Source of the DNA: a virus
Taxonomy: Duplodnaviria > Caudoviricetes
IMG/VR virus record: IMGVR_UViG_3300031949_000035
Coordinates: 1-61,516 of that record
Direction: 5' to 3' (one strand)
Length of the DNA: 61,516 nt
Part shown: one piece after another, positions 1 to 61,516 of the stretch
Numbering within the stretch: position 1 is the stretch's first letter
Layout: the number at the start of each line of letters is the position of its first letter
Made by a program: the position numbers and the translations under genes
Notes under the pieces: generated by a model
Seen by the model: the letters and a program-made list of their open reading frames with translations, nothing else
What the model was told of the DNA's origin: nothing
The model's database searches: none

Positions 1-142
1 TTTTTACTAAGCTCTCTATTGGCAACAGCCTTATTGAGAGCGATAAGGGCTTCGAGGCGTTTATAGGGCTTCCCTGTAAAGAATTCCGCCTTCATTTGCT
101 TGAGGCGGTCCCGGAGTTCACGAACAGGGGTCGAAGTGGGTT
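1..142. repeat. Terminal overlap, copy 1 (circular assembly)
   Basis: Matches 61375-61516 except G127 versus A61501; the reading frame continues across the join. Confidence 0.95.
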
Positions 143-2741
143 CCGGCGCAACAGCGGCCTCTTCCTTGACCTCTACTTCTTTGGGAATTAAATCCACATA
201 CTTTGGTTCTTTGGATTCAACCGCCCATTCCGGATTGTCTTTGTCATATTCTAATTCTATAAATTCGGCTTCCGGGAATTGCCTCCGCAATTTAGGGAAA
301 TGGTCTTTTAAAACAGACTCTCGTTCTTCCGGGACCCACCACGCAGGATTATATCTTACTTCAACAACATTGGCAGATGAAAAATCTCCACGGTAAGCTC
401 TGCCGTGATGCGGAATTGACTTATATTCCCCTTTCGCATCAACTATTTTAATTTGATAAGGTCCTGTATCACTCCAATCCATGTCATCCTTTGAAACAGA
501 AACATCCGGTCCAAGTGCGTCTTCAGGGGCATCAAAAGACCTATAAAAAATTCCTGCCCCCCTTCTAGGATATTTGCGCTTTTGGGGCATTTCCTTGGGC
601 GCCGATTTGGCGGCCTCTTCCTTGGCCTCTACTTCTTCCGGGATAGCCTTCTCTTTTAATTCCCTAAACCCTTTAATAATAGCAGGGCGATCTTCTTTCG
701 GGGCTTTGCGCACTTCCGCGAACTCTTGTTTTGTCACGGCATCGGCCACATCAATGCCTGCCTTTTTACCTTCCTTTACGTGTTCAGCCGCCTCATCTAT
801 CCGCCCTTGCGTCACCATTTTGCCAAGTTCGGCGGCGGATATGGCGTTGATCATGCCTGCCTTGGCCGAAGGCTTGCCCAAGGCTTCGGGTTTGGGTGGG
901 GTTGGTTTAGCGGCTTCCCATTCTGCTTTTAGTCGGGAGCGGGTTGGCCTATACCAAAACTCCTTCGGCGCGTCTGCTGGCAACATTTCTTTTAATGAAA
1001 CTTTAAGAGAAGTTATCTCCCCGTTACCTCTAAGATTATATTTAATATGGTCTTCCGCATATTTTGGACTATTTGTGACGTAATCTCCAGGCTTAATTGG
1101 CTGTCCTTTAATAGAAGCTCTGTAAACTGTTATTATATCGCCTCTCATTATCTGCCCCCCCAGCCATTCTTTTTTAGATTGTGCGTCGTAATAAAAAAGC
1201 ACCTCATTCTCATCTGTTCCTTTTAATCTTGGCGTATCATACTGCTCCTTCTCCCACTCATCAAAAGACTTCCCTTTTGCTTTGGCTTGGGTGATAGAAG
1301 CAAAACGTGGCGTTTCCTGTGCTAAAGCAAACAGCTTCGGGGGCACCGGCTCAACGGTCGGCTCTTTAGGAAATTGTATGGGTTCTGGGCGCACTTGAGC
1401 GCCAGCTTTTGTAAAAGGCTTCGCTGGAGAGACAGGAACCCCCTTAGCTTGCCATGCTGGAGCTACTTCTTCTTTTTGCGGCTCAATCCTGCCTTCTGCA
1501 TCGATATCGCGACGGCCTGGGGCTGCTTGTATCCCTCGTGCGCCAACTTGCTCACGTTCTGGGATACCACCTTCTTGGACTTTCCTTTCTTCAGCGGCAA
1601 TTTGCTCACCTCCTTCGGGTGCAATTGGTGTTATTTGCGCAGCGGCTGGCGGTGGAGGCGGGGCCTTCTCATCACCACCTATTTCAACGAGTTTTTTGGC
1701 ATACCATTCAGTGGCGGCGTCCTGGTCAGTTCTCCGCATCCCCTCATATATTTTTTCGGCAGCGACACGGCGATCATCCGGCAAAGCCGCTTTGTCGTCG
1801 GCATATTGTAGGAATAGTCCTATATCCGGAGCCACATCCATCACCGCTTGTTTCCGTGGCATGAACGGCCTTCCAGCAGCCGCCAACCCACCGGTGAGCA
1901 TGGACTGGACCGTTGTGGTGTTAAACGTTTCTTGTGCTCGTTTTAAATATTCATCCCAATCCCATTTTTTGTTTGGTTTTAACTGGTCTATAACGTAATC
2001 AACGACTGTATTTATTTGCTCACCCAAATGTTCACTTAAAAAGTTTTTTAACAACCCTCGCCCTACAGGTTCTGCCTTTTTCAAAATATCAAGTACGACA
2101 GTAAATGGAACTATTTCTGTAATGAATTCAGAAATACCAGACACGGCGCCGCCGGCAAGAGCCGTTACCTCACCAACATCAGCCTCTTTCAACTCTTCGT
2201 ATTTCCCCAATCCTGTCTGGGCACCCATAAGTGTGAGCCCGCTCTTTATTTGACCAAGAAGCCCAAGCGTGTAGGTAGGCGCGGTCACATACATACTGAC
2301 CAAAGCATCGCGCACTGATGCAGGCCAACTCCCACGTTCGAGCGGAAATTCTGTTTGGACTTGTTCTTGCACCAATTTAGCATTTTTGCCCCATTCGTTA
2401 GCGATCTCATCGGAGCCAACTAATCTTGCGACCCCGGCGGCTGATTCCGCCACCGAAGAAGCGGCCAGTGCGGGGACTGGTTTCCAAACGGCTGGCTGTA
2501 TAGCAGATATCGCTTTCTCCTGGACAAACCCAGACATGGACGGGACTGCCGGTTTTTGTAATGCGGCTTGTTCTTTGGTTAATAGCGGACGGATTTCTGG
2601 TGTTTGTGAAACTTGCGGAATTTGGGATTGCAACGCCAACGGCACAAGGCCCCGCTTTCTTGCCTCTGACAAAAGGGCAACTTTTTCTTGTGGCAATATC
2701 CCTCGTTTTTCAGCTTCCAATAATAAATTTATGTCCGTCAT
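1..2741 (-). CDS. N-terminal part of giant polyvalent ejection-type protein (~3061 aa in total; continues at 61374 to 54930)
   Basis: Missing from the ORF track because it has no stop in the window. Manual translation from ATG 2741 (MTDINLLLEAEKRG..., overlapping the upstream stop as ATGA) stays open into MKAEFFTGKPYKR at 95 (=61469); 882+2179 aa. Confidence 0.9.
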   Translation of the reverse strand, partial: MTDINLLLEAEKRGILPQEKVALLSEARKRGLVPLALQSQIPQVSQTPEIRPLLTKEQAALQKPAVPSMSGFVQEKAISAIQPAVWKPVPALAASSVAESAAGVARLVGSDEIANEWGKNAKLVQEQVQTEFPLERGSWPASVRDALVSMYVTAPTYTLGLLGQIKSGLTLMGAQTGLGKYEELKEADVGEVTALAGGAVSGISEFITEIVPFTVVLDILKKAEPVGRGLLKNFLSEHLGEQINTVVDYVIDQLKPNKKWDWDEYLKRAQETFNTTTVQSMLTGGLAAAGRPFMPRKQAVMDVAPDIGLFLQYADDKAALPDDRRVAAEKIYEGMRRTDQDAATEWYAKKLVEIGGDEKAPPPPPAAAQITPIAPEGGEQIAAEERKVQEGGIPEREQVGARGIQAAPGRRDIDAEGRIEPQKEEVAPAWQAKGVPVSPAKPFTKAGAQVRPEPIQFPKEPTVEPVPPKLFALAQETPRFASITQAKAKGKSFDEWEKEQYDTPRLKGTDENEVLFYYDAQSKKEWLGGQIMRGDIITVYRASIKGQPIKPGDYVTNSPKYAEDHIKYNLRGNGEITSLKVSLKEMLPADAPKEFWYRPTRSRLKAEWEAAKPTPPKPEALGKPSAKAGMINAISAAELGKMVTQGRIDEAAEHVKEGKKAGIDVADAVTKQEFAEVRKAPKEDRPAIIKGFRELKEKAIPEEVEAKEEAAKSAPKEMPQKRKYPRRGAGIFYRSFDAPEDALGPDVSVSKDDMDWSDTGPYQIKIVDAKGEYKSIPHHGRAYRGDFSSANVVEVRYNPAWWVPEERESVLKDHFPKLRRQFPEAEFIELEYDKDNPEWAVESKEPKYVDLIPKEVEVKEEAAVAPEPTSTPVRELRDRLKQMKAEFFTGKPYKRLEALIALNKAVANRELSK
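1463..1600 (-). CDS. Overprinted 45-aa basic protein MPLKKGKSKKVVSQNVSKLAHEGYKQPQAVAISMQKAGLSRKKKK
   Basis: GGAGGTGA SD at 1606-1613, TTG start, TAG stop, alternative frame of the giant gene; resembles a common small phage protein family (MPLKKG...QAVAIA). Confidence 0.75.
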   Translation of the reverse strand: MPLKKGKSKKVVSQNVSKLAHEGYKQPQAVAISMQKAGLSRKKKK

Positions 2742-3997
2742 TTTATCCCCAATAGGTCCTCAAGCTCTGCATCTGAATAATCGCTATAGTCCATCGATTC
2801 TCCAGCTTGAGATTCCCCTATCCGTGAAGAAATGGATTCAATTAATTTTATATTAGTTGACATGGATTTTTCTATGTCGGCCAATACCTTCTTAAGCCCT
2901 GATAGCTTTTTGTTGGCATCCGCAAGGGCGGCAGGATCAAGTAGATTTTCTTCGTCTAACCAATCCCTCTTTTTCAGTGTTTCGCCTGTTCTTTTCTCTG
3001 ATTCATACAGTTGCGTCATCTGTATCCTGCCCTGCAATTGGGCTATCTTGGCCTGTATGTCTGTTTTTTGTTTTTCTTGTACAGAAAAAGATTTTTGTGC
3101 TGTCAATAATTTCGATTGCGATTTGGCTATATCGTTAAAACGCTTATAGCGTAATTTAAACTTTTCCCTATCGGCAGGCGACAATTCTGCAAACTGGCTG
3201 AAGACATCCTCGGACAATCCCGCATCAGCAAACAACTTCCGCGATTCCGCGATTTGTGCCCTTGACGGTTTTTCAGGCAAAGCTCCAAATGCGTCATAAG
3301 CTTTACTTATTTTCTTTTCTTTTTCTTCTTCTTTCCTCTTTCCCGTTGCAGTTGCGTATTGTTCCTCCAATTGCAGCCCCGCTTCAGTTTTTGTTTTGTA
3401 AGCCTTTAGTTCCTCCGACTGCTTCTCCTCCGGGGTTCTGTAATCTTTTAGGAGCTGTACCGCTTCTTCCCCTTGCAGCATTTTAAGACCTGCCTCCAAC
3501 TGCCTATCCGCCGCGCCCACTTTCTTCTCTTCCGCTATCTCGGCCAAGGCGCGTTCGGTGTCCAGGCCCCTAAGCCCGGCTTTAAGCCCGCCGCCAAAAC
3601 TCTCGGCAAGACTAAAAGGGACCTGACGCGGCGGTGTCGCCAGCACATCAGCTATCCCGCGTATGCCTGCATTAAAAAAACCTTTACGGTTGAGATATTC
3701 CGTGGTCTGGGCGAGCCTATCCTGGGGAATAGTATTGAGATATTCGCCGAAGGATGTCGGCGGCAGTAACCCCGTGCCTGCGGCGGCTCCGGGCCTTGCC
3801 GCCTCTATTTCGGGAGCACGCGCCCCCGTTCTTGCGCTGGTGAGTCCGGTAAGGCCGGGCCTTGAGGGCGGCAGTTGTCCAGTAATACTTGACAACTCAG
3901 GTCCGGCAGGCAGCCGCGATGTCAAATCCGGAGCTTTTACCGTCGGCAAAGGTTTTAATGTGGGGGGAACATAATTCCCCATTTCGTCAAAAGGCAT
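2738..3997 (-). CDS. Putative internal virion/ejection protein
   Basis: 419 aa, Pro/Gly-rich N-terminus and coiled-coil C-terminus, directly upstream of the giant gene, GGAGG SD. Confidence 0.6.
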   Translation of the reverse strand: MPFDEMGNYVPPTLKPLPTVKAPDLTSRLPAGPELSSITGQLPPSRPGLTGLTSARTGARAPEIEAARPGAAAGTGLLPPTSFGEYLNTIPQDRLAQTTEYLNRKGFFNAGIRGIADVLATPPRQVPFSLAESFGGGLKAGLRGLDTERALAEIAEEKKVGAADRQLEAGLKMLQGEEAVQLLKDYRTPEEKQSEELKAYKTKTEAGLQLEEQYATATGKRKEEEKEKKISKAYDAFGALPEKPSRAQIAESRKLFADAGLSEDVFSQFAELSPADREKFKLRYKRFNDIAKSQSKLLTAQKSFSVQEKQKTDIQAKIAQLQGRIQMTQLYESEKRTGETLKKRDWLDEENLLDPAALADANKKLSGLKKVLADIEKSMSTNIKLIESISSRIGESQAGESMDYSDYSDAELEDLLGIK

Positions 3998-4009
3998 AGC
4001 TTCCTCCTG

Positions 4010-5017
4010 TTATGCAAGCGCTTGATCAAGGCTTCCGCCAACCATACCGCCAAGATTTGCGCCCATGGAAATACCGGCAAGAGCTCCCATTCCCGCCGGC
4101 GGGAACGCAAACGCCAGCGCGGCGCCCGCTACCATCCCCAACACTCCTAAACCGCCCCCGGCTCTGCGGTATTGAGTAGTTTCTACTTGTTGCGAGCCCA
4201 CAAGGGCGGCAATAGCGGCCTTTAATCGGTTGTGGGCTATGCTTTTCCCTATTTGGTTTTCAAAGTAGATATTATATGCGTCCGTGAGCCCGCCTTGGGT
4301 ATATGTGCGTTTCAGTAGCCCCGCATACCGCAAAAGCTCGGCATCATCATATTCAGTTTTTATGAGGTTCAACCCCTCATTAAATACGTGGCCTTGTATG
4401 CTTCTGTGCATCTGGTAGTTGTCATTTTTTAGGTATGCCGTTGCCCTTGCATTGGTTTCGGCTGGGACGGCAGCGACCAGGGATTGAGCTAAATTATCGC
4501 TTGGGTTAGGGTCCCCCTTTACAAACATACTGCCCCCGAGGAAGGGCGTTACTGTCGCAAATTTTGACGTGGGCTTGCCCGTTACGTCCGCGACAAGGGC
4601 AAGGAAATGGACGTCAGTGCCGAGCAGGTAATCGCCGTCCAAGAGGGTTTTGACGACGCCTTTTGCTTGCGTTATTCGGGCATCGCCGCCCCTTCCCCTG
4701 GATGCAAGTCTTGCTATTCCCGTGGTCTCATTCGCGTTTTGCGTCGCATAGGTAATGCCAATATACGGATGGTAGCCCGCTTCAGACAGTATTACCGCTT
4801 CCGAAAGCATTTTCCTTACCAGCGGTTCCGCGTATGAGGGAATATTATTTACCGTTGTAGTTGAGGACGTTGAGCCGCCACCAAGCCCAAAGAATACAAC
4901 GATATAGCCATCGCAATCTATAAATCCCATTAAAAAGGCGATAGCCCACGAAATACCCATTATGTTGTGAATTGTGACAAATTTTATCATTTTATTCCAT
5001 CTCAGGTTCTCTCTCAT
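4010..5017 (-). CDS. Putative ejection/pilot protein (paralogue of 5022-6065)
   Basis: Hydrophobic leader then GGGSTSS, Gly/Ala-rich hydrophobic C-terminus, podovirus ejection-gene position. Confidence 0.6.
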   Translation of the reverse strand: MRENLRWNKMIKFVTIHNIMGISWAIAFLMGFIDCDGYIVVFFGLGGGSTSSTTTVNNIPSYAEPLVRKMLSEAVILSEAGYHPYIGITYATQNANETTGIARLASRGRGGDARITQAKGVVKTLLDGDYLLGTDVHFLALVADVTGKPTSKFATVTPFLGGSMFVKGDPNPSDNLAQSLVAAVPAETNARATAYLKNDNYQMHRSIQGHVFNEGLNLIKTEYDDAELLRYAGLLKRTYTQGGLTDAYNIYFENQIGKSIAHNRLKAAIAALVGSQQVETTQYRRAGGGLGVLGMVAGAALAFAFPPAGMGALAGISMGANLGGMVGGSLDQALA

Positions 5018-5021
5018 TTTA

Positions 5022-6065
5022 TTATGGCAACCTCCCGGAAACGCCCCAATTTACTTGGTGTTGTGGCATGCCTTGGGTAGCATACGTTGGGTTCTCCATG
5101 ACATTGTATTTCCCGTATCCGGTCGCAAATTGAGACGCGCCTTCGGGCCTATCCGCCATCGTCAGTTTGTCCATGGCGAACGAACCTATGATCGAAGTTG
5201 CTACCCCGGCAATGGCCCCCATTGAATTTGGCCTGTAATATGGGGTAACGGTTTTTGACGAAGCCCCGATAAGTGTTTTCGTGGCTTCGAGGAGAAAAGC
5301 GTGTTTACGCAAAGCCGCTTCTTTAACGTCCTTATCGGCTTTAAAGGCGTCCTCAAGCGACCCCTGCCGCCATTCCCTGTCCAGCAAACCCGCGAATCTA
5401 AGCTTTTCAGCGTCGATAGCTTCCTGGCTTGCATAAGCCCTTGCTGCCGGGAGAGAGGATATAACATGCCCCCATTCCTGTTTGTAGTCGCTGTAATAGA
5501 CTTGTATCCCGGTGTCCGATAGCGCATCAAATAATTTTCTTGCCGCAAGTCCTTGCTTGGCAAGGCGGGCGTCGGAGCCGTAATTTCCCGTTGCGCCATA
5601 GCTATTGTTTATTTGCGGCAACGTCATTTCAAGGAAGTCCTGAATTTGGGCTTCCGCTTTTTTGGCGTATTCGGCATCAAGCTTTGGGTTAAAATTGAGC
5701 TTATCCCCATTCATCATCGCCGTCAGCAATGCCTCGGCGGAAGCAACTAAGGCGTGTGGGGCCGCCGATGCGACAGCGGCAATGGCATTTATGCCGTCCG
5801 TCTCGTCCGTGGGCTGTGGCGCATAAGTGGCACCGGAAAAGGCGGCAAAACCTTCATTGTAGTATTGCTCGGCCTGGACTATGAACGTATTCTCTATAGC
5901 GCCTTGCGCCCAATCAGGCACAAGATTTTTTTCTACTGTTTGATTACTTGCGCCGCCGCCTCCGCCTCCAACCAAAAACACAAAAGGCAGAGATTCGCTG
6001 CCGCCATCCGGCGGCAAATCCAGATACCACAAAATGCAAAATATCGCGATATTTAAAATTTGCAT
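5022..6065 (-). CDS. Putative ejection/pilot protein
   Basis: Leader then GGGGGAS; shares TYA.Q...ET.GI and LR.AGLL.R...QG.L.DA with its neighbour. Confidence 0.6.
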   Translation of the reverse strand: MQILNIAIFCILWYLDLPPDGGSESLPFVFLVGGGGGGASNQTVEKNLVPDWAQGAIENTFIVQAEQYYNEGFAAFSGATYAPQPTDETDGINAIAAVASAAPHALVASAEALLTAMMNGDKLNFNPKLDAEYAKKAEAQIQDFLEMTLPQINNSYGATGNYGSDARLAKQGLAARKLFDALSDTGIQVYYSDYKQEWGHVISSLPAARAYASQEAIDAEKLRFAGLLDREWRQGSLEDAFKADKDVKEAALRKHAFLLEATKTLIGASSKTVTPYYRPNSMGAIAGVATSIIGSFAMDKLTMADRPEGASQFATGYGKYNVMENPTYATQGMPQHQVNWGVSGRLP

Positions 6066-6118
6066 AGTACACTTTACCTATTTGGGAGAAATAAACACAT
6101 TCACGTGATGCAATATAC

Positions 6119-6658
6119 TTATTTCACCTTATACCTGTATTCCGTTAGTCCCTCGACATACCCAAGCTTTTCAAGTGTTGCCCCCATGTTTTTGCGATCC
6201 GAGCAACAAGTCATTACCGGCGCTGGTATAACCTTTGCCATCTCCAATAGAAATTCATGCCCCAGCCTAAGCATATTGGTTCCCCGGTATTCCGGTTTTA
6301 TATAGGTTAAGTAATTGTGCACCCCGACTGCCCGGTATTGGAATACACAAAAACCGGCATAAGTCCTGTCTGTTATTTCGCCTCTCATGAATTTTTCCTT
6401 GTTTGCGACTTTAAAGCCTACCAATAGCTGCGTTGTGGGGTCCGTAAGCAAATTCAAGCGAATTTCAAATGGTTTAAAATAAGCTGTGTTGGGATCGCCA
6501 TCCAGTAAGTGCATGGCGGCCATTTCTTCGATCCCCGGCCTTATTGACGGCCAAACAAGGCCAATTATTCGATCCTCCTTACTTATATGATCAATCATAA
6601 ACTCTTTCTCTTCTTTACTATCGACAACGTTTTTTTCTTCCTCTATGATCATCGCCAC
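6119..6658 (-). CDS. GNAT-like virion assembly protein (T7 gp13 / P22 gp14 position)
   Basis: YIKPEYRG and LEKLGY motifs; lies between nozzle and ejection genes. Confidence 0.55.
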   Translation of the reverse strand: MAMIIEEEKNVVDSKEEKEFMIDHISKEDRIIGLVWPSIRPGIEEMAAMHLLDGDPNTAYFKPFEIRLNLLTDPTTQLLVGFKVANKEKFMRGEITDRTYAGFCVFQYRAVGVHNYLTYIKPEYRGTNMLRLGHEFLLEMAKVIPAPVMTCCSDRKNMGATLEKLGYVEGLTEYRYKVK

Positions 6659-6668
6659 AACCTTCTCC

Positions 6669-7886
6669 TCAAATAAGGGTTAAACTCAAATTGCGCACAG
6701 AAGCGGACTCAAATGAAGCGTCGGATGTACATTCTATTTCAACGCTACACCATGTGTTGGCGGTAAGAGAAGCAACAGAAACACCGTCACCGGCAGAATG
6801 GAATACTGCTGTAGGAGGAGATGCTTCGTTTACCCACAATGCTTCGCTGTAATCAGTACCTATTTTTAACCTCAAGAAGGTTCCTATATTGCCGGTATCC
6901 CCCTTTATAAATTCGCAACGCGCTATTATTTCAGTTTTTCCCCCAGGATAGTAAAAGAAAATTTCCGTTTCTTTTGCGTAAGTTGGATGACTCCCTGATA
7001 TTATTCCATCCCAAGCAGTCACATTCCCGCCCGCATACCCGATAGCCCCGCCGCCACCGCTTGTGGTAATGGCATATTGAGGGTGGTAATGCAGTGCGTC
7101 GGCGTCGCTGGCACCCCCCTCTACTAGTTTAGATATTGACCCAAGTGGGTCGGCAGACGCGGCATGAAGATGCTTTTTGACTATGTTTCCCCCTGCTATT
7201 TTGGGTTGCGTGACGGCGTCATTAGCTATTGCAATAGCGCCGACGCTGCCATTGGGATGGTCAATAGGGGTCGCAAGCCTATGGTTATATAGCGCGGTTG
7301 CCGCGGCCCCGGCTTCAAGGTTATATGTCAGTTTTACCCATGCCGCATTATATGAATAGTGGGGGCCGGATTGAGTGCCGGAAAGAGAAAGAGCGGCCCC
7401 CGCCGGAGTTTCTGAAACTTTCAAATGGGTTGATGTGAATCCATCCGCGATGATGTAATAAATAGTGTTAGCCGTTACCCCGGACGGCAAGGCCCCCCCG
7501 GTTGTAAACATAATAGCATCGCCGATTTCTTGCCCATGCGGGTCCGCGCTTGCCAGGGAAAACAGGGAATTGGTAACAGGCGATTCCCCGCCCGAAATAA
7601 GGATTCCTATTATAGTTGAGTCATCGCGTTGGTAGCCTTTGAGTTCATACACGACTCCGTCGTCTTTAACTACAACGAATTGCCCATGCACCCCCGCAGG
7701 CAGTTCTCCAGTGGCTACGGCGACAAATTTGTGTTCGCCGGTGTAGTGATGTTCCGGAGCCGCAAATTCCTTTGTCTTGGCCTTTATAGACCGCAACTGG
7801 TTATCAACGCCTAGACCACCGCCGCTGCTTCCGGGGTCATCCGCCCCTATTGGTGTATTGACGTCAAGATCATCGAGACCCGCCAT
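6669..7886 (-). CDS. Tail needle/fibre-like structural protein
   Basis: DNQLRSIK N-terminal motif, beta-rich GDAIMFTTGGALPSG module, follows the nozzle gene. Confidence 0.55.
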   Translation of the reverse strand: MAGLDDLDVNTPIGADDPGSSGGGLGVDNQLRSIKAKTKEFAAPEHHYTGEHKFVAVATGELPAGVHGQFVVVKDDGVVYELKGYQRDDSTIIGILISGGESPVTNSLFSLASADPHGQEIGDAIMFTTGGALPSGVTANTIYYIIADGFTSTHLKVSETPAGAALSLSGTQSGPHYSYNAAWVKLTYNLEAGAAATALYNHRLATPIDHPNGSVGAIAIANDAVTQPKIAGGNIVKKHLHAASADPLGSISKLVEGGASDADALHYHPQYAITTSGGGGAIGYAGGNVTAWDGIISGSHPTYAKETEIFFYYPGGKTEIIARCEFIKGDTGNIGTFLRLKIGTDYSEALWVNEASPPTAVFHSAGDGVSVASLTANTWCSVEIECTSDASFESASVRNLSLTLI

Positions 7887-9466
7887 TATCTATCCCCCCC
7901 AAATTCATAAAAAAGTGTGTAACCTTCAAGTTGCCAAGGCGTATCTAACTGATTCGATGATATCCGTATACGGACATACTTGCCCTGGTTATTAACCCCG
8001 CGCACATAAAGTTTTTCATCTACCCCAATCACATAGTCAAACTTTTCGCTCCAGACTATTGGGTGATGCAATTCGTTTCTGTACGCTACTTGGAACTGGA
8101 CAACGCTTTTAGTGCTTTGCCCCCTAAAAAAAGGCATTATCGCCATTAGAATCTTGCGTTCATTGGGAACGCCAAAATGAAAATCGCCGGTATCCAAAAA
8201 AGCGTCAATAGCGGCGCCATTGTTATTGAATCCCGATGCAAGTTTAAGAATTTTGCCGCTTTCCTGGCCGACAACACCATATCCAAGCCCTACGCCTGAT
8301 TGTGTCAGCGTGTCATAAGTTTCAGGAGAAAGGCCATCGTAAGCCCCATAAGTAGATAGAGAATCATACGTCCCCCCCGTGGCGTCTACAGTCCTCGAAT
8401 AGGCGTTATAATCGCAGTCCGCGACACTCCATGCCTTTGTTTCTTCCTGGTAAATATAGTCCTTATTTGGCTGATTCGATGTCCCCGTTGGGACACAAAA
8501 GTGGATTTCGCGAAGTCCTGGTATTCGGTACGCAAACCCGGTATCAATCGCGGCCCAATTCAGATCAAAAAACAGCAAATTCCGGATATTGAACCCAATG
8601 GATTCGAGTCCATTATCCGTCAAACGATAAACGTCCATCTGGCCGTTGTTGCCTAAGTCAGGGCCAGAACCGATAAAGTAGTTAGCGCCGTCAGCAAAAA
8701 CAGATAACCTTTTGCCCACAACGGATACCCCAGTGGCAAAAACACCAAAGACAAAGTTAATATCTTCAGCGGAGGCAGCCGCGTGATAGATATTTTCCGT
8801 TCCATAAATTATTAATTTGGTCCCCGTAACACCAAAGTCCCTAATAAAATCGTGAGCCACGTTGCCGCTGTTAGGAGGTACAAAACCCTTTCGTCTCGAA
8901 AGTTCATTTACCTTTACCCCCCGCGCCCAGTTTTCCGGTTTATATTTCTCGGTCCAGCCAATACTGGACTGCCACTCGTACCCGTTTTCAAGATAATTGC
9001 CGATGATAACACGTTCGTCAAATGTTATCAACGACTTAGCATAAGATGGCGCACCCGATAAAGGCGCCAGCACAGAGCCAAAATTCGGCCATTTCCAGAT
9101 AGCGTCCCTGCCATTGCTTATTATAGGCAGCCCCCCATTTAGCGCAAACCTCCAGGCGTCCTGGTAAGTGGACGTTGGCGGCGACAACGGCGTTATGTTT
9201 TGTGCTGTAACAAAATTGTTACGATATCTATAAACTATGTTGTCGCCGGCAACTATTGTATTGGTTGAACTATCATCACCCTTGAACGTGTACAGTCCAC
9301 GCACGGGGCCTGGAGCCGTGGCCAATAACGTGCGCCCCGTGTCTTTGAATGCGTAACCGGGCTGAAATTTTACGTTGTTGCACAAAGACCACGCCACTTC
9401 CGTACTGGGCCTATTCGTGTCAATCCCGGCATTGGCCGTGTTTTGCCTGAACGTAAATTCCGGCAT
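7886..9466 (-). CDS. Tail nozzle / DNA stabilisation protein (P22 gp10 / T7 gp12 analogue)
   Basis: 526 aa beta-rich; CNNVKF start, LDTGDFHFG and GKYVRIRIS C-terminal motifs; synteny. Confidence 0.7.
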   Translation of the reverse strand: MPEFTFRQNTANAGIDTNRPSTEVAWSLCNNVKFQPGYAFKDTGRTLLATAPGPVRGLYTFKGDDSSTNTIVAGDNIVYRYRNNFVTAQNITPLSPPTSTYQDAWRFALNGGLPIISNGRDAIWKWPNFGSVLAPLSGAPSYAKSLITFDERVIIGNYLENGYEWQSSIGWTEKYKPENWARGVKVNELSRRKGFVPPNSGNVAHDFIRDFGVTGTKLIIYGTENIYHAAASAEDINFVFGVFATGVSVVGKRLSVFADGANYFIGSGPDLGNNGQMDVYRLTDNGLESIGFNIRNLLFFDLNWAAIDTGFAYRIPGLREIHFCVPTGTSNQPNKDYIYQEETKAWSVADCDYNAYSRTVDATGGTYDSLSTYGAYDGLSPETYDTLTQSGVGLGYGVVGQESGKILKLASGFNNNGAAIDAFLDTGDFHFGVPNERKILMAIMPFFRGQSTKSVVQFQVAYRNELHHPIVWSEKFDYVIGVDEKLYVRGVNNQGKYVRIRISSNQLDTPWQLEGYTLFYEFGGDR

Positions 9467-10054
9467 CTATTGTTCCTTTATGGCAAGAAGGAGCAACTTC
9501 TCGTATTTGTACCCGTTTGCGGACACAATTTTTATAGATATAACATGGTAGTCGCTATCGCCCCCGCCCTTAAACCCAACGTAAATATATGGGTTTTCAA
9601 TGGAACTCCCGTCTATGATAGCGGCGGTAGAAGACGTTAAATCGTTTTTAATAGAAGTTACGGCATGGGTCGATACCGTATCCCCGGATTCAATATCTTC
9701 TGTAAAATCGTTCCGGATGTTTATATTATCCGCTTCTTGCTTTTCACAATAATCGCTGACTTCACTTTTTATGACGACAAAAATTTCGGTTTCGTAATCG
9801 TAACCGAGATCGCTTGTGCCAAGGCATGTGATTTTATGGACTTCGCCATTGGTGCCGCCTTTTATGACAACCTTAACTTTGCCGCTTGCCAACGTATCGC
9901 TGTCAACAATATCCGTGCCTGTATCGGCGCCGGTGACGGCGTTTGCACATGCAAGGGTATATGACGCCAACATTTCAGCTCTTTGCATCCTTGAGCCGAA
10001 AGTAAAATATATAGGAAATTCTTCGTAAGGAGTCTTTGCTATTTCACGGATCAC
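9467..10054 (-). CDS. Fibre-attachment adaptor with two tandem domains
   Basis: Two ~95-aa halves (KGGTNG..HKIT...G.DYE and KGGGDS..HVIS...GYKYE). Confidence 0.5.
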   Translation of the reverse strand: MIREIAKTPYEEFPIYFTFGSRMQRAEMLASYTLACANAVTGADTGTDIVDSDTLASGKVKVVIKGGTNGEVHKITCLGTSDLGYDYETEIFVVIKSEVSDYCEKQEADNINIRNDFTEDIESGDTVSTHAVTSIKNDLTSSTAAIIDGSSIENPYIYVGFKGGGDSDYHVISIKIVSANGYKYEKLLLLAIKEQ

Positions 10055-11073
10055 TGAAACTCCTTTTGTCTTTTGCCCTGGGTATAATGGAATAACGCCT
10101 TATTGGCTGTAACTCCCCAGGAATAAGGCAGAATGTTCCAAATCGCCGCCAAGGTGCTCCACGAATAAGGGAAAACATTCCAAACTTCTTCCGTCAGGTT
10201 AAGGGCAAAAACCTGCACCCTGCTTGTAGAGGGGCTGCCGTTGTCGGCGTTGTCGGTTACGTAAATTTCGCCGCCTGCTATTGCACAATTCAGTGGCGAA
10301 TTCGATGCACCTTGGAAATATCCGTCGCCAGTGCCGTAATTCCCGGAAGCATGGACAAATTCCACTGCATTGCCGTTGCTATCCAAAACCCATAACAAAT
10401 GGCTGCCGCCCCCGGCGGCCGGCCCACCATCACATACGTAAAAACCCCCGTTTGTGTGTGCTATTCCAAACAATTGATGGAATATTTTACCGCCAAGTGT
10501 TGGTTCCCATGTGCCGGTTAAAGCCCCGGTTGTTTTGTCTAAAAGTAATATGCGCCCCGTGGGAGTAGCGTTATAGGATGTGGCGTAAACAGTGTCCCCC
10601 ACGACAACGCAATCAGTTGTGTTATTGATTCCGCCGCCACCGGTTAAATCCCGTTGCCAGACCCCGCTTAAATCGTGGACTGCGATTTTGGACGTCCCCG
10701 GCAAGCAAATATATAGCTCGGAGTTGAAAAGAGAAATACCGGCAGGCCCGGTCCCTACTCCAAAACTTCCCGCCGAGGCCACGCTTGCGGGATTAGAGAT
10801 ATCATATTTTAAGACATTGACATTAGAGTAACATGACACGTACGCGATATTGTTCACGCTATCTATATGTATCTGTCGCCCTAAATTAGGCAGCCCCCAC
10901 TCTCCGACATAGACCCCGGACGTATCCGTTATTAAAACCCTTGAGTCCGTTTCGGCAACCATATAGACGTTGCCTTGCCCTGTATGGACGCCTATACCGT
11001 GCGGTAGAGTGAAACTCCCAAGCGAATAACCGGATACAGCAGGCCCCCATTTGCGGCTATAGGCAACGGTCAT
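10051..11073 (-). CDS. NHL/beta-propeller receptor-binding-like protein
   Basis: GSFTLPHGIGV, GPAGISL and IYVTD...RVQVF NHL-type blades. Confidence 0.7.
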   Translation of the reverse strand: MTVAYSRKWGPAVSGYSLGSFTLPHGIGVHTGQGNVYMVAETDSRVLITDTSGVYVGEWGLPNLGRQIHIDSVNNIAYVSCYSNVNVLKYDISNPASVASAGSFGVGTGPAGISLFNSELYICLPGTSKIAVHDLSGVWQRDLTGGGGINNTTDCVVVGDTVYATSYNATPTGRILLLDKTTGALTGTWEPTLGGKIFHQLFGIAHTNGGFYVCDGGPAAGGGSHLLWVLDSNGNAVEFVHASGNYGTGDGYFQGASNSPLNCAIAGGEIYVTDNADNGSPSTSRVQVFALNLTEEVWNVFPYSWSTLAAIWNILPYSWGVTANKALFHYTQGKRQKEFQ

Positions 11074-11561
11074 GGCACCCTATCCCCTATTACCGCAAGT
11101 TCGCCCGCGTCCACGGCTAATGTCGAAGTCCCGGCATCTACTACAAGTTTAAGCCACAGCCTCTGTTTTGTTCCGGCTGTCCAGGGCGTTGACAACGCAA
11201 TTCCGGTCGCCCTTGAAACAGCGGTATTATAAAAAGTAAGACCCGTTGGAGCCGTTAATTCATTCGCTATCGATTGCGTTGCCACGGAATCAAACGCGAG
11301 CCAGACCTCGGTAGTCGCCGAAGTCGTGGCCGATGATCTGAACAAGGCCGCATCTGTAATAGATTTGCCGCCATGTTCGTTCTTGGCATCAACGGCCCTG
11401 TATTTTACTATTCCTGACGCGGCCTCGGTTGAGGTTATGTTGCCGAATAAACTATTGATTGAAATCCCGCATTCGTTGGCCGTGGCGGAGCCGCCGAGGG
11501 AAGCCACGGCAGTGCCGCCGCCTGTATAATAAAACTTTATCATTGTCGCGTCTAACGGCAT
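11070..11561 (-). CDS. Virion structural protein (paralogue of 14630-15148)
   Basis: Shares YTGG..SLGG, LF.....E..SG...YR.VD and ATG.AL motifs. Confidence 0.6.
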   Translation of the reverse strand: MPLDATMIKFYYTGGGTAVASLGGSATANECGISINSLFGNITSTEAASGIVKYRAVDAKNEHGGKSITDAALFRSSATTSATTEVWLAFDSVATQSIANELTAPTGLTFYNTAVSRATGIALSTPWTAGTKQRLWLKLVVDAGTSTLAVDAGELAVIGDRVP

Positions 11562-11914
11562 CAGTTTATCCTTATGCTGTCTTTAACCGAGTTACTTGAG
11601 GTCCCGCTTGGCCCAAACTCTTTAGCCCTGGGCTTGCTTATAAACTCGTGCCCGGCATTGCCGTCCACGAATTTGTCGAGAATGTTATAAGAAAAATCAT
11701 GACTTGATGTCAGATACCCCAAAATGTTATAAGAAAAATCATGACTTGATGTCAGATACCCCAAAATGTTATAAGAAAAATCATGATTCCCGGTTATTGG
11801 AACCGTTATGTTATAGGAAAAATCATGGTCCTCGGTTACTGGAACCGTTATGTTATAGGAAAAATCATGACTTATGGTAACGTCAGGATTTTGTGATAGT
11901 AGGATAAGGCTCAT
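11561..11914 (-). CDS. Small fibre-like protein with five 14-aa HDFSYNI repeats
   Basis: Translation and 42-bp tandem units. Confidence 0.7.
   Translation of the reverse strand: MSLILLSQNPDVTISHDFSYNITVPVTEDHDFSYNITVPITGNHDFSYNILGYLTSSHDFSYNILGYLTSSHDFSYNILDKFVDGNAGHEFISKPRAKEFGPSGTSSNSVKDSIRIN
11681..11872. repeat. 42-bp coding tandem repeat, 5 cores
   Basis: ATGTTATA(A/G)GAAAAATCATG recurs every 42 bp; two units are identical. Confidence 0.9.
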
Positions 11915-12081
11915 TGCCCTTCATCACCTTCTCCTATCCCTTTATCACCTTTTCCCATGGTGCCGAATGCAACTGCTTTTTTTAATTCCACGACAAATTC
12001 GGCATCAGCACCCTTGATTTGGGCATTATTGATCAAGTTCATAATAACGGACTGGTGTTCTTTTTTATCAAAAATCATCAT
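11911..12081 (-). CDS. Hypothetical 56-aa protein (MMIFDKKEHQ...)
   Basis: AGGAG SD; stop overlaps the next start (ATGA); below the ORF-track cutoff. Confidence 0.65.
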   Translation of the reverse strand: MMIFDKKEHQSVIMNLINNAQIKGADAEFVVELKKAVAFGTMGKGDKGIGEGDEGQ

Positions 12082-12086
12082 TTCTC

Positions 12087-12320
12087 CTATGTTAAATTGA
12101 TTTTGGCCGTACCTTCGGATTCGCCGTTAGTTAAAATTACCAACATCTTGTCGCCAATCCTTTGGACGGCATATACAAGATTGTTACCTTCTAAATCCCG
12201 CACATATTCAATAGTTGGAGTGCCATCCGATCTGCGGATATTTATAATCCATGTTGCTTCGGGTTGATTATAACCGGTTTGGAATGTTGCCGAAAATGGG
12301 AGATTAGGGTTGTATGTCAT
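12087..12320 (-). CDS. Hypothetical protein
   Basis: GGAGG SD, operon context. Confidence 0.6.
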   Translation of the reverse strand: MTYNPNLPFSATFQTGYNQPEATWIINIRRSDGTPTIEYVRDLEGNNLVYAVQRIGDKMLVILTNGESEGTAKINLT

Positions 12321-12374
12321 GCCGCCTCCAATGTATGGATACGTTCGTAATTGGGCTTCAAGTGTTGCCCAGGG

Positions 12375-14039
12375 TTATGTTATTGATTTAAAAGAATCCA
12401 TTTTGGTCTTTAACTCCTGCACTGCCTTGACAAGCATTGCAGTTATCCCACGGTCATAAATGCCCCATGCCTCTGCCCCATCTGGCCTTATACTCTTTAC
12501 CCCGGTTTCGGGCGATACCGCATGTACTTCCTGAGCGTAAAAACCGAGTTGCCTATTAATATCCTTCCCGTCTTGCCAGTAAAAATAACGTGGGACAAGT
12601 TTCATTATCTTATCAAGTCCGTTTTCAATAAAACCATCGTCAAGTTTTAAATTGGCATCGGAGGAGCTTGAAAGAACCCCACTTGCATCAAATGATGCCG
12701 TTCCAGCCCCGTATGCGGACATGGTAATAATCCCATTATTATTTATGTTCATGCGCAAAGTTCCTACAGCCGTCGTAGTATTTGCTGCCGTAAAGAATCT
12801 AATAACCGTGGCGGCATTGTGTAGAGCAACCCCCCCGCCGATGTCAACCCTGTTATCTACACCGTCGCTAACCGAATATACTACTGCTAACGGTTCTTCC
12901 GCATTCAGATAATGAACCATGCCTATTGTAGCAGTCTTAGCGGTACTATCGGTTCTGCTTGTTGCGCCGATATCCGCGCCGAGGCGGATTGTGTCGAGCA
13001 AGCTATAACCAGCAGCCCCATACGCTACATCTAATTTCCCCCCCGGGCTCGCCGTCCCGATGCCGACGTTGCCAGTATCCCCTTCATAAACAAACCCATT
13101 AGTATTTATAGTAAAATCATCACCCGTCCCCCCTCCAATAAAGACGGGGAGGGCGGCATTAGGAGCGGTTATGGAGTACCCGGCCATGACAAGGTTGCCG
13201 CCCATGTTTAGGGCGGAAAGAGTCCCGACGCTTGTAAGAGAAGACGCCACGACGGCGGAACCAAGCGTGGTAGCATTTAAAACAGATACATTGTTGATTT
13301 TATAGTCAAGCCCGGAAGTTAAATTCCATGCCTGATTCGAGGTCCAGTTATCATTTGGATTGTCCCAAAGTATGGTTTTGTTTGTTGCCCCCAGAAGTGT
13401 GATCCCGCCGCCATCGGCTGTGATATCAGTCGGTACTCCAACATTCCCCATCGAGATATTTGCATCCGCGACATTCAGCGTTGAGGTGTTGATGGTGGTG
13501 GTAGTACCTGATACCGTGAGGTCGTTTACAATATTGACCGAGCCGGTTGCGCTGCCAAGGCTTAAAGGGTTTGCGCCCATTGACGCGCCTATAGCCAATG
13601 TTCCGGCTCCGCTGACATCGATTGACCCGTTTGTCGTTATGACCGGCGCAATAAGTGTTGCTCCGTTATTTAATACCAACAATCCGCTGCCTGTCTCATC
13701 TGAAATCTTTCCCGCCAATTCAGCGCTTGTTGATGCGGCAAAATCAGATATCTTGTTCGCGGTTGTGGCAAGAGTCCCCGTTGTCGGTAAAGTAATATTG
13801 GTCGGGGCCGTGGAAGTAAGCGTAACCGCGCTTGTCCCGGATGTTTCCAGGTTGCCGCCAAGAGTTAAATTCCCTTTTAAATCGACGGTTCTCTCTTGGT
13901 TATTTGGTTTTATGTTAAAATTAAGATTAGCGGTTATGTCTTCGTTGCAAACCAACGTAAGGGTTTGTCCGCCGTCCGTATCTTCCAGTGCCAATCCAGT
14001 ATTGGCGAATGTCCCCGATTGGTAATAATAAGTCCCCAT
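12375..14039 (-). CDS. Tail fibre with C-terminal intramolecular chaperone (peptidase S74)
   Basis: GNVGIGT.SP..KLDV fibre motif; SSDANLK, LGFYAQEV and LVKAVQEL S74 motifs. Confidence 0.9.
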   Translation of the reverse strand: MGTYYYQSGTFANTGLALEDTDGGQTLTLVCNEDITANLNFNIKPNNQERTVDLKGNLTLGGNLETSGTSAVTLTSTAPTNITLPTTGTLATTANKISDFAASTSAELAGKISDETGSGLLVLNNGATLIAPVITTNGSIDVSGAGTLAIGASMGANPLSLGSATGSVNIVNDLTVSGTTTTINTSTLNVADANISMGNVGVPTDITADGGGITLLGATNKTILWDNPNDNWTSNQAWNLTSGLDYKINNVSVLNATTLGSAVVASSLTSVGTLSALNMGGNLVMAGYSITAPNAALPVFIGGGTGDDFTINTNGFVYEGDTGNVGIGTASPGGKLDVAYGAAGYSLLDTIRLGADIGATSRTDSTAKTATIGMVHYLNAEEPLAVVYSVSDGVDNRVDIGGGVALHNAATVIRFFTAANTTTAVGTLRMNINNNGIITMSAYGAGTASFDASGVLSSSSDANLKLDDGFIENGLDKIMKLVPRYFYWQDGKDINRQLGFYAQEVHAVSPETGVKSIRPDGAEAWGIYDRGITAMLVKAVQELKTKMDSFKSIT

Positions 14040-14054
14040 AGGTAAATCTCCAAA

Positions 14055-14609
14055 TTACATTTTGTCGTTTGAATACCGCACTACAACACCGGCGTTCCCA
14101 ATGGCTGTTTTGGTTATGTTGGCGTCCGTGATTTCAGCCCTAATAAACTGTGTTGAGGGACCGACTATATAAAAATGGGCTTCCTTGGCCGCCAACTCTC
14201 CGGCGGAAAAAACATGGGTAGCCAGTGTATCCCAATGAACCCTGTCTATACTCCCTTTAATGGTAATGCTTAATGCGGTCACATTTGCCGCAACTCCATC
14301 GTTGAAATAGGCTACAAACGAATGTTCCCTCGTGCCATTAACTTGCACCTCACCAACACTAAACGCTTCGGGAGATGTGTCATTGGCATTATCTTGAAAA
14401 TTTGAAGCGACCGTCAAGGACGCGTCGCTTGCTATCGCCGTTATTTGGCGGATATCGCAAACGCCGCCGACTTCGTTTCTTACCACTAAATAACCGCCAA
14501 CAACCAGTTCGCTTGTAAATAGCGTTCCAACTCCCGTGACCGCGGGTGATGCCGCCGTGTCAATGGCGCCGGTTAAGTCAGTGAATTTAAGCAAATTGGT
14601 ATAGCCCAT
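14055..14609 (-). CDS. Virion structural protein
   Basis: VTGVGTLFTSELVVG...ITAIASDASLTV tail module. Confidence 0.6.
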   Translation of the reverse strand: MGYTNLLKFTDLTGAIDTAASPAVTGVGTLFTSELVVGGYLVVRNEVGGVCDIRQITAIASDASLTVASNFQDNANDTSPEAFSVGEVQVNGTREHSFVAYFNDGVAANVTALSITIKGSIDRVHWDTLATHVFSAGELAAKEAHFYIVGPSTQFIRAEITDANITKTAIGNAGVVVRYSNDKM

Positions 14610-14629
14610 TTAATTTCTCCTTAAAAATT

Positions 14630-15148
14630 TTAGCCGCCATGAGTAATCGAAAACCGTCCCAATTCCGGGTGTTTCCTGACCGCGCCCGCTATGGTCACGC
14701 GCTTAATAAATATTCGCCTTTTATTGGAAGCGGCCATGTCGCCGCCAAGAGCAAGCCCTGTCGCATAAGACGTCAGCGCGGCTTCCGAATAAAACGTAAG
14801 CGCCGCCAGAACAGCTATGTCGGCGGCGGATGTGCCGTAAGCCGACTCAAGACCGGCGCCGCCGCTGGAATCGTAGGCGTAATAAATTGTGGTATCGGCT
14901 CCAGAAACCACGGACGCGAACAGGCGCGGCGAATATCCGGTATCGGCTCCGCTTATATTCTGGTGGTCAATGACCCTGTACTCGGTCTTGCCCGAAACGC
15001 TTTCATCCGGAAGCACGTGGTCAAATAAATCATGCAACGCGGTCCCGACCAAGGTGGTGGAGGTAGAGCCACCGATAGACAAATCGGGGTCTGTGTTCCC
15101 AACTCCGCCGGTCAAATATATTTTTAAATCCGATACTGATAAAGACAT
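14630..15148 (-). CDS. Virion structural protein (paralogue of 11070-11561)
   Basis: YLTGG..SIGG and LFD.V...ES.SG.TEYR motifs. Confidence 0.6.
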   Translation of the reverse strand: MSLSVSDLKIYLTGGVGNTDPDLSIGGSTSTTLVGTALHDLFDHVLPDESVSGKTEYRVIDHQNISGADTGYSPRLFASVVSGADTTIYYAYDSSGGAGLESAYGTSAADIAVLAALTFYSEAALTSYATGLALGGDMAASNKRRIFIKRVTIAGAVRKHPELGRFSITHGG

Positions 15149-15157
15149 GGTCTCACC

Positions 15158-15856
15158 TTAACTGTTAATTAATCTGCCTGTAGCCCCATCCGCTGGAGTT
15201 GCCGGGAACGGTGAATCCACGGTCAAAAACCCCGTGGTGCCGTTGTATGAAATAACGAACCTATCACAGGCCCCGTTCAGCGATAAATCCCCGGACGTAA
15301 ATTGGCAAATCATTTTTTTGTAATGTTCGTCACCGGGCGCCGGAGACAGTGACGGCAAGTTGGTCTTGAACATACCGGCGTTGTTGCCTGCATTGGCGAC
15401 AACCGTGAATGTTTTGTAAACTCGTTCGCTTTTTACACAGCTCTGGGATTCTACCGTTACAAACTCAAGTTGATCAGTTTTGCCCTTAATCGCGGTTGCC
15501 TGAGATTGATATGCGGGGGCATTAATATTAGAATAACCAGTGCCGTCATACTGGGCTTCCAAGTTATCCGCTGCCGAGGAATCTTCCGATATTTGGAACG
15601 CGTTGACATGCTGGATGTTAAATATTTCCGCCGCCGTCAATGGCACTGCGTCCGCTGTTTTCCACAACACAAAACCCTCGAATCCGGGCGTTACGATGCC
15701 GCTATCCACCCAATATAAAGATGTTCCGGCCGTGGCGTCTATAACTTCCTCGGTGACGCCGGTGGTGGTCCAATCTGGATCGACAACCCCGCCCTTTGTC
15801 TTTATTTTATAGGAGACGGTTTTCCCCGAAGGGAAACCAATAATAGATAAAAGCAT
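15158..15856 (-). CDS. Virion structural protein
   Basis: Beta-rich, late operon, SD present. Confidence 0.5.
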   Translation of the reverse strand: MLLSIIGFPSGKTVSYKIKTKGGVVDPDWTTTGVTEEVIDATAGTSLYWVDSGIVTPGFEGFVLWKTADAVPLTAAEIFNIQHVNAFQISEDSSAADNLEAQYDGTGYSNINAPAYQSQATAIKGKTDQLEFVTVESQSCVKSERVYKTFTVVANAGNNAGMFKTNLPSLSPAPGDEHYKKMICQFTSGDLSLNGACDRFVISYNGTTGFLTVDSPFPATPADGATGRLINS

Positions 15857-15870
15857 ATACTCCCCATTAT

Positions 15871-16710
15871 TTACTCTAACCAGCCCTCAAAATATGCCGC
15901 GCAAATGGCATTCGCCGTACCGGAATCGCTAACCGCTGAAATTTTGATATCGGCAGTGGCCGGAACTTTTATTGGAATTAATATTTCCCCACCGCCGGCG
16001 CCATCCTGCGCTATGGCAATTTTTTTAAATTGAAAAATACCGGGGCTTAAATTCCCTTTATGATCGCTTGTAGACCTTAACGTAAATTCTCCAAACTTCC
16101 CCGATGCCGCGCCGCCGACCCCCGCGTTCCAATTGACAATATATGCAGTCTTCCCGGCCGGCACGGTAAATATCGCGCACCTGGAGTAATTTCCTCCGGC
16201 GGTTATTTGCGCATAAGTAGCCGTGCCTGCGATATCGGTCAATATAATGGTTCCATCCGCCATGCCGCCTGAACCGGCAGTCTCGGTATGCAATTTCTGG
16301 ACTCTCAATATATTCGTCGCCACGGTATTAACGGGCGTGATGCCGTTCATTGTAATAGTCTCGGATTGCGGAGCATGTGTATTATCCAAATAATCGATAT
16401 CAACCGTTCTTACCCCGGTGCCCGCCACGGCATCATTCGCGGAACTGGACGTGATTTTCATTTGGATTCCACCTGCCGGCGGAAATATATATGTACCCCC
16501 GAATTCAATTAAATCTTCTCGGATATTGTCAATATCGGGGTTATATCCCAGCGCGAAAAAAACTTCATGCCCGGATATATTCCCAACGGCGATATCATAA
16601 AGATACGGCATGGAAGAAACCCTGGGTTTATTCGCGGCATGTTTGACCCCATAAGACGCGCCGGTAGTGTCTATGAATTTAATAGCGTCCGTTATGATAT
16701 TCGCGGCCAT
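15871..16710 (-). CDS. Virion structural protein
   Basis: SSSANDA..GTG.RTV...YLD and FTVPAGKTAY motifs typical of phage structural proteins. Confidence 0.6.
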   Translation of the reverse strand: MAANIITDAIKFIDTTGASYGVKHAANKPRVSSMPYLYDIAVGNISGHEVFFALGYNPDIDNIREDLIEFGGTYIFPPAGGIQMKITSSSANDAVAGTGVRTVDIDYLDNTHAPQSETITMNGITPVNTVATNILRVQKLHTETAGSGGMADGTIILTDIAGTATYAQITAGGNYSRCAIFTVPAGKTAYIVNWNAGVGGAASGKFGEFTLRSTSDHKGNLSPGIFQFKKIAIAQDGAGGGEILIPIKVPATADIKISAVSDSGTANAICAAYFEGWLE

Positions 16711-16723
16711 GGTGTACTTTCTT

Positions 16724-17683
16724 TTATGTGTTTGTTGTCATGATATTAACGGGAACCCACTCCCTGGGTCCTGAATTGTTCTGGTCTTCAACCGTTTTAG
16801 CTAATTCTCGATAAATTTTGTCCCATCGCGCTTGCTCGTTATTAGCGCGTAACTGGATAAAGCCGCGCAGGGTCGCTCCCGCAATTATGGCCTGGTAATA
16901 TTTCTTGTCTATATATTCTTCATCGTTCGGGTTTGATAGAGAGTTAGGGAGGGCATAGTAAGCGGCAATTAAGTGCTCTTTTGAGTTTGTGGCCGTAGGC
17001 AACGAGCCAGATGGGGTAATAGAGCCTGTATCCGTATAGGTTGACACATCTGCCACGGATGCAATTAACTGCTCAAGTCCGGATGCCCTCCCATAAACTT
17101 TGTATCCCGTGGCGTCGTCAACTTTTGTCCAGTTCACGACAACGCCGTTGGAACCGCCGGTGACTGTGATATCTGTTTCCGTGGAGGCCAGGCTTTCGCC
17201 TCCGCCAAGAGTAGCGGATACTCTGTAATAATACGTCCCTGCCGCAAGTGTGCCCGTGGTTTCGACAAAAGCCGAATTAACGGGCGTCTTGATATCGGTC
17301 AATGTAGCCGGGATCGCGTCCAGGTAAAAAGTGTCGCCAAGCACTTTGTAATTATCGGGGGCGGAAGCCCTTACATAGGGATAACATCTGTCAAATTCAA
17401 AGTCTGAACGAGGTGACAGAACCCTGGTGCTGCCGGCCGCTGCCGCCACGTATTTGACATTTTTCCAGACGCCGGAGAAGCGATTTGTCGCGAGCCCGCC
17501 ATCAAAAGTATACGAAGACACGCCGGTTGAAATAGGGAAGGTCCTGGTCTTCACCATCCAGTTAAAAGACCTGGCCTGGCACAAATCTTCTCTTATTTTA
17601 TTGATCCAGCCCTTGACCTCGGTAACTAAGGACTGGTCGGCTATGTTCGATATTACTTCTCGTTGTTGGTCAAGGAAATTCAT
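16724..17683 (-). CDS. Head-tail adaptor with inserted FN3/Ig-like domain
   Basis: WIN...DLC..RSFNW adaptor N-terminus; YYYRVSA...GES, W.KV..ATGYKVY and TYTDTG FN3-like insert. Confidence 0.7.
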   Translation of the reverse strand: MNFLDQQREVISNIADQSLVTEVKGWINKIREDLCQARSFNWMVKTRTFPISTGVSSYTFDGGLATNRFSGVWKNVKYVAAAAGSTRVLSPRSDFEFDRCYPYVRASAPDNYKVLGDTFYLDAIPATLTDIKTPVNSAFVETTGTLAAGTYYYRVSATLGGGESLASTETDITVTGGSNGVVVNWTKVDDATGYKVYGRASGLEQLIASVADVSTYTDTGSITPSGSLPTATNSKEHLIAAYYALPNSLSNPNDEEYIDKKYYQAIIAGATLRGFIQLRANNEQARWDKIYRELAKTVEDQNNSGPREWVPVNIMTTNT

Positions 17684-18291
17684 TTGGGCGCGTTTCCCTC
17701 AAAAATCGCTAATTTCTTTTCTTCGATTCTTTGCCCTTTTGCCCAGCGGTGTTTCTTCCCCCAAACTATGCGTTTTCTGTCTCTGTACGTACTGTCTTTA
17801 TATTTCGCCGCAAGCTCCCAGTACACGGGGTCAATCTTAGCGCGTTCGCCCACGCAATTCACATTAATTCCCATGGCCCTCATAATAGCGGCAATGCTGG
17901 TGCCCTCTGCTTTGGCCAGTTCAAGGAATATGGGCTCAATCTCCGCCACTGTATACTCGCTTGCCTGTTTTTCTTCAACAACACAGGCGGAAATAACCTC
18001 GTGTTTGTGAGAGACAATGTCAGAAACGATATCCGGGGCAGCGTTGACGGCGGCCACGGCAAGGTCGAGTTCAGCAACGGGAATGGATATGTTGGATATA
18101 TGCCGTGATGTATCCACGGCTTGCTCCTTTATTTTGGTTCCGCTTTCTTGCGTTATTTGTCCAATAGGTTTTTCGCCAAGCAAGGCCCCGTCTTTAGAAC
18201 ATGGATACAAATCCATCATTTTTGCAATAAACGGTTGTACAACATAGACGTGGTTTTCGTTCAGCTTTCTGACGTATTGAACGGCGCCCAT
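17680..18291 (-). CDS. Hypothetical protein
   Basis: AGGAG SD, late operon. Confidence 0.6.
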   Translation of the reverse strand: MGAVQYVRKLNENHVYVVQPFIAKMMDLYPCSKDGALLGEKPIGQITQESGTKIKEQAVDTSRHISNISIPVAELDLAVAAVNAAPDIVSDIVSHKHEVISACVVEEKQASEYTVAEIEPIFLELAKAEGTSIAAIMRAMGINVNCVGERAKIDPVYWELAAKYKDSTYRDRKRIVWGKKHRWAKGQRIEEKKLAIFEGNAPK

Positions 18292-18322
18292 TCAATTCTC
18301 CTTCTTTTAAAGTTTAGAATTA

Positions 18323-18347
18323 GGGAGAGGGCACAAAGCCCCCTCCC
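18323..18347 (-). terminator. Hairpin after capsid/decoration genes
   Basis: GGGAGAGGGC-ACAAA-GCCCCCTCCC inverted repeat; weak U tract. Confidence 0.45.
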
Positions 18348-18363
18348 GTAAAAATGTTGATTA

Positions 18364-18783
18364 TCAGACAGTGGAAAGTACCGGCGCACTGCCGCTAACG
18401 GTCTGGTTATACAACTCAAACGCTACCCACGCCGTGCCATTCCATATCAAATGGGCTACCTCTCCAGCGGTTGTAAATGTGAGAGTGTTATCCCCCGTTG
18501 AGAATGTACCCGTAAGAACTCCTGACCCGCCGTCTACAACGTGGACAATTTTTTTTATCTGCCCTATCGTTGTTGCCGCCGCCAAAGTCAGGGCTTGCGC
18601 TACTCCAGTGCTGGTGAAATTGGTTAAATATTCCGTAAGAGTGATTGCACCGGCGCCACTCAAGGCTTGTGCGGGCGTAGACACAATTACAGGGTAAATA
18701 ACATTAGCGGGAATAGACGATATACTGCCCCTGATTTTAACATCGCCGACGATCTCGTTCATATTTTCAGATTCTCTCGCCAT
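18364..18783 (-). CDS. Capsid decoration-like protein
   Basis: Small Ala/Thr/Gly beta protein (LIWNGTAW) downstream of the capsid gene. Confidence 0.55.
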   Translation of the reverse strand: MARESENMNEIVGDVKIRGSISSIPANVIYPVIVSTPAQALSGAGAITLTEYLTNFTSTGVAQALTLAAATTIGQIKKIVHVVDGGSGVLTGTFSTGDNTLTFTTAGEVAHLIWNGTAWVAFELYNQTVSGSAPVLSTV

Positions 18784-18792
18784 AGTCCCTCC

Positions 18793-19248
18793 TTAGGATA
18801 AGTCCGTGAAATGCGCGATGAATCTTACCTTGCCCGCTAATAGGGTCCCGGTCGCGCAAAGCAGGTCAATGGTGTCGGCTTCGGTAAACATGTGTCCGCC
18901 GGCGGCTATAATGGCTTCGGCCGCAGCTGCGCTACCGGAATGATATATGGTCCCGGCAACCGCGTTAATATCCGCGCCATCGATGAATTTATCAACATCG
19001 CCGCCGGTCAGCCCAATATCGATGGTGGACGCGCCACCTTCGGCGACAAGAACTTCCGCTGTCATTTTATTGAGCAGTTGTTTTGCTTTTACGTCAAACA
19101 GCGGGGCGACATTATTCCCGGCAGCAGACATATTGTATAGGGTATTGGAAAAGTCGACAATATAATCCATGACATAATCTATGGATTTTGAAGAAAAAGG
19201 CTTGGCTCCCGCACCCGGCGCCTTTACATTAGAATTAGTTCCAGCCAT
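18793..19248 (-). CDS. Capsid cement/decoration protein
   Basis: IDIG..GGDVDKFIDG.D and DTID....G....GKVR; immediately after the capsid gene. Confidence 0.65.
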   Translation of the reverse strand: MAGTNSNVKAPGAGAKPFSSKSIDYVMDYIVDFSNTLYNMSAAGNNVAPLFDVKAKQLLNKMTAEVLVAEGGASTIDIGLTGGDVDKFIDGADINAVAGTIYHSGSAAAAEAIIAAGGHMFTEADTIDLLCATGTLLAGKVRFIAHFTDLS

Positions 19249-19281
19249 AACGTTACTCCTTATTAGTAGTTAATAAAATGG

Positions 19282-20226
19282 TTAGATGGTGCAATAAACA
19301 TCCGCCAAGGCGTTGGGATTTACAACACTAAACCCAAAACTTACACGATCGCGGTGAAATTCTCCATATACGTGTATGTCCGTGAGGTTCATGTTGTGGT
19401 CTGTTAATTGCGCGGCGAAGGTAGTAGCGCTTTTGTGCCCCACTTTCATGTGATAGCAAATTTTACCGCTACCATCGGCAATAGGCACATAGTTGTTGGA
19501 GACATATATTTGCAGGCCATCAATGGTTTCTCCTATTCTGCCATTGCTGTCCAACAACCACGACCGCGTTTTTCCGCTAAAGGAAGCATCTTTCAAGTCA
19601 GACAGTTTCAGCATGGAAGCTATGGGTATAGGCAAAACCGCAAAGCACTGGTCATTGGGGATGTCTTGTTCCGCAAGAACGGCTCTCGCATAGACAAGGT
19701 TATCCAACACGTTGGCTTTGGTAAAAATCAGCGGCGTGCCGGAAACACCCATGTTATAACTGCCCGAAATAACGCCTGCGGTCGCGCCCTTGTTGGCGGC
19801 GGGAACGCTGGTATAGGTTTCGTTAAGAACAATTCTATCTATCTTGATGGTGGACGCCTTGGAACCATCGCTCATCATGACCTGGGTTAGGTCCTTGTGG
19901 TGGGTCTGTCGCAACATCAACGTCCGGGTTTCAACGGCATACTCCACCTGCCTGTCGATTTTTAGCGATCTCCGGACGGCTTCAGGGCGCTGGTAGTTGA
20001 CTTCCTGCCCTTCGACAACCTCGGTGGCGACAATGGAGGGGATGTCATCGATATAGACTATCGATCCCCTCCCTTTTAAGTCACCCTCCCAATTGGTATT
20101 CGTGGTTTCGGTCAGGTGCGTGTTTTTGTAAAACTTCACATTGAACTTTGCGGAATACTCTTCGGGGGAATAATCCCCAAAATTAGAGGACGTATAGTCC
20201 GCTGTGGTAGGCATATAAGACGGCAT
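19282..20226 (-). CDS. Major capsid protein (HK97 fold)
   Basis: PEEYSAK...FY, NTNWEGDLK..GS.V.I, GRIG..DGLQIYVSN, FG.SVVNPNAL; synteny. Confidence 0.9.
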   Translation of the reverse strand: MPSYMPTTADYTSSNFGDYSPEEYSAKFNVKFYKNTHLTETTNTNWEGDLKGRGSIVYIDDIPSIVATEVVEGQEVNYQRPEAVRRSLKIDRQVEYAVETRTLMLRQTHHKDLTQVMMSDGSKASTIKIDRIVLNETYTSVPAANKGATAGVISGSYNMGVSGTPLIFTKANVLDNLVYARAVLAEQDIPNDQCFAVLPIPIASMLKLSDLKDASFSGKTRSWLLDSNGRIGETIDGLQIYVSNNYVPIADGSGKICYHMKVGHKSATTFAAQLTDHNMNLTDIHVYGEFHRDRVSFGFSVVNPNALADVYCTI

Positions 20227-20258
20227 TAGTTTTCCCTTTCTTTAAACAAAAAACACCA

Positions 20259-21335
20259 TCAAATCACATGTCCTTTTTTCGCCATGTCATCGATCCACGC
20301 CGCTTTTTTCTCATACACTTGCTTTTGTTCTGTAGTTAAAAGTCCACGGCGTAAATCAGATTGGTATTTGGCGTAAAAGTCCATGACTTGTTTTTTGGTG
20401 ATTTTTTCTTGTTGTTGTTTAGCTGGCTCGGCAGTCTTCCCAGGCGGGGGGCTTGCCAGCGATTCCAGTTTTTCTTGTTTCTCGTTCCCGTGCGTGATCC
20501 CTTTTTCTTTATAATACTCATTAAATACGGCTTCAATCGGACCCGCGTTGCGGGCGTTCTCGGCCATATCTATTATTTGCGCATAAGTATATCCCGTCAG
20601 ATTATCGGTCTTGCCGAGAAGGTATTTTTTAAAGTCATAAGAGTTGTTTGTTTCAACGACATTCGGGATTTTTTGGATTCGTTCGGAATAGTTTTCTTCC
20701 TTTACCTGCTCCTTCTCCTGCTCAAAAGAAGCTATTTTTTCCTTTAAAGGCGCAACAATTTTTTCTATTTTAGAAAGAACGTCATGCCCAACGATATCGT
20801 TTATCCCCGTTAAAACTGCCTCTCCTTCTTCTCCTTCTCCAAACCGTTCAGCTAATTCGCGCTTTCGCTCGTTTAAAGCGGCCAAGGTTTTTTCGTTGTT
20901 GCGGTTATTTTCGGCATCGGCGAGAGCGGTCACGATTTTCTCAAGGTTCAAAATTTTAGAACCTTGACTCTTCAGCATCCCGCTACCTTCCCTGACTTTT
21001 TGCTCGGATTTCTGGTATCTTTCCTCCAGTTCGCGAATTTTAGCATCTTTTTCCGCAATCAGAGCCTCGGTCTCAGGCTTTGCCGGTGCGTTCATGCCTT
21101 TCTTGCCTTCAACGTCCTCGCCCTCTATATTGGCTGGGAAGTCAATAACCTCCAACAGAGGTATCCCCTTGCCCAATACAGGTATTTCCGAAACAACAGC
21201 CTCGCCATCGTCATTAACATTTGCCGTTTGATCTTCGGAACCATTTCCCGTTTCCGGGCTGTGCTCCTTTCCTTCCTCGGCCCGTCTTGCCGTTACTTCC
21301 GCTTCCTTCTTCAACAAATGCGCGGGGATACCCAT
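20259..21335 (-). CDS. Scaffolding protein
   Basis: Acidic coiled-coil protein between portal and capsid; AAGGAG SD before ATG 21335. Confidence 0.75.
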   Translation of the reverse strand: MGIPAHLLKKEAEVTARRAEEGKEHSPETGNGSEDQTANVNDDGEAVVSEIPVLGKGIPLLEVIDFPANIEGEDVEGKKGMNAPAKPETEALIAEKDAKIRELEERYQKSEQKVREGSGMLKSQGSKILNLEKIVTALADAENNRNNEKTLAALNERKRELAERFGEGEEGEAVLTGINDIVGHDVLSKIEKIVAPLKEKIASFEQEKEQVKEENYSERIQKIPNVVETNNSYDFKKYLLGKTDNLTGYTYAQIIDMAENARNAGPIEAVFNEYYKEKGITHGNEKQEKLESLASPPPGKTAEPAKQQQEKITKKQVMDFYAKYQSDLRRGLLTTEQKQVYEKKAAWIDDMAKKGHVI

Positions 21336-21494
21336 ACTCTTCTCCTTGTCCGTATTAGCCATTTCCCTCTGGGGCTGCGCTATTACTAGACTTTTGATTA
21401 TTTTGTTTTGCGCCCAGCAGGCCCATGCCCCGGTATCGCAAAACCGATGTAACAAAAATGTTCCACGTGAAACATCCAATATAGAACATTTTTG

Positions 21495-21734
21495 TTACAC
21501 TTTTTTAAACGCCTGTCTTTCTTTAACCAATTCGCGCCCTTTTTCGATGTAATTAATGAGTGTAAGAACCTCTTGTATACGACCTTGGTCCAATCGCATT
21601 TCAAGTTCAATTTTTTGGTATGGTAAATGCTCTAAATAATATTCCTTCAGCGAAATCAAATACTTATGGACATTGCCTTCCCTCAATTGCGAAAAATCAT
21701 TCAATGTTTGGTCATCGAGTTTAACCATTGGCAA
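21495..21734 (-). CDS. Small portal-downstream protein
   Basis: QGRIQEV motif; conserved position after the portal gene. Confidence 0.6.
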   Translation of the reverse strand: MPMVKLDDQTLNDFSQLREGNVHKYLISLKEYYLEHLPYQKIELEMRLDQGRIQEVLTLINYIEKGRELVKERQAFKKV

Positions 21735-23838
21735 GCCTTGTATTCGCTCCTCGTCTATTTTGGAACCTATTAATATCGGTTCCGCCCGCCGGCGTACCGT
21801 CAGGCAGTAAATTTTTCAGTCCCGGCTTAGGTGCGGCCCCGGCGCTTACTCCTGAAAATCGTGGATTAACGCCTTGCGGAGTAAAAATTTTAGGCGTGGC
21901 TGAAGTAAACATGGGGAAAACTTTATCCGTGTCTATCCCCGCATCCTCGAAAAGAGGTTTCAGTAACTCCACCTGTCCCGTGGGCATACCATCGCCGTTT
22001 ACCATGAGAGGTGTAAACGCTTGCGTATATTGCAGCAGTTCCAGTTTACGCGACAGGTTTTGTCTCATTTTTGACACCGCCAGGACACCACCAGCCTCTA
22101 TTTCAATATCGCCCTTAATGGATTCGTCGGGATCGAACTCCATATTATGGTCGTAAAAACATGTAATTATGTCATCAACTACTTCGTCAACATCTTCAAC
22201 CACATTTTTTAAGACCCTATCGCTCATGTCGATAAGCATACTCAGACCCGAAGCCGTGCCTTCGGCTCCGCTCGAACTAGTGCTTCCATGCGCAAAAGGA
22301 GGAAGGGTAGCGTTATCGGCGATGCGCTGGAAATGTTGATGAACGGGCAGGAGTTGAGGCGCGATAAGAGGGGGCTGGTGGAAATTTACCGCTCGCCCGG
22401 CGGCTACCCCTCTCTTGCTGTCGGAATGCAACACCGAATATGGGGGCACGGCGTTGATCTGGTCCCCATTTTTTACCCTGTCATCGTCAATTTCGGCTAT
22501 AAACCCTGACGCGTATGCGCAATTGGTGTGCATATACCTGCTTAAATCGTTTAAAACCTGTGGAATATTAGATAACAACTGACGCGGGGATTTACCGTAA
22601 AATTTACCGGGAATACTTTCAAAACATGCCTTCATGTAAGGTTTCTTGCCAAGCGGGTCCTTATTGATCCCTACCTTAATCACAACGTTTGCAATCATCC
22701 AAATTTCGGCATTGTATTCGTCTTCGGCATTGTCCTTGTCCACGTCCTTAACAACGAGATCATTTTCTTTGGCCCATTCATTTATTTTTGACCCTGGAAT
22801 GGTACAATGGCATATAAGCGTGTCGATTAATGAGCCTTTGTTTGTGCCTATATTTACGCCCTTATCCAGGGACTCGCGTTCGGAATCAGTCCACAATGCT
22901 TCATTTATGCCGTCTTTGTGCTTGTTTAAGGCATACCTTATGGCATTGTCGCTGAAACCGTAACCGGTGCCTACAAAGGAATTTAATTGTGCGCGTGTAT
23001 ATCTTTCGCGCTGGATAATGTCTATATCATTGATATCTACAGAGTTTGAAACAGGATAAATATCATAAGGACTCACCCTTCTTATGTTTAGTGTCGTTTT
23101 TTCTTTTATTTCTATTTTCCAGCTATTGCCGGTGCGGACCCAGGTCTTAGTTGGCTTTTTGATGTATTCTTTCTTGAAAATTGCAAACGGGTATTTGGCG
23201 AAGTCGTCTAAAAAATCACGGAACACCTTATTGAACTTCATTTCCACCAACTGGTCGTCAATCTTCTTTTTCATCTTTTGCGCCCTTTCTTCCGCTAATT
23301 CCTGAGCGCGTTTTAATGCTATTGTCTTCGCTTCTTCAATTTTTTGTCCAAGAATCTGTCGATATTCGATAGGTTTTTCTTGAGTCCGGAGGCCATTTTG
23401 TATCACCGCCAAAGTGGTTTCGGGAATGGTTTCCAATGGCATATTCCCGACAGCAAATTGCATCAACGCGGTTTCCATTTTGTTGATTTCGTCCTGTTCT
23501 ATCGCGGCAACAATATCGGGCGGGATATCGGCTATCGGAGTGGGTTTAAGAAAGTATTTTTCTTTGTAGATATCAGACAACCAAGCCTTTATATCGCGGA
23601 CCTTTTGCGCTACCGTAGGCTCAAAAACGGAGCTTGACACGCCCGTTGCCTTTATTTTGACTTCGGTTGTGGAATCATATTTGCAGTCAATGTCGCGGTC
23701 AGTGTCTATCATGATTTGCTCAATCTCAAGCTTCTCTCTCTTGGCTTCTTCCCAAAGAGATAGGACGTGCGATACTATACCGCTATGTTGTGGCGGTATT
23801 TGTATTTGCTCTATATCCGCGTTCTCTAAATCAGGCAC
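21721..23838 (-). CDS. Portal protein
   Basis: 705 aa after TerL; RVSPYDIYP, PGKFYGKS and GTASGLSML motifs. Confidence 0.9.
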   Translation of the reverse strand: MPDLENADIEQIQIPPQHSGIVSHVLSLWEEAKREKLEIEQIMIDTDRDIDCKYDSTTEVKIKATGVSSSVFEPTVAQKVRDIKAWLSDIYKEKYFLKPTPIADIPPDIVAAIEQDEINKMETALMQFAVGNMPLETIPETTLAVIQNGLRTQEKPIEYRQILGQKIEEAKTIALKRAQELAEERAQKMKKKIDDQLVEMKFNKVFRDFLDDFAKYPFAIFKKEYIKKPTKTWVRTGNSWKIEIKEKTTLNIRRVSPYDIYPVSNSVDINDIDIIQRERYTRAQLNSFVGTGYGFSDNAIRYALNKHKDGINEALWTDSERESLDKGVNIGTNKGSLIDTLICHCTIPGSKINEWAKENDLVVKDVDKDNAEDEYNAEIWMIANVVIKVGINKDPLGKKPYMKACFESIPGKFYGKSPRQLLSNIPQVLNDLSRYMHTNCAYASGFIAEIDDDRVKNGDQINAVPPYSVLHSDSKRGVAAGRAVNFHQPPLIAPQLLPVHQHFQRIADNATLPPFAHGSTSSSGAEGTASGLSMLIDMSDRVLKNVVEDVDEVVDDIITCFYDHNMEFDPDESIKGDIEIEAGGVLAVSKMRQNLSRKLELLQYTQAFTPLMVNGDGMPTGQVELLKPLFEDAGIDTDKVFPMFTSATPKIFTPQGVNPRFSGVSAGAAPKPGLKNLLPDGTPAGGTDINRFQNRRGANTRLANG

Positions 23839-25576
23839 TAAATATGCCTCCTAGGTCTTGGCACCGATATTTTCCGTGATAGCTTGAATAATTCATTCCC
23901 AAATTCGCATGATCTTCAAGGCTTCTTTGTTTTGGCGCTGGAATGAGATGTTTCACTATTTGCGCCCCAGCCCATGATATGACCTGGTCGTCGTGTTGTC
24001 CACTCTCCGCCTCCGGGCGTCCGTTGTTGTATTTAAAACAAAGCATTTCTTCGAGCGTTCCTATGTCTGAAATGCCGTCGTGGCCGTTGGCCATCAATGA
24101 AACCGCATGGTCCAGCATCATTCTTCTGCTGGGTTCGCTTGTAACCCAGCCATACCGCTTCCTGCTTCTGTGCGGGGGGTCCGGCACCATTTCCACATAT
24201 ATATCGGGATATCCGGCCTCGACAATTCTGTCGATCACGCTAATCCCGGCGTTGTTTTTTTCCGGCGCCAATAAGGCGTTATTGTAAAACCTACCTATGC
24301 TCATTATAGTGTCACCCAATTGATATGGCCTCACCTTCCCGTACCATTTAGCCACTTGTTTTCCAGAGTGATGGTCTATTACATCCACGGAATCAAAATC
24401 GCCATGATTCAAGCCTTCGGCTACATCGGCAAAAACTATGTAACTGTTGCCGGGCTTGGGCATTTCATAGACCTTCAACTCTCCTCGCCTGTTTTCAACC
24501 ATGGTCCCGCTCGGCAACAACACCTCAAACCTTTTTGGCGGCAGCGCTTGCAGCCTTTTTTCCAGGACTTCGATCTTATCCGCGATAGATTTATTGTCAA
24601 ATACCGGGCGCCCGGTTGATAAAAATGCGCCCTTTGCGGTCGTGGGGTACTCCTGGTCAAATATGTCTTTGCTGCCACGACATGGTTCGGCTATGGCCCA
24701 TCTACGCCAAACCAAATTTTCATCAGATATAAAATACCTATTCCTTAATTCGTCTTCTTCGGGCGTCCTCTCAAACCCTGGCGGGGCCTTTTTCTTATGC
24801 TTTTCCGTTATGTACCACGGGAAAAACACAGACGCCGACCTATCTCCAGGCAAAGCCGACGGGTTAACCGATGAAAACATCTCCGGCTCGTTAAAATTCT
24901 TATTCCTGACCCAAAATCTGTATTTTGCGCCCATGAAGCCTTTGTGAAAGGCATCGCCCACGCCTTGGGCAGTTGCTTCTATGTAAATTTCAGTATCTAC
25001 AGATCTTGACGCCGCGCAAAATATGGAGGTTAATAGCGGTTCCTGTAAATTACGCTCCCATTTGGGCAGTTCCGACAAATGAATCAGGTTAAAAGTTTGT
25101 CCCGACCCAAAGTTTTTAGACCCGGCAGCGGCCACGCAATAAGAACTATCTAATCCAGTGCCTTCGTCATTGTTAAATTCTAAAAGCTTGACGTTATCGC
25201 GTTTTTTCCCAGGCTTTATGGCCCTTGGCAGGTGGTCATAAAACCTCTTGGCTATTTCAAATATTGATCCCGTGGTACTAGGATCGTGTGAAACACAAAC
25301 TGTTGACTGGTATTTGCGTGTTGAGGCCCTGTGAAGGAGCCGCGCCTGAATCACCGTCGTAACTCCACGCTTTCTTGGCTTGAGGATCCAAATTTTCACG
25401 GGAACGCCAAGTTTTTTAAACCAATCAATAACTACATGAAGAAGGGTTTGTTCCAAATTAAAGGTTAGAGGAACAAGCTTTGAATCTTCATCAATTATTT
25501 TGTATAGGTGGTGGCAATAAAACGAAAAATCATTTTCGAGTTTATCCCGGAACTCGGCATCGGTCATATTTCCCAT
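23831..25576 (-). CDS. terL: Terminase large subunit
   Basis: ILKPRKRGVTT Walker A, IHLSE Walker B, EAT coupling motif, ADVAEG and HDDQVIS nuclease motifs. Confidence 0.95.
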   Translation of the reverse strand: MGNMTDAEFRDKLENDFSFYCHHLYKIIDEDSKLVPLTFNLEQTLLHVVIDWFKKLGVPVKIWILKPRKRGVTTVIQARLLHRASTRKYQSTVCVSHDPSTTGSIFEIAKRFYDHLPRAIKPGKKRDNVKLLEFNNDEGTGLDSSYCVAAAGSKNFGSGQTFNLIHLSELPKWERNLQEPLLTSIFCAASRSVDTEIYIEATAQGVGDAFHKGFMGAKYRFWVRNKNFNEPEMFSSVNPSALPGDRSASVFFPWYITEKHKKKAPPGFERTPEEDELRNRYFISDENLVWRRWAIAEPCRGSKDIFDQEYPTTAKGAFLSTGRPVFDNKSIADKIEVLEKRLQALPPKRFEVLLPSGTMVENRRGELKVYEMPKPGNSYIVFADVAEGLNHGDFDSVDVIDHHSGKQVAKWYGKVRPYQLGDTIMSIGRFYNNALLAPEKNNAGISVIDRIVEAGYPDIYVEMVPDPPHRSRKRYGWVTSEPSRRMMLDHAVSLMANGHDGISDIGTLEEMLCFKYNNGRPEAESGQHDDQVISWAGAQIVKHLIPAPKQRSLEDHANLGMNYSSYHGKYRCQDLGGIFSA

Positions 25577-25585
25577 GTCAAGACA

Positions 25586-25632
25586 AAAAAAAAGACCACG
25601 ATTGCCGGTGCGAACCGGTAAAGGTGGTCTTT
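25586..25632 (-). terminator. Hairpin plus U tract about 10 nt upstream of terL
   Basis: AAAAGACCAC...GTGGTCTTTT with an inner CCGGT/ACCGG stem; T run follows on the minus strand. Confidence 0.55.
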
Positions 25633-25794
25633 TGCTTCACGACTATCAGAAGTTTAAACTATTATGTTGTTTGTTTTACGTTTTTTTCTCCGCCCTGTCT
25701 TCTTTATCAACCAAATCAGATAGTTTTTTAGTTATAAAACGAAGCGATTTCAGGATTTCAATCATAGAGGCTCTGTCTATTTTTAACATAAGGG

Positions 25795-25977
25795 TTATAA
25801 AAAAACAGCGGGGGCTGCTCTGTGCTTCCGGCTTTTTATATCAAAATAACATGCGTTTTCTTCAAATTTCACGTATATTACTTGGTGCGCCTCGCCATCA
25901 TCCATGGTTAGGCACTCCACGTCGCCGTGATTGCTTTTAATATGTTCTAATTCGGAGACGACTTCAGATATTTTCAA
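25795..25977 (-). CDS. Hypothetical protein
   Basis: MKISEVVSELE..K..HGDVEC, a common phage small-protein pattern. Confidence 0.55.
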   Translation of the reverse strand: MKISEVVSELEHIKSNHGDVECLTMDDGEAHQVIYVKFEENACYFDIKSRKHRAAPAVFL

Positions 25978-26095
25978 GCCTTACTTCCTCATTTGCGGCT
26001 ACCCATGCCGCATTCCACAGATAACATAATTTATCTTAAAAAACAACAACTTACACCTATGATTGTAAATACCATATCACATTTTAAGGCAAATG

Positions 26096-26452
26096 TCAAG
26101 TGTTTCCACCTCTTATATTTCGTGCCTCCATAAGAAGCTGCGAAAGCATGTAGCAAAATGGCTCACCTCCCGCTTCTCGCGGGTCAATGCCGCTGCGCTC
26201 AAACACATGCAACACCACATGAGACAACTCGTGTGCCAAAGTGTACGTGTGCTTCCCCCATACTAGGTACGTCCATATACCGCCCTTGCCTTCGCCAACC
26301 GAGCATGATCCTGAAAATCGCCCGTCCTGTGCGCAGGTTAAAACGTCAGGTGTTTTAAACAACTTCAGGTGCGCCTTCTCATACTCCTTGGCCGTCTTCA
26401 CCATGAACAGCCGCCCGTGGTATGGGCGCAACGATAGCTCTTTCATTCGCAT
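26096..26452 (-). CDS. HExxH-motif hypothetical protein
   Basis: LAHELSH and EPFCY motifs. Confidence 0.65.
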   Translation of the reverse strand: MRMKELSLRPYHGRLFMVKTAKEYEKAHLKLFKTPDVLTCAQDGRFSGSCSVGEGKGGIWTYLVWGKHTYTLAHELSHVVLHVFERSGIDPREAGGEPFCYMLSQLLMEARNIRGGNT

Positions 26453-27051
26453 GGAAATTCAATATCAAAGCTATCTTTATTTAAGAGCATTTGCCGGCGT
26501 CTCCATGCAATATTTTCATCCGCAAGCCCATATTTTAATTTTAGCTCTTTTTCTTCATCGGTCAAAACAAAGTCATCTCCAACCGCGACTTTGCATGTCC
26601 CAACCTTATACCAAGGCATAAAAACAGGTATTTCAAAACCACGCAATAACATAGCGGGTTTAGGCTCCGGCATCCAATGGGTTATATTTTCATCCGGATG
26701 CGCCTTAAAATATTCTTCATTATATGTTATATGATAAACGTCCGATTCTCCAGACGGTAGTTTAATGCTGACCATTATCTTCCGCCCATTTTTTGGGGGG
26801 TCTACCTTTATATCAATCCATCCCATCTTAAAATTTTCAAGGTCAATCCATTCCTGCTCCGGAATGTCTTTGGCAATTTCTTGCAATTGCTCGACTATGC
26901 TTGGGAAAGCATAGGCGCCCGCCCCTTCATTGCAGGAACTTTCCTTACGCGGGGGTTCTTCAGTTTCTTCTATGTATTTATTCATGCCATGGTGTTTGTT
27001 TATCAATGCAGACGCTACAACCGGTATTTTCTTTAACAAATAACGTTGCAT
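26443..27051 (-). CDS. DUF551-like domain fused to a TerL-like fragment
   Basis: WIDIK..PP...ITHWMPEP; the C-terminus aligns to this phage's TerL PWY...WRR...EYP segment. Confidence 0.65.
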   Translation of the reverse strand: MQRYLLKKIPVVASALINKHHGMNKYIEETEEPPRKESSCNEGAGAYAFPSIVEQLQEIAKDIPEQEWIDLENFKMGWIDIKVDPPKNGRKIMVSIKLPSGESDVYHITYNEEYFKAHPDENITHWMPEPKPAMLLRGFEIPVFMPWYKVGTCKVAVGDDFVLTDEEKELKLKYGLADENIAWRRRQMLLNKDSFDIEFPCE

Positions 27052-27685
27052 CGCTTCTTGATGCGATAAGATTGTGCTTTATCGCGGATACTTCCATGTG
27101 TGCCATCTGTAAAAGAGCGTTTTTATGCCCTGTTAATGCGCCGACGATTATGCCGTCAATTGCGTCAAAATCTATATACTCCGAAATAGGTTCCAGCAAT
27201 GGCTCGGCGGAGACAAACGTTTGAGCGCCATTGTTTTTGAGTATTTTTAGAGTATTGCAAAAAGTAGAGCATGAATTCGCGTCAGGCGTTGATGCGCCTA
27301 ACCAAACGTTGGCGGGGTATGGCTTTGGCAACGAATAATATCGGCTTGGGTTTTTGGTGAGGAAGATAAACTTATGCTGTTCGGCCATTCTTGTAACCTC
27401 GTATATTTTTAGTATCCATTCCGAGGGGACTTCCTCGGCAAATATATCGAATGCGGATCCAATGAATATAGTGGATGGCTTTTTTCTCGCGATAATTTTA
27501 TTAAACTCTCCGGGATGAAATGATAGCTCGCGTGGTTGTTTAAATCTATTTCGTATTTTTTCGGCGTAGCAATACGAGCCGCATTTATTCGTGGCGAAAT
27601 GGGGGCATTTGCCTTTTATCGGGTTTGAAGTGAATCCCCGCGAGCCGTCATGGTTGATAACCCATTCTATGTTAGTTTTTTGCAT
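26978..27685 (-). CDS. DUF5131 (phage Gp37/Gp68) radical-SAM-like protein
   Basis: TNIEW, C....C.YCYA, FLTKNP, NVWLG and FVSAEPLL motifs. Confidence 0.85.
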   Translation of the reverse strand: MQKTNIEWVINHDGSRGFTSNPIKGKCPHFATNKCGSYCYAEKIRNRFKQPRELSFHPGEFNKIIARKKPSTIFIGSAFDIFAEEVPSEWILKIYEVTRMAEQHKFIFLTKNPSRYYSLPKPYPANVWLGASTPDANSCSTFCNTLKILKNNGAQTFVSAEPLLEPISEYIDFDAIDGIIVGALTGHKNALLQMAHMEVSAIKHNLIASRSDATLFVKENTGCSVCIDKQTPWHE

Positions 27686-27731
27686 AATGGCGCTTATACT
27701 CTGACGCTGTTCTTGTGGCGTTTGGGAACGC

Positions 27732-28292
27732 CTATATAAATTCTATTATGCGTTTTGCATAATCAAGGGAATTTATATTTCCTTTAGTGCTGAAACTTGC
27801 TCCAACGGGAATTTTTTCCCCATTAACACACAGAGTCTGTATTATGGCGTTCCCAAACTCAATAAGAACAGCGTCTATACTCATAATTAGAGATTGCTTC
27901 TCCGGGTCAAAATGGTCGTTCCCGGAATTATGGCATGAGACAACAGTCTCACTTTTAGTATTTTTGCTTTTAAGTATTAGCTTTAGAAGGTCTAAAAAGG
28001 TTTCATATTTTGCCTCCGTGACAGAATTGCCCATAAGCCTAAGTTTGAATTTTCTGCTATCCCCGTCGTTGCTGACAACGCATGTGCCATATACCCGTGT
28101 ATCCCATTCGCTTTTCCCTATTTCTACATTTTCGATTTTCCAGCCCCATAGACCATATTTCGCGGCTGCGAGAAAGGCACAAACGTTATCGGATATTTCT
28201 AATACCCCACCCGACAGGGTTAATAATGTGTCAACATTCCCTGGGTTTATATTCATAACCACAAATATACAATATTCACCCAATTTTGTCAA
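27732..28292 (-). CDS. Hypothetical protein
   Basis: 186-aa ORF in the operon direction; start uncertain. Confidence 0.5.
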   Translation of the reverse strand: MTKLGEYCIFVVMNINPGNVDTLLTLSGGVLEISDNVCAFLAAAKYGLWGWKIENVEIGKSEWDTRVYGTCVVSNDGDSRKFKLRLMGNSVTEAKYETFLDLLKLILKSKNTKSETVVSCHNSGNDHFDPEKQSLIMSIDAVLIEFGNAIIQTLCVNGEKIPVGASFSTKGNINSLDYAKRIIEFI

Positions 28293-28340
28293 TAGATGGC
28301 GCGGTTATTAAGTGTGTTTATTTTTTATGAGCAAAAAACA

Positions 28341-28369
28341 TTGACAAAAAAGAATAGATATCATATAAT
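28341..28369 (+). promoter_or_regulatory. Consensus sigma70 promoter reading into array 1
   Basis: TTGACA-17-TATAAT, perfect consensus. Confidence 0.85.
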
Positions 28370-28431
28370 ATTAGGTATAGTTAGATGCGGAGATTGCCGG
28401 TTTATAATAGGGTTAAAGCAAAGGAGCACGG

Positions 28432-29184
28432 ATGCCTGTACGAGTTTTAGTGCCGATAAGTGGAGGCAAGGACTCGCAAGCCTCGCTTAAACTGGCACTG
28501 CAAACCTACAAGCCGGAAGAGGTGCGCGGACTGTTTTGTGACACGGGCTTTGAACACCCGATTACCTATGCACATATTGAAAAGCTGCGCGTGTTATACG
28601 GGGTAAGGATTGACGTAGTGAGTGGAGGAGATGTTCTTGGTAAATCGCTCAAGTATGGACGTTTCCCCGGTGGCGGAGCGCGGCACTGCACGAACGAACT
28701 CAAGATCAGGGAAACACGAATCTACTGCAAGGCACTGGCGGAACAGCAGGGCGGTTTTGAGGTTTGGTATGGAATGCGCCTAGATGAAAGTGTGGAACGT
28801 GGTAAGAGATATGCGGGAAAAGTTTGTGATGTTCTATACGCGCCACACGAAGTATTACCAAGCAAGTACCCTAAGTATTTGAAAAAGATGGGGGTTATGT
28901 TCCGGCTCTGTATTCTGCACTGGACGACGTGTGAGGTGATGGAGTTTTTGGATGGGGATCATAACCCGTTATATGACTCTGGGTTCCCAAGAGTGGGATG
29001 TTTCCCGTGCCTTGCCTCCGGTGATGCGTGGAAGGAAAAGGCTTTTTCGTATGATGACTTTGGGCGCGGGCAATTAGCTAAAGTGCTCGTTGTTTCAGCG
29101 AAGATAGGGAAAAGCATCTGGACATCGAAGGGTGGCAAGGAACGCAACGCTGAAAAGCCCGGATGCGAACTGTGCGCAATTTAA
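28432..29184 (+). CDS. PAPS reductase family protein
   Basis: SGGKDS, DTGFEHP, CT.ELK, NPLY..GF.RVGCFPC. Confidence 0.9.
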   Translation: MPVRVLVPISGGKDSQASLKLALQTYKPEEVRGLFCDTGFEHPITYAHIEKLRVLYGVRIDVVSGGDVLGKSLKYGRFPGGGARHCTNELKIRETRIYCKALAEQQGGFEVWYGMRLDESVERGKRYAGKVCDVLYAPHEVLPSKYPKYLKKMGVMFRLCILHWTTCEVMEFLDGDHNPLYDSGFPRVGCFPCLASGDAWKEKAFSYDDFGRGQLAKVLVVSAKIGKSIWTSKGGKERNAEKPGCELCAI

Positions 29185-29217
29185 GGAGAAAACATTAATA
29201 TCGATTTAGGGCAGAGC

Positions 29218-29622
29218 ATGGAAAAGATTGTTGGGATCAAGAACTACGAAAACGAGGATGGCTACTTCAATGTGGCCGGTTTTGAAGTTGTGACCGACAA
29301 GCAGAGCATTAAGCTCTACATCGAGAATGAGCGTTATTGCTGTGAACGGTGGGGTTATTTCTGGAGCAACGATAACCCGCATGATTTTGTTGGAGCGGAG
29401 TTGCGCGGCGTGAGCCTGACCGACACGGCGTTGAACGAGGCGCAAATGCGGGCGAACGATTTAAACCCAACTAACAGGCATTTCCGTGGCGGTTTGATGT
29501 TCGTGAATATTGGCACCGATAGGGGAATGCTGCAATTCGTGGCTTACAACGAGCACGACGGTGACTACGGGCACGAGGCGAAAGTTCAGTGTACCCAACT
29601 GATGCACCAGGAAGTGCTGTGA
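29218..29622 (+). CDS. Hypothetical protein
   Basis: CCE.WGY and QFVAYNEH.G.YGH motifs; followed by a possible attC remnant (GCCCAAC). Confidence 0.75.
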   Translation: MEKIVGIKNYENEDGYFNVAGFEVVTDKQSIKLYIENERYCCERWGYFWSNDNPHDFVGAELRGVSLTDTALNEAQMRANDLNPTNRHFRGGLMFVNIGTDRGMLQFVAYNEHDGDYGHEAKVQCTQLMHQEVL

Positions 29623-29722
29623 TGCCCAACGACCAATCTCAGATGTAGCAGAGGGCGGCATTGGGAAGAAGATAATGCCTTTTGGCTTTTAGGTAAACGC
29701 AATACGGAAAGATTACTTTCTA

Positions 29723-29959
29723 ATGGGAGAGGAAATGAGTAAATCAAAGGAGGTTATGAAAAAAATTGACACAGATTCTCTTAATGCTATTAAAGAAGCT
29801 TATATATCCTTGTTAAGTCTTGGCTTGGATTTTGCTGATAATAACTACCATTGGTCTACTTCCCAGCGCCGCGCATGGGAACGTACTGAAAAATTTCTTA
29901 GGCCATTTGTGCCATCAAAAGTTCTCGTTAGGATTTCTAAATCGGTACTCTCAATTTAG
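29723..29959 (+). CDS. Hypothetical protein
   Basis: ORF with SD-like sequence; start uncertain. Confidence 0.55.
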   Translation: MGEEMSKSKEVMKKIDTDSLNAIKEAYISLLSLGLDFADNNYHWSTSQRRAWERTEKFLRPFVPSKVLVRISKSVLSI

Positions 29960-29999
29960 GCATACCCTTTATTTACCTATGACGCTTATGAGGAGAGTT

Positions 30000-30203
30000 A
30001 TGGAACCAATTACAATAATTCAGTGTCCTCATTGTGAAGGGCAAGGATACAACATTCAATCTCATCCCGTTTATCGAGGGACAAGGGATATGGCAATTGA
30101 TGCAGGTGACATGGAATTTGAAGGTTGTCTTGCCCTGTTTGGTGAAGAATTGAGGAAGATATCGTGCGAGCATTGCGACGGCGTTGGCTCTATAAGGCCA
30201 TAA
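30000..30203 (+). CDS. DnaJ-type zinc-finger small protein
   Basis: CPHCEGQG and CEHCDGVG; AGGAG SD; stop lies in the first attC core. Confidence 0.7.
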   Translation: MEPITIIQCPHCEGQGYNIQSHPVYRGTRDMAIDAGDMEFEGCLALFGEELRKISCEHCDGVGSIRP

Positions 30204-30265
30204 CGTGGAAATAACCGGCTGACGCGGTTTCTTCGCGGCAGTCCGTGTTGATTGTAGGGTTAGGC
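30198..30265 (-). other. attC-like site 1
   Basis: CCATAAC...hairpin...GTTAGGC. Confidence 0.85.
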
Positions 30266-30297
30266 ACTCACCCTTGACGAGTGCGCTGGAGTAAAAC

Positions 30298-30450
30298 ATG
30301 AAAAAAATGATTTGTCATATCATAGCTTGGCTTGTTCAGTTCGCGGATAAGTATGCTTGTGAAACTTATGATAACAAAGCAGAACTTTCAAGCGGGCCGT
30401 GCGCAAGATGTGTTGGTCAAGAAGTTCGCGGGCCACAGAGCAGTGCCTAA
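30298..30450 (+). CDS. Cassette-borne 50-aa protein (MKKMICHII...)
   Basis: GGAG SD; cassette ends GTTAGGCACT / AGTGCCTAAC. Confidence 0.6.
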   Translation: MKKMICHIIAWLVQFADKYACETYDNKAELSSGPCARCVGQEVRGPQSSA

Positions 30451-30501
30451 CGTAGAAATCACCTGCCGCCGAAGGCGGTCAGGTGGATTGACGGGTTAGC
30501 C
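30445..30501 (-). other. attC-like site 2
   Basis: GCCTAAC..ATCACCTG-CCGCCGAAGGCGG-TCAGGTGGAT..GTTAGCC with extrahelical G. Confidence 0.9.
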
Positions 30502-31107
30502 ATAGCGCTGATGAGCCTGACGGGTATCAACAAGGTGCTTAAGAAAATCTTTGCCGTACTGGGTGATGTCAATTCGGTCTGCAACAAACGTAACAAGGTT
30601 GCTATTGAGTGGATACGAAAACCATTCCTCGAATTTCCTTCCCCCGTGAAGGTCTGGATATTCCTTCTGGGCCTGCTCGAAGGTGGCGTTGGCTTCTTGC
30701 CTTGTTATTCCGTTTTTTGTGCCGGAAATTTGAATTAGGAGCGCGACTTGACTACCAAAAATAGTGTGGGCAATGTTGTTGAACTCAAACTCAATTCGTG
30801 TGATTGCGAAAACACGAACAAGGGCGGCTATTTTTTCGCTATCTGTCGCCAAGCCAAGAGAGTGAATTTGTTTATCAACAAACTGCTCTCTCTCCAATGC
30901 GGTAGGAGACATCGGGTGTTTCATGATCTCTACGAACGGCAGAGGAGCGGGTTGCAACTCAGCCCCTTCTTGAGAGCGCTCGAAGGAAACGCTGTCTTTG
31001 GTGGCACTGGTAATGCCAGCGATCTTTTTAACTATCGCGGGCTTGAATTCTCGAATGGCGACCAAGCCAAGGAGAAGGGCTACTGCGGGCCAAATAAATA
31101 TGTCCAT
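30496..31107 (-). CDS. Cassette gene in canonical orientation; N-terminal TM plus winged-helix-like C-terminus
   Basis: 203 aa; IFGSQ..LL and IT.YG.DFL; ends GTTAGCCATA / TATGGCTAAC. Confidence 0.8.
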   Translation of the reverse strand: MDIFIWPAVALLLGLVAIREFKPAIVKKIAGITSATKDSVSFERSQEGAELQPAPLPFVEIMKHPMSPTALEREQFVDKQIHSLGLATDSEKIAALVRVFAITRIEFEFNNIAHTIFGSQVALLIQISGTKNGITRQEANATFEQAQKEYPDLHGGRKFEEWFSYPLNSNLVTFVADRIDITQYGKDFLKHLVDTRQAHQRYG

Positions 31108-31115
31108 ATATGTAT

Positions 31116-31178
31116 GGCTAACGTGGAGTTAACCGGCTCCGCGCTTTTGCGGAGTCCGGGTTGAACGGCGGGTTATGC
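31116..31178 (-). other. attC-like site 3
   Basis: GGCTAAC...GTTATGC hairpin. Confidence 0.9.
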
Positions 31179-31202
31179 CCCGTCTTAAATAAGGAGATAA
31201 AT

Positions 31203-31490
31203 ATGAGTAAGCCATACCCGGCACTATGCAAGGATTGCCGGCATGCAGTGCCGGAAGTGGGGAACGAGTGGAATTTGAGATGCCATCACCCAACTGTAAA
31301 TGCGCGTGATTCGTGGACACTGGCCTGTGGAAAAGGAAATGGCTCTGCTTGCCATGCGGAGCGCGAAAAGGGGTTTTTCTCCGCGTGTGGTATGAGTGGG
31401 AGGTTGTGGGTGGCGAAGGGGCATAACGCCGTGTTGAGCGGCGCGGGCGATTTTTGCCCGGTCGGTGTCGATCCGTTGGTTATAGAATAG
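31203..31490 (+). CDS. Cys-rich cassette protein reading through attC 4
   Basis: AGGAG SD; CKDCRH; ends GTTATGCCCC / GGGGCATAAC. Confidence 0.7.
   Translation: MSKPYPALCKDCRHAVPEVGNEWNLRCHHPTVNARDSWTLACGKGNGSACHAEREKGFFSACGMSGRLWVAKGHNAVLSGAGDFCPVGVDPLVIE
31421..31485 (-). other. attC-like site 4 (degenerate)
   Basis: GCATAAC...GTTATAG, imperfect stem. Confidence 0.65.
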
Positions 31491-31554
31491 GTTTCAATGA
31501 TCTATTATCAGGACCAACACATATTATTAGGGGTGCGCCCCGGGGAGGAATGTA

Positions 31555-31812
31555 ATGGGAATGTTTGACTATGTACATTTTGAAATGGATTGCCCAAAGT
31601 GCAACGCCAAAATAACAGACTTTCAATCGAAGGATAAAACTTGCAAAATGGAAACAATAGAGCCTGACTCGCTAATTAGCTTCTACAGTTCGTGTAAATG
31701 TGGAGCGTGGGTTGAGTTTCGCAGGCCAAGGCCAAAAATATCGCCGCTACGAGATACCGCTCTTACGCCGGATGAAGTGGCAGCTATGGGGTTCGTGATG
31801 GATGTGGTCTGA
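31555..31812 (+). CDS. Zinc-ribbon hypothetical protein
   Basis: MGMFD..CPKC....FQSKD phage motif. Confidence 0.75.
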   Translation: MGMFDYVHFEMDCPKCNAKITDFQSKDKTCKMETIEPDSLISFYSSCKCGAWVEFRRPRPKISPLRDTALTPDEVAAMGFVMDVV

Positions 31813-31837
31813 AATTCAAACAACGGAAGGGACTCGA

Positions 31838-32293
31838 ATGAAACTCACGGAACATTTTACCGTAGAAGAAATGACACATTCCGAGGCGGCAATCAGGCGG
31901 GGGCTTGACAACGCTTGCCCGGATGATTTGAAGGCAAATATGCAGCGGGTAGCTGATGCGCTTGAGGTAATCCGCGCCCACTACAACGCACCAATCCACG
32001 TTACAAGCTGCTATCGAGCGCCGGAGGTAAACAAGGCCGTGGGCGGTTCTCCGACAAGCGCCCACCGCTTTGCAAGCGCTGCGGACTTTGAAGTTTCGGG
32101 TGCTCAAAATATTGATGTATGCCGCAAAATCGCTGAACTACTGCCGGATTTCGACCAGATCATATATGAGTTTGGCCCTGCCGGCTGGGTGCATCTCGGA
32201 TTCACAGATAAAACTCCGAGAAAACAGTTGCTTTCCGCGGTCAAACGTAATGGCAAAACCGTACGTACTCCGCTCACGGACGCCAAATTCTAA
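31838..32293 (+). CDS. Peptidase M15A family endolysin candidate
   Basis: LTEHF..EEM..S, TS.YR...N.AVGG..TSAH....AAD, FDQ.IYE, WVH. Confidence 0.9.
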   Translation: MKLTEHFTVEEMTHSEAAIRRGLDNACPDDLKANMQRVADALEVIRAHYNAPIHVTSCYRAPEVNKAVGGSPTSAHRFASAADFEVSGAQNIDVCRKIAELLPDFDQIIYEFGPAGWVHLGFTDKTPRKQLLSAVKRNGKTVRTPLTDAKF

Positions 32294-32311
32294 TTTTAAG
32301 GAGGGATAAAA

Positions 32312-32569
32312 ATGATCGAACTTGGGGACAGAGTGAAGGACAAAATTTCAGGACTCAAAGGGATTGTGGTCGGCATTTCTAACTATTTATATGGATGTAA
32401 GAGGGTAAGCATCCAGCCGGAAGAGGCAAAAGATGGCAAGCCTGCGGAGTGGTACACTGTGGATGAACCTCAGCTTGAAATTGTAAAAAAGTCTGTGGTT
32501 TCTGGTAGAGATACACCTACACATGGACCAAGGGAGAATATACAACATAGGAAAGATGCAAGAAGATAA
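32312..32569 (+). CDS. Hypothetical SH3-like protein
   Basis: LGDRVKD.ISG..GIV.....LYGC phage motif. Confidence 0.75.
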   Translation: MIELGDRVKDKISGLKGIVVGISNYLYGCKRVSIQPEEAKDGKPAEWYTVDEPQLEIVKKSVVSGRDTPTHGPRENIQHRKDARR

Positions 32570-32619
32570 CGTTTAATTGAGGCGCGGCGTAGCCGTCGCG
32601 CTCGAATGATGGGTTGGGC
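32564..32619 (-). other. attC-like site 5
   Basis: AGATAAC...GTTGGGC hairpin. Confidence 0.85.
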
Positions 32620-32645
32620 GGAACGTAACTACGAAGAAAGGAAGC

Positions 32646-32954
32646 ATGATGGCAGGACTGATACCAGAGACAATTACCAGATTACAGGCTATTGCGTTTG
32701 TGCGAGACGCCGAACTTGAAGCGATAGGGCGCGACCGAATCATTCGCGCAAGCGCCGAACAGATGGCCGAACAAGCGTTGCACAAGATGCTGCGCGACTG
32801 CATCAAGACTGAAGGCGATTATATGGGCTACCAAGGACAGACGTTGCGCCTTGATGCGTACGTGCTAGCACCAGATGAACTGCATAAGATGCTCGCGGAA
32901 GCGAGAATGCAGGGAGAGCACGATGCTATGCGATGGGTGACGCCCAACGTGTAG
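32646..32954 (+). CDS. Cassette hypothetical protein
   Basis: Ends GTTGGGCG / CGCCCAAC. Confidence 0.7.
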   Translation: MMAGLIPETITRLQAIAFVRDAELEAIGRDRIIRASAEQMAEQALHKMLRDCIKTEGDYMGYQGQTLRLDAYVLAPDELHKMLAEARMQGEHDAMRWVTPNV

Positions 32955-32988
32955 GTAAGGCGCGCCGCGCTTCACCGTAAGGTTATAC
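32942..32988 (-). other. attC-like site 6 (short, internally deleted)
   Basis: GCCCAAC...GTTATAC, 47 bp. Confidence 0.65.
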
Positions 32989-33005
32989 GTCTTTTTGAGG
33001 ATAAT

Positions 33006-33290
33006 ATGAAAACATTGTGTAATTTTTGCAGCTCCCAAACATCTAATGGCAAAGGCTCCGTTGAATGCGGAAAGTCTGTGTTTGTCCGTGATGAATATGG
33101 AAATCACAAACAAGGTGCGGCGTGCATACATGACAGCGACCTGAAAGATTTTTTTATGACGAGAACCGGGCATGAAATTAGCATACACAACTTGTCATCC
33201 ACGATCGAACGGCAAAGCAATGACCTGATGAAGGCGCGGGATAAAATTACCGCACTGGAAAACAGGCTGGTAAAAGTTGGTGACGTATAA
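33006..33290 (+). CDS. Cassette hypothetical protein
   Basis: GAGG SD; ends GTTATACGTC / GACGTATAAC. Confidence 0.7.
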   Translation: MKTLCNFCSSQTSNGKGSVECGKSVFVRDEYGNHKQGAACIHDSDLKDFFMTRTGHEISIHNLSSTIERQSNDLMKARDKITALENRLVKVGDV

Positions 33291-33406
33291 CGCAAAATTA
33301 ACCAGCGGTGCGCTCACTGCACCCGAAACGGAGAAATAACATGGATAAATCACTGAACGTAAAAACCCCCGCTGGCGCACCGTCTGCGTTGAATGTAGGG
33401 TTGGGC
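33285..33406 (-). other. attC-like site 7 (long, holds RBS and ATG)
   Basis: GTATAAC..CGGTGCGC...GCGCACCG..GTTGGGC; GGAG plus ATG 33341 in the loop. Confidence 0.8.
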
Positions 33407-33547
33407 ATCGGAACTTTATTTGCTCTTGCTGGATGTTCAGGCGCTACCGGGAACATCACCGCGATCGATCCAACAGAGCGCGGATTATCGTATGCGGCCG
33501 CTGCCATTGTCACCTCCGCAGTAATTAAAGCGATATGCAACAAGTGA
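33341..33547 (+). CDS. Small putative lipoprotein starting inside attC 7
   Basis: LFALAGC lipobox-like motif. Confidence 0.55.
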   Translation: MDKSLNVKTPAGAPSALNVGLGIGTLFALAGCSGATGNITAIDPTERGLSYAAAAIVTSAVIKAICNK

Positions 33548-33650
33548 TGCCAACGCAAAGTTGAGCACCAGCCAACAGCGCGAAGGAAAACTATTAATAA
33601 TACTAAAAATGACCCCTCTGTTGGCTGTGCGCTCGAACGCCGGGTTATGC
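33548..33650 (-). other. attC-like site 8 (long)
   Basis: TGCCAAC..CAGCCAACAG...CTGTTGGCTG..GTTATGC. Confidence 0.85.
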
Positions 33651-34468
33651 CCCTCACGCTGTGGCATGGGGATTGCCTCGATTTGATGGCACAGATACCC
33701 GATGCGTCGGTAGATATGATCTTGTGCGACCTGCCCTACGGAACGACCGTCTGCAAATGGGATACGGTGATACCTTTTGAGCCGCTTTGGGCGCACTACA
33801 AACGCGTGATTAAGCCGAACGGGGCGATATTGCTCCTTGCGCAAACCCCCTTTGATAAGGTTTTGGGGGTAAGCAACCTGCCGATGTTGCGGTATGAGTG
33901 GATATGGGAAAAAACGGCGGCCACCGGCCACCTGAACGCCAAGAAGATGCCGATGAAGGCGCACGAGAACGTCTTGGTGTTCTACTCTCAGTTGCCGAAG
34001 TACAGACCGCAGAAAACAACAGGGCATAAACCCGTGAACAGTTACACAAAACACCAAGACGACGGCGAATGCTACGGAGCAACCATGATTGGTATCAGTG
34101 GCGGTGGAGCGACTGACCGCTACCCTCGGAGCGTATTGCAGTTTCAGAGCGACAAGCAAACCTGCAGCCTTCACCCAACTCAGAAGCCTCTGGCACTGAT
34201 TGAGTACATGATCCGCACCTACACTGACGGAGGCGAGACGGTTTTGGATAATTGTATGGGTAGCGGAACTACGGGCATCGCGTGCCTGAATACAGGGCGC
34301 AACTTCATCGGAATAGAAAAAGACCCAAAATACTTTGAGATTGCACGGAATAGGATTGAGGGGCATAACGTTCAAATTGAGGGGCAGGCCGCTCTGGCCT
34401 GTCCCTCTCGAATGCAGGGTTGGGCTCTGCGAAAAGTGAGAAATGAAACTTATAATGAACAGATTTAA
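33647..34468 (+). CDS. N4-C/N6-A DNA methyltransferase (beta class), cassette
   Basis: GDCL, DLPY, HPTQKP, DNCMGSGTT; ends GTTATGCCCCTCA / TGAGGGGCATAAC; reads through attC 9. Confidence 0.92.
   Translation: MPLTLWHGDCLDLMAQIPDASVDMILCDLPYGTTVCKWDTVIPFEPLWAHYKRVIKPNGAILLLAQTPFDKVLGVSNLPMLRYEWIWEKTAATGHLNAKKMPMKAHENVLVFYSQLPKYRPQKTTGHKPVNSYTKHQDDGECYGATMIGISGGGATDRYPRSVLQFQSDKQTCSLHPTQKPLALIEYMIRTYTDGGETVLDNCMGSGTTGIACLNTGRNFIGIEKDPKYFEIARNRIEGHNVQIEGQAALACPSRMQGWALRKVRNETYNEQI
34363..34425 (-). other. attC-like site 9
   Basis: GCATAAC...CAGGCC-GCTCT-GGCCTG...GTTGGGC. Confidence 0.9.
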
Positions 34469-34525
34469 CGATGAAGACGACGGATGGGATTACGATCCAT
34501 CCATACCTGATGATGGGTGGGGAAA

Positions 34526-35023
34526 ATGAAAACCCCCGCCAAACTTAAACAAGAATCTCGATGGGTGGAATCTGATGTAGTTTACACTCCAGACCATATT
34601 GCTGAGTGGATAGTAAACTATTTTAAACCACAAGGTTTATGCCTTGACCCTTGTAAAGGTGGTGGAGCATTTTATAATAAATTCCCCGGTGAAAAGGACT
34701 GGTGCGAAATCAGAGATGGTAGGAACTTTTTTGACCATACAACAAAGGCAATCTGGATTATCACAAACCCGCCATTTACAAATATAGAGCGATTCATGGA
34801 ACATTCATTTTCTCTGGCCGATAATGTGGTTTTCTTATTGCCTGCACATAAAACATTTTCTTCATGGGCGCGAATCCGGCTCATAGAAGCCTATGGCGGG
34901 ATTGTAACAATCTTATTGGTAAAAGGTCAGCAGTGCCAATTCCCTTTCAGATACCCTTATGGAGTATTTCACTTCCAGAAAGGATATAATGGCGGCACAC
35001 TGATACAGAACTGTGAAGCCTAA
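34526..35023 (+). CDS. Small amino-methyltransferase (NPPF), cassette
   Basis: YTP, LDPCKGGGAF, ITNPPF. Confidence 0.85.
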   Translation: MKTPAKLKQESRWVESDVVYTPDHIAEWIVNYFKPQGLCLDPCKGGGAFYNKFPGEKDWCEIRDGRNFFDHTTKAIWIITNPPFTNIERFMEHSFSLADNVVFLLPAHKTFSSWARIRLIEAYGGIVTILLVKGQQCQFPFRYPYGVFHFQKGYNGGTLIQNCEA

Positions 35024-35077
35024 CGGCAAGGTAAGAGGCTCGCCGTAGGCGAGTCCTGCTTGACCGTTAGGTTAGGC
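35018..35077 (-). other. attC-like site 10
   Basis: GCCTAAC...CTCGCC-GTA-GGCGAG...GTTAGGC. Confidence 0.9.
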
Positions 35078-35098
35078 TGGTTTTTATTGGAGACGAAG

Positions 35099-35281
35099 AT
35101 GTGAAAAGAAATACGCATAGAAATTTGCTGGGGATGGATAGATTGGATTTGCTCCAAAAAACGCTATGGTGTACGGATTCAATCTTTCTGGATCGGAGCA
35201 AGCCTGCCGATACCGAAGCGCGATTTTGATAAGCGCGAAAAGTCGATGAAGGAATGGCTAAAAACTATGCGTGATGCCTAA
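35099..35281 (+). pseudogene. Cassette ORF with TGA at codon 2
   Basis: GGAG SD, ATG-TGA, then 58 open codons (KEIRIEICWGW...MRDA) ending at the attC TAA. Confidence 0.6.
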
Positions 35282-35339
35282 CGTTTGAATTAAGGGGTAG
35301 GCCGCTTTTGGCCTGTCCCTCTTGAATGAGGGGTTCGAC
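35276..35339 (-). other. attC-like site 11
   Basis: GCCTAAC-6-ATTAAGG...CTTGAAT-5-GTTCGAC, bottom-strand layout on the + strand. Confidence 0.9.
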
Positions 35340-35361
35340 CCCGATACTACGGAGAACGGTT

Positions 35362-35733
35362 ATGGGATGGAGCATTGGCTACGACACAAACTGGAAGCGC
35401 GACATAGGCTATGGTGTACCGGCTTATTGTGACCATCCAGGCTGCAATGAAGTCATTGATCGCGGATTGAGTTATGTTTGTGGTGGTGAGCCTTTTGGTG
35501 GGGAACATGGCTGCGGTTTGTACTTTTGTGGGAAGCACACCACTTACCACGAAACGCGGGGAAGTGTTTGCGCGCCATGTGCAGATAGAAGGAAAAAGCC
35601 ATTTGAAGCCAAGCCAGACCATCCTGATTGGATAAAGTGGAAACTAACTGATGAAAGTTGGCGGCAATGGCGGGACGAGAACCCTGATGCAGTAGCGAAA
35701 TTAAAGGGGTCGAACGTAAAGTTAACCGGCTAG
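35362..35733 (+). CDS. Cys/His-rich cassette protein
   Basis: RDIGYGVPA.CDHP.C...IDRGL...CG; ends GTTCGACCCC / GGGGTCGAAC. Confidence 0.8.
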   Translation: MGWSIGYDTNWKRDIGYGVPAYCDHPGCNEVIDRGLSYVCGGEPFGGEHGCGLYFCGKHTTYHETRGSVCAPCADRRKKPFEAKPDHPDWIKWKLTDESWRQWRDENPDAVAKLKGSNVKLTG

Positions 35734-35775
35734 CCGGGCTTTATCGGCTAGTCCGAGTTGAACGCCGGGTTATGC
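35709..35775 (-). other. attC-like site 12
   Basis: GTCGAAC...CTAGCCG..CGGCTAG...GTTATGC. Confidence 0.9.
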
Positions 35776-35791
35776 CGGTTTTGAGGTAAAT

Positions 35792-36495
35792 ATGAAATCA
35801 ATTGCTGGAACACTTGCTGCACCATTTCCGTATTTTGGCGGGAAAGCGAACGCTTGCGAATTGGTGTTTGGGATGGTGAAAAGATTGTTGACCGCCGCAA
35901 GCTCCCGCATCTTGGTGACGCTGGGCGGGGCATCAACCGCCAGCTCCCGCATCTTAGCGCTGGGCGGGGCGAATACATCGCGGAGTGGTTCAACCTGCTA
36001 CATGCGCGCCTTCGTGATGTGCGGGTAGCCTGCGGCGATTGGCAGCGGGTGTGCAAAGATAGCGTGACCACGCGTCACGGCTTGACGGGTATCTTTCTTG
36101 ACCCGCCATACGATAAAGGCGCGATGGACTACGGCGCTGGTGGCATGGGGCAAAATATATCATCATCGGTGAGAGAGTGGTGCGCGGATAACGGCGATGA
36201 TCGGCAATTGAGGATCGTTATTTGCGGACACGCGGGGGAACATGACGACCTACTAAAGATAGGCTGGAAACTGCACAAGTGGACGGCTCGTAAAGGGTAC
36301 GCTCTGACCGACGAAGCAAAAGAAAACTCAGCCAGCGAAACGGTGTGGGCTTCGCCGCATTGCCTGCACAAGAAAAACGAACAGGGCGGATTGTTTGATA
36401 TTTCCGACACGCCACGCGATGCTTACGAGCAAACAGACTTCATAGCCAGTGCGCTAGGGGTGGGGCATAACCAGTTATTAGACAGTTGGGAATGA
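35792..36495 (+). pseudogene. Dam/D12-class adenine methyltransferase with internal deletion and frameshift
   Basis: PFPYFGGK in one frame, IFLDPPY in another; motif I (EPF.G) region absent. Confidence 0.8.
36465..36484 (-). other. attI-like simple site at the head of array 1
   Basis: Minus strand TGTCTAAT-AACTG-GTTATGC: L box, 5-bp spacer, core; no hairpin. Confidence 0.6.
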
Positions 36496-36505
36496 TTTAA
36501 AAGTC

Positions 36506-36534
36506 TTGACATTTACTCTTTCTTATGGTATAAA
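36506..36534 (+). promoter_or_regulatory. sigma70-like promoter pointing away from the attI-like site
   Basis: TTGACA-17-TATAAA. Confidence 0.65.
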
Positions 36535-36959
36535 AGAGGTATCCCCGTGTGAAACCCCCCTTCTTACACATATCGTTAACAAATGCTCACCCCTACAAGA
36601 ATCGTGCCATTAACGTTTTAATTCTATAAGTATTTTAATTGGCTATCTAAAACAAAGATTTATATAAAAAAGCAGGTTAATCACAGAACTACCCACCGCA
36701 CGTTCCCAAAACCGGAACGCGCAATATGTATATGCTTCTGCAAAAAAACTACCATAGCCTTCTTGCCTACCACTGTAGCCGCAATATTAAAAAGAAAATT
36801 ATTGCAGGCATTGTTATAAAATAAAGAGGTTAAAATAATATTCCAAATAGTATAAAATCTATGCTTAGTTGAAAATTGGGGAGAGGTTAAAATAAGCTCC
36901 CCCCTTTTTCTATCGCCTGCCCCTGTATAAACCCCCCCCCTGTTTCCGGGGTGTGGGGG

Positions 36960-37180
36960 TGGGGGGGCGACATGGCCTGGCTGGGTAAGAGGTGGGGGCT
37001 TTGCTATGCATGGCATGGCCTGACAAGGCAAGGCTGAGTAAGAGGTCTTTGATAGACATGGCCTGGGGGACTATGTGCATGGCCTGGGGGGTAAGAGGTG
37101 TGCTTTGTGAGCTGATAGGCTAGGCATGGCCAGGGAGGGGAGGAAAAAGTTGATAGGTAGGTATGGGTAGGGGGGAGAAA
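36960..37180. repeat. G-rich interspersed short repeats downstream of terS (candidate packaging/terminus region)
   Basis: CATGGCC x5, GTAAGAGGT x3, GATAG x3. Confidence 0.7.
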
Positions 37181-37210
37181 GTGCGTTGTGGGGCATCCTG
37201 GAAGTTTTCC

Positions 37211-37759
37211 CTACTCCTCTGCCCCATCCGGCTGGGGCAGGTCTTGCTCCTCTATGGCCGTGCCGATGCTAATGTTAAGTGGCTCAAAAGGAGCTGTAAC
37301 TTGTTGTTTTTTCAGGCTTATCAGCATCTCAGAAAAGCTTTGGACTTGGACATTAGCCGTGGATTCCCCCTCCTCTAGTCGGCGCATCTTAAAAAGAGAT
37401 TCCAAGACCTGCACCGCCTCCTTATACGTAATTTCTTCAGCTTTTTCCTCCAAAAGGCTTAATTTATTAAGTGCTAGGCTTAAAGTTTTAAGCTCTGTAC
37501 CCCTCAAAAAGTCGGCGCAATGTTTGCGATAATAGTCTAAATCAACTTTTGCGGGTAATTTTTCAACGCATTTTCTAATGGTGGTATGTAAACGGGAGAC
37601 GGGTACTCCTTGGGAGTCGGCGATTTCTTGGTAAGTTTTCCCTTGGGCGCGGAGGTGGAGAGCTAGGGGGAGGTCCACTTTTTTTCTTTCTAGGTTTTTT
37701 TCTGGTGCTTGGGCGTCTGGGTGCCCCTCTGCTGCGTCTTGGTTGAGTTTGATATCCAT
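37211..37759 (-). CDS. terS: Terminase small subunit-like HTH protein
   Basis: LRAQGKTYQEIA...GV HTH and RRLEEGESTANV C-terminal motif; start uncertain (ORF open to 37888). Confidence 0.65.
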   Translation of the reverse strand: MDIKLNQDAAEGHPDAQAPEKNLERKKVDLPLALHLRAQGKTYQEIADSQGVPVSRLHTTIRKCVEKLPAKVDLDYYRKHCADFLRGTELKTLSLALNKLSLLEEKAEEITYKEAVQVLESLFKMRRLEEGESTANVQVQSFSEMLISLKKQQVTAPFEPLNISIGTAIEEQDLPQPDGAEE

Positions 37760-37996
37760 GTATGGGGGGGCCTGAGATCGTGCGCTGTGGGCGATTGTAG
37801 CCCGGGTTTTTTTGGGATTTTGTAGTGTAACATTTTTGGTACTATTTTGCAAGCAGTTTTTTTGACAATTTTTGGTCTGAAGTGACATTTTTTTGGTTCA
37901 TTTTGCAACAATTTTTGGTATTTTTGGTTTTGGCTTTTGGGTGGTAGTGGGGGGAAAAGCCCTTTAAAATCAAGGAGTTACGATATTTTTAAGTTT

Positions 37997-38012
37997 TGGT
38001 ATGGGTTGTGCA
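37997..38012 (+). promoter_or_regulatory. sigma54-like -24/-12 promoter for early genes
   Basis: TGGTATGGGTTGTGCA has canonical GG-N10-GC spacing. Confidence 0.45.
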
Positions 38013-38029
38013 TACTATATATATAAGAG

Positions 38030-38063
38030 GCGGCAAAAGCCGCAACCCACGGCGGGCAGCCGG
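38030..38063 (+). repeat. Double-hairpin leader, copy 1
   Basis: GCGGCAAAAGCCGC-AACCCA-CGGCGGGCAGCCGG. Confidence 0.9.
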
Positions 38064-38084
38064 GGACTTTTACTGGAGATTAAA

Positions 38085-38339
38085 ATGAGCACAAAAATTA
38101 TTGAAAGCATTATTTTAGATGGCGGCAAGGTTCAAGGCGGTGTTTTTTTGCAGACCGCAGAAGATATTATCTCAGATCAAGTGAGCTGGGGAGACGCGGA
38201 TGGCAGCAAGAACGCTGACTTTACAACATCAGGGTACTGGATTACTACTGATGACGGACAAGATCCCATAGGAATAGATACCGATGAAGAGCTAAAAGAC
38301 GTCTGCCCAGACAGTGACTATTCCACTCATGAGGAGTAA
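38085..38339 (+). CDS. Acidic early protein
   Basis: GGAG SD; Asp/Glu rich. Confidence 0.7.
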   Translation: MSTKIIESIILDGGKVQGGVFLQTAEDIISDQVSWGDADGSKNADFTTSGYWITTDDGQDPIGIDTDEELKDVCPDSDYSTHEE

Positions 38340-38353
38340 AAAAAGGAGAAGAC

Positions 38354-38545
38354 ATGAAAACGGAAAAAATAGTGATTTTGGAATCAAACAAAGACCGCGC
38401 TTATAGCATAGTGTCTCCGTCTGAGTGTGGCCTTTGGCCCGTCTCGGCCTCATCTACCGCCGCCACTTGGGAGGGCGGCATTGCGGGTATAGCATACTAT
38501 ATGGCCACTGCTCCGGCGGGGTCTGCGGAAAGGAGTAAACGATGA
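38354..38545 (+). CDS. Hypothetical early protein
   Basis: AGGAG SD. Confidence 0.6.
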   Translation: MKTEKIVILESNKDRAYSIVSPSECGLWPVSASSTAATWEGGIAGIAYYMATAPAGSAERSKR

Positions 38546-38778
38546 TTAAAGCCGACTGGGATATGCCCTATGGGGAGAGGGGAATCGATATGGAAACTAT
38601 AGACATAGACGAAAAGTATGGGATTACATACACACTAGCGGACGGGACAGAAGTGGAGTGCCCGCCGCAAGGGGGGGTCTGGATCACAACCCCAAGACGT
38701 GAGCGGACCCAAGTTTCAGGGACCTGCGATACACCTTACCGCTACGTGCTGCTTGCACTGAAGGGGCTAGCTGAGTAG
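38542..38778 (+). CDS. Hypothetical early protein
   Basis: AGGAG SD, ATGA overlap. Confidence 0.6.
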   Translation: MIKADWDMPYGERGIDMETIDIDEKYGITYTLADGTEVECPPQGGVWITTPRRERTQVSGTCDTPYRYVLLALKGLAE

Positions 38779-38810
38779 GCCCCTGGTCCCTCCCCCGGCT
38801 CCCCCTCTAC

Positions 38811-38871
38811 ACCGGGGGAGCTTGATGGTGGGATCACGCGGCAAAAGCCGCAACCCACGGCGGGCAGCCGG
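38811..38871 (+). repeat. Double-hairpin leader, copy 2 (extended)
   Basis: 58 of 61 nt identical to 39321-39381. Confidence 0.9.
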
Positions 38872-38892
38872 AAACTCGAAAGGAGACAAACC

Positions 38893-39321
38893 ATGCAACA
38901 AAACTGCAATAAAATAAAAATGCCTATAGCTTTCGGAAACCACGCCGGGGTAGGGTTTTCCTTTGAAACCGGGCAAGTGGAGGTAAAGACCCTCCGCGCG
39001 GAGTTAAAAAAGATGGGGATAGTAGATGATGTTTTTGAATTTTTGGATGCGGCGCCATGTAAGGAAAGTTACGGAATGGTAAAACCGGGATTCGACTCCC
39101 GTCTCGCCCTCTTCGCCCCCGATTCTTTATGGGCAGTGGTTTTTGGGTGGAACAGCACCTCCGATCTTTGGGCAGTTGTGCAGTTTAAAACCGGAGATGC
39201 TATTCCCGGGCTGGTTCGTATGGCGGGCGGCGGGATAGGCACTATTCGCACTGTTCATGCAACACAGGAAAGCGCGGAGGCGGCATTGAAGGAAGCCTAC
39301 TATAAAATAAGGACCCCGTAA
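38893..39321 (+). CDS. Hypothetical early protein
   Basis: AGGAG SD; flanked by the 61-bp direct repeats. Confidence 0.7.
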   Translation: MQQNCNKIKMPIAFGNHAGVGFSFETGQVEVKTLRAELKKMGIVDDVFEFLDAAPCKESYGMVKPGFDSRLALFAPDSLWAVVFGWNSTSDLWAVVQFKTGDAIPGLVRMAGGGIGTIRTVHATQESAEAALKEAYYKIRTP

Positions 39322-39381
39322 CCGGGGAAGCTTGATGGCGGGATCACGCGGCAAAAGCCGCAACCTACGGCGGGCAGCCGG
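39321..39381 (+). repeat. Double-hairpin leader, copy 3 (extended)
   Basis: See copy 2. Confidence 0.9.
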
Positions 39382-39405
39382 GACACTTTTTTAAAGGAGT
39401 AAAAG

Positions 39406-39588
39406 ATGAAAAAAACCGAACTGAAAATTGCAAGTTTTGCCCAAGGGCAAAACAGGCGCAGCCTTAAAAAAATCAATGATTTGTATCATTTTGTTGACTC
39501 CACCGGCAGCGTTACTACTTTTGCTTTCCTCCCCCAGGCACTAGAGGCGTTCAACGCCGGATGCAAGGAGCCGGAACCGTGCGTATAA
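39406..39588 (+). CDS. Hypothetical early protein
   Basis: AGGAG SD. Confidence 0.6.
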   Translation: MKKTELKIASFAQGQNRRSLKKINDLYHFVDSTGSVTTFAFLPQALEAFNAGCKEPEPCV

Positions 39589-39884
39589 CTTACCGGTCCC
39601 GGATTCATGGGGAGTTTATAGAAATAGAGTTAGAGGTCTATTTCGACAATTTTAAACGCCTGGCCTCGGAGTCGCTACGGCCAAAAGACATTGAAATTTA
39701 TGATTTTGATGTTTTGGACGCTAACCATAGTTCAATGACGCTGCGTGAAATTGACGCCTACCTGCGCCGGGACGAACGCCGGACCATAATAGAGTTGGAG
39801 GGCTTGGCGGAACAGTTGATCCGAGAGGAAATGACGCAGATACGAGGCGAAAACGCGGCGGAGGCGAGGCCGTTCCGGTACTAA
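39561..39884 (+). CDS. Hypothetical protein
   Basis: Operon context; probable GTG start at 39579. Confidence 0.6.
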   Translation: MQGAGTVRITYRSRIHGEFIEIELEVYFDNFKRLASESLRPKDIEIYDFDVLDANHSSMTLREIDAYLRRDERRTIIELEGLAEQLIREEMTQIRGENAAEARPFRY

Positions 39885-40037
39885 CTTTTTGGAAAAGGGG
39901 AGAATAAAATGAGAGACCGAGAACCAATAGACCTGACTTTCGCTTTTACTTTTTTAGTCCTTTGCGTGTGCTTCTTTTTTATAGCCTTTTCATCAATTTC
40001 AATTTACTTTGCTTTCTACTTTTAAAGGAGAAATGGC

Positions 40038-40325
40038 ATGGAGGAAAAGCGGGGGCGCGGGCGTAAACCAGCTTGGGCAGACACGAGACAGGACATGCGC
40101 ATGTACGGAGGGATCAATAATTGTCGTCTTTTTTTAGACCTGCCGCAGCTTGAAGAAACGCCCAAGACATGCTTAAAATGCGGGAAGATTTTTTTGTCCG
40201 AGGGCAAGCATAATCGCCTCTGCGACCCTTGCAACGGCGTTGGAGTTACACTAGACGGGCCTGGCGTGGGAGAATGCAGTTGCGATTTTAAACGGTTTAA
40301 AATGACTCCCAAGGAGGGAAGCTAA
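40038..40325 (+). CDS. Zinc-finger protein
   Basis: CLKCGKIFLSEG..NRLCDPC. Confidence 0.7.
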   Translation: MEEKRGRGRKPAWADTRQDMRMYGGINNCRLFLDLPQLEETPKTCLKCGKIFLSEGKHNRLCDPCNGVGVTLDGPGVGECSCDFKRFKMTPKEGS

Positions 40326-40573
40326 TGAAAGAAAAACCCATGCAAATTAGTTTTTCAGAGGTGAAAATAATAAAATTTACAATTGACGGAGAAAGAACAT
40401 GCGCGGCGGCAACCGGCCGCCGCACTTGTCCTTTTTTACGCTATGAGCGTTGTGGAACAATAGAAATTTGTGCCTATGACTATAGTACACTTAACCGGCG
40501 CGGGGAGGACCAGTGTGGCACACTCATACCGTCAAAAACCTGTCCTTTGTGGGGGAAAAATGAAAACGTATAA
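40325..40573 (+). CDS. Cys-rich hypothetical protein
   Basis: SD, stop/start overlap. Confidence 0.6.
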   Translation: MKEKPMQISFSEVKIIKFTIDGERTCAAATGRRTCPFLRYERCGTIEICAYDYSTLNRRGEDQCGTLIPSKTCPLWGKNENV

Positions 40574-40742
40574 ATGCTTAAACTGTTTGACCGCCGCGGG
40601 CGGTGTCGGCCTTTTCGCGGAACCCCCGCGGGGCTGGACTTTTGCCCGTACAAAAGAAAATGAAAACGGTTTTATTTGCCCGGCTTGCTTGAAAGAGGTC
40701 GGTGTGCTGTGGACGATAAAGACATTTAAAGGCGCCCAATGA
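40560..40742 (+). CDS. CxxC zinc-finger protein (paralogue of next gene)
   Basis: YKCLNCLT..G.G...EPP.GWT...CPACLK. Confidence 0.6.
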   Translation: MKTYKCLNCLTAAGGVGLFAEPPRGWTFARTKENENGFICPACLKEVGVLWTIKTFKGAQ

Positions 40743-41077
40743 GCATAATAAACGTTGGTGATTTGGCATCTGAATTTTCACATTTCCCCTTATCCCCGGA
40801 AAAGGGGCCGGAAAAATATATCTGTCATTTCTGTCTGACAACAAAAGCGGGGACGGGCTTCTGGAGCGAGCCCCCACTGGATTGGACAAGTTTTTGCTCA
40901 CAGCGCCCGGACGGAAGTTGGAGTTTGTACCCAAGATGGTATTGTTGCCCAACTTGCCTTAAATCGTTGGGGTGCTACCCCTATTCGCATCCGGACTATG
41001 ACACAAAAGAGGCGAAGAGAAAAAGGCGATGGCGAAAACTATGGCGGAGGTTTAAAAAATTAATTAATTCACTTTAA
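40739..41077 (+). CDS. CxxC zinc-finger protein
   Basis: YICHFCLT..G.G..SEPP.DWT...CPTCLK. Confidence 0.65.
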   Translation: MSIINVGDLASEFSHFPLSPEKGPEKYICHFCLTTKAGTGFWSEPPLDWTSFCSQRPDGSWSLYPRWYCCPTCLKSLGCYPYSHPDYDTKEAKRKRRWRKLWRRFKKLINSL

Positions 41078-41089
41078 AAAGGGGGCGGG

Positions 41090-41389
41090 ATGCCACAAAA
41101 AATTAAAAATTTGGAGGATCCAAGGGCGTGGAGGAGTGGAATATTGCAATTAATAAAGATGTACACGCAGTTGTATATCGGTCTTTGCCCGCTATGCGAG
41201 ATAGCGGAATGGCTTAACCGCTATTACTTTGGGCGCCGTACTAAGTGTTCCCGGTGCCCGTGGGTTGTTTTCAGAGGGGAGACGTGCTGGGAAGCGGATT
41301 ACGGGGAGACCCCTGTAAAAAGGCGGCTACCGCGGTTAAGGGGATGGCTAAAAAGGGTAGAAAACCAGTTAAAAAGGGAGGGGAAATGA
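41090..41389 (+). CDS. Cys-rich hypothetical protein
   Basis: CPLC and CSRCPW. Confidence 0.6.
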   Translation: MPQKIKNLEDPRAWRSGILQLIKMYTQLYIGLCPLCEIAEWLNRYYFGRRTKCSRCPWVVFRGETCWEADYGETPVKRRLPRLRGWLKRVENQLKREGK

Positions 41390-41709
41390 ACCTCATAACT
41401 AGCTTGCTCAAGACACACTTCGGACCCGTGGCGAGGACTAAAGACCCCGCAGCTTCTTTTGTAGCCGGTGACCTCGCTCAAGAAAAATTCGCGCACAAAC
41501 ACCGGCAACTCCTGTTACAGCTGATAAAAGACAGGCCGGGGCTGACCACAAAAGAAATGGCCCGGTACTGTATACTGGAGCGCCACCAAATAGCGCGTCG
41601 GACCTCGGAACTACGCCGGGCCGGGCTTGTCCACCACTGTTCCTCCCCTTATTGTCGTGGCTGCGAACACACCGGCAAAGCGGAGATGAGGTGGTGGTCT
41701 GTGGTATGA
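41386..41709 (+). CDS. Winged-helix DNA-binding protein
   Basis: ART.DP..S..A, PGLTTKEMA, RRTSELRRAGLV. Confidence 0.75.
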   Translation: MNLITSLLKTHFGPVARTKDPAASFVAGDLAQEKFAHKHRQLLLQLIKDRPGLTTKEMARYCILERHQIARRTSELRRAGLVHHCSSPYCRGCEHTGKAEMRWWSVV

Positions 41710-41827
41710 AAAATTTTAAAAGTATTTTTTTCTGTCTGTTGTTATCTTTCGTTTTCATGATCTTATGTATAATAGTAGGGACTTGGACAGGGACTTGGAC
41801 AAAGTAGGTAAACCAAAGGAGGGGGAA

Positions 41828-41977
41828 ATGATCGACTATTTTTTTCTTGAGCAAAACTGTATAGAGGTTTCCGAATTCACGACGAAAAACACGATACTAC
41901 AAAAAATATGGGCACAGCGCGACGACAGGACCCCCGCCGACTGGGAAAAAGAATTGGAGGACGCAGACAATGTCTGA
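41828..41977 (+). CDS. Small hypothetical protein
   Basis: GGAGG SD before ATG 41828. Confidence 0.45.
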   Translation: MIDYFFLEQNCIEVSEFTTKNTILQKIWAQRDDRTPADWEKELEDADNV

Positions 41978-42161
41978 TTCCGAAATCCGGGTTATAGCCC
42001 TCTTTGTAGCTATCCCAGCCTTACTTATGCAACTGGCCTTGGCGCGGGCACTGCGCAAGGAAAGGCACTGCCAAGGCTGTAAGTGTTTCCCCGCAAAAAA
42101 AGGCTTGGGAGAAATTGAGCCGGACGTTATTATCTTAAATATTTTAAAGGAGAGGCGATGA
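41970..42161 (+). CDS. Small membrane protein
   Basis: GGAGG SD, N-terminal hydrophobic helix. Confidence 0.55.
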   Translation: MSDSEIRVIALFVAIPALLMQLALARALRKERHCQGCKCFPAKKGLGEIEPDVIILNILKERR

Positions 42162-42523
42162 TTATAGGGTTTGGGAGCGAGGAAACGGACACGGCAAAAA
42201 ATATTATTCTGGAATGCGCTATCGCGGGGGTAGCTGCTTCAAAAGCAAAAGCCGACGTGGATGCAGCTATGAAAAAAATACACGTGCGTCTCTTCGCGGA
42301 GGCGGAAAAATATAAAAAAATGGCAAAAGAAGACGCGCCGGACCGGTACAGTTATTTCTGGCACTACCACAACAAAATTAACGAAAGTAGGTTTATAGTT
42401 ACATTCAGTTTTGTGCATATTAACCGTCGGCACGCGCTGTCCAAAGATGGCTGGGCCGCGCTGATAACTGAGTGGGTCTTGGTGGTTGACGGCGATTCAG
42501 TAAAAATTTTTAGGGAGGCTTAA
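42158..42523 (+). CDS. Hypothetical protein
   Basis: SD, ATGA overlap. Confidence 0.65.
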   Translation: MIIGFGSEETDTAKNIILECAIAGVAASKAKADVDAAMKKIHVRLFAEAEKYKKMAKEDAPDRYSYFWHYHNKINESRFIVTFSFVHINRRHALSKDGWAALITEWVLVVDGDSVKIFREA

Positions 42524-42524
42524 A

Positions 42525-42815
42525 ATGACACATGACGCGCATGAGCTGGTAGAGAAAGTAGCGGCGGGGTTGAGAAGAATGGGGAAACCGCCGGATTTTT
42601 TGCTGTTTAATGGGGCTGACACCGGGGATTGGGCTTTTGATATACCGGAAATTTGTGGTATCCCAATTATACATAATTGGTGGCCGTTTCTGCGCCTACG
42701 CCTTTATGGGAGTGAGGATTGCCCCTTCCTGCCGTGTTTTAAAACTCCTTTTGAAGAAAATTATGCCGACATAATACAGTTTGGGCGGGGGTTCGAGGAA
42801 TACGCCAGCCGTTAG
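42525..42815 (+). CDS. Hypothetical protein
   Basis: GGAGG SD. Confidence 0.65.
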   Translation: MTHDAHELVEKVAAGLRRMGKPPDFLLFNGADTGDWAFDIPEICGIPIIHNWWPFLRLRLYGSEDCPFLPCFKTPFEENYADIIQFGRGFEEYASR

Positions 42816-42818
42816 CCA

Positions 42819-42964
42819 TTGACAACTATTTAATTTTTTTGTTATAATTAGCCATGTGTTTACGGCCAAACAAACAAATAAAAAAATCGCGGGACCCACC
42901 TCCCCGCCCGACCCCTTGTGAGCGTTTCGCTTGGCCGTGAACACCGCTCATGAGGGGTTTTTTA
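42819..42964 (+). promoter_or_regulatory. Promoter plus structured attenuator-like leader of the replication gene
   Basis: TTGACA-18-TATAAT; 42856-42869 pairs with 42931-42944, the loop of stem 42911-42958, which is followed by a U tract. Confidence 0.65.
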
Positions 42965-43014
42965 TGCCGCAAACCTTTGTAAACTTTTGTTAAAACCTTT
43001 AGCTAACATTTAAA

Positions 43015-43848
43015 ATGTATGTAAAAATCCATGAACAAATTTTTTCCTCCTCAATAATGGAAGAGGACATTGGAACGCGATATGTTTGGTTTTGCTTGTT
43101 AACTTTAGCCGACCAGGAGGGAGTCATAGATATGACCGTGCCCGCGATTTCGCGAAGAATTAACATTTCGGCAGAAGTAGTTCATCTCGCAATCCAAAAA
43201 TTTTTACTTCCCGACAACTCAAGCCGGACCCCCTCCTTTGAGGGCAGGCGACTTGAGAGAATACGCGAGAGTTTTGGGTGGATCATCTTGAATTATAAAT
43301 ATTATCGCGATTTGAGAAACGAGGAAGCGCGGCGGGAATATATGCGGGAATATATGCGGGTGAAACGGGACAAGAATAGTCCTGTTAACTCTCTGTTAAC
43401 ACCTGTAAACTCTGTGTTAGCAGTGTTAGCCAATACAGAAGCAGAAGCAGAAGCATATACAAAAACACATTGCGCGTTCCCAAAACCGGAACGCCCGGTC
43501 AATAAGCCTAAAAATTTGACCAACCCTGATATTAAACTTTTTGTCGATTACGCCTTTGAAACATTTGGGGCAAAATTCGACGGCGAAAAATTAAACATAA
43601 ATGGCGGCAAGGACGGCAAAATAATAAAACGCCTCCTCGGCACATACGACCTTGAAAAGTTGAAAAAACTCTGGGATAAATTTATAGAAAGCGAGGATGA
43701 ATTTATAAAAAAAACAGGGGTATCAATAGGAGTTTTTTCATCGCAAATCAATAAATTAATTTCGTCAAGATCGGTAGAAAACATAGAAAAATATTCTAAA
43801 TTCAATGGCTTACGCGAATTTATGAAGGGACAAAGTGACAAAAACTGA
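43015..43848 (+). CDS. Replication initiator (lambda O / replisome organiser-like)
   Basis: YVKIHEQI..SSI, LLTLAD..G, REYMREYMR, low-complexity linker with iterons, helical C-domain. Confidence 0.8.
   Translation: MYVKIHEQIFSSSIMEEDIGTRYVWFCLLTLADQEGVIDMTVPAISRRINISAEVVHLAIQKFLLPDNSSRTPSFEGRRLERIRESFGWIILNYKYYRDLRNEEARREYMREYMRVKRDKNSPVNSLLTPVNSVLAVLANTEAEAEAYTKTHCAFPKPERPVNKPKNLTNPDIKLFVDYAFETFGAKFDGEKLNINGGKDGKIIKRLLGTYDLEKLKKLWDKFIESEDEFIKKTGVSIGVFSSQINKLISSRSVENIEKYSKFNGLREFMKGQSDKN
43381..43431. repeat. Iteron-like repeats in the rep gene (candidate origin)
   Basis: TGTTAAC / TGTAAAC / TGTTAGC x5. Confidence 0.6.
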
Positions 43849-44179
43849 CTTTGGAAAAGGAATCGCGATTTTTCAGGCCGCGATGAATATAAAAATAGAA
43901 AGACCGACGCTTGAAGCCTGGTTTGAAAGCCTGAAAGACTTTGATTGTAAAGACTTTGAGTATGGCGTTAGCCGGTTAAGGGAGAATCTCGAATCTTTCA
44001 AAAGTGGGGATAATTTCGTGCCCTTGATAAAACCATATCTCTTTGAAAACAAAAGGAAAAGAGCTAAAATGGATGAGGGAAAAAATGTTTTAGCGATGCC
44101 GCCGGAAGACCAAATAAAGCTGGCTCGGCTGGCCATGTCGTCACTGAAGCCAGTTTTTTTGAAAGTAACTCCCCCGTAA
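43835..44179 (+). CDS. Helicase loader/inhibitor (G39P-like)
   Basis: MTK.DF.KG.......WFE.LKD; directly after rep. Confidence 0.6.
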   Translation: MTKTDFGKGIAIFQAAMNIKIERPTLEAWFESLKDFDCKDFEYGVSRLRENLESFKSGDNFVPLIKPYLFENKRKRAKMDEGKNVLAMPPEDQIKLARLAMSSLKPVFLKVTPP

Positions 44180-44295
44180 GATGCCCGCTAAGCTTAGGTT
44201 AGTAAGGCTGACGACGCTAAATAGAAAAGATTTTTATTTTTTGATACCCATGTATGGGTTTGTAAGCAGAGTCACCTTTTTGTAAGGAAATTTCA

Positions 44296-44541
44296 ATGAC
44301 AGAGCTAAAAGGACTCAAAAAGGCGCAAGCCTTGAATAAGGCCCGGCTTGAGTCCGGGGAAAGGATCGTTCTGAAAACGCCAATTGAACGGTTTGAAAAG
44401 AACAAAAAGTCGTTGCGGCTTGCAATAAACGCCAAATGTTTCGACTGCTCCGGGTTTGTTAAAACAGAGATAACTAAATGCGTGGCCACGTCCTGTCCAC
44501 TTTTTTATGTCAGGCCATATAAAAAAAGAATTGACAAATAG
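44296..44541 (+). CDS. Cys-motif hypothetical protein
   Basis: AINAKCFDC...CPLF.VRPY. Confidence 0.7.
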   Translation: MTELKGLKKAQALNKARLESGERIVLKTPIERFEKNKKSLRLAINAKCFDCSGFVKTEITKCVATSCPLFYVRPYKKRIDK

Positions 44542-44559
44542 CCGCAATTGCTTTATACT
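44531..44559 (+). promoter_or_regulatory. sigma70 promoter
   Basis: TTGACA-17-TATACT. Confidence 0.75.
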
Positions 44560-44585
44560 TATAAATAAATTCAAGGGATAGCAAA

Positions 44586-44792
44586 ATGACCGTAAAAGAA
44601 ATAAATAATTGGCTATTGTTTAACCGCCGCACCGTAGCTTGGCTAGCAAGGCTGTCCGATGTGTCGCAACCTCACATTTTTAGGTGCTTGAAGGGCCAAT
44701 GCAAATTTGGGAGTAAGGCATTGAACAAAATAATCCCCATAATGAAAAAGTTTGGGAGAAGGGGGATAGAGGGGGAAACGGATCACGTATAA
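44586..44792 (+). CDS. Cro-like HTH protein
   Basis: VAWLARLSDVSQPHIFRCLKG. Confidence 0.7.
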   Translation: MTVKEINNWLLFNRRTVAWLARLSDVSQPHIFRCLKGQCKFGSKALNKIIPIMKKFGRRGIEGETDHV

Positions 44793-44821
44793 AAACAAGG
44801 TAAATTGAGGAGAATAGGGAA

Positions 44822-45490
44822 ATGCCTGAATTGCTTTTTTTAGATATCGAAACCAGGCCGGGGCCTGAAAGTTTAAGGGATGAAATAAAATCAAACTTGG
44901 CTCCGCCCGCGACCATGTCGAAGCCTGAAACTATAAAAAAGTGGTGGGAAGAAAAAGGCGAGGCCGAAGTTGAGGACCGGTTCAGATCCACGGCTTTAAG
45001 CGCGGCAACGGCGAGGCTACTTTGTATAGGGTATGCCATAGACGCAGGCGACCCCATAGTTATACATGGAAACGACCGCGAAGGCGAAGAAGTTATATTG
45101 GGTGACTTTTTCAAAATGATGGATGATTTAATGGGAAAGTGTGGATGTTTTGATATTCGGATTGTCGGGGACAACTTGGGTTTTGACCTTAAGTTTTTAT
45201 ACCAAAAAGCGTGTATTTGGGGGATGAAGCCTCCCATTATGTTTTTACGCGAATGGAACAAACACCAATGGGACCGCTGCGACATTGGCCTTAAATGGGC
45301 GGGGTCGCAACAACTGAAGGACCGGGTTTCTCTAAAGAAAATAGCAGGGGCACTTGGCATCCCCTGCAAAACAAAACTGGAAGGCAGGCAGGTCTATGAC
45401 GCTTTTATGAAAGGGGGACATGCCGATATCTACGATTATTGCTCTGAGGACGTGCGTGTGATTAGAGAGGTTTGGGGGAGGTTGTTCTAG
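44822..45490 (+). CDS. PolB-related 3'-5' exonuclease (DEDD)
   Basis: LDIET, N.GFD, SLK.IA.ALG, YC.EDV. Confidence 0.85.
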   Translation: MPELLFLDIETRPGPESLRDEIKSNLAPPATMSKPETIKKWWEEKGEAEVEDRFRSTALSAATARLLCIGYAIDAGDPIVIHGNDREGEEVILGDFFKMMDDLMGKCGCFDIRIVGDNLGFDLKFLYQKACIWGMKPPIMFLREWNKHQWDRCDIGLKWAGSQQLKDRVSLKKIAGALGIPCKTKLEGRQVYDAFMKGGHADIYDYCSEDVRVIREVWGRLF

Positions 45491-45530
45491 CTTGAGAAAT
45501 AATTTAACTCTGTTTTAGGAGGAAGTTGAA

Positions 45531-46115
45531 ATGGTAGAAAAAAGGGTACGGCAGGTAACTCCGCTGGGTGAGGCAAAGTGGGCGCATGTGCATACACCCA
45601 AACCGCCATTTGTGGACGAGTCCGGCAAAATTCAAGGAACGCCGAAATATCAAATAGACCTTCTCTTTAACAAAGAAGACAAACCGTGGGCGGAATGGGC
45701 GGAAAAAGTGATGGGGAAAATGAGGGCACTGCCCAGCCAGATCGATAAGCGCACAGGGGACGCTTTGCCAAAGCAGTCACCCATAAAAAGAGAGCTGGAT
45801 GAGACAGACCAACCGACAGGGAGGTTCTACGTAACTTTCAAAACCTCGGAAAAATTTAAGCCGGGGATTTTCGATAGGTTTGGGGCTCCAATCCCCGAAA
45901 CCGTCTTAGTGGGCAATGGGAGCACGGCGAGGGTGAGTTACTCTGAGAATATATATAGCGCGTTTGGCGGGGGAATAAACTTTTACCTAAACGCCGTGCA
46001 GGTCCAGGATTTGGTTGAGTATAAGTCGCAAACAGCCGATTCTTACGGTTTCCCCGTTGAGGAAAACGACGACAATGGCGCGGCAGTAGAAGACGACGAC
46101 GATGTCCCGTTTTAA
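45531..46115 (+). CDS. ssDNA-binding protein (gp2.5/DUF2815-like)
   Basis: TP.G.A.WA, GNGS, YLNAVQV, acidic DDDVPF tail. Confidence 0.85.
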   Translation: MVEKRVRQVTPLGEAKWAHVHTPKPPFVDESGKIQGTPKYQIDLLFNKEDKPWAEWAEKVMGKMRALPSQIDKRTGDALPKQSPIKRELDETDQPTGRFYVTFKTSEKFKPGIFDRFGAPIPETVLVGNGSTARVSYSENIYSAFGGGINFYLNAVQVQDLVEYKSQTADSYGFPVEENDDNGAAVEDDDDVPF

Positions 46116-46163
46116 CTATGAAAATATGGCGGCAATGTGCATATTGTGGAGAGATCACAAATT

Positions 46164-46550
46164 ATGAGAAAAAAGGTGCATGAAAAATATGGCGGGCAAT
46201 GTGCATATTGTGGAAAGGTCATCACTCTAAAACAGATGCAAATTGACCACATTATCCCAAAACGGGCTCTCTCGGAAACAGAGAGATGCCTGATTGTTGG
46301 AGGCCGTAAATTTACCGAGTATGAATTAAACGATTTTCACAACCTGGCCCCTGCGTGTAGGCCGTGCAACAACTTTAAATCGGGGATGCCCTTGGAGGAC
46401 TTCAGACATGAAATAGCGGCGCAACCCGGACGGTTAAGGCACTACCGGAATCAGTTTCGCTTGGCCGAAAGGTTTGGCCTAGTGTCAGTCAACGATGTCC
46501 GGGTGGTATTTTTCTTTGAGAGCTATGATAGTTTCGTGGGGGGGATATGA
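46164..46550 (+). CDS. HNH endonuclease
   Basis: CAYCG, IDHIIP, NL.PACRPCN..K. Confidence 0.9.
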   Translation: MRKKVHEKYGGQCAYCGKVITLKQMQIDHIIPKRALSETERCLIVGGRKFTEYELNDFHNLAPACRPCNNFKSGMPLEDFRHEIAAQPGRLRHYRNQFRLAERFGLVSVNDVRVVFFFESYDSFVGGI

Positions 46551-46765
46551 TTTGCATGGACTGTAAACGTGAAGTTAAATATTTTCCAAGGGAAGGAGAG
46601 TTGCAGGCAATTTTGATTGAGTCTCCTCCACCTGGGGCAAGTGGAAATAGTATTTATAATTGCGAGGTATGTTATAACGCGCCGCTGACCGCAAACCCGG
46701 TCGAGGCATACGAAAAAGTGAAGGAGTTATTAGACCGGCGCGACCTTACGCGCTGTTTTTATTAA
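46547..46765 (+). CDS. CxxC hypothetical protein
   Basis: ATGA overlap. Confidence 0.55.
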   Translation: MICMDCKREVKYFPREGELQAILIESPPPGASGNSIYNCEVCYNAPLTANPVEAYEKVKELLDRRDLTRCFY

Positions 46766-46787
46766 TTCTTTATAATGTAAGTCTGAA

Positions 46788-46850
46788 GTCTAACTCTCCG
46801 CTTGAGGGGCGCGACTGAAAGGAGCGTCCCGCTCGAAGCGGTTGTTATGT
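46788..46850 (-). other. attC-like site 13
   Basis: GTCTAAC...GTTATGT. Confidence 0.85.
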
Positions 46851-46999
46851 TTCAAACAAACTATGCGTTTTCTGTCTCTATGAGCCTCCCCAGGCGGGGG
46901 ATAATCAGTGTGCAGAGAAATCACCTGATTTACAAAACGAGGCGACATCACCAACGCGCCTATCTACACATGACGGCTGGCCGATCCAGCCTCCTAAGA

Positions 47000-47087
47000 A
47001 GATAACGCCGTGCTGAACCGCACGGGAACAGACAAATGCCAAAACCGACCGCGCTTATTCCGTGTCGGTTCGAGCAGATTGTTAACA
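47000..47087 (-). other. attC-like site 14
   Basis: AGATAAC..TGCTGAACCG...CGGTTCGAGCA..GTTAACA. Confidence 0.85.
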
Positions 47088-47101
47088 CTTTTTGTTATTT
47101 T

Positions 47102-47178
47102 GCGGAGGTAGTTTAATTGGTAGAACAGTTGACATTCCAGTTAACCAGTGGCGGTTCAAACCCGACCTCTCCGCTCCA
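47102..47178 (+). tRNA. tRNA-Gly(TCC)-like element, non-canonical, overlapping the Mom-like gene start
   Basis: Acceptor GCGGAGG/TCTCCGC-T-CCA, D arm, TTCAAAC T loop; anticodon loop of 6 or 8 nt and a T-stem mismatch. Confidence 0.6.
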
Positions 47179-47722
47179 ATATTTCATAGAGCCAGTGAGA
47201 TACGAAGCAGCGAAAGCCTTTGTTGAGCATTGGCACTATTCAAAGAGGATGCCAACAGGGAAAAACATCTGCTTTGGATTGAGAAGGGCTGGCGAAATGT
47301 ACGCGGTGATAGTTTACGGCATAGGCGTGAATCCGTATCAGGCGCAGTTTTTAGGCGTGAAAGAGTGCATGGAAATAAAAAGGATGTGCCGGAGAGAGCC
47401 GAAAGAAGACTATCCTCTTTCACGGCTGATTAACCTGACGACAAAGATGCTGAAGAAGCAGGAGAGTTTTCAGGCTGTTGTGGCTTTTGCTGACCCGGAG
47501 CAAGGGCACGAAGGGACAGTCTACAAGGCCGCAGGATACGAACACAAAGGGATGAGCAACGCAGAGTGGCATCTTGAAGACGAAGACGGCAACAAGAGGC
47601 ACAGGCGATTTGCTTTCAGAATGGCAAGACGGAACGGTATTTCTGTTTCTGAGGCAAGAGATCAGTTAAACGTAAAAAGAGTGCAGACCGCCCCGAAGCA
47701 CAGATGGGTGAGGTTTGTATGA
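47117..47722 (+). CDS. Mom-like adenine-modification (GNAT-fold) protein, cassette
   Basis: HWHYS, EIKRM, FADP.QGH.GTVYKA.G; ends GTTAACACT / AGTGTTAAC; start uncertain. Confidence 0.85.
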   Translation: MVEQLTFQLTSGGSNPTSPLQYFIEPVRYEAAKAFVEHWHYSKRMPTGKNICFGLRRAGEMYAVIVYGIGVNPYQAQFLGVKECMEIKRMCRREPKEDYPLSRLINLTTKMLKKQESFQAVVAFADPEQGHEGTVYKAAGYEHKGMSNAEWHLEDEDGNKRHRRFAFRMARRNGISVSEARDQLNVKRVQTAPKHRWVRFV

Positions 47723-47726
47723 AGAG

Positions 47727-47785
47727 TGTTAACGTTAAATTAAGGGGCGCGCTTTAGCGCGTCCCGCTTGAATGAAAGGTTAGAC
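47727..47785 (-). other. attC-like site 15
   Basis: TGTTAAC..ATTAAG...CTTGAAT-5-GTTAGAC. Confidence 0.9.
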
Positions 47786-48043
47786 ATGAGAATTAAACAA
47801 TGTCACCCAGCATGGCCGCAACATGCGTCTTTCAGTTGCCCGACTTGTGGAAGTTTATATCAAGACGGGGATGAATATGATGAACATTCATACGGGCCAG
47901 ATGACGGTGAAAGCATGGCTCAATGTTTGCGGTGTAACAACGGGTTTATCGTGCGGAGAATTGTTACCGTAACTTACCACACCGAGAAACCCGGCAATAA
48001 AATACCTGTTGTTGTCATACGCCGGGATCATAAAGATGCCTAA
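47786..48043 (+). CDS. Zinc-ribbon cassette protein
   Basis: CPTCG and CLRC..F.V.R.V...Y. Confidence 0.7.
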   Translation: MRIKQCHPAWPQHASFSCPTCGSLYQDGDEYDEHSYGPDDGESMAQCLRCNNGFIVRRIVTVTYHTEKPGNKIPVVVIRRDHKDA

Positions 48044-48096
48044 CGACAAGCTAAGCCGCCGCGCTTTTTGCGGTCGGCTTGAGCGATTTGTTAAGT
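48038..48096 (-). other. attC-like site 16
   Basis: GCCTAAC..CTAAGCCG...CGGCTTGAG..GTTAAGT. Confidence 0.9.
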
Positions 48097-48102
48097 ATTT
48101 TT

Positions 48103-48315
48103 TTATTTATCATCGGATTTTTGATTTTCTCCGAAATTTAAATTTAATGGTTGTCTTAATTCAATTTGAAAGGATGCATCAGACCATGAATTTTTACCAT
48201 AATCAATCGTTGAAATTGTGGCTTTATATGTTTCATTTGCGGCATCAGAAATAGCTTTTGCAATAATGGACTCCATTTGTTGAACAGAAATAGATTTTAA
48301 TTTATTTTCAAACAT
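48103..48315 (-). CDS. AT-rich cassette hypothetical protein, canonical orientation
   Basis: 70-aa ORF inside the GTTAAGT / ACTTAAC cassette. Confidence 0.6.
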   Translation of the reverse strand: MFENKLKSISVQQMESIIAKAISDAANETYKATISTIDYGKNSWSDASFQIELRQPLNLNFGENQKSDDK

Positions 48316-48343
48316 AATTAATTTCTTTTCAGGAGGTATAAAA

Positions 48344-48562
48344 ATGACGACCGCCGATGCAGTCGAATTTCACAAAATTATGAAGTATCTTAGTATTTAT
48401 TATCCTATCAATTCGATAAACAGTGATACGGTTTATGTTTATTTTGATGCCCTTTCCGAATATAAAGTTGAAGATATTTATAAAGCGGTAAAGTTATATA
48501 TTAAAAAAGAGACAAAATTCCCCAGTGTTTCTGAGTTGATTTCTTATTTATGTCGAACTTAA
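48344..48562 (+). CDS. G39P-like helicase loader/inhibitor N-domain, cassette
   Basis: AGGAGG SD; YF.AL..Y....I..AV...IK..T.FP.VSEL. Confidence 0.65.
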   Translation: MTTADAVEFHKIMKYLSIYYPINSINSDTVYVYFDALSEYKVEDIYKAVKLYIKKETKFPSVSELISYLCRT

Positions 48563-48619
48563 CGATAAGCTCACCAGTTGCCAGGTTTATTGGCAATCTG
48601 GTGGAGCGCCTTGTTAGGC
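48557..48619 (-). other. attC-like site 17
   Basis: ACTTAAC..CTCACCAG...CTGGTGGAG..GTTAGGC. Confidence 0.9.
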
Positions 48620-48636
48620 GCAGAAAGGATTGACAA

Positions 48637-49131
48637 ATGAACAAAACTATGAGGACTATAGATAAAGAAGGTGGAGCGGCTGTTGGCTCGACCGATTTGT
48701 TAGCCGAATTGACGGAGCGGCGAAGCAAGTTCGTATATGATGCCGCCCGACTCGCCGCACAAGCTGCCAACGCACCAATAATCCCCGTGCCGTGGGACGA
48801 GCGCGAAGAACCTTTCCAGGTACAATTCCGAAAAGTCATAGACCGGCAATGCGGAGAACAGCGCTCTCGCTCACCGGAAGAACTACACGGTAGCTGGATG
48901 CAGGCATACTTCGGGATGGGCTGGGTGTTCGGAACTGAATACAGCCGCGAGAACAAGACGCATCCAGACCTCGTACCATACGCAGACCTTGGCCAACTCG
49001 AACGAGATAAAGACGCTGTGTTCGTGTCTCTCTGCGAGATTGCGCGCCAATGGGTGTATTCAGCTAACTCTCCGCATGAGCGCGCCGCCGAAGGCGGTCC
49101 GCTCGATGCGGTGGTTGTGCGTCAAACGTAA
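48637..49131 (+). CDS. RyR-domain-like phage protein; both termini attC-encoded
   Basis: H.SWM......GW..G and KTHPDLVPY.DL...E..KD; half attC at about 48672-48705. Confidence 0.75.
   Translation: MNKTMRTIDKEGGAAVGSTDLLAELTERRSKFVYDAARLAAQAANAPIIPVPWDEREEPFQVQFRKVIDRQCGEQRSRSPEELHGSWMQAYFGMGWVFGTEYSRENKTHPDLVPYADLGQLERDKDAVFVSLCEIARQWVYSANSPHERAAEGGPLDAVVVRQT
49062..49120 (-). other. attC-like site 18
   Basis: AGCTAAC...CCGCCGAAGGCGG...GTTGTGC. Confidence 0.9.
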
Positions 49132-49144
49132 CTACGGAGTGAGG

Positions 49145-49900
49145 ATGAATGAGTTGGCACTTTTTGCAGGAGCAGGCGGAGGCATCTTGGGAGGGCACTT
49201 GCTTGGATGGCGCACCCGATGCGCTGTTGAGATTGATGCCTACTGCCGAAGCGTGCTGCTCGCCCGCCAACGCGACGGACTGCTGCCAAGATTCCCGATT
49301 TGGCACGGCGTGCGAACATTCGACGGAAAGCCTTGGCGCGGGCGAATTGATGTTGTCTCCGGGGGCTTCCCGTGCCAGGACATCAGCGCAGCCGGCAAGG
49401 GCGCAGGACTCAGCGGAGAGCGCAGCGGATTGTGGGGAGAAATGGCCCGCATCATTGGCGAAGTACGACCGCTGTACGCGTTCGTGGAGAACTCGCCAAT
49501 ACTCACTTCTCGGGGGCTTGGACGAGTTCTGGGAGACTTGGCCGAAATGGGGTTTGATGCGCGGTGGGGAGTGCTGGGCGCGCGACACGTTGGCGCATGC
49601 CACCGACGCGACCGGCTTTGGATTTGTGCCAACCGTGCTGACATCGGAAGCGACGGGGCCTGGCCTACATGGGAACGGGAGCCACAATTTCCGAACGTGG
49701 TTTCGAGAGAACAGCACAGAGCGCAGGTTGCCGCTGCACGGGGAACTTATGATGCTATGGCCGGTGGGCTGGGCAAGCGCTGGAGAGCAATTGGAAATGG
49801 ACAAGTTCCGGCAGTGGCAGCGGCAGCATGGCGGATTTTGACGCACAACGCCAAGGGTGAGCGGCGGCATTATCGCCCGCTCGACCCGTTGGTTAGGTAA
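49145..49900 (+). CDS. C5 cytosine DNA methyltransferase (alpha chain), cassette
   Basis: LFAGAGG, GGFPCQD, FVEN, H.R.R, AIGNGQVP; ends GTTGTGCGTCAAA / TTTGACGCACAAC. Confidence 0.92.
   Translation: MNELALFAGAGGGILGGHLLGWRTRCAVEIDAYCRSVLLARQRDGLLPRFPIWHGVRTFDGKPWRGRIDVVSGGFPCQDISAAGKGAGLSGERSGLWGEMARIIGEVRPLYAFVENSPILTSRGLGRVLGDLAEMGFDARWGVLGARHVGACHRRDRLWICANRADIGSDGAWPTWEREPQFPNVVSREQHRAQVAAARGTYDAMAGGLGKRWRAIGNGQVPAVAAAAWRILTHNAKGERRHYRPLDPLVR
49149..49841 (+). CDS. Overlapping +1-frame polypeptide carrying a motif IX-like segment (beta chain)
   Basis: 230 open codons; LPLHGELMMLWPVGW resembles motif IX, which the main frame lacks. Confidence 0.65.
   Translation: MSWHFLQEQAEASWEGTCLDGAPDALLRLMPTAEACCSPANATDCCQDSRFGTACEHSTESLGAGELMLSPGASRARTSAQPARAQDSAESAADCGEKWPASLAKYDRCTRSWRTRQYSLLGGLDEFWETWPKWGLMRGGECWARDTLAHATDATGFGFVPTVLTSEATGPGLHGNGSHNFRTWFRENSTERRLPLHGELMMLWPVGWASAGEQLEMDKFRQWQRQHGGF
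49843..49898 (-). other. attC-like site 19
   Basis: GCACAAC..GGGTGAGCGG...CCGCTCGACCC..GTTAGGT. Confidence 0.9.
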
Positions 49901-49917
49901 ATACTATGTTGTGGCGA

Positions 49918-50127
49918 TTAACCTTTTTTAGTTATTCCAGCGGAGGGATATTTATTTTGCAACATTGCAATAGACTCATCTCGAAATTTTTGAATGTCAT
50001 TGTCTGTAAGTGTTCCTGGCGGGGCGACACTCAAAAGTCTATCAATAACTTTTTCCAAAACGTTGATCCTAAACTCAACGTCAATAACAGAATTAGCAAT
50101 ATCAATACCGCCGACCTGTATTCCCAT
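49918..50127 (-). CDS. Cassette hypothetical protein, canonical orientation
   Basis: GAGGTG SD; 69 aa. Confidence 0.7.
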   Translation of the reverse strand: MGIQVGGIDIANSVIDVEFRINVLEKVIDRLLSVAPPGTLTDNDIQKFRDESIAMLQNKYPSAGITKKG

Positions 50128-50133
50128 AGTGAT

Positions 50134-50475
50134 TCACCTCGTATCAGTGGTAATAGTTGGAATCTTCAAATTGGCCCCGATATTCCCAGATTTTATATAT
50201 TTTTCGTAGATAGCGGCTGCGACCAAGGAGGCAATAACCCCTAAGATAAATGTACAAATCAGAGAGTAAACAAACCGAGAGGTTTTTGACCACCACGGAG
50301 GATAATAAGCCATTCTCCACGTTACATTATTACATGAAGGGCATTCGATAGGAGTGCCTTCAGAAATGTCAGTTACTCTCATTTCTTTAGAGCACTTAGG
50401 GCAAGGCATATCGTATTCTACAGCCTTTTTGACTACTAATTTTGGCCCATTAAAAATGGATGGTATAGTTGGCAC
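50134..50475 (-). CDS. Zinc-ribbon plus TM cassette protein, canonical orientation
   Basis: CPKC, CPSC, one TM helix; GGAG SD. Confidence 0.7.
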   Translation of the reverse strand: MPTIPSIFNGPKLVVKKAVEYDMPCPKCSKEMRVTDISEGTPIECPSCNNVTWRMAYYPPWWSKTSRFVYSLICTFILGVIASLVAAAIYEKYIKSGNIGANLKIPTITTDTR

Positions 50476-50513
50476 TAACGCAGCTCCATATTTACTATGA
50501 ATCTATTTTTGGA

Positions 50514-50576
50514 ATCTAACGACCCAAGTTGAGCGGAGGCACCGCAGGTGACTTCCGCTCGAACGACTGGTTAGCC
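50514..50576 (-). other. attC-like site 20
   Basis: ATCTAAC..GTTGAGCGGA...TCCGCTCGAAC..GTTAGCC. Confidence 0.9.
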
Positions 50577-50612
50577 GACGAACCGAAAACTTAAACCATA
50601 AGGAGAAGAAAG

Positions 50613-51215
50613 ATGGAGTTTCAGGGATTTCCGAAGATTGCCCGCCTCAGCCGGGAGTGCATTATCACCGAAAAGATTGATGGGACCAATACCCAGGTCT
50701 GCATCCAGGTGTTGCCTGATGATGCGGTTATGCCTACCGATACGCCCATTGTCGCAGTGCGCGGGAATCTACTGATCTATGCGGGGTCCCGAACCCGATG
50801 GATTACGCCCAAGGATGACAACTACGGTTTTGCGGGATGGGTAGAGCGGAACGCCGTTGAACTCGCAAAACTAGGCGAAGGGCATCACTTTGGGGAATGG
50901 TGGGGATGCGGAATCCAGAGGAGATACGATCTCAAAGAGAAGCGCTGGAGCCTGTTCAACGTGTCCCGCTGGAACGGGGAGGATCGCCCCGCTTGCTGCG
51001 ATGTGGTCCCGACAATTTACAAGGGTGATTTCACCAATGATGCCGTGACAAATGCGATTGAAGACCTCCGAACCAATGGTAGCAAAGCATCTCCAGGTTT
51101 TATGAATCCCGAGGGAATCGTTGTTTATCACACGGCTGGACGAATGTATTTCAAGAAGACCATCGAGAAGGATGAAGAACCAAAGGGTAAATGGATGGCT
51201 GAAAGAGTCGGCTAA
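50613..51215 (+). CDS. RNA ligase family nucleotidyltransferase, cassette
   Basis: FPKI, TEKIDGTN (motif I), DNYGFA, FGEW, PEGIV; ends GTTAGCCGAC / GTCGGCTAAC. Confidence 0.88.
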   Translation: MEFQGFPKIARLSRECIITEKIDGTNTQVCIQVLPDDAVMPTDTPIVAVRGNLLIYAGSRTRWITPKDDNYGFAGWVERNAVELAKLGEGHHFGEWWGCGIQRRYDLKEKRWSLFNVSRWNGEDRPACCDVVPTIYKGDFTNDAVTNAIEDLRTNGSKASPGFMNPEGIVVYHTAGRMYFKKTIEKDEEPKGKWMAERVG

Positions 51216-51261
51216 CGACCCAAGTTGAGCGGAGGCACCGCAGGTGACTTCCGCTCGAACG
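51210..51261 (-). other. attC-like site 21 (copy of site 20, right core lost)
   Basis: 51212-51261 identical to 50516-50565. Confidence 0.8.
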
Positions 51262-51297
51262 CCGTATTACGAAGACCGATTTTTGAAAGGGATGAAG

Positions 51298-51678
51298 ATG
51301 GAAACGAAAAACGCAGTGATTGAAAGCGCCCGCATCACCAGCGACGACCACGGCTGCTTGTGCGCCTGGCTGATGCTTGATTACGGCGGCAGCGGCCAAG
51401 GGTTCGGCGGCTACGCGCTGTACCTGCCGAAGAGCTTTACGCATCACAAGATGGAGAGCGTGGCGGGGCATTTCATTTGGCGCGTAATGGAGGTTGCAGG
51501 CGTTACCGATTGGGACAAGCTCAAGGGCAAAACCATCCGGGTGCGAGGCGACCGCGGGTGTATTGAAGCGATTGGGCACGTCGTCAAGGACGACTGGTTT
51601 TGCCCGCGTGAAGACTTCGCGGACAAGGCGGCTAACGTAGAGGTAAGGGGTCGCCCGCTTTTGGGCGATCCCTCTTGA
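51298..51678 (+). CDS. Cassette hypothetical protein
   Basis: NA.I.S......DHG, QGFGGY, W..L.GK..RV phage motifs. Confidence 0.75.
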
Positions 51679-51692
51679 CCGCCGGGTTAGGC
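51630..51692 (-). other. attC-like site 22
   Basis: GGCTAAC...TCGCCC..GGGCGA...GTTAGGC. Confidence 0.9.
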
Positions 51693-51712
51693 GGTTTTAA
51701 CTGGAGATAAAG

Positions 51713-52006
51713 ATGTCAAATTGTGAATATGTGCGTGAATATTATGAAGTGCCAGCAGAGATAGGCAGGCGTGTCGTAGTTAGCGGAAAGGCTGGAATTA
51801 TTGCCGCTGACCGTGGGCATTACATCGGCGTGAACTTTGACGTAGACAAGCCGGGCGTAATTTGCAACTGCCATCCGACAAGTAAGGTGGAGTATGGCGA
51901 GATTGGGAAGATTCGCAAAATGACGCGCAGCCAAGAGAATTATCGGCGATACCTTGATCTTGACTGTGGATTCCCATTCGCAGAATGGATGGGGTTTAAG
52001 GCATAA
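51713..52006 (+). CDS. Cassette hypothetical protein
   Basis: YVR.YY.VPA.IGRRV and HPT motifs; GGAG SD. Confidence 0.75.
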   Translation: MSNCEYVREYYEVPAEIGRRVVVSGKAGIIAADRGHYIGVNFDVDKPGVICNCHPTSKVEYGEIGKIRKMTRSQENYRRYLDLDCGFPFAEWMGFKA

Positions 52007-52063
52007 CGTGTAGCTCAAGGGCGGGCGGCTTTTCGCCAGTCCGCGTGGAACTATGGGTTAGGC
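52001..52063 (-). other. attC-like site 23 (degenerate stem)
   Basis: GCATAAC...GTTAGGC. Confidence 0.7.
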
Positions 52064-52082
52064 ATAACTTTAAGGAGAAAAC

Positions 52083-52313
52083 ATGAACGTACACGGAGTT
52101 GAAATAACCGACGAACAGCAAAATGCCTGCATTGTGGCGATGGAAAAGCGATTCAAAGCCAGCGATATTGAACTTGTGGCGATACAGGCAGGAGTACCTC
52201 GTTACCATAATAGGAATGATATTGCGCATAGAGTTGCTGACCGACTCATTCAGCGGCAGCGCAAGACTGGGGCAATTAAGAGGGACGGGAAGCACTGGTT
52301 GCCTAACGCATAG
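52083..52313 (+). CDS. Cassette winged-helix-like small protein
   Basis: R.ADRLIQR.RK.G.I; ends GTTAGGCA / TGCCTAAC. Confidence 0.7.
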   Translation: MNVHGVEITDEQQNACIVAMEKRFKASDIELVAIQAGVPRYHNRNDIAHRVADRLIQRQRKTGAIKRDGKHWLPNA

Positions 52314-52366
52314 CTAACCGGCTGGCGGCTTTATGGCCTGCGTCCGTGTTGAGCGGAGGGTTAGCC
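52301..52366 (-). other. attC-like site 24
   Basis: GCCTAAC...GTTAGCC. Confidence 0.8.
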
Positions 52367-52400
52367 GCCGTCTCACCAGAACCGACTTTTGGAGGACGAA

Positions 52401-52469
52401 ATGAATGACAGAGATTTTTTGATGTGGCTGCACGAGCGACTTGAAAAGGTTCATGGAGAAGACGTTTAA
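52401..52469 (+). pseudogene. Truncated cassette ORF (MNDRDFLMWLHERLEKVHGEDV)
   Basis: GGAGG SD; stops at a GTTTAAC core after 22 codons. Confidence 0.5.
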
Positions 52470-52654
52470 CGCTCTCTGACCGCACATGCGGGAGATTATA
52501 AATGTTCACGCTGATTAACGACATAGGTGTGGGGGCTGTATTGTCCAACGCATTGCTGTTATCTCCGATAGCTATAGTTGCCATTTACATCTTGATGTTT
52601 GTTATAAATTGGTGTTGTGAAAGAAGGGGCTACCGGCGCGGCAAAAAATGAACT

Positions 52655-53155
52655 TCACAATATTCCCCCCGAAGCTACCTTTAAGGCAATAAAAAATAAT
52701 ATGGTCCCCACCCTTTCTACCGCCATCCATTTTCTTTCGGAAGCAATCCTTTTGTTGGCTTCCGCCAACACCTCCTTTAGTTGTGTAATGTACTCGTTTT
52801 TAATAGCAAGCCTCTGCTCTTGAAGGTCGTCTATTTGCCTCCCATTTTTTGCCATCGTCTCAAGCTCTGTTATTTTTTTTATATAGCCGTCTTCGGCTTC
52901 AAGGATATGTTGTTGTGCTTCCTTGTACCCACCAAGTTCGGCTTTGAGAGCCTGGACTTCCGCGTCTGAATTTATACAAGCTCGCAAAGCTTCGGCGGAA
53001 AGCTCTTCAGCGGTAGCGGTTATTGAGTTCGCGGATAATGTCATCACGAGACATGGCAGTAGAGCCAGGAGAAACCTTGTTATCTTCTGCTTTAGCTTTC
53101 CCACGTCGAATAGCGGCGTCAGCTTTTGCCTTAGATTCTGCAATTTGAGTCTCAT
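52655..53155 (-). CDS. Spanin-like membrane protein overlapping the upstream gene
   Basis: Signal-like segment, coiled coil, C-terminal TM; start uncertain; no clear lipobox. Confidence 0.5.
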   Translation of the reverse strand: MRLKLQNLRQKLTPLFDVGKLKQKITRFLLALLPCLVMTLSANSITATAEELSAEALRACINSDAEVQALKAELGGYKEAQQHILEAEDGYIKKITELETMAKNGRQIDDLQEQRLAIKNEYITQLKEVLAEANKRIASERKWMAVERVGTILFFIALKVASGGIL

Positions 53156-53357
53156 ATTTCCCTATCCTTTCATTATTTTCTTTCAGTTTTGCCCTAAGTT
53201 CTTCAACCTCATTTTTAAGGACAGTATCCGTTCTATCCGCTAATTCACCCAAATTATTCGTATCTGACATGGGCAAAGGCTGGGAAACGAAATATCTATA
53301 GGCAAGGAATAAACCCAAAATGGACATAATGGCCATGAGAATCCACTTCTTTTTCAT
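53007..53357 (-). CDS. i-spanin-like protein
   Basis: N-terminal TM plus coiled coil. Confidence 0.55.
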   Translation of the reverse strand: MKKKWILMAIMSILGLFLAYRYFVSQPLPMSDTNNLGELADRTDTVLKNEVEELRAKLKENNERIGKYETQIAESKAKADAAIRRGKAKAEDNKVSPGSTAMSRDDIIRELNNRYR

Positions 53358-53653
53358 GTTTTGAGGTATCCTTTCTTTACCAAAAAGTCTTTAGCTAGAG
53401 CGAAGCAGGCTATGGCAATGAGGCCGTTGGTGAGGCCGTCAAATAGAGCCGCCGTGGTCCAAACCGATTTTGTGCAGACGTAGGTGTTGAACATGACAAA
53501 ACCTATGCAGAGGGGGATAAACCCGCGAAAGCCGTGGAGGGTGTCGCTTCTCTTCAGATTTTTATTAATTAAGTGAGATGCAATTATCGTGCTAAATACT
53601 ACTGTAAGGTTAAAGCCTTCTATGTTGGTGAAAACCTCGGTTATTTCGTCCAT
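53354..53653 (-). CDS. Holin-like 3-TM protein
   Basis: Three hydrophobic segments and a basic tail. Confidence 0.55.
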   Translation of the reverse strand: MDEITEVFTNIEGFNLTVVFSTIIASHLINKNLKRSDTLHGFRGFIPLCIGFVMFNTYVCTKSVWTTAALFDGLTNGLIAIACFALAKDFLVKKGYLKT

Positions 53654-53663
53654 TATGCCCCCG

Positions 53664-54035
53664 TTATTTAAAATACTCATCAATAGCAAGCTTCGCTTGC
53701 TCAAAGCCAAAGCAGAAACAGGCCATATAACCACGGGCCATCAATGCGTCAAGCATTTTCGATTGTGCAACCAAATGTTTGTCCTTGCGAAGCTTTCCAC
53801 TTTGCAGCCAAGGATTCGTGGTTTTTAGCTCGATACACAGCCCATGATAGTCCCGGCGTGGCTCCATTATCAAAACATCCGGGAAGCCGTTTTGAGGGTT
53901 TAGCCGTTTATTTCGGACGGCCATGCCAATACTCCAGACCCCACCCGATCCGGTATCAATATGGAAAATGGCTTTGGGATACCGGAAGGATAGATATTGC
54001 GAAACTGTGATAGCAAGCGCGTCTTCAGATCTCAT
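53664..54035 (-). CDS. VRR-NUC nuclease
   Basis: SED.L, GFPD, GL.IELK, Q......L...GY. Confidence 0.85.
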   Translation of the reverse strand: MRSEDALAITVSQYLSFRYPKAIFHIDTGSGGVWSIGMAVRNKRLNPQNGFPDVLIMEPRRDYHGLCIELKTTNPWLQSGKLRKDKHLVAQSKMLDALMARGYMACFCFGFEQAKLAIDEYFK

Positions 54036-54039
54036 TAGC

Positions 54040-54252
54040 TCACCAAAAATATATTCGCGGTTTTTTATCCAGGGGGAATTCCACTCCTTCTTCCCCACTG
54101 ACAACATCATGCAAAGCTTTCCTTGCCTTTGCTCTTTGTGGCTTGTGTTTGTGAAGATGCCGCCATTGCTTGGGATCGCGGTTATGCCACTTCCAGTCAC
54201 CGCCAAGCAATTCTGCCTTGCGTTTATCTCCGTGGTGTCTTGTCCGGCTCAT
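54040..54252 (-). CDS. Small basic hypothetical protein
   Basis: MSRTRHH...IYFW; SD-like GAGG. Confidence 0.6.
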   Translation of the reverse strand: MSRTRHHGDKRKAELLGGDWKWHNRDPKQWRHLHKHKPQRAKARKALHDVVSGEEGVEFPLDKKPRIYFW

Positions 54253-54358
54253 AGCCCCGCCTCTCTAATGTTACCACAAATGGGATACCGTTGTCCATGA
54301 GAACCCCAAACGTCCTGTTCTCGGTGCCGGTGCCATTTACCCTAACAAGTGTTAGCAT
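54224..54358 (-). pseudogene. Truncated DUF5675-like gene (44 aa)
   Basis: GGGGAG SD; MLTLVR.......TFGVL..NG.PFVVTLE matches the DUF5675 N-terminus as recalled; the rest is missing. Confidence 0.55.
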
Positions 54359-54375
54359 AGTCTCCCCTTAAAAAG

Positions 54376-54708
54376 CTAATTCTTAAACCAAGCCACAACG
54401 CTTGCAATTATTGTGCCAATTATTCCCGCGCCAACGAATACATTGCGTTGGGAATTTATCCTATCGCTTTGGCAATTAATTCGTGAATGCAAATCTTTCA
54501 TGTTGGCGTCCATTTTCTCTTTTACAATTTTCAGATTATCATCCCCTTTTTCGCAGCCTCTTTTATCGATAGTGTCCATTCTTATCATAACTTCGGTCTT
54601 AAAATTGTTGATACCGGCATTTGTCTCCGATATTCTACCGTTAATATGCTCCAATTTCATAAGTATAACATCCACATTCTTTTCTATTTCCGATTTCAAT
54701 TCACCCAT
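54376..54708 (-). CDS. Coiled-coil protein with C-terminal TM (lysis-module type)
   Basis: Heptads plus C-terminal hydrophobic helix. Confidence 0.6.
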   Translation of the reverse strand: MGELKSEIEKNVDVILMKLEHINGRISETNAGINNFKTEVMIRMDTIDKRGCEKGDDNLKIVKEKMDANMKDLHSRINCQSDRINSQRNVFVGAGIIGTIIASVVAWFKN

Positions 54709-54710
54709 TT

Positions 54711-54917
54711 TTATACCCCTTTCATCGGCGGCAGTTTTAGGCCGGGAACATTCACTAGCGCCTCGTGTTCGCATTTAAGATATCCTAGTGCCGCCTTATA
54801 AAGTTTCTTGTCAAGCTTTATCACCTCGGCCCGCTTCAACACTTCCGCCGCTTCCTTTATATCGTAGCCCTGAGGTTCCACGGGTTGCTCGCTCCCAACG
54901 TATTTTAAACCATACAT
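54711..54917 (-). CDS. Hypothetical protein
   Basis: AGGAG SD. Confidence 0.65.
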   Translation of the reverse strand: MYGLKYVGSEQPVEPQGYDIKEAAEVLKRAEVIKLDKKLYKAALGYLKCEHEALVNVPGLKLPPMKGV

Positions 54918-54929
54918 AGTTTTTCTCCT

Positions 54930-57900
54930 TCAATAAGGTTTATATTTTCTCTTTTTTACCCTCTCTTCGTATGTGTTCACGCTAATCCCCCAAAAGGCCC
55001 AAACACTTTCCATCACGCTTAACGGGATATTTTGAGAATCCCATGCTTCCCAGATATCTCTATATGTCATTGGATACGTTAATCCGGCAGCGACATCAGC
55101 CAATGGCGCTTCTCCACCAAATATATATTTTCCTGTTATTCCAGCAACTAATGCAGGTGGGATAGGATGCGCCTTACTGACTCCAAAACGCAAAAAATCC
55201 TGGCCAGTCATTTCCTTGGACTCATACTTGCCCCCGCGCCTAACCATTACTTCTGGAAGACCTAAATCCACGCCGACTATTTTAGCAATTGCATTGGCGG
55301 AAGCAGAGGCAACCCTGGCTGTGAAAGTTATGGCTTGCCCAAATCCGGCAAGAGGGTCTATAACCTTATGTTCCCCTATTCTGATACGCAAGAAATCAGA
55401 TGCCCATGGCTTCATGCCAATGCTGACAATATTCTTGTCATCAAGCCAATCTTCAAGTAAAGCCAACATGTAAATATATACGCCCCACGCTAAAATAGTG
55501 CGGGAATATTCGAGAGCCAGAATGCGCTGTCCTCTGTTTCCGCCGCTTATTCCATTTAAAACCGCAGGTATTATACGCTTGAGATACGTGAACCTGCTCA
55601 CCATATACCTCGGCGCAAAAAAAGCCGCCGACAATATAGGTATGGAAGATTCAAATTTACCAAAATGGTATCGGCCGGTCGCTTCATTAACATATCGCGC
55701 AATAAGTCCGTCATCTTTTGTATTGGGGAACCCAAGGTCCTGGGACGCATAACGCATTATTTTCCAGGAATCAAATCTCATTTTGTTTAAAAATGTGATC
55801 GCAGCCCTATTGAATCGCGGGATAACTGGAATTTTGTGCCTTAACGCCCATTTACCCATCAGCATTTCTTCTTTCTTGGTCAGGCTATCACCCTCACTCG
55901 ATATATGCACACGCAGAGAAGGGTCTTTGTGTGCCTGCGAAGCCGGATAATCCGGGTCATCAAGAATTTCTTGTTCTATCATTTTTGAATACACGGGATC
56001 AAGAAAAGATCGCCAAGCATCCCTAATAACCTTTGACCCAACCAGAGGCCGACGCAAAACAAGAGGTATGCCTTGACGCGCAACGACACTCATTTCACCT
56101 GTAGCCACAAGCATTCTTACTACATCAAAATAAATAATTTCGGCTGTTTTACCGAGCTTGCCGCCACCGGGCTTCCATGACATGCGATCCCATATAGCTT
56201 TTTCTTCCATGTCCTTAAACTTTTCTCGTTGCAAACTCAATGCGCCACGGAGTAAAGCAAGAATGTTATCGGGCTGGTATTTAACCCGTTCCCTTTTGGT
56301 AAAGTCCTTGGCGGCGATTTTGTTTTGCAACTCCGCCAACTGCTTCAAGGCGCGTGTTTTGGCCGATTGCAAATATACTTCGTATCTTGATTTTTTTGGC
56401 TTTGAAGCGCTGACCATCTGCCTTTTTATCTTTAATAAATCATCTCTTTCCTTTCTTAATTTATCCAGTTCTTCAGTCTTATATTTTGGCTTCCGCGATT
56501 TAGCCGTCAACTCCCCGCTTTTTATCTGCTTCTCAAGTGCGGCAATAGAGTCTTCAAGCGCCTTGGTAGCTTTTAAAATTGCCGACTGCCGGCCTTGCGG
56601 TGATTCTTCTCGTACTTTTTGTAATGCTTTTCGCAGTAGTTCTTTTTTCCGCCGCAAGTTTTGGATAGCTTCATTATCGGGCTTATCTTTTGCCTTTGTG
56701 AAATATTCCTTTTCTTTTATTTTTCTCTCGTATTCGTCAATAGAGTCTTCAAGTTTAAGGACTTCCTTGGCTTCCTGAAATAAAGTATTGGCGTCTATCA
56801 ATTCTTGAGTTTCAGACTTAATGGCTTCGGTTTCTAATCGGATAGCTTCTAATTCCGAGCTTGTTATCTTCTCGCCTCGGCCTCTACTGTACACCCTCTT
56901 CTTGGCGTATTCCAGCTTTTTTAACTGCGTTTCCTGGTGCTTCTTCGCCCTTGAAATGGCGATAATAAGGCGTTGTTGGTCAGTGAGCCCTTTTATTCCA
57001 AATATTTCGTCATGATCTTTCTGAACCTGCTTTAATTCTTCCTTCTTTTCTTCAATCTTTTTTTTGTCTTCGGCGGTTAATTCAGCCTCGGTTTTTATTA
57101 TCCTTTCGCCGGTCTCAATTTCAAACTTTAAACTATTAATTTTGTTTGTGTAATATGTCAATCTGCTCTGAAGCAAGGACGCCAAATGCTTGCTGGTGTC
57201 TTCAACTACAACACCAAAACGGCGTTTTAATTCTTCAAGAATTTGCGCCTCGTGGCTTGCGGCATCGGTTAATTTTTCTCTTTCAAACCCAGTTTTAGGC
57301 AAAGGCTTCCTTGCCTTAACGTCTATCTGGTGCGAGATAAAGCGTAACTGATTTTTTATATCCCGGTACTTCACCAAAACTTCTTTCTGGGATAATAGGC
57401 GGAAGACCCCTCTCCCACTAATAGCGTCCATAGTTTTTTGCACGGGGATAGACGGATCAGCGGCGACAAGAATTGTATGCACCGTATTCACAAGCTCATC
57501 CCTTGTTATTTTGGGGTTTGATCCCAATATAGCAAGAACCAAAGCCCTGACACTCTTATGTAAAGCCTCTTTATCCGTGTCCATGCTATTGGCAAAAAGG
57601 CGCGTAACTTTTATGGTTGCGCCTTCAATTTTTCCCGCGGCAGTTTTCCCCTTTTTTACTCGGTCTCCTACTCCGGCCTTGTCCGGGGCACGTTTCTCGC
57701 CCGCTTTTGCTTCATCGGCTATTTCTTTCTTTAATTTGGCCATCATTTCATCAACATTTTTTTCGCGTGTTTTTATATCGGCTTCGCGTTTTTCAATTTC
57801 CTTCATCATTTTTTCTGCTTTAGCAAATTCCGCCCTTAAAATCCTGGTTTCTTCCTCGGACAAAGGCTTAAACCCTTTGGCCGCCCTTATCTTCCTTTCA

Positions 57901-60900
57901 ATATTGGCAAGGGAATAATCTTCTTCAATGCCTTCTTGAAGATAACGCATAACACGACCAGCAGATCGGCCTATCCTCCTGGCTATTTCCTCAACCTTGG
58001 CTAATTCGGCTTCGGATTCCATATACGCTTTGTGTGACTCAGCAATAGCATCCGTGTCGCCGCTGGCCTCCGCATCCATGCCTTGGTCAAACATATAATT
58101 ACGGCGTTTCTTTTTGTCTTTGTAGTGCATCATAACAGCGAAAATTTCTTCAGGCGTTGCACTCCCATGCTTTTCATAAAGCTTTTCGATTACGTCTTTT
58201 AAATAGTCAGAGTTTTTCTCTATTTCTTCAATTACCCTTTTATGTGTTTCGTTAATAGGTTTGGAAGGATCAAGCTTTAAAGGTAATTCCATCCTTTCCG
58301 CACGTTCTTCTCTTATGGCTTCCTTGGTGATCCATGTAGGCCCTATTTGAGCAGCCCCTTCTTCTCCAAGCTTTTTATTGAACTCCCTGACCGCCTTGAA
58401 CACTTCGGCAATATGCGACTTGAACTTATCCCATTTACCGCCAAGCCATTTTTTCATGGCAGAGCCGAAATTGAATATGTTTTTGGCCCCATCGGCATAG
58501 AACCTTTTCCCTGCTTCAGTCAGCAAGGCCATATCACCCTGGATATCGCCGGTTCCCCCAAGCTTCTCGTAAATAGTTTGAAGACCAAGGGATTCGAGAT
58601 AAACACCGCGTTCTGGTTTAGGTTCTGCCTCGCCAACGTCCACAGGTTCTTCCGGTAAATAAATACCCTCACCCTCTTTAAAATTCCATTGTGAGAATAC
58701 CGTCGGCTTAACGTTTTCGGGGATAACCAGGGCGCCCCCCGACACCAACTCCAACCATGCTTTTATGTTTTCCTCCGGGGATATAAGCCGTTGGCGTGCG
58801 TGGGGGGCACCACCGTCGGGTAATACTTCATAGCGAATAGCATCAATTTTTTTAACGCCCTCGTTGATGACCAAAGAAGTAGCGCTATTCATGAGAATGC
58901 TTCCTATATATTCAACATTCGCAGGGAGTGTCAATGATGCCCCGAAACCAAGAGTAATCCCATCTATTTTGCGAACCCCTTCATTAATTGTCAAGGTAGA
59001 AGTGTCACGAGTAAGGGTTATTTGTCCTATGTGATTAATACTTTTAGGGAGAGTTAATGACCCATTGTAGAGATTAATGCCCCCTATTTCACGAACCCCT
59101 TCATCAATGACTAATGGAGTGTCGGAACCCATATCTAAATGGCCTATATATTTGATACTTTTAGGGAGAGTTAATGACCCACTGTCGAGGTAAACAAATT
59201 CTACGGCACTAACCCCTTCTTCGATTGTCAAAGATGAAGATTCGTATATCTTTATCACGTTTAAGTATTCAAGACTTTTGGGGAGTTTTGCTGTCGAATT
59301 ATAGAGGAGAATATCATCTATGTGGCTGACTCCTTCAGGGACATTTAAGGTTGCCTTGGCAAAAAGTATTATTGCCTCTATTTTTTTAACAGCTTTAGAT
59401 ATAACTATAGCAGCATCAGGCCCGCTAATTGATATTTCTCCCAGATTAGACCTGCCCGGAAAGGATACCGTGGATTTGCCGCTGATAATTATTCCTTTGA
59501 ATTTAACAAAAGAGGGGATGCTTATGTCCCCGACATCGGACGCCTCTAAAGAATCCAACTCTCCCATATTCGGGTCGAAACTAAAAACTTTTTTTAATGG
59601 TATTTCCATCACATCGAGAAGATTTATAGGATCACCATACCCTACCCTACCCTTTAAACTATAACCAACTATTTTTGCGGAACGCTTATACACATCCTGA
59701 TATTCTATCCCGGGGGATTCAATTTTATACCTATGTTTTCGATATTTTTTAACAATAGTCTTGATCTTGGTCAGGGTTATTTCCTCACCGCTATCTCTTA
59801 AATCCCTTAAATCTTTTTTTAGCCTTTCTTCTATTACGAACCCTTCACCGCCAGGAAAGCCCTTCTTTTTGACAAAATCCAAAATTATGTCGCCTAGTTC
59901 CGGTTCCATATTTTGGTTTTCGTCTAGAACTCCTCGGACCTCTGAAATTTCACCGGCGATAACATAAACCGTTGCCCTGGCTTTGCCGGTATCATCCACA
60001 AAAACATGATGATCGCCCCTCTTTAATTGTGCACTTGCTTGATACCGCGTGCACCAAGGAGTTGTCTGGGCCAATGCCGATAATTCGGAAACTTGGGCAT
60101 GAAATTCTTCTTCACCGCTTACATCTTCTTTGTTCTTATAATGCACCCATTTACCGGAAACGTTCTTGTCTTTTGCGGTTACGCCTTTTTTATTTATGAT
60201 ACCTTCCTTGGCAATAACTTCCGTTATCCCCAAATATTCCCGTGTCCAATTACCTTTTATTCCGCCTTCCTGTAAATCAGCGTAAAATTTAGATACGGCG
60301 ACAATATTCAAGGACATCGGGTCTTTGTCTATTGTGTTTTTAGACAAAGCAGTACTCGTAATTTCTCCATCGCGCCTAAACGCTACTTCAGTAGCGATTT
60401 TATCTATCATAAGAGCCTGGAAATAGGGCGAATAGGTGGTATTGCCTTTAAGATAATTAACCCAGGAGCCAAGGATATCAGCAGCCGTTTTATTCATGGC
60501 GTCGCCCCACTGCTTGGATATCTGCTCATCGTTAATTCGCCCATCCTTATAGGCTTCAAGTATCTCCAATTGTTGCCCTATGAGGTTGCCGTCACGCCTC
60601 ATTGCTTCGGCAGTTGCCATAATCCTTTGGGCTGGAATTTGAGTCCTGTAATATTTGCTTTTATTGTTTAAAATATCCGCCTTTATTTCAGCAAATTTAC
60701 GCGACAACGCGGCATCCAAATCTTTTTTGGTTTGGATAGAAGAATATTTAGGGCTATCCGCGAATATTATTGCGGCGTTGTCGTCTGCAATACCTAAAAC
60801 TTTGGCCTTGCCGGTAGAAATAGCTCCTTCCTCACCCTTTAAGTAACTTTGGGAATACCAATTTTTGGCGGCCCCAAAAACTTTACCAATAAGAGATTCA

Positions 60901-61516
60901 TATCGCGCCCATTTCTCCTTCAAAAATGCTCTCATTTTGTGGGAGAATGACGTTATGTCTTTAGAGCCTTCCGCATAAAATCTTTTTCCGGCTTCAGTCA
61001 GCAAGGCCATATCACCCTGGATATCGCCGGTTCCCCCAAGCTTCTCGTAAATAGTTTGAAGACCAAGGGATTCGAGATAAACACCGCGTTCTGGTTTAAG
61101 AGTGGCGTCCTTGGACTTGAGGCCGGGATGAACTTTAGCAACGGCCTTGGCGGGTTCGGGTTTGGCTTCAGCTTCTCTATCAACATCGGCGCCAACTAAA
61201 TCGGATAGATTCTCTTTTGGCAACCCTTTAGCGGTAGGCAAAATTTCCCCTTTCGGGAATTCCGGTTGCGTTTTAAATAAAGGGGCGTAAGGCTCTGCCT
61301 CTTCTTCAATAATAGTTGCCTTACGTGCAGTCGGGGCAACAGTTGATCTTACATCCTTAACTATTTGTTCCTGTTTTTTACTAAGCTCTCTATTGGCAAC
61401 AGCCTTATTGAGAGCGATAAGGGCTTCGAGGCGTTTATAGGGCTTCCCTGTAAAGAATTCCGCCTTCATTTGCTTGAGGCGGTCCCGGAGTTCACGAACA
61501 AGGGTCGAAGTGGGTT
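54930..61516 (-). CDS. C-terminal part of the giant polyvalent protein (WCT/PcfJ-like domain, LRR-like solenoid, coiled coil)
   Basis: 2179-aa ORF open past 61469; TPWCT..A..QL..GD and EVRG motifs; SLTLPKSI..IG repeats. Confidence 0.9.
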   Translation of the reverse strand, partial: PTSTLVRELRDRLKQMKAEFFTGKPYKRLEALIALNKAVANRELSKKQEQIVKDVRSTVAPTARKATIIEEEAEPYAPLFKTQPEFPKGEILPTAKGLPKENLSDLVGADVDREAEAKPEPAKAVAKVHPGLKSKDATLKPERGVYLESLGLQTIYEKLGGTGDIQGDMALLTEAGKRFYAEGSKDITSFSHKMRAFLKEKWARYESLIGKVFGAAKNWYSQSYLKGEEGAISTGKAKVLGIADDNAAIIFADSPKYSSIQTKKDLDAALSRKFAEIKADILNNKSKYYRTQIPAQRIMATAEAMRRDGNLIGQQLEILEAYKDGRINDEQISKQWGDAMNKTAADILGSWVNYLKGNTTYSPYFQALMIDKIATEVAFRRDGEITSTALSKNTIDKDPMSLNIVAVSKFYADLQEGGIKGNWTREYLGITEVIAKEGIINKKGVTAKDKNVSGKWVHYKNKEDVSGEEEFHAQVSELSALAQTTPWCTRYQASAQLKRGDHHVFVDDTGKARATVYVIAGEISEVRGVLDENQNMEPELGDIILDFVKKKGFPGGEGFVIEERLKKDLRDLRDSGEEITLTKIKTIVKKYRKHRYKIESPGIEYQDVYKRSAKIVGYSLKGRVGYGDPINLLDVMEIPLKKVFSFDPNMGELDSLEASDVGDISIPSFVKFKGIIISGKSTVSFPGRSNLGEISISGPDAAIVISKAVKKIEAIILFAKATLNVPEGVSHIDDILLYNSTAKLPKSLEYLNVIKIYESSSLTIEEGVSAVEFVYLDSGSLTLPKSIKYIGHLDMGSDTPLVIDEGVREIGGINLYNGSLTLPKSINHIGQITLTRDTSTLTINEGVRKIDGITLGFGASLTLPANVEYIGSILMNSATSLVINEGVKKIDAIRYEVLPDGGAPHARQRLISPEENIKAWLELVSGGALVIPENVKPTVFSQWNFKEGEGIYLPEEPVDVGEAEPKPERGVYLESLGLQTIYEKLGGTGDIQGDMALLTEAGKRFYADGAKNIFNFGSAMKKWLGGKWDKFKSHIAEVFKAVREFNKKLGEEGAAQIGPTWITKEAIREERAERMELPLKLDPSKPINETHKRVIEEIEKNSDYLKDVIEKLYEKHGSATPEEIFAVMMHYKDKKKRRNYMFDQGMDAEASGDTDAIAESHKAYMESEAELAKVEEIARRIGRSAGRVMRYLQEGIEEDYSLANIERKIRAAKGFKPLSEEETRILRAEFAKAEKMMKEIEKREADIKTREKNVDEMMAKLKKEIADEAKAGEKRAPDKAGVGDRVKKGKTAAGKIEGATIKVTRLFANSMDTDKEALHKSVRALVLAILGSNPKITRDELVNTVHTILVAADPSIPVQKTMDAISGRGVFRLLSQKEVLVKYRDIKNQLRFISHQIDVKARKPLPKTGFEREKLTDAASHEAQILEELKRRFGVVVEDTSKHLASLLQSRLTYYTNKINSLKFEIETGERIIKTEAELTAEDKKKIEEKKEELKQVQKDHDEIFGIKGLTDQQRLIIAISRAKKHQETQLKKLEYAKKRVYSRGRGEKITSSELEAIRLETEAIKSETQELIDANTLFQEAKEVLKLEDSIDEYERKIKEKEYFTKAKDKPDNEAIQNLRRKKELLRKALQKVREESPQGRQSAILKATKALEDSIAALEKQIKSGELTAKSRKPKYKTEELDKLRKERDDLLKIKRQMVSASKPKKSRYEVYLQSAKTRALKQLAELQNKIAAKDFTKRERVKYQPDNILALLRGALSLQREKFKDMEEKAIWDRMSWKPGGGKLGKTAEIIYFDVVRMLVATGEMSVVARQGIPLVLRRPLVGSKVIRDAWRSFLDPVYSKMIEQEILDDPDYPASQAHKDPSLRVHISSEGDSLTKKEEMLMGKWALRHKIPVIPRFNRAAITFLNKMRFDSWKIMRYASQDLGFPNTKDDGLIARYVNEATGRYHFGKFESSIPILSAAFFAPRYMVSRFTYLKRIIPAVLNGISGGNRGQRILALEYSRTILAWGVYIYMLALLEDWLDDKNIVSIGMKPWASDFLRIRIGEHKVIDPLAGFGQAITFTARVASASANAIAKIVGVDLGLPEVMVRRGGKYESKEMTGQDFLRFGVSKAHPIPPALVAGITGKYIFGGEAPLADVAAGLTYPMTYRDIWEAWDSQNIPLSVMESVWAFWGISVNTYEERVKKRKYKPY
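58513..58620. repeat. 108-bp perfect direct repeat, copy A
   Basis: Identical to 60991-61098; encodes KPERGVYLESLGLQ...LLTEA. Confidence 0.95.
60991..61098. repeat. 108-bp perfect direct repeat, copy B
   Basis: Identical to 58513-58620. Confidence 0.95.
61375..61516. repeat. Terminal overlap, copy 2
   Basis: Matches 1-142 with one mismatch. Confidence 0.95.

What the first reader, a model, noticed from the sequence alone, without database searches (positions are those of the whole stretch)
28341..36484. Cargo is inverted relative to integrons and driven from the tail of the array
Seen: the + strand has the bottom-strand layout (site 11: core, 6 bp, ATTAAGG ... CTTGAAT with extra G, 5 bp, core), so canonical cassette genes should lie on the minus strand. 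More than 20 cargo genes are instead on +. A perfect TTGACA-17-TATAAT promoter at 28341 reads into array 1 from its distal end; array 2 is downstream of the 44531 promoter. Inference: this is a phage-adapted class of reversed cassettes, expressed in the phage but antisense to Pc if parked in a host integron.
Basis: partly seen in the sequence, partly recalled or inferred. Interest (0 to 1): 0.85.

Follow-up and report, generated by a model that had tools for sequence, protein, structure and literature searches.

The report
Phage integron cassettes with reversed genes
This phage keeps about two dozen small accessory genes between integron-type recombination hairpins, but every hairpin faces the opposite way, relative to its gene, from those in bacterial integrons, and the same reversed layout recurs in many other phage sequences.

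Summary
The window is a 61.5-kb phage record with two arrays of 12 attC-type hairpins each (30198-35775 and 46425-52366). All 24 have the bottom-strand layout on the + strand: AAC at the 5' end, extrahelical G and T on the opposite arm. The + strand is also the coding strand.

A covariance model built from these sites hits known class 1 attC sites on the strand opposite the resistance gene. It does the same in bacterial arrays of this hairpin family (Nitrosomonadales and relatives): 136 intervals opposite, 13 same, 55 unclear. In phage records the genes lie on the model's strand (113 same, 0 opposite, 19 unclear; window 15/1/6). Pfam matches agree.

Phage records that carry their own integron integrase keep the normal integrase-to-hairpin geometry, but their genes are flipped too (81 same, 8 opposite, 6 unclear).

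The perfect promoter at 28341 is real. Its use is untested, because no RNA data were found. The window has no integrase.

I found no paper describing it. This scan has noted the same layout before on other phage DNA. Why the polarity is reversed remains unknown.

The parts
28341..28369 (+). sigma-70-type promoter TTGACA-17-TATAAT, reading towards array 1 from the end far from the attI-like core
   Evidence: 12 of 12 consensus match. Activity not tested.
28432..30203 (+). four genes ahead of the first hairpin: PAPS-reductase-like (28432-29184), DUF7448 (29218-29622), a 78-aa ORF, a 67-aa zinc-ribbon ORF
   Evidence: Pfam PAPS_reduct 4.7e-18 and DUF7448 1.4e-8. No R1 hit between them.
30198..30265 (+). 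attC-type site 1, bottom-strand layout on +
   Evidence: R1 63.8 bits. Bulges G, T, T on the 3' arm.
30445..30501 (+). attC-type site 2 (two-bulge type, GAA loop)
   Evidence: R1 48 bits. Bulges G, T on the 3' arm.
30496..31107 (-). the one cargo ORF (203 aa) in canonical orientation; its stop lies in the core of site 2
   Evidence: codon score 29.5 against 8.2. No Pfam or PHROG match.
31116..31178 (+). attC-type site 3
   Evidence: R1 72.3 bits.
31421..31485 (+). attC-type site 4, degenerate
   Evidence: R1 19.1 bits, E 0.014. Folds as a multiloop.
31802..32293 (+). cargo: peptidase M15
   Evidence: Pfam Peptidase_M15_3 2.2e-21.
32312..32569 (+). cargo: phage protein of unknown function
   Evidence: phrog_16275 2.3e-18.
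32564..32619 (+). attC-type site 5
   Evidence: R1 56.6 bits.
32942..32988 (+). attC-type site 6, short
   Evidence: R1 35.6 bits.
33285..33406 (+). attC-type site 7, long central part
   Evidence: R1 35.3-48.4 bits.
33548..33650 (+). attC-type site 8, long central part
   Evidence: R1 28.8 bits.
33647..34468 (+). cargo: N6/N4 DNA methyltransferase; the ORF reads through site 9
   Evidence: Pfam N6_N4_Mtase 2e-26.
34363..34425 (+). attC-type site 9
   Evidence: R1 71.7 bits.
34517..35023 (+). cargo: DNA methyltransferase
   Evidence: phrog_799 1.2e-27.
35018..35077 (+). attC-type site 10
   Evidence: R1 67.1 bits.
   Evidence: R1 70.1 bits. Sequence read.
35362..35733 (+). cargo: phage protein; 39 relatives in other phage records, none with attC sites nearby
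   Evidence: phrog_18518 5.2e-41..
35709..35775 (+). attC-type site 12
   Evidence: R1 63.5 bits.
35792..36495 (+). last cargo of array 1: methyltransferase-like, in two overlapping frames
   Evidence: phrog_1996 5.3e-5 on 35854-36495. ORFs 35792-36028 and 35854-36495.
36465..36484 (+). terminal GCATAAC core without a hairpin, at the end where attI lies in records that have intI
   Evidence: sequence read. A similar lone GCATAAC core lies 30 nt before intI in L249. Resemblance only.
44531..44559 (+). promoter-like site upstream of array 2
   Evidence: 11 of 12 match. Activity not tested.
46425..52366 (+). array 2: 12 attC-type sites at 46425, 46788, 47727, 48038, 48557, 49062, 49843, 50514, 51210, 51630, 52001, 52301, all on +. 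Cargo on + includes Mom-like (47117-47722), RyR-domain (48637-49131) and RNA ligase (50613-51215).
   Evidence: R1 hits of 12.9-77.3 bits. Pfam Mom 1.1e-33, RyR 3e-8, RNA_ligase 1.6e-9.

Best explanation
The window holds two integrase-less arrays of genuine integron-type attC sites inside a phage operon, belonging to the family used by chromosomal integrons of Nitrosomonadales-like betaproteobacteria. In both arrays the recombinogenic bottom strand is the coding strand. Each gene therefore has the reverse polarity, relative to its hairpins, of a bacterial integron cassette.

Shown: the site features, the strand, the gene strand, and the recurrence of this layout across phage records, including records with their own intI.

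Inferred:
- The sites are recombined by an integron integrase. This would be the host's in this phage, or one on the missing third of the genome.
- Crossover is at AA|C of the 5' core, so a movable unit is hairpin plus downstream gene.
- The array is transcribed from phage promoters such as 28341, entering at the end far from the attI-like core.
- A phage cassette placed at a bacterial attI would be antisense to Pc, and a bacterial cassette in the phage array would be antisense to phage transcription.
For: Site identity. In 125 phage sites aligned to the model, AAC/GTT is kept in 124-125. The L-box helix is 98.3% paired, with compensatory changes at all 11 pairs (390 double changes against 136 in shuffles; 0 of 500 shuffles reach this). 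Extra bases lie only on the arm opposite AAC: G in 116 of 125, a middle base in 107 of 125, T in 120 of 125. The AAC arm has 1-2 of 125. This matches Nivina 2016.

Strand calibration. R1 hits the attC of aadA1 (39.1 bits) and of aac(6')-IIa (28.9 bits) on the strand opposite the gene.

Survey. Bacterial arrays: 136 opposite, 13 same, 55 unclear of 204 intervals. Viral arrays: 113 same, 0 opposite, 19 unclear of 132. Window: 15, 1 and 6 of 22.

Pfam family matches at E<=1e-4. Viral same-strand ORFs: 24 families among 122 ORFs. Viral opposite-strand: 0 among 84. Bacterial opposite-strand: 48 families among 122 ORFs (122 of 177 were given). Bacterial same-strand: 1 (PIN) among 97.

Cross-locus protein conservation. 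Bacterial pairs: 21 opposite-opposite. Viral pairs: 9 same-same and 1 opposite-opposite, of which 3 pairs (including the opposite-opposite one) come from one duplicated record. Window to viral: 2 same-same.

Platform geometry. In R100, in 3 host-type loci and in the phage record L249, the bottom strand is the intI strand and the array lies upstream of the intI start. In L249 the genes point at intI. Of 143 R1 hits in 70 intI-bearing viral loci, 139 follow that geometry, with gene calls of 81 same, 8 opposite and 6 unclear.

Reading frame. Phage ORFs that cross the AAC core do so only in the frame that reads AAC as a codon: 48 of 48 viral and 6 of 6 in the window. In bacteria the frames are 8, 2 and 4 over the three phases.

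Hosts. All 5 of 5 host-type genomes tested carry intI above the cut-off.
Against: - The window has no intI. The record is estimated 64% complete. Four phage records at 95-100% completeness that carry arrays also lack intI above the family cut-off.
- No RNA evidence exists for the promoter or for read-through.
- No excision junction was seen. The contig joints at attC sites have sides under 30 nt and are unusable.
- 48 of 113 phage ORFs run 8 nt or more into the next site, against 14 of 136 in bacteria, so the units are not clean modules.
- Near-identical hairpin blocks (50514 against 51210; 34363 against L117) stop before the 3' spacer rather than at a crossover point. This hints at gene conversion or another process.
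- No cargo is shared between viral and bacterial arrays in my sample, so exchange with host integrons is unsupported.
- R1 is my own model, not the curated attC model. Gene strands come from a codon score that is right in about 85% of 300-nt test pieces.
Confidence: 0.8

Rival explanations
1. The hairpins are real attC look-alikes, but in the phage they work at the RNA or translation level (punctuation, stop supply, transcript stability) and are no longer recombined. On this view the orientation reflects what the sense RNA needs.
For: - ORFs end in the sites or read through them in one fixed frame.
- 48 of 113 ORFs use the next site as coding sequence.
- Most phage records with arrays lack intI: 1 of 25 has one.
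- No excision junctions were seen.
Against: - Features that matter only for integrase binding are kept: the invariant AAC/GTT, the G and T extrahelical bases at fixed spacing, and the unpaired spacers.
- At least 41 viral loci have intI directly beside such arrays, at 298-1325 nt.
- The sites score as high as host chromosomal sites with the same model.
Confidence: 0.1
2. The reversal is historical accident. One ancestral phage acquired a platform in this orientation and its descendants inherited it, so there is no constraint on polarity.
For: - 17 of 36 records are chained by shared flanking proteins.
- All examples come from one attC family and one broad host group.
- TJE1, from another host group, is canonical.
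Against: - The other 19 of 36 records share no flanking protein with any other. The caveat is that the loci are short.
- Cargo is almost entirely different between records.
- 51 relatives of the window's PAPS-reductase region mostly lack arrays; only 1 has sites.
- 0 of 132 intervals are opposite in arrays without intI, and 81 of 95 are same in those with intI.
Confidence: 0.07
3. The strand call is wrong and these are ordinary cassettes with the top strand on +.
For: The ORF placement looks canonical. Genes start a median of 20-26 nt after a site and often stop in the next core.
Against: - The fold-based criterion agrees with the model in 13 of 15 sites.
- Calibration on aadA1, aac(6')-IIa, TJE1 and 204 bacterial intervals gives the opposite relation with the same model.
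Confidence: 0.03

Closest known systems
Classical integron cassettes and attC sites (class 1 In2/aadA1 of plasmid R100; chromosomal integrons of Nitrosomonadales-type bacteria)
   Same: The site anatomy is the same: AAC/GTT cores, paired L boxes, unpaired spacers, G and T extrahelical bases and a variable centre. The sites form one-way arrays and the bottom strand lies on the intI strand where intI is present.
   Different: The genes lie on the bottom strand instead of the top strand. The promoter candidate sits at the end far from the attI-like core instead of a Pc beside attI. The cargo is phage-type (methyltransferases, Mom, NinG, an Acb2/Tad1-like domain) rather than toxin-antitoxin modules, GNAT enzymes and the like.
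CALINs (clusters of attC sites lacking an integrase) in phage genomes, Qi et al. 2023, PMC9892861 (abstract, section 3.4 and passages read)
   Same: These are integrase-less attC clusters in phages, with DNA methyltransferases among the cargo. That paper showed IntI1 recombines phage-borne attC sites.
   Different: The text of that paper does not discuss gene strand against attC strand. Its figures and supplements were not visible to me. In TJE1, one of its phages, my model places the bottom strand opposite the annotated genes, which is the canonical arrangement. The arrays here are larger (12 + 12 sites) and reversed.
Reverse-oriented cassettes inside bacterial chromosomal integrons, mostly toxin-antitoxin cassettes with their own promoter (Richard et al. 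2024, PMC13108822, passages read)
   Same: Here too an ORF lies on the strand that Pc does not serve.
   Different: In bacteria these are a minority: 13 of 204 intervals in my sample, and the one same-strand Pfam match was a PIN toxin. In the phage arrays they are the rule.
Integrons with intI in the same direction as the cassettes (Treponema-type 'inverted integrase' integrons; recalled from memory, not checked in any call)
   Same: intI and the cassette genes point the same way, as in L249 and L264.
   Different: As I recall, in those integrons intI lies upstream of the cassettes. Here intI lies downstream, and the intI-to-attC geometry is the ordinary one. I did not test this against sequences.

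Membership tests
integron attC site | Inverse cores ending in AAC and starting with GTT that pair | tested here: met
   AAC/GTT is kept in 124-125 of 125 aligned phage sites, window sites included.
integron attC site | Structure conserved more than sequence (paired L boxes with compensatory change) | tested here: met
   The L helix is 98.3% paired and all 11 pairs covary. 0 of 500 shuffles reach the observed score. Slid controls pair at 29-49%.
integron attC site | Extrahelical bases on one arm only: G in the L box and a conserved T about 6-8 nt further on | tested here: met
   G in 116 of 125 and T in 120 of 125 on the arm opposite AAC. The AAC arm has extra bases in 1-2 of 125. The definition is from PMC5027507.
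integron attC site | Recombined by an integron integrase as a folded bottom strand | not testable with these tools
   This needs an attC x attI assay. The only evidence here is indirect: intI lies beside such arrays in 41 viral loci.
canonical integron gene cassette | ORF on the attC top strand, so that Pc at attI can express it | tested here: not met
   In the window 15 of 22 intervals are on the bottom strand and 1 on the top. Family matches are on +.
complete integron | intI (TIGR02249) next to attI and the array | tested here: not met
   There is no match in the 61.5-kb record. The record is estimated 64% complete, so absence from the whole phage is not shown.
CALIN | Two or more attC sites in one orientation with no integron integrase nearby | tested here: met
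   12 + 12 sites, all on +, and no intI in the record.

The most novel reading that the evidence does not exclude
Phages of integron-bearing bacteria keep their own pool of mirror-image cassettes that borrows the integron machinery, either the host's IntI or a phage copy.

On this reading the reversed polarity is functional in two ways:
- It puts the recombinogenic strand on the non-template strand, which is probably also the lagging-strand template. Phage transcription and replication would then drive hairpin folding and rapid shuffling.
- It acts as an expression firewall. Host cassettes, which include toxins and anti-phage defences, would be silent if captured by the phage. Phage counter-defence cassettes would be silent if captured by the host.

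The fixed reading frame across the crossover point would let any gene be joined to any hairpin without losing its stop.
Probability: 0.3. Interest if true: 0.9.

Novelty: new variant of a known kind. Interest (0 to 1): 0.8.

Why it matters
Integrons are treated as a bacterial system in which hairpin polarity guarantees that captured genes face the cassette promoter. A large phage-side set of arrays with the same hairpins but the opposite gene polarity, some with their own integrase, would have three consequences.

- The machinery would serve two separate gene pools.
- Phage accessory and counter-defence genes (methyltransferases, Mom, Acb2/Tad1-like) could be shuffled as cassettes.
- Integron-finding pipelines that assume the canonical polarity may mis-annotate phage cassettes.

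It also gives a natural experiment for two open questions: how strand, transcription and replication control attC folding, and how cassettes arise.

Tried and rejected
- **Rfam.** The search at gathering scores listed only a borderline tRNA hit and no attC family. ARAGORN found no tRNA.
- **Crude site scan.** A scan for AAC...GTT pairs with fold energy gave about 30 hits per strand, mostly noise, so I dropped it in favour of a covariance model.
- **ORF length for gene strand.** Longest-ORF length or overlap pointed the same way but left many intervals unclear. One search gave bacteria 139 opposite, 6 same, 59 unclear and viral 42 same, 17 opposite, 73 unclear. One search gave bacteria 148, 0 and 56 and viral 22 same, 5 opposite, 105 unclear. 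I replaced this with a codon log-likelihood score.
- **Relatives of the PAPS-reductase gene.** Of 51 viral loci, only one (L007) had sites, and the cargo was mostly not shared. This gave no synteny-based test of cassette borders.
- **Does a gene travel with its upstream or its downstream hairpin?** Site identities between homologous genes were within background except in one pair, so the result is inconclusive.
- **RNA evidence.** No RNA holder was listed.
- **Laying the one DNA run.** The contigs break at attC sites and the joints have sides of 23-54 nt between similar hairpins. They are not usable as excision evidence, and the uncovered stretch 31391-33357 proves nothing.
- **Megablast of the first 20 kb against the phage collection.** No match.
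- **L003.** This plasmid locus held no cassette array and was not used.
- **IntI comparison.** The phage IntI proteins are 59-64% identical to the three closest host IntI, 44-45% to a fourth and 54-57% to IntI1, and 64% to each other, so there is no clear phage clade from 7 sequences.
- **Literature.** Searches found no paper on reversed cargo in phage attC arrays. Supplements and figures of Qi et al. 2023 were not visible and might show gene-against-attC arrows.

Full report
**What the window is.** The window is a whole IMG/VR virus record of 61,516 bases, linear, with an estimated completeness of 64%. Minus-strand genes fill 1-28,300, + strand genes fill about 28,400-52,400, and a giant minus-strand gene lies at the right end. 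It has no match to the integron integrase family TIGR02249.

**The sites.** Reading 28,200-37,000 showed repeated units of 47-122 nt. Each starts with a core ending in AAC, often right at a stop codon, and ends with GTTRRRY. I folded 15 of them as DNA with AAC/GTT forced to pair. In 13 of 15 every single-base bulge lay on the 3' arm of the + strand: a G inside TT(G)AA, a variable base three pairs on, and a T three pairs further.

Nivina et al. 2016 (PMC5027507; abstract and passages read) give the defining criterion. The extrahelical bases lie on the AAC arm in the top strand and opposite it in the bottom strand. The first is usually G and the last a conserved T. By that criterion the + strand is the bottom strand. 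The control attC of aadA1 from plasmid R100, read in the sense of its gene, has its extra bases (C, A) on the AAC arm. Its reverse complement has G and T on the far arm.

**A model and its calibration.** I built a covariance model (R1) from 11 + strand sites with a hand-written structure.
- In the window, with filters off, it found 24 sites at E<1 (21 at E<=0.014), all on +. There are 12 between 30198 and 35775 and 12 between 46425 and 52366. The best minus-strand hit has E 0.89.
- In two class 1 integrons it hit the attC of aadA1 (39.1 bits) and of aac(6')-IIa (28.9 bits) on the strand opposite the gene. The long attC of blaIMP-1 was missed.
- In phage TJE1, whose attC sites were shown to be recombined by IntI1 (Qi et al. 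2023, PMC9892861, section 3.4 read), it hit three sites on the minus strand (E 9.4e-5, 1.4e-4, 0.12) behind + strand orf1-3, which is the canonical arrangement.

The model's strand is therefore the bottom strand, and it can report both polarities.

**Gene strand in the window.** Pfam and PHROG matches on + are listed below.
- Ahead of the arrays: PAPS_reduct and DUF7448.
- In array 1: Peptidase_M15_3, N6_N4_Mtase, a phrog_799 methyltransferase, phrog_18518, phrog_16275 and a split methyltransferase-like gene.
- In array 2: Mom, an RyR domain and RNA_ligase.

A codon log-likelihood score was right in 661 of 783 300-nt test pieces for viral DNA. It of 22 inter-site intervals on +, 1 on minus (30496-31107) and 6 unclear. 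GC skew is positive throughout 28-52 kb.

**Promoters.** TTGACA-17-TATAAT at 28341 is a 12 of 12 match, 44531 is 11 of 12, and another perfect match lies at 42819. The scan as a whole is not above its shuffles (32 found against 25.4 expected). The argument rests on the perfect matches and their placement at the head of the + strand block, not on counts. No RNA data were available.

**Where the hairpin family comes from.** I drew a pattern from five window sites and searched it on both strands. Nearly all the bacterial hits are Betaproteobacteria such as Methylotenera, Gallionella, Sideroxydans, Thiobacillus and Nitrosomonas. R1 then found 287 sites in the bacterial loci and 170 in the viral loci, mostly one strand per locus, though three viral loci (L096, L106, L127) carry blocks on both strands. 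All five host-type genomes I tested carry intI above the family cut-off.

I used the same model and the same codon score on intervals of 120-3000 nt between neighbouring sites on the same strand.

| Set | Intervals | Genes opposite the model strand (canonical) | Genes on the model strand (reversed) | Unclear |
|---|---|---|---|---|
| Bacterial loci | 204 | 136 | 13 | 55 |
| Viral loci | 132 | 0 | 113 | 19 |
| Window | 22 | 1 | 15 | 6 |

Simpler ORF-length rules pointed the same way but left more intervals unclear, and gave 17 and 5 'opposite' calls in viral loci, three of them in L120.

Pfam at E<=1e-4 gave independent support:
- Viral same-strand ORFs: 24 families among 122 ORFs. These include DUF5131, an Rv2179c-like exonuclease, a C5 methylase, NinG, Phage_gp49_66, N6_N4_Mtase, the Acb2/Tad1 hairpin domain, Mom and GIY-YIG.
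- Viral opposite-strand ORFs: 0 families among 84 ORFs.
- Bacterial opposite-strand ORFs: 48 families among 122 ORFs (122 of 177 were given). These include BrnT, HigB, GNAT and NIPSNAP.
- Bacterial same-strand ORFs: 1 family (PIN) among 97 ORFs.

Protein conservation between loci agrees. Bacterial pairs gave 21 opposite-opposite. Viral pairs gave 9 same-same and 1 opposite-opposite; three of these pairs, including the opposite-opposite one, come from one duplicated record (L103 = L116). Window to viral gave 2 same-same. No viral-bacterial pair was found.

**Are the viral records phages, and are they independent?** Genes flanking the arrays include DnaB, NinG, a C5 methylase and Sak/RecT annealing proteins, which is a lambdoid-type early region. 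By shared flanking proteins the 36 records fall into one chained group of 17 plus 19 singletons. The loci are short, so this overestimates independence. One cargo gene of the window (phrog_18518) has 39 relatives in other phage records with no attC site nearby. At least some cargo is therefore ordinary phage genes that here sit between hairpins.

**Records with their own integrase.** One of 25 array-bearing viral records has intI above the cut-off. In that record (L249) ten sites at 8264-13009 lie on +. The genes between them also lie on +: an Rv2179c-like exonuclease, DHH/DHHA1 and a Mom-like protein. intI follows at 13319-14350 on +, and then ParB-like and SSB genes.

In R100 and in three host-type loci the bottom strand is likewise the intI strand, and the array lies upstream of the intI start. 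Two of those three loci are ordinary arrays called 8 opposite/1 same and 2 opposite/0 same. The third (L264) was called 3 same. It turned out to be a prophage with an antirepressor, an N6_N4 methylase in the array, intI, a second tyrosine integrase and then the host's glutamyl-tRNA synthetase gene.

Searching viral contigs with the phage IntI gave 71 loci. R1 hit 41 of the 70 searched. Of 143 hits, 139 lie on the intI strand upstream of intI, and the last site lies 298-1325 nt from it. Gene calls were 81 same, 8 opposite (6 of them in L320, a provirus record) and 6 unclear of 95 intervals, with one duplicate locus dropped. The platform is thus ordinary and only the genes are flipped. New cassettes entering at attI would land at the far end of the phage transcription unit.

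**Site conservation.** In 125 phage sites aligned to the model, 91% of cells pair against 74% in shuffles. The L helix pairs at 98.3%, with compensatory changes at all 11 pairs. AAC/GTT is invariant in 124-125 sites. The bulges are G (116 of 125), a variable middle base (present in 107) and T (120), all on one arm. The alignment was fitted to the model, which favours pairing, but the slid controls (29-49% paired) show the signal is specific.

**What does not fit a simple mirror image.** Phage ORFs often run on into the next site: 48 of 113, against 14 of 136 in bacteria. If crossover is at AA|C, those genes would change their last codons when moved. Yet every one of the 48, and 6 of 6 in the window, crosses the core in the frame that reads AAC as a codon and never in the third frame. 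In bacteria the read-on frames are mixed, at 8, 2 and 4. This suggests that the genes and the hairpins have adapted to each other in this polarity.

Two pairs of almost identical hairpins begin their identity at the 5' core and lose it before the 3' spacer, which is not a crossover point. The pairs are 50514 against 51210 in the window, and 34363 against a site in L117 that follows a methylase only 40% identical. I cannot explain this. No cargo is shared with bacterial arrays in my sample, so exchange with host integrons is unsupported.

**Literature.** The only paper I found on attC sites in phages is Qi et al. 2023. Its text does not compare gene strand with attC strand, and its figures and supplements were not visible. 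Nivina et al. 2016 state that cassettes inserted facing the promoter have not been observed in mobile or chromosomal integrons. Reverse-oriented toxin-antitoxin cassettes with their own promoters are known (PMC13108822, passages). Eight searches found no description of reversed cargo in phage arrays. Notes from this scan report the same layout on other phage DNA. They agree with what I tested here, but they are not independent evidence.

**Verdict.** This is a phage-side variant of integron cassette arrays in which genes lie on the recombinogenic strand. Promoter use, actual recombination and the reason for the reversal remain to be shown.

Noticed in passing
window arrays and L094-L127: ORFs that cross the AAC core of the next site always do so in the frame that reads AAC as a codon (48 of 48 viral, 6 of 6 in the window). 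In bacterial arrays the frames are mixed, at 8, 2 and 4.
   Followed up: partly
L264 7906-15197: A prophage in a Thiobacillus-type genome carries an integron integrase (11378-12409) next to its own phage integrase (12543-13520) and the host gltX gene. A reversed cassette array with an N6_N4 methylase lies just upstream.
   Followed up: partly
L265-L335: 71 viral contigs encode relatives (46-100% identity) of the phage integron integrase, so integrase-bearing phage integrons seem common in this collection.
   Followed up: partly
window 50514-50576 and 51210-51270: Two sites share a 52-nt identical block from CTAAC to the end of the second L box, with unrelated flanks. The second site has lost its GTT core.
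   Followed up: partly
window 34363-34425 and L117 6919-6982: The hairpins are nearly identical, yet they follow methyltransferases that are only 40% identical. The window's gene is in a different frame at its end and reads through the site.
   Followed up: partly
window 47103-47174: A borderline Rfam tRNA match (29.6 bits against a threshold of 29) overlaps the start of the Mom-like gene. ARAGORN finds no tRNA.
   Followed up: no
window 35792-36495: The last cargo gene of array 1, methyltransferase-like, is split over two overlapping frames.
   Followed up: no
window 42819-42848: A second perfect promoter consensus (TTGACA, 18 nt, TATAAT, with TG before the -10) lies between the two arrays.
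   Followed up: no
L320: In one provirus record with intI the array is canonical (6 opposite, 1 unclear). It may be a bacterial integron caught inside a provirus call.
   Followed up: no
window 54930-61514: A giant minus-strand ORF of at least 2194 aa runs off the right end of the record.
   Followed up: no

Follow-up and report, generated by a model that had tools for sequence, protein, structure and literature searches.

Two integrase-free arrays of integron attC sites with reversed cargo in a closed soil phage genome

In a canonical integron cassette the open reading frame lies on the top strand with the attC site at its 3' end, so that the promoter Pc can express it. The attC site itself is recombined by an integron integrase in the form of a folded bottom strand, with the crossover in AA|C; beside its core sites and L boxes it has another extrahelical T, 6 bp of stem separating the outermost bulges (a middle one being optional), a central spacer of about 5-6 unpaired nt in each arm and a variable terminal structure. 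Both CALINs and integrons are already in print for phages (Qi et al. 2023, Front Microbiol, PMC9892861). According to its passages on the screen, that report counted a CALIN from two sites upwards and covered 10,705 phage genomes from NCBI but no metagenomic viral contigs; its section 3.4 gives five of six phage attC sites as recombined by IntI1. In the definition given by Nivina 2016 (PMC5027507), the extrahelical base of an attC site belongs to the L boxes, is usually a G and stands opposite the 5'-AAC-3' of the recombined strand. Work on an inverted V. cholerae superintegron, as reported in the relevant part of Richard et al. 2024 (Sci Adv, PMC13108822), indicates that excision is raised when the bottom strand is on the lagging-strand template.

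Here we describe two arrays of attC sites in a tailed phage from soil. The window, by which we mean the whole stretch of 61,516 nucleotides that was analysed (IMG/VR record IMGVR_UViG_3300031949_000035), holds array A at 30198-36471 and array B at 46788-52470 (Table 1). Together they make up 11,957 of 61,374 bases, or 19.5% of the genome.

attC arrays in a closed genome without an integrase

When the ends of the record were compared, bases 1-142 were found repeated at 61375-61516 with 141/142 identity, and a single frame of 3061 codons with one terminal stop crosses the end junction once the overlap is removed. We accept on these two grounds that the genome is circularly closed, with a unique length of 61374 bases, although the record is listed as linear in IMG/VR and CheckV puts its completeness at 64%. 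Six-frame profile searches of the whole record gave no match to PF00589, TIGR02249, PF00239 or PF01797; no tyrosine, serine or Y1 recombinase was found by such searches in the closed genome. The original prediction of a complete circular genome without a tyrosine or serine recombinase is borne out.

A repeat search showed recurring left halves (GCCTAACG..) and right halves (..GGGTTAGGC) at the sites. The attC family is absent from Rfam, and the covariance model used here, R1, is our own, built from 18 aligned window hairpins with a structure written by hand. The core sites RYYYAAC and GTTRRRY lie inverted at the ends with their outer R-box positions mostly paired (the exception is B10, which has no GTT), and AAC, GTT and a bulged G are invariant in the 18 aligned sites. 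Under the written structure 83.7% of cells pair, as against 69.8% in shuffles, and pairing falls to 34-48% when the partner is slid by 1-3 columns; 12 of the 15 stem pairs vary on both sides, with a covariation score that none of 500 shuffles matched. The G (column 55, 18/18) is in the 3' arm of the plus strand and is the extrahelical base opposite 5'-AAC-3'. Two further bulged bases, 3 bp apart, follow in this arm at columns 51 and 47 (the latter a T in 13 of 18), with 3 + 3 paired columns between the three bulges, and then comes a variable loop. The central spacer is unpaired (columns 8-14 and 59-63) and the terminal loops are variable.

With filters disabled, an R1 scan of the complete window returned 20 matches at E<=1.3e-4, all on the plus strand; 18 of these are seeds of the model and match by construction, and the two strong non-seed matches are A5 and B10. 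Weaker plus-strand matches fall on A3b, within B2 (47003-47084), on B6, and at 33352-33406 and 33558-33643, the last two being pieces of the long sites A6 and A7. Homologues of both long sites in other contigs, 85-91% identical, score 40.6 and 42.6 bits with R1, the former being L018:2892-3014 (85-87% identical to A6). No R1 match at E<1 was returned for any part of the window outside the two arrays, and read on the minus strand these sites reach no more than 8-11 bits. The sites are 47-122 nt long and confined to 30198-35775 and 46788-52366; array A has 12 of them and array B 12-13 (20 strong and about 5 weaker or long). Two are degenerate, B10, which shares 50 identical nt with B9, and the half-site B6. 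Of 24 sites, 17 have the more stable fold on the plus strand, 5 have it on the minus strand and 2 are tied, in agreement with the bottom-strand bias described in the corresponding part of Nivina 2016 (PMC5027507). The tally reproduces what had been predicted, namely 12 hairpin sites per array, 47-122 nt long, bounded by AAC and GTT and all in one orientation. The G bulge claimed for most sites is found in all 18 aligned, but GTT at every site does not hold for B10.

Known attC sites are recognised by the same model. The attC-aadA1 site of plasmid R100 was its sole match at E<0.5 in 50 kb (47.5 bits), on the strand opposite aadA1. At 80 bacterial intI loci all 181 matches were on the intI strand, upstream of intI, and in Tetrasphaera phage TJE1, which carries a published CALIN, three sites were found on the strand opposite its genes. 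Individual attC sites of the window are 80-90% identical to sites in bacterial integron arrays; for B3 the figure is 85-90% against sites from integrons of Methylotenera and Gallionellaceae MAGs. By structure and cross-recognition, the window hairpins are true integron attC sites, and their anatomy and covariation agree with the integron architecture originally proposed. A complete integron has intI, attI and a cassette promoter adjoining the array, and the record holds no intI. We used CALIN for at least two attC sites close together on a replicon without intI; with 12 and 12-13 neighbouring sites and no TIGR02249 or PF00589 match on the closed replicon, both arrays are CALINs, borne by a phage genome that is closed and has no integrase.

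Table 1. Sites and genes of the two arrays, in positions of the window
Feature	Position	Strand	Evidence and remarks
attC A1	30198..30265	+	R1 51.2 bits, E 5.1e-11, seed; bottom strand on +
attC A2	30445..30501	+	R1 48.8 bits, seed
203-aa gene, canonical integron orientation	30496..31107	-	stop inside A2 R box
attC A3	31116..31178	+	R1 78.1 bits, seed; 98% identical copies in L018, L025
attC A3b, weak	31421..31485	+	R1 16.4 bits, E 0.057, non-seed
M15 peptidase (cargo)	31802..32293	+	PF08291 76.4 bits; in three-ORF cassette, A3b to A4
attC A4	32564..32619	+	R1 53.1 bits, seed
attC A5, shortest (47 nt)	32942..32988	+	R1 30.6 bits, E 1.2e-5, non-seed
attC A6, 122 nt, long terminal loop	33286..33407	+	R1 right half only, 10.5 bits; fold pairs both ends
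attC A7, 103 nt	33548..33650	+	R1 partial, 10 bits; 91% homologue L015:3303-3405, 42.6 bits
N6/N4 DNA methyltransferase (cargo)	33647..34468	+	PF01555 93.8 bits
attC A8	34363..34425	+	R1 70.4 bits, seed
DNA methyltransferase-like (cargo)	34517..35023	+	phrog_799 98.3 bits
attC A9	35018..35077	+	R1 64.8 bits, seed
attC A10	35276..35339	+	R1 68.5 bits, seed
attC A11	35709..35775	+	R1 60.6 bits, seed
Final cargo gene in array A (weak match to methyltransferases)	35854..36495	+	phrog_1996 24.2 bits, phrog_56 23.4 bits
Lone R box GCATAAC, end of array A	36465..36471	+	no hairpin after; L018/L038 homology stops exactly after AAC
attC B1	46788..46850	+	R1 47.2 bits, seed
attC B2, weak, 87 nt	47000..47086	+	R1 13.5 bits, E 0.31
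Mom-family DNA modification protein (cargo)	47117..47722	+	PF25680 117.1 bits
attC B3	47728..47785	+	R1 56.3 bits, seed
attC B4	48038..48096	+	R1 50.9 bits, seed
attC B5	48557..48619	+	R1 51.9 bits, seed
Half-site B6, right arm only, doubtful	48660..48705	+	R1 11 bits, E 1.4
attC B7	49062..49120	+	R1 34.8 bits, seed
DNA methyltransferase-like (cargo)	49149..49841	+	phrog_1008 50.3 bits
attC B8	49843..49898	+	R1 41.5 bits, seed
attC B9	50514..50576	+	R1 48.3 bits, seed
RNA ligase (cargo)	50613..51215	+	PF09414 38.6 bits
attC B10, no right-hand GTT	51210..51270	+	R1 26.6 bits, E 1.3e-4, non-seed; repeat family D13
attC B11	51630..51692	+	R1 76.8 bits, seed
attC B12	52001..52063	+	R1 63.2 bits, seed
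attC B13	52301..52366	+	R1 63.1 bits, seed
Lone R box GTTTAAC, end of array B	52464..52470	+	sequence; no hairpin after, no R1 match

Orientation of the cargo

Because the attC geometry lies on the plus strand, the plus strand is the recombinogenic bottom strand. The same strand codes nearly all of the cargo: 14 Pfam- or PHROG-supported ORFs inside the arrays are on it, against one minus-strand (top) gene. The folded bottom strand is thus the coding strand and the cargo is reversed, with gene orientation opposite to that of bacterial cassettes. A cassette here consists of a hairpin, then a gene, ending in the ..TAA|C of the next R box, and the right-hand (downstream) end of each array is a lone R box without a hairpin. 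The canonical layout described above is not that of the window cargo. The one minus-strand gene encodes a 203-aa protein that matches 70 other proteins at E<=1e-3; most of these align over the full length, identities run from 33 to 87%, and several carry bacterial MAG labels. It has no Pfam or PHROG match.

In a longest-ORF test, a heuristic that called 6 of the 16 window intervals for the other strand (including a methyltransferase interval that Pfam assigns to the plus strand), the longest ORF was on the bottom strand in 10 of 16 intervals of the window, 20 of 33 in other viral records and 5 of 87 in bacterial arrays (30/49 for window and viral records together versus 5/87, Fisher test, p 1.9e-12). 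The bacterial control arrays had 82 of 87 cassettes in the canonical layout.

The cargo is of phage type, with many DNA-modification genes: it includes three to four methyltransferases and Mom, as well as an RNA ligase and an M15 peptidase. Its inversion relative to integrons is the main new feature of the locus. The earlier reading as integron cassettes was right about the attC sites and the CALINs but had missed this inversion.

Cassette exchange and possible sources of the integrase

Homology with other contigs breaks exactly after the AAC core. On contig L018 a homologue (3292-3602, 89% identical) of the cassette at 52022-52332 adjoins homologues of 33287-33411 and 36399-36471. A11 and the 20 nt downstream of it are 96% identical in L038 and L017, and L018 and L038 also have the 3' end of the last gene of array A, there followed by a full attC. 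In 36 pairs of sites whose hairpins are at least 85% alike (the pairs have sites in common and hence are not independent), hairpins stay tied to what lies downstream of them: the flank exceeded the 99th percentile of background downstream in 7 and upstream in none. At least four other phage backbones bear the same kind of array; L018 and L026 are short "viral" contigs of cassettes only and may not be phage. These comparisons support the view that cassettes are swapped as units with other phages, in different neighbourhoods, and the predicted reshuffling of accessory cassettes is consistent with the changed neighbours and the breaks at AAC. At read level the sole hint of recombination is a Logan contig of depth 5 that joins 35020 to 36468 at TAAC, with the lone R box of array A as the right side of the joint; its shorter side is 26 letters, it is possibly another organism's, and it is not independent because it comes from the probable source sample.

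An integrase, originally proposed to be a host IntI acting in trans, could equally come from another phage, to judge from G009, an IMG/VR phage record of 26.7 kb that carries a complete integron (TIGR02249, 464.8 bits, and five adjoining attC sites) between the genes for its large terminase and its portal. It shares with the window an attC site 95-98% identical to A3, and its cargo is also reversed, with a methyltransferase cassette on the bottom-strand side. It differs from the window phage in having its own integron integrase and an unrelated backbone (TerL phrog_15, portal phrog_21).

We put at roughly 0.75 the probability that the arrays are two CALINs of genuine attC sites whose reversed cassettes are excised, inserted and exchanged by IntI in trans. 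The enzyme, supplied by a proteobacterial host or a co-resident phage such as G009, would fold the plus-strand hairpins and cut within 5'-AA|C-3', and would excise, insert and swap cassettes between co-infecting or resident elements. Transcription of the cargo would start at promoters of the phage and read through the array, with no use of an integron Pc. With its genes co-oriented with replication and transcription and the cargo reversed, the bottom strand would be on the lagging-strand template, an argument based on GC skew, which is itself also shaped by transcription.

It could be speculated instead that the cassettes were gained from an integron-bearing element, by illegitimate recombination or one burst of IntI, and are now immobile, the hairpins being kept because they now serve the phage as intergenic signals in RNA or DNA, for instance in weak termination, mRNA stabilisation or processing. 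An RNA hairpin, however, would not need the recombination-specific traits that are kept here, the invariant AAC and GTT, the G bulged in 18/18 and the 3+3 bp bulge spacing. It is true that the closed genome has no integrase, that B10 and B6 are degenerate and that stop codons and some start regions overlap hairpins. The hairpins are also on the coding strand and so present in every transcript, and attC sites are thought to contain weak terminators, according to a statement in Qi 2023 (PMC9892861). A terminator scan nevertheless found no excess at 41-54 kb (15 versus 15.7 expected) and a modest one at 29-41 kb (24 versus 14.7). As the same cassettes also occur in different neighbourhoods of other phages with breaks at AAC, we consider such fossil arrays unlikely.

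That the hairpins belong to some other attC-like system (a Y1/HUH transposase, a Xer-like enzyme or a REP-type element) and are not IntI substrates is very improbable. That the window has no IntI speaks for it, but the record has no PF01797, PF00589 or PF00239 match either, and R1 recovers, all on the expected strand, attC-aadA1 of class 1 and the 181 sites beside genuine integron integrases, the sites of those bacterial arrays being 80-90% identical to the window's. Fusion of a phage contig with bacterial integron pieces is harder still to credit, even in a metagenome assembly whose source-run Logan contigs are fragmented around the arrays with several bins uncovered, since two separate arrays are each bordered on both sides by same-strand phage genes, single Logan contigs cover the passage from backbone into array B (44204-47391) and the stretch from A9 through the end of array A (35022-36497), PHROG families are matched by the cargo, the ends of the assembled phage contig join with the 3061-aa frame intact, and the same kind of array is on at least four other phage backbones.

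Beyond IntI acting in trans on these two CALINs, we tentatively propose, at not quite even odds, that soil phages run an integron system of their own. In it, reversed cassettes would form a pool that carries DNA-modification and other counter-defence genes across unrelated phage backbones, new cassettes would join at the lone R box at the downstream end of the array (a putative attI-like role), and the recombinase would be IntI borne by hosts or, as in G009, by some phages themselves. Through the reversal, genes would follow phage transcription and replication with the bottom strand on the lagging template, and cassette recombination during infection would thus be fast. If true, the phage system would mirror, on the side of counter-defence, the "biobanks" of defence genes that bacteria have in chromosomal integrons.

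Comparison with known systems

The system of Richard 2024 is, in the part of that paper describing it, an engineered bacterial chromosome with canonical cargo, whereas the orientation of the phage arrays is inferred from GC skew only. The attC-aadA1 site (In2/Tn21, R100) has the same boxes, spacer and bulges as the window sites and aligns with R1 over the whole of the model, but it has two bulged bases instead of three, and its gene is on the top strand, expressed from Pc beside intI1.

Bacterial chromosomal integrons were represented by loci L108-L187, from soil and freshwater Beta- and Gammaproteobacteria (including Methylobacter, Methylotenera, Gallionella, Nitrosomonadales, Glaciimonas and Burkholderiales MAGs). 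They have the same type of attC, with R1 scores up to 82 bits, as high as in the window. In contrast, their arrays are placed upstream of intI, with the cargo encoded opposite the bottom strand in those 82 of 87 cassettes; among these loci no whole cassette was common to the window and bacterial arrays at the DNA level.

The phage CALINs of Qi 2023, as far as the passages on them go, resemble the window in having attC clusters without an integrase, DNA methyltransferase cargo and a bacterial IntI proposed to act in trans. Compared to these, the window has two arrays with 20-25 sites. In TJE1, the one published example tested, the bottom strand is opposite the genes, as is canonical, whereas in the window the bottom strand is the coding strand.

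attC sites in a closed phage genome

The left and right halves of the hairpins recur in the window in a repeat search, and 18 of the sites align to a 63-position consensus. In the proposed fold, an unpaired spacer separates the R-box helix from a long stem, whose 3' arm carries three single-base bulges. Under this fold 83.7% of cells were paired, as compared to 69.8% in the shuffles. Both sides varied in 12 of the 15 stem pairs, and the covariation score was reached by none of 500 shuffles; sliding the register lowered pairing to 34-48%. From the 18-site alignment we built a covariance model, R1, and applied it, with filters off, to the entire window. R1 took the place of a cruder search that filtered AAC...GTT pairs by folding and proved too noisy, yielding 113 and 204 candidates across both strands.

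R1 returned 20 matches at E <= 1.3e-4, of which 18 are the seeds, matching by construction, and two are independent, together with five weaker matches. All were on the plus strand and within arrays A and B (see the table), while the reverse strands of these sites scored 8-11 bits. Among the weak matches, two belong to long sites of 122 and 103 nt; in other contigs, close homologues of both exceeded 40 bits. Site B10, without a right-hand GTT, and B6, a half-site, are degenerate; a 50-nt stretch is exactly duplicated at B9 and B10, and its second copy is without the right-hand core. The original prediction, made from the sequence alone, had described attC-type arrays of 12 and 12 sites, 47-122 nt long: the tally stands in the R1 census of the window, and structure, covariation and R1 confirm the observation.

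Three controls outside the window show, at the level of sequence and predicted fold, that these hairpins are attC sites. On 50 kb of plasmid R100, the one R1 match with E < 0.5 was the attC of the aadA1 cassette (47.5 bits, full model); this site shares its strand with intI1, and aadA1 is on the other. Across 80 bacterial intI loci, fetched with the integron integrase of the viral record G009 as query, R1 detected 181 sites (E <= 1e-3, up to 82 bits), all of them upstream of intI and on its strand; a plain nhmmer profile gave the same strand and position for 125 of 125 matches in 35 loci. The third control was Tetrasphaera phage TJE1, a published CALIN (a cluster of attC sites without an integrase), where R1 placed three sites, at the 3' ends of orf1-orf3. 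Window sites were 80-90% identical to sites of MAG integrons (Methylobacter, Methylotenera, Gallionellaceae and Burkholderiales). At the DNA level no whole window cassette was found in the 80 bacterial integron loci, and at the protein level the methyltransferase was the only window cargo common to them. Rfam, which has no attC family, gave a single match in the window, a borderline tRNA (29.6 bits against a cut-off of 29) that overlaps the beginning of the Mom-like gene; no tRNA was called by ARAGORN in the window.

The window is an entire IMG/VR virus record, 61,516 bases long. Structural genes (terminase, portal/adaptor-like, major head and tail proteins) occupy the minus strand over bases 1-27.7 kb, where 7 of 10 proteins tested had PHROG matches. 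Small plus-strand genes fill 28-53 kb, and the GC skew flips along with them. The two arrays are separated by replication genes usual for a phage, namely an exonuclease, a Gp2.5-like ssDNA-binding protein and an HNH endonuclease, and are therefore embedded in the phage rather than appended to it. The first 142 bases are repeated at 61375-61516 (141/142 identity, one mismatch); with this overlap removed, the junction is crossed by one 3061-codon frame with one terminal stop, joining minus-strand 2741..1 to 61374..54930. On this basis we took the genome to be closed, with a length of 61,374 bases, although the record is linear in IMG/VR and 64% complete by the CheckV estimate. Megablast of bases 1-25000 gave no match among GenBank phages, and the large terminase had a single distant IMG/VR relative (record L100, 37% identity), which had no attC within 10 kb.

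Consensus sigma-70 promoters (TTGACA and TATAAT, spaced by 18 and 17 nt) precede the plus-strand gene blocks whose ends are the two arrays. A 61-nt intergenic repeat bearing a GC-rich hairpin, in three copies 66-95% alike, lies between small plus-strand genes outside the arrays and is not attC-like by R1.

Orientation of the cassette cargo

In the bottom strand of attC, which is the strand that folds and recombines, the extrahelical bases are opposite the AAC arm; they are usually the L-box G and a T farther in, with 6 bp of stem from first to last (Nivina et al. 2016, PMC5027507). The plus strand of the window has this geometry: a bulged G in 18 of 18 aligned sites, a second (middle) bulge 3 bp beyond it and a third another 3 bp on, which is T in 13 of the 18. 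It also gave the more stable fold in 17 of 24 sites (minus strand in five, ties in two). From the three controls it follows that the R1 plus orientation is the bottom strand.

All 14 cargo ORFs with Pfam or PHROG family support in both arrays are on the plus strand, that is, on the bottom strand, whereas canonical cargo is on the top strand. At 33485-34375 and 49064-49870 the minus strand has ORFs that exceed the plus-strand genes in length; they had no family match, the plus frames had one, and we rejected them as antisense frames.

Features of the window: arrays, their ends, cargo and neighboring elements
Feature	Position	Strand	Basis or remark
attC array A	30198-35775	+	R1
attC array B	46788-52366	+	R1
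Lone R box, array A end	36465-36471		
Lone R box, array B end	52464-52470		
M15 peptidase	arrays	+	family match
N6/N4 methyltransferase	arrays	+	family match
Methyltransferase-like proteins, two to three more	arrays	+	family match
Mom	arrays	+	family match
RNA ligase	arrays	+	family match
RyR-domain protein	arrays	+	family match
Six PHROG families of unknown function	arrays	+	PHROG match
Well-conserved 203-aa gene, canonical orientation	30496-31107	-	one cassette
Exact 50-nt duplication, B9/B10	50516-50565, 51212-51261		
Sigma-70 promoters	42819-42848, ~28341-28370		consensus
61-nt intergenic repeat	38003-38063, 38811-38871, 39321-39381		
Borderline tRNA match	47103-47174	+	Rfam
PAPS-reductase-like gene	28432-29184		not in cassette

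We scored the strand of the longest ORF in each cassette interval, treating three sets alike. This ORF was on the bottom strand in 10 of 16 intervals of the window and 20 of 33 of other viral records, as compared to 5 of 87 in bacterial arrays (30/49 viral versus 5/87 bacterial, Fisher's test, p = 1.9e-12). SD-like motifs were found on the bottom strand only in 9, 14 and 7 intervals of the three sets, and on the opposite strand only in 1, 2 and 15, respectively. An earlier version of the test with CM-defined sites put 60 of 87 longest ORFs on the bottom strand, with an SD-like motif preceding 45 bottom-strand ORFs versus 6 on the opposite strand. The cargo of TJE1, unlike that of the window, is in canonical orientation. 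Because the bacterial arrays and TJE1 come out canonical by the same R1, cargo reversal belongs to these phage arrays as a group and does not stem from the model. The earlier interpretation was right as to the kind of system but incomplete, as reversal is what it left out.

We propose that IntI may act in trans, supplied by the host or by another phage, and that the cargo would be expressed by read-through transcription. Should the positive GC skew over 28-53 kb reflect replication, the bottom strand would, in this orientation of the arrays, lie on the lagging-strand template. With that orientation, excision in the V. cholerae superintegron rises from below 7e-5 to 3e-2 (Richard et al. 2024, PMC13108822). 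For genes to run along both replication and transcription with the bottom strand on the lagging-strand template, reversed cargo would be required.

Possible integrase source and cassette exchange

Profile searches found no tyrosine, serine or Y1 recombinase in the closed window genome; together with the end overlap and the frame across the junction, this bears out the prediction of a complete circular genome with no recognisable tyrosine or serine recombinase. A short site motif retrieved 43 IMG/VR stretches, and R1 then identified arrays of the window type in about a dozen records. Genuine phages whose backbones differ are among them: G003 and G010, both with direct terminal repeats and rated 100% complete, had portal or terminase matches, L002 a portal match, and L015 RecE-like and DnaB-like matches. 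G003 (36.8 kb) has two attC arrays of opposite polarity, of 3 and 10 sites (L102:2909-5029, minus, and 13319-16560, plus), and no tyrosine recombinase was found in it.

Eight of 10 other array-bearing viral records had no PF00589 match, and one had a sub-threshold match without an NCBIfam match. The remaining one, G009, encodes a complete integron integrase, which scores 464.8 bits with TIGR02249 (cut-off 265). This siphovirus-like IMG/VR record of 26,680 bases is unrelated to the window phage; its genes run on one strand in the order large terminase, five attC sites, methyltransferase cassette, intI, portal, so that the integron (L098:6247-10377) stands between terminase and portal, and the methyltransferase cassette is a homologue of the window's. 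The attC sites and intI are arranged as in a regular integron, but the cargo is reversed, reading towards intI. Among bacteria, the closest relatives of the integrase, at 58-66% identity, are from Beta-/Gammaproteobacteria and Geobacteraceae MAGs.

Window cassette 52022-52332 is present at 89% identity in L018, a short record of cassettes only that may not be phage. There it adjoins homologues of two stretches, 33287-33411 and 36399-36471, that in the window are widely separated. In L018 and in another record, L038, a full attC comes after the last array A gene (..GGGGCATAAC); in the window unrelated sequence takes its place, and homology ceases exactly past AAC. Sequences past the lone R boxes at the two array ends and in G009 were not visibly alike. 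We also compared the 40 nt on each side of the hairpin in 36 pairs, drawn from 111 sites and not independent, whose hairpins were at least 85% alike: the flank exceeded the 99th percentile of background downstream in 7 of the 36 and upstream in none, and it was more alike downstream in 28 pairs, upstream in 4 and equally in 4. Linkage of a hairpin to its downstream gene is what a plus-strand AA|C crossover predicts. These comparisons show exchange of cassettes between elements, and we infer that cassettes move as units.

A query with the PAPS-reductase-like gene gave 51 viral loci that had that gene alone in common with the window. Only L048 had attC sites, two of which flank the homologue (L048:7861-10795).

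Read evidence came from Logan contigs of one run, X1, a soil metagenome and the probable source, in which bins without cover mean nothing. One contig joins 35020 to 36468 via a shared TAAC, with exactly three cassettes removed; because its shorter side is 26 letters and its depth 5, it is only a hint of cassette excision. Joints from 35253 to 39488 (side 23), 35862 to 36342 and 49384 to 49541 are off the attC cores, and we regard them as variants or noise, not excision. The latter two are internal deletions of 479 nt and 156 nt in two methyltransferase-like cargo genes, in one low-depth contig each. Loose contig ends at 33654, 48566, 48618 and 51684 have other sequence beside similar hairpins and do not tell which end recombined.

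Relation to known integrons

Phage CALINs are already known. A screen of 10,705 NCBI phage genomes identified three complete integrons, one In0 and 17 CALINs, the latter with at least two attC sites each and with methyltransferase cargo noted, and recombination with attI1 was shown for five of six phage attC sites (Qi et al. 2023, PMC9892861). In the accessible parts of the literature, this was the one study directly relevant to phage attC arrays with reversed cargo. Neither reversed cargo nor arrays of this size (20-25 sites in all, 19.5% of the genome) were found there in print; the supplements of that study may bear on both orientations and counts. The literature search likewise returned no attC type common to several unrelated phages and no complete integron between terminase and portal.

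Integrons are bacterial devices for stockpiling genes. Recent preprints are reported to describe phage-defence systems carried in integron cassettes. The window presents the other side of that contest, with phage cargo in the same kind of cassette and genes along phage transcription; a fifth of the phage genome is in cassettes, mainly of methyltransferases, Mom and RNA ligase. These arrays are natural test sites for strand choice and replication direction as controls of cassette dynamics. If cassettes move between elements as units, phages would share a modular pool of counter-defence genes via a bacterial recombination system, and the attC model would offer a handle for finding the accessory genes of phages and for connecting uncultured phages with hosts that carry integrons. 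Top-strand cargo would then be a habit of bacterial arrays and not a constraint of the system.

Follow-up and report, generated by a model that had tools for sequence, protein, structure and literature searches.

Organization of the two arrays

The virus record IMGVR_UViG_3300031949_000035, whose whole stretch of 61,516 nucleotides is referred to here as the window, is about 64% complete and contains phage genes for terminase, portal/adaptor, and virion proteins. It is a metagenomic contig, with no terminal repeats on the record. A total of 24 attC sites, all on the plus strand, are listed within it, 12 at 30198-35775 and 12 at 46788-52366, and form two arrays that lie 10 kb apart, each at the 3' end of its own rightward operon, with phage genes flanking them on all sides. 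A sigma-70 consensus promoter (28341-28369, plus strand, 12/12 match) points into the operon of which array 1 forms the last part, and may serve its transcription.

Array 1 (30204-36470, plus strand) is made up of 12 cassettes, each consisting of an attC followed by its cargo, and runs from the C of the attC1 AAC to the AA of a terminal box. With scores in bits from the covariance model R1, which was built from the window's own sites, its attC sites are attC1 (30198-30265; 56.9 bits), attC2 (30445-30501; 46.7 bits), attC3 (31116-31178; 75 bits), attC4 (31421-31485; 24.1 bits), through which the ORF at 31203-31490 reads, attC5 (32564-32619; 56.7 bits), the short attC6 (32942-32988; 31.5 bits), attC9 (34363-34425; 66.5 bits), attC10 (35018-35077; 65.6 bits), attC11 (35276-35339; 66 bits), which has a non-consensus core, and attC12 (35709-35775; 62.4 bits). 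The remaining two sites are long and were recognized by their fold, that is, attC7 (33285-33406, 122 nt), where R1 gives only 13.8 bits, at 33352-33406, and attC8 (33548-33650, 103 nt), which R1 scores weakly and which was placed by eye. The loop of attC7 contains the start codon of this site's own cargo ORF. The array is closed by a terminal AAC box (36462-36471, plus strand; AAC at 36469-36471), with 8 bases complementary to the GTT box of attC12, which is followed by non-attC DNA and has no attC body. To the left of attC1, the ORF at 30000-30203 is flanked by a 7-base inverted GTT/AAC pair, with no attC body adjoining it.

Array 2 (46794-52469, plus strand) also has 12 cassettes, and begins at the C of the attC13 AAC. 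Its sites are attC13 (46788-46850; 48 bits), the long attC14 (47000-47087, 88 nt), which was placed by its fold and reaches only 9.7 bits, attC15 (47727-47785; 64.3 bits), attC16 (48038-48096; 52.4 bits), attC17 (48557-48619; 53.1 bits), attC18 (49062-49120; 38.4 bits), attC19 (49843-49898; 44.8 bits), attC20 (50514-50576; 39.1 bits), the body of which is nearly identical to that of attC21 (51210-51272; 22.6 bits), attC22 (51630-51692; 74.3 bits), attC23 (52001-52063; 36.3 bits), and attC24 (52301-52366; 65.4 bits). The right end of this array, at 52469, is a candidate, and the weak AAC box found there (52468-52470) coincides with the stop of a 22-codon ORF. No recognisable cognate box was found outside either end of array 2.

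The cargo genes with family support are all on the plus strand, and include a Peptidase_M15_3 protein (31802-32293; Pfam, 2.2e-21) in cassette 4, which holds three plus-strand ORFs, an N6/N4 DNA methyltransferase (33647-34468; Pfam, 2e-26, with blastn matches to phage methylase genes) in cassette 8, a Mom-family protein (47117-47722; Pfam, 1.1e-33) in cassette 14, a C5 cytosine methyltransferase-like gene (49149-49841) in cassette 18, which is Pfam-negative and matches phage genes of this annotation in blastn, and an RNA ligase family protein (50613-51215; Pfam, 1.6e-09) in cassette 20. About a fifth of the phage genome is made up of swappable cassettes with DNA-modification and other accessory genes.

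A search with TIGR02249 for an integron integrase returned zero candidates across the 61.5-kb record, which is about 64% complete and could be accompanied by a distant intI, and no tyrosine recombinase signal was found in it. As intI, attI, and Pc are all absent from beside the arrays within the record, these do not form a complete integron. Given the lack of an integron integrase in the record, the two arrays are CALINs, that is, integrase-less cassette arrays with at least two attC sites and no integron integrase nearby.

Identity of the attC sites

The R1 model finds 21 of the 24 sites at E<0.01, all on the plus strand, with zero matches elsewhere in the 61.5 kb, and scores of no more than 13 bits on the reverse strand of the same sites; the other three are the long sites, which were assigned from their fold and by visual inspection and have poor R1 scores. 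The alignment and its consensus structure present the architecture of an attC, with an imperfect hairpin, outer R boxes carrying AAC and GTT, inner L boxes, and a variable loop. Paired stem cells reach 93.7%, versus 75.2% in shuffles, eight of the 15 stem pairs have changed on both sides in a compensatory manner, and the covariation score was reached by none of the 500 shuffles. All three single-base bulges are found on the 3' arm of the plus strand, and bulged bases on the arm opposite the AAC are described as an attC feature in passages of PMC5027507.

The model also recognizes sites from other systems. For example, the aadA1 attC of plasmid R100 receives 45.6 bits on the strand opposite aadA1 and 8.2 bits on the coding strand, and three sites of phage TJE1 are matched at 26.7-30.3 bits, on the strand opposite the TJE1 genes. 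The attCs of TJE1 were recombined experimentally by IntI1, as reported in passages of PMC9892861. In both of the viral records that carry IntI, the strand matched by R1 has the canonical relation to intI. Because R1 also finds the attC of R100 and the validated attCs of TJE1, the sites of the window are shown, on sequence grounds, to be true attC sites. Rfam returned zero matches at these sites.

Complementary ends and hybrid sites

A first-pass annotation of this DNA had proposed that the GTT flank of one attC usually fits the AAC flank of the next attC better than its own, and this was borne out. When the contiguous complementary bases past the triplet were counted over 22 neighbouring site pairs, the mean was 4.55 for the cognate flanks (n=22), 1.0 for the flanks of the same site (n=24), and 1.16 for all the other pairs (n=529), and none of 100,000 permutations of the pairing attained the observed cognate mean. 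The cognate flank outperformed the site's own in 18 pairs, matched it in two, and fell short of it in two. The nine end pairs offered as examples, which were located by coordinates only (the first marking the start of the GTT word, the second the end of the AAC word), are all perfect reverse complements. The pattern is therefore real, but its extension to about 20 units was generous, as at least four extra bases were found in only 13 of the 22 pairs, with fewer than four in the other nine and a match no better than the site's own flanks in four. The long attC14 pairs with the next site over six extra bases.

The prediction that reconstituted sites would fold better than the hybrids of the array also held, with a gain of 3.4 to 4.0 kcal/mol, while random flanks gained about 0 (best of 200 replicates, -1.0 to -1.2). 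On the other hand, the invariance claimed for the triplets is not strict, given that attC21 carries ATT instead of GTT. Overall, the results support the end complementarity as the scar of the site-specific insertion of circular cassettes, in which the GTT flank pairs with the next AAC flank because the in-array sites are hybrids formed by the insertion of a circle. This is the textbook scar of integron insertion, and its main value here is to certify the 24 units as real mobile cassettes.

Boundaries of the mobile unit and orientation of the cargo

The end complementarity and the fold test are blind to the phasing, as identical end pairs are used by both phasings. The original annotation placed the cut at G|TT on the plus strand, with each gene before its own attC, and it is this part of the proposal that has to be replaced, as the evidence locates the crossover at AA|C of the plus strand, because this is the recombining ("bottom") strand, matched by R1 in the same way as the strands opposite aadA1 of R100 and the genes of TJE1. 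Aligned pairwise with foreign contigs, the left flank shows no relationship before the AAC is reached in 19 of 19 cases, and in most of these 19 the identity continues past the GTT into the leader. One foreign contig (L139) has a whole unit in common with array 1, extending between the TAAC of attC7 and the AAC of attC8, in which attC7 and its cargo are found together at approximately 82% identity to this unrelated contig. Among 67 cases, the HSPs run on for at least eight bases rightward in 16 and leftward in 10 (Wilcoxon p=0.014).

In a single Logan contig, position 35020 is connected to 36468 through four shared letters, and precisely cassettes 10-12 are missing between the two AAC boxes, of which that of attC10 forms the left side of the joint; the contig has a depth of 5, its shorter side spans just 26 letters, and the run it comes from may be the record's own sample. 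In the same run, the same attC body is also seen behind other left flanks, with loose ends at 47741 and 48566. Taken together, and with this weak joint among the evidence, sequence comparison points to the cassette as the entity that is gained or lost, its limits falling within the triplet, and the alignments and strand calls show that the mobile unit is an attC followed by a gene, bounded at AA|C on the plus strand. Junctions at AA|C on the coding strand are thus predicted, which can be tested both in reads and at the bench.

As the units are attC-first, the cargo is inverted relative to bacterial integrons, with the attC preceding the gene on the coding strand. All of the cargo ORFs with family support lie on the bottom strand matched by R1, rather than on the top strand, read from the attI side. 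Cargo found solely on the strand opposite R1 is limited to cassette 2 (30496-31107, minus strand) and cassette 19 (50134-50475 and 49918-50127, minus strand), which have the bacterial orientation and no family match. With this reversed polarity, the terminal AAC box of array 1 would be the end where attI would lie. In a crude strand test, viral loci had 83 segments on the same strand and 28 on the opposite one, versus 11 and 54, respectively, in bacterial loci. The reversed cassette layout was not found in the literature search.

Origin of the arrays and alternative explanations

The reading that best accounts for these data, with a probability of roughly 0.85, is that of two integrase-less attC arrays in a tailed phage, with hybrid sites, a recombining plus strand, and attC-first units. 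In this reading, an integron integrase inserted each cassette as a circle, through single-strand exchange inside the conserved triplet, so that each attC of the array is a hybrid with one outer box belonging to the neighbouring cassette. With the exchange point at AA|C on the plus strand, the unit comprises the C, the attC body, the GTT, a leader, and the gene, ending in AA. The enzyme responsible may be an integrase of the host, or of the phage itself, encoded in the missing part of the genome, the cargo would presumably be expressed by read-through from phage promoters, and the exchange of cassettes is probably still going on.

The phasing of the original annotation, in which the plus strand is the top strand, the crossover is at G|TT, and each gene precedes its own attC as in bacteria, draws on the fact that most ORFs are on the plus strand, with many terminating inside the AAC-side box of the following site, a frequent trait of bacterial cassette genes, on the improvement of the fold by reconstitution at G|TT (mean, -3.4 kcal/mol; 18 of 22 sites better), and on the ORF at 30000-30203, which, with the GTT box at 29997, would count as a full first cassette. 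This is, however, quite improbable, as the strand calls at aadA1, TJE1, and two intI genes put the bottom strand on the plus strand, the homology with other contigs breaks at the AAC and not at the GTT, the sole joint seen connects two AAC boxes, and the last cassette of the array would need an attC truncated precisely behind its AAC box. A reading of the hairpins as terminators, REP-like elements, or regulatory RNAs, with a complementarity due to a palindromic consensus, would fit their intergenic position and the overlap of 4 of 20 terminator-scan calls with attC sites, but a palindromic consensus would not produce cognate flanks far better than the 1.0 of own and 1.16 of random flanks, most sites have no run of T after them, Rfam has no match, and R1 cross-matches both canonical and experimentally validated attC sites. 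This identity is refuted by the permutation test and the R1 cross-matches, and has a negligible probability; the original view of the units as integron-type mobile cassettes rather than terminators or REP elements is sustained by the R1 matches, the permutations, the fold gain, and the covariation.

A chimeric assembly, or phage DNA to which part of a bacterial chromosomal integron is attached, is suggested by the metagenomic origin of a contig that has no terminal repeats, and by the abundance of the same attC type in bacterial MAGs, mostly Betaproteobacteria. Even so, the arrays lie 10 kb apart with phage genes on every side, the cargo is phage-like (Mom, methyltransferases, RNA ligase, M15 peptidase), its polarity is that of viral and not of bacterial loci, and, among the 49 other viral records with attC sites, completeness is at least 90% in 15, of which three have direct terminal repeats. 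This leaves very little room for such an explanation. Rather less remote, albeit still unlikely, is that the arrays are fossils, assembled by a past integrase in an ancestor or another replicon and now inherited as ordinary phage genes, with the exchange at an end. This is consistent with the absence of an integrase from the record, the decay of cognate pairs (fewer than four extra bases in 9 of 22), the loss of the GTT at one site, and the growth of ORFs through attC sites. Against it, most of the sites keep a full and well-paired structure, a whole unit is common to an unrelated contig at approximately 82% identity, contigs of the Logan run show the same attC body with other left flanks (47741, 48566), and, as weak evidence, a variant without exactly three cassettes seems to coexist in that run. 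A close relative of the phage showing an empty site was searched for, and was not found.

Beyond the reading of integrase-less, attC-first arrays, a broader proposal, which has an even chance of being correct, is that phages keep a cassette pool of their own (Mom, methyltransferases, RNA ligase), with the attC first and the gene on the recombining strand, which is swapped by the IntI of the host or phage during infection, and in which the reversed polarity is systematic and selected. If it is selected, this polarity would, for example, let phage promoters drive the reading of the arrays in the direction of the insertion end, and the recombining strand would be left single-stranded by transcription. 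If the contrast between viral and bacterial loci holds with proper gene calls, integron recombination would be a general route for the trade of counter-defence and accessory genes among phages, and the rule by which expression from Pc dictates cargo orientation would not hold for the viral pool.

Comparison with known systems

Phage CALINs have already been published by Qi, Rajabal, Ghaly, Tetu and Gillings (2023, PMC9892861), who, according to passages of that paper, found 17 CALINs of at least two sites in 10,705 phage genomes from NCBI. Like the arrays described here, these are attC arrays without IntI, found in both temperate and virulent phages, with DNA methyltransferases in the cargo, and their attCs were recombined by IntI1. 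The number of sites per record is 21 to 24 here, versus 1 to 11 in 49 other attC-bearing IMG/VR records. In TJE1, the genes are opposite the bottom strand, which is the canonical arrangement, whereas here they are on the bottom strand, and the sections and passages of PMC9892861 considered make no mention of reversed cargo.

Classical integrons, as described in passages of Nivina et al. (2016, PMC5027507) and Cury et al. (2016, PMC4889954), comprise IntI, attI, Pc, and arrays of attC sites, with recombination of the bottom strand inside the AAC. The present arrays share with them the architecture of the sites, including the bulged bases on the arm opposite the AAC, the exchange inside the triplet, the hybrid sites of the array, and the cassette as the mobile unit. 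Unlike classical integrons, the record lacks intI, attI, and Pc, and its cargo, which is drawn from the phage gene pool, lies on the recombining strand, so that the array is read towards the attI-side end, and not from it. The insertion of cassettes outside att sites is reported for bacterial genomes in bioRxiv 10.1101/2022.09.11.507474, and may offer a route by which a bare GTT/AAC target in a phage genome receives its first cassette, which would fit the end of array 1, where the AAC box is followed by non-attC DNA. Both the scar of end complementarity and the existence of phage CALINs are already known, and the importance of these arrays lies in their place in a phage genome and in a cargo polarity opposite to that of bacterial integrons.

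attC sites and their structure

A covariance model of the attC site (R1), built from an alignment of 16 hand-picked sites of the window and used in place of a regex-plus-fold screen that was both too strict and noisy, was run over the whole window with the filters off, and returned 21 sites at E<0.01, all on the + strand and all inside 30198-35775 or 46788-52366, with the opposite strand of these sites scoring at most 13 bits. Three longer sites, also on the + strand (33285-33406, 33548-33650 and 47000-47087), were located from their folds and by eye, and counting these, there are 12 attC sites in the first array (attC1-12) and 12 in the second (attC13-24). Stem positions pair in 93.7% of cells, versus 75.2% in shuffles and 32-49% in slid controls, two-sided changes occur in 8 of the 15 stem pairs, and none of 500 shuffles reached the covariation score; the attC stem is maintained through compensatory change. 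There are three single-base bulges, each on the 3' arm.

Some sites are overlapped by + strand reading frames: ORF 31203-31490 reads across attC4 and stops just past its GTT box, ORF 33342-33547 begins in the loop of attC7, one of the long sites, and ORF 48637-49131 extends into attC18. The neighbouring attC20 (50514-50576) and attC21 (51210-51272) have nearly identical bodies and differ in their outer boxes and cargo, and attC21 carries ATT where GTT is expected. At the gathering level, an Rfam search of the whole window returned no family at the attC sites and only a borderline tRNA, i.e., a match to the tRNA model at 47103-47174 on the + strand (29.6 bits; gathering score 29), which runs into the beginning of the Mom-family ORF at 47117-47722; ARAGORN found no tRNA anywhere in the window.

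Complementarity of the cassette ends

The first-pass annotation had proposed that the GTT end of one attC is complementary to the AAC end of the next, as expected of inserted circular cassettes, and the nine end pairs that it offered as examples are all perfect reverse complements (9/9). Complementarity was measured as the number of contiguous complementary bases beyond the triplet in the 22 neighbouring pairs. The cognate pairs, formed by the GTT-side flank of one site and the AAC-side flank of the next, share a mean of 4.55 bases, versus 1.0 for the two flanks of a single site (n=24) and 1.16 for all other pairs (n=529), and the mean of 4.55 was attained in 0 of 100,000 permutations. The cognate pairing was better than the site's own in 18 cases, equal in two and worse in two, and four or more extra bases were found in 13 of the 22.

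Sites reconstituted from cognate ends also fold better, under DNA parameters, than the hybrids present in the array, by 3.4 kcal/mol when cut at G|TT on the + strand (18 better and 2 worse of 22) and by 4.0 kcal/mol when cut at AA|C on the + strand (17 better, 4 worse), while random flanks gave -0.01 and -0.24, respectively, and the best of 200 control replicates -0.96 and -1.19. The complementarity is real, and neither of the outcomes that would have told against it appeared: cognate ends surpass random pairs, and the reconstituted sites fold better than those in the array. This is the signature that integron cassette insertion is known to leave.

Recombining strand and crossover point

As the same end pairs are used by both phasings, i.e., attC followed by gene with exchange at AA|C on the + strand, or gene followed by attC with exchange at G|TT on that strand, neither the complementarity nor the fold test can choose between them, and the near identity of the attC20 and attC21 bodies, considered as evidence on the phasing, does not discriminate either. 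The strand that R1 reads bears on this choice. In the aadA1 attC of plasmid R100, R1 scores 45.6 bits on the strand opposite the aadA1 coding strand, and 8.2 bits on the coding strand itself. Phage TJE1, whose attC sites are recombined by IntI1 according to PMC9892861, has three sites matched on the - strand and its genes on the +. In two attC-bearing viral records whose integron integrase (IntI) exceeds the curated cut-off, with scores of 465.7 and 450 bits, the position of intI relative to the R1 strand is canonical. These three layouts indicate that R1 reads bottom strands, so the bottom strand in the window is the +, with the exchange point at AA|C on this strand, equivalent to G|TT on the -. 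The G|TT cut on the + strand adopted in the first-pass annotation, and the phasing of units that follows from it, thus fall at the wrong end of the site.

Unit boundaries in other contigs and at the array ends

When both arrays were compared by blastn with 170 fetched loci, 19 pairwise alignments were made, in all of which (19/19) the similarity starts at the AAC triplet, with an unrelated flank to its left, and in most of them it runs on the right side through the attC body and beyond GTT, and takes in 10-40 bases of the + strand ORF leader. Of 67 HSPs covering a site, 16 extend by at least eight bases on the right and 10 on the left (Wilcoxon p=0.014). The longest leftward extension belongs to locus L139, which has one whole unit in common with the window at approximately 82% identity, beginning at the TAAC of attC7 and falling off after the AAC of attC8; the start of the ORF within the attC7 loop is also kept there.

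In the only public run found to hold window DNA, a Logan contig joins 35020 to 36468 through four letters common to both sides. This joint links the AAC box of attC10 with the one that closes array 1, so that exactly cassettes 10-12 are skipped, with the weak support of one contig of depth 5 whose shorter arm spans 26 letters. In this run, the same attC bodies also occur with different left flanks, as loose ends at 47741 and 48566. As the run is probably the source sample of the window and is available as contigs, it gives neither independent support nor information on depth, and gaps in its coverage of the window carry no weight as evidence.

The first array ends in an AAC box (36462-36471) that is complementary over eight bases to the GTT box of attC12. 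The DNA beyond this box is without an attC body, and the arrangement looks like a first-cassette junction for the reversed polarity. On the left side of attC1, a 7-base inverted GTT/AAC pair brackets ORF 30000-30203 (67 codons), which has no adjoining attC body and may represent a degraded thirteenth cassette, or chance. No convincing cognate box was found beyond either end of the second array.

Cargo and its polarity

All the cargo ORFs supported by family matches lie on the + strand, i.e., the recombining strand, and comprise Peptidase_M15_3, N6_N4_Mtase, Mom (47117-47722), a RyR-domain protein and an RNA_ligase; a C5-methylase-like gene, also on the +, was recognized solely by blastn to annotated phage genes. 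Judged by eye from ORF length and ribosome-binding sites, approximately 19 cassettes carry + strand cargo, cassettes 2 and 19 have cargo solely on the -, one has both, and two or three are undecided. In cassette 12 (35792-36495), a methyltransferase-like gene is apparently split between two frames that overlap, 35792-36028 and 35854-36495, and short direct repeats occur close to 35886-35975, both noted by eye; the longer frame had no Pfam match, and blastn matched 35895-36254 to locus L119 at 68%.

An IUPAC pattern derived from the window sites matched at least 117 stretches in IMG/VR, the first 80 of which yielded 245 R1 matches at E<0.001, and at least 120 stretches in bacterial genomes, where those listed, mostly from Betaproteobacteria and Methylococcales MAGs, yielded 212. 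A crude test, which took the longest ORF in each interval between adjacent sites and noted its strand, placed cargo on the R1 strand in 83 cases, on the opposite strand in 28 and ambiguously in 52 in loci that IMG/VR itself labels viral, versus 11, 54 and 22 in the bacterial loci (best 150 of the 212 R1 matches), a contrast with a Fisher p=3.9e-14 between loci that are non-independent. The test is noisy, with the window itself scoring 12/4/6 and TJE1 1/1. Sites of the window type are common in genomes and MAGs of Nitrosomonadales, Burkholderiales, Rhodocyclaceae and Methylococcales (L178-L257), and the bacterial distribution of the sites is no more than a hint as to which hosts these phages infect.

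When 49 attC-bearing IMG/VR records were searched whole, two had IntI, 15 were at least 90% complete and three had direct terminal repeats, and each held 1-11 R1 matches, versus 21 in the window. In the two IntI records, G043 (locus L114, 57-2940) and G025 (L106), the integrase adjoins the attC arrays and the family-supported cargo lies on the R1 strand, with Mom and a methyltransferase in one and DHH and DUF7736 in the other; in G043, the cargo is read towards intI, in the same direction as that gene.

Phage backbone and relatives

The window is an entire IMG/VR virus record, linear, with 61,516 bases, and approximately 64% complete according to CheckV. The left 26 kb encodes, on the - strand, the terminase, portal/adaptor, virion proteins and a DNA-ejection protein, and rightward genes follow from approximately 28.4 kb, downstream of a perfect sigma-70 consensus promoter (28341-28369). 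No candidate whatever for an integron integrase was found in the record with TIGR02249, a profile that picks up ordinary tyrosine recombinases in 14 of 14 control genomes. A 2179-codon ORF (54930-61469, -) extends almost as far as the record's right-hand end. By eye, a 0.7-kb non-coding stretch behind array 1 (within 36480-38000) contains many G runs and short repeats, and a repeat of approximately 33 bases precedes three + strand genes between the arrays (near 38030, 38840 and 39350).

Close relatives were sought that might show an empty site or an altered cassette content. The terminase has one relative, at 37% identity, the neighbouring 134-residue protein none in metagenome contigs, and a blastn comparison of the two arrays with GenBank phages gave similarity only at the level of genes (methylases, RNA ligase), with no common array. 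The 51 loci with relatives of the PAPS reductase (28432-29184) have nothing but that gene in common with the window, and two of them contain attC-like R1 matches. L005, a complete viral record, has a 60-bit attC match at 10732-10795, at most nine bases after the PAPS-reductase-like gene, which may be cassette-borne there, and a second match at 7861-7946. A cargo protein of 97 residues has 30 relatives in viral contigs, and of the 32 loci fetched for the relatives of two cargo proteins, 31 (all but L329) were scanned, and only L308 had attC-like matches, on the strand of the gene, which indicates that the 97-residue family is mostly an ordinary phage gene.

Comparison with known systems

Clusters of attC sites lacking integron integrases (CALINs) in phages, and the function of phage attC sites, are already published (PMC9892861), and the arrays of the window are a very large phage CALIN. 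A full-text search of the literature found no report of reversed cargo in phage arrays, although such an absence is unproven. The inverted group described by Cury et al. 2016 (PMC4889954) has an inverted integrase, unlike the inverted cargo found here, and the reversed polarity of the cargo is the feature that sets the arrays of the window apart from the integrons described.
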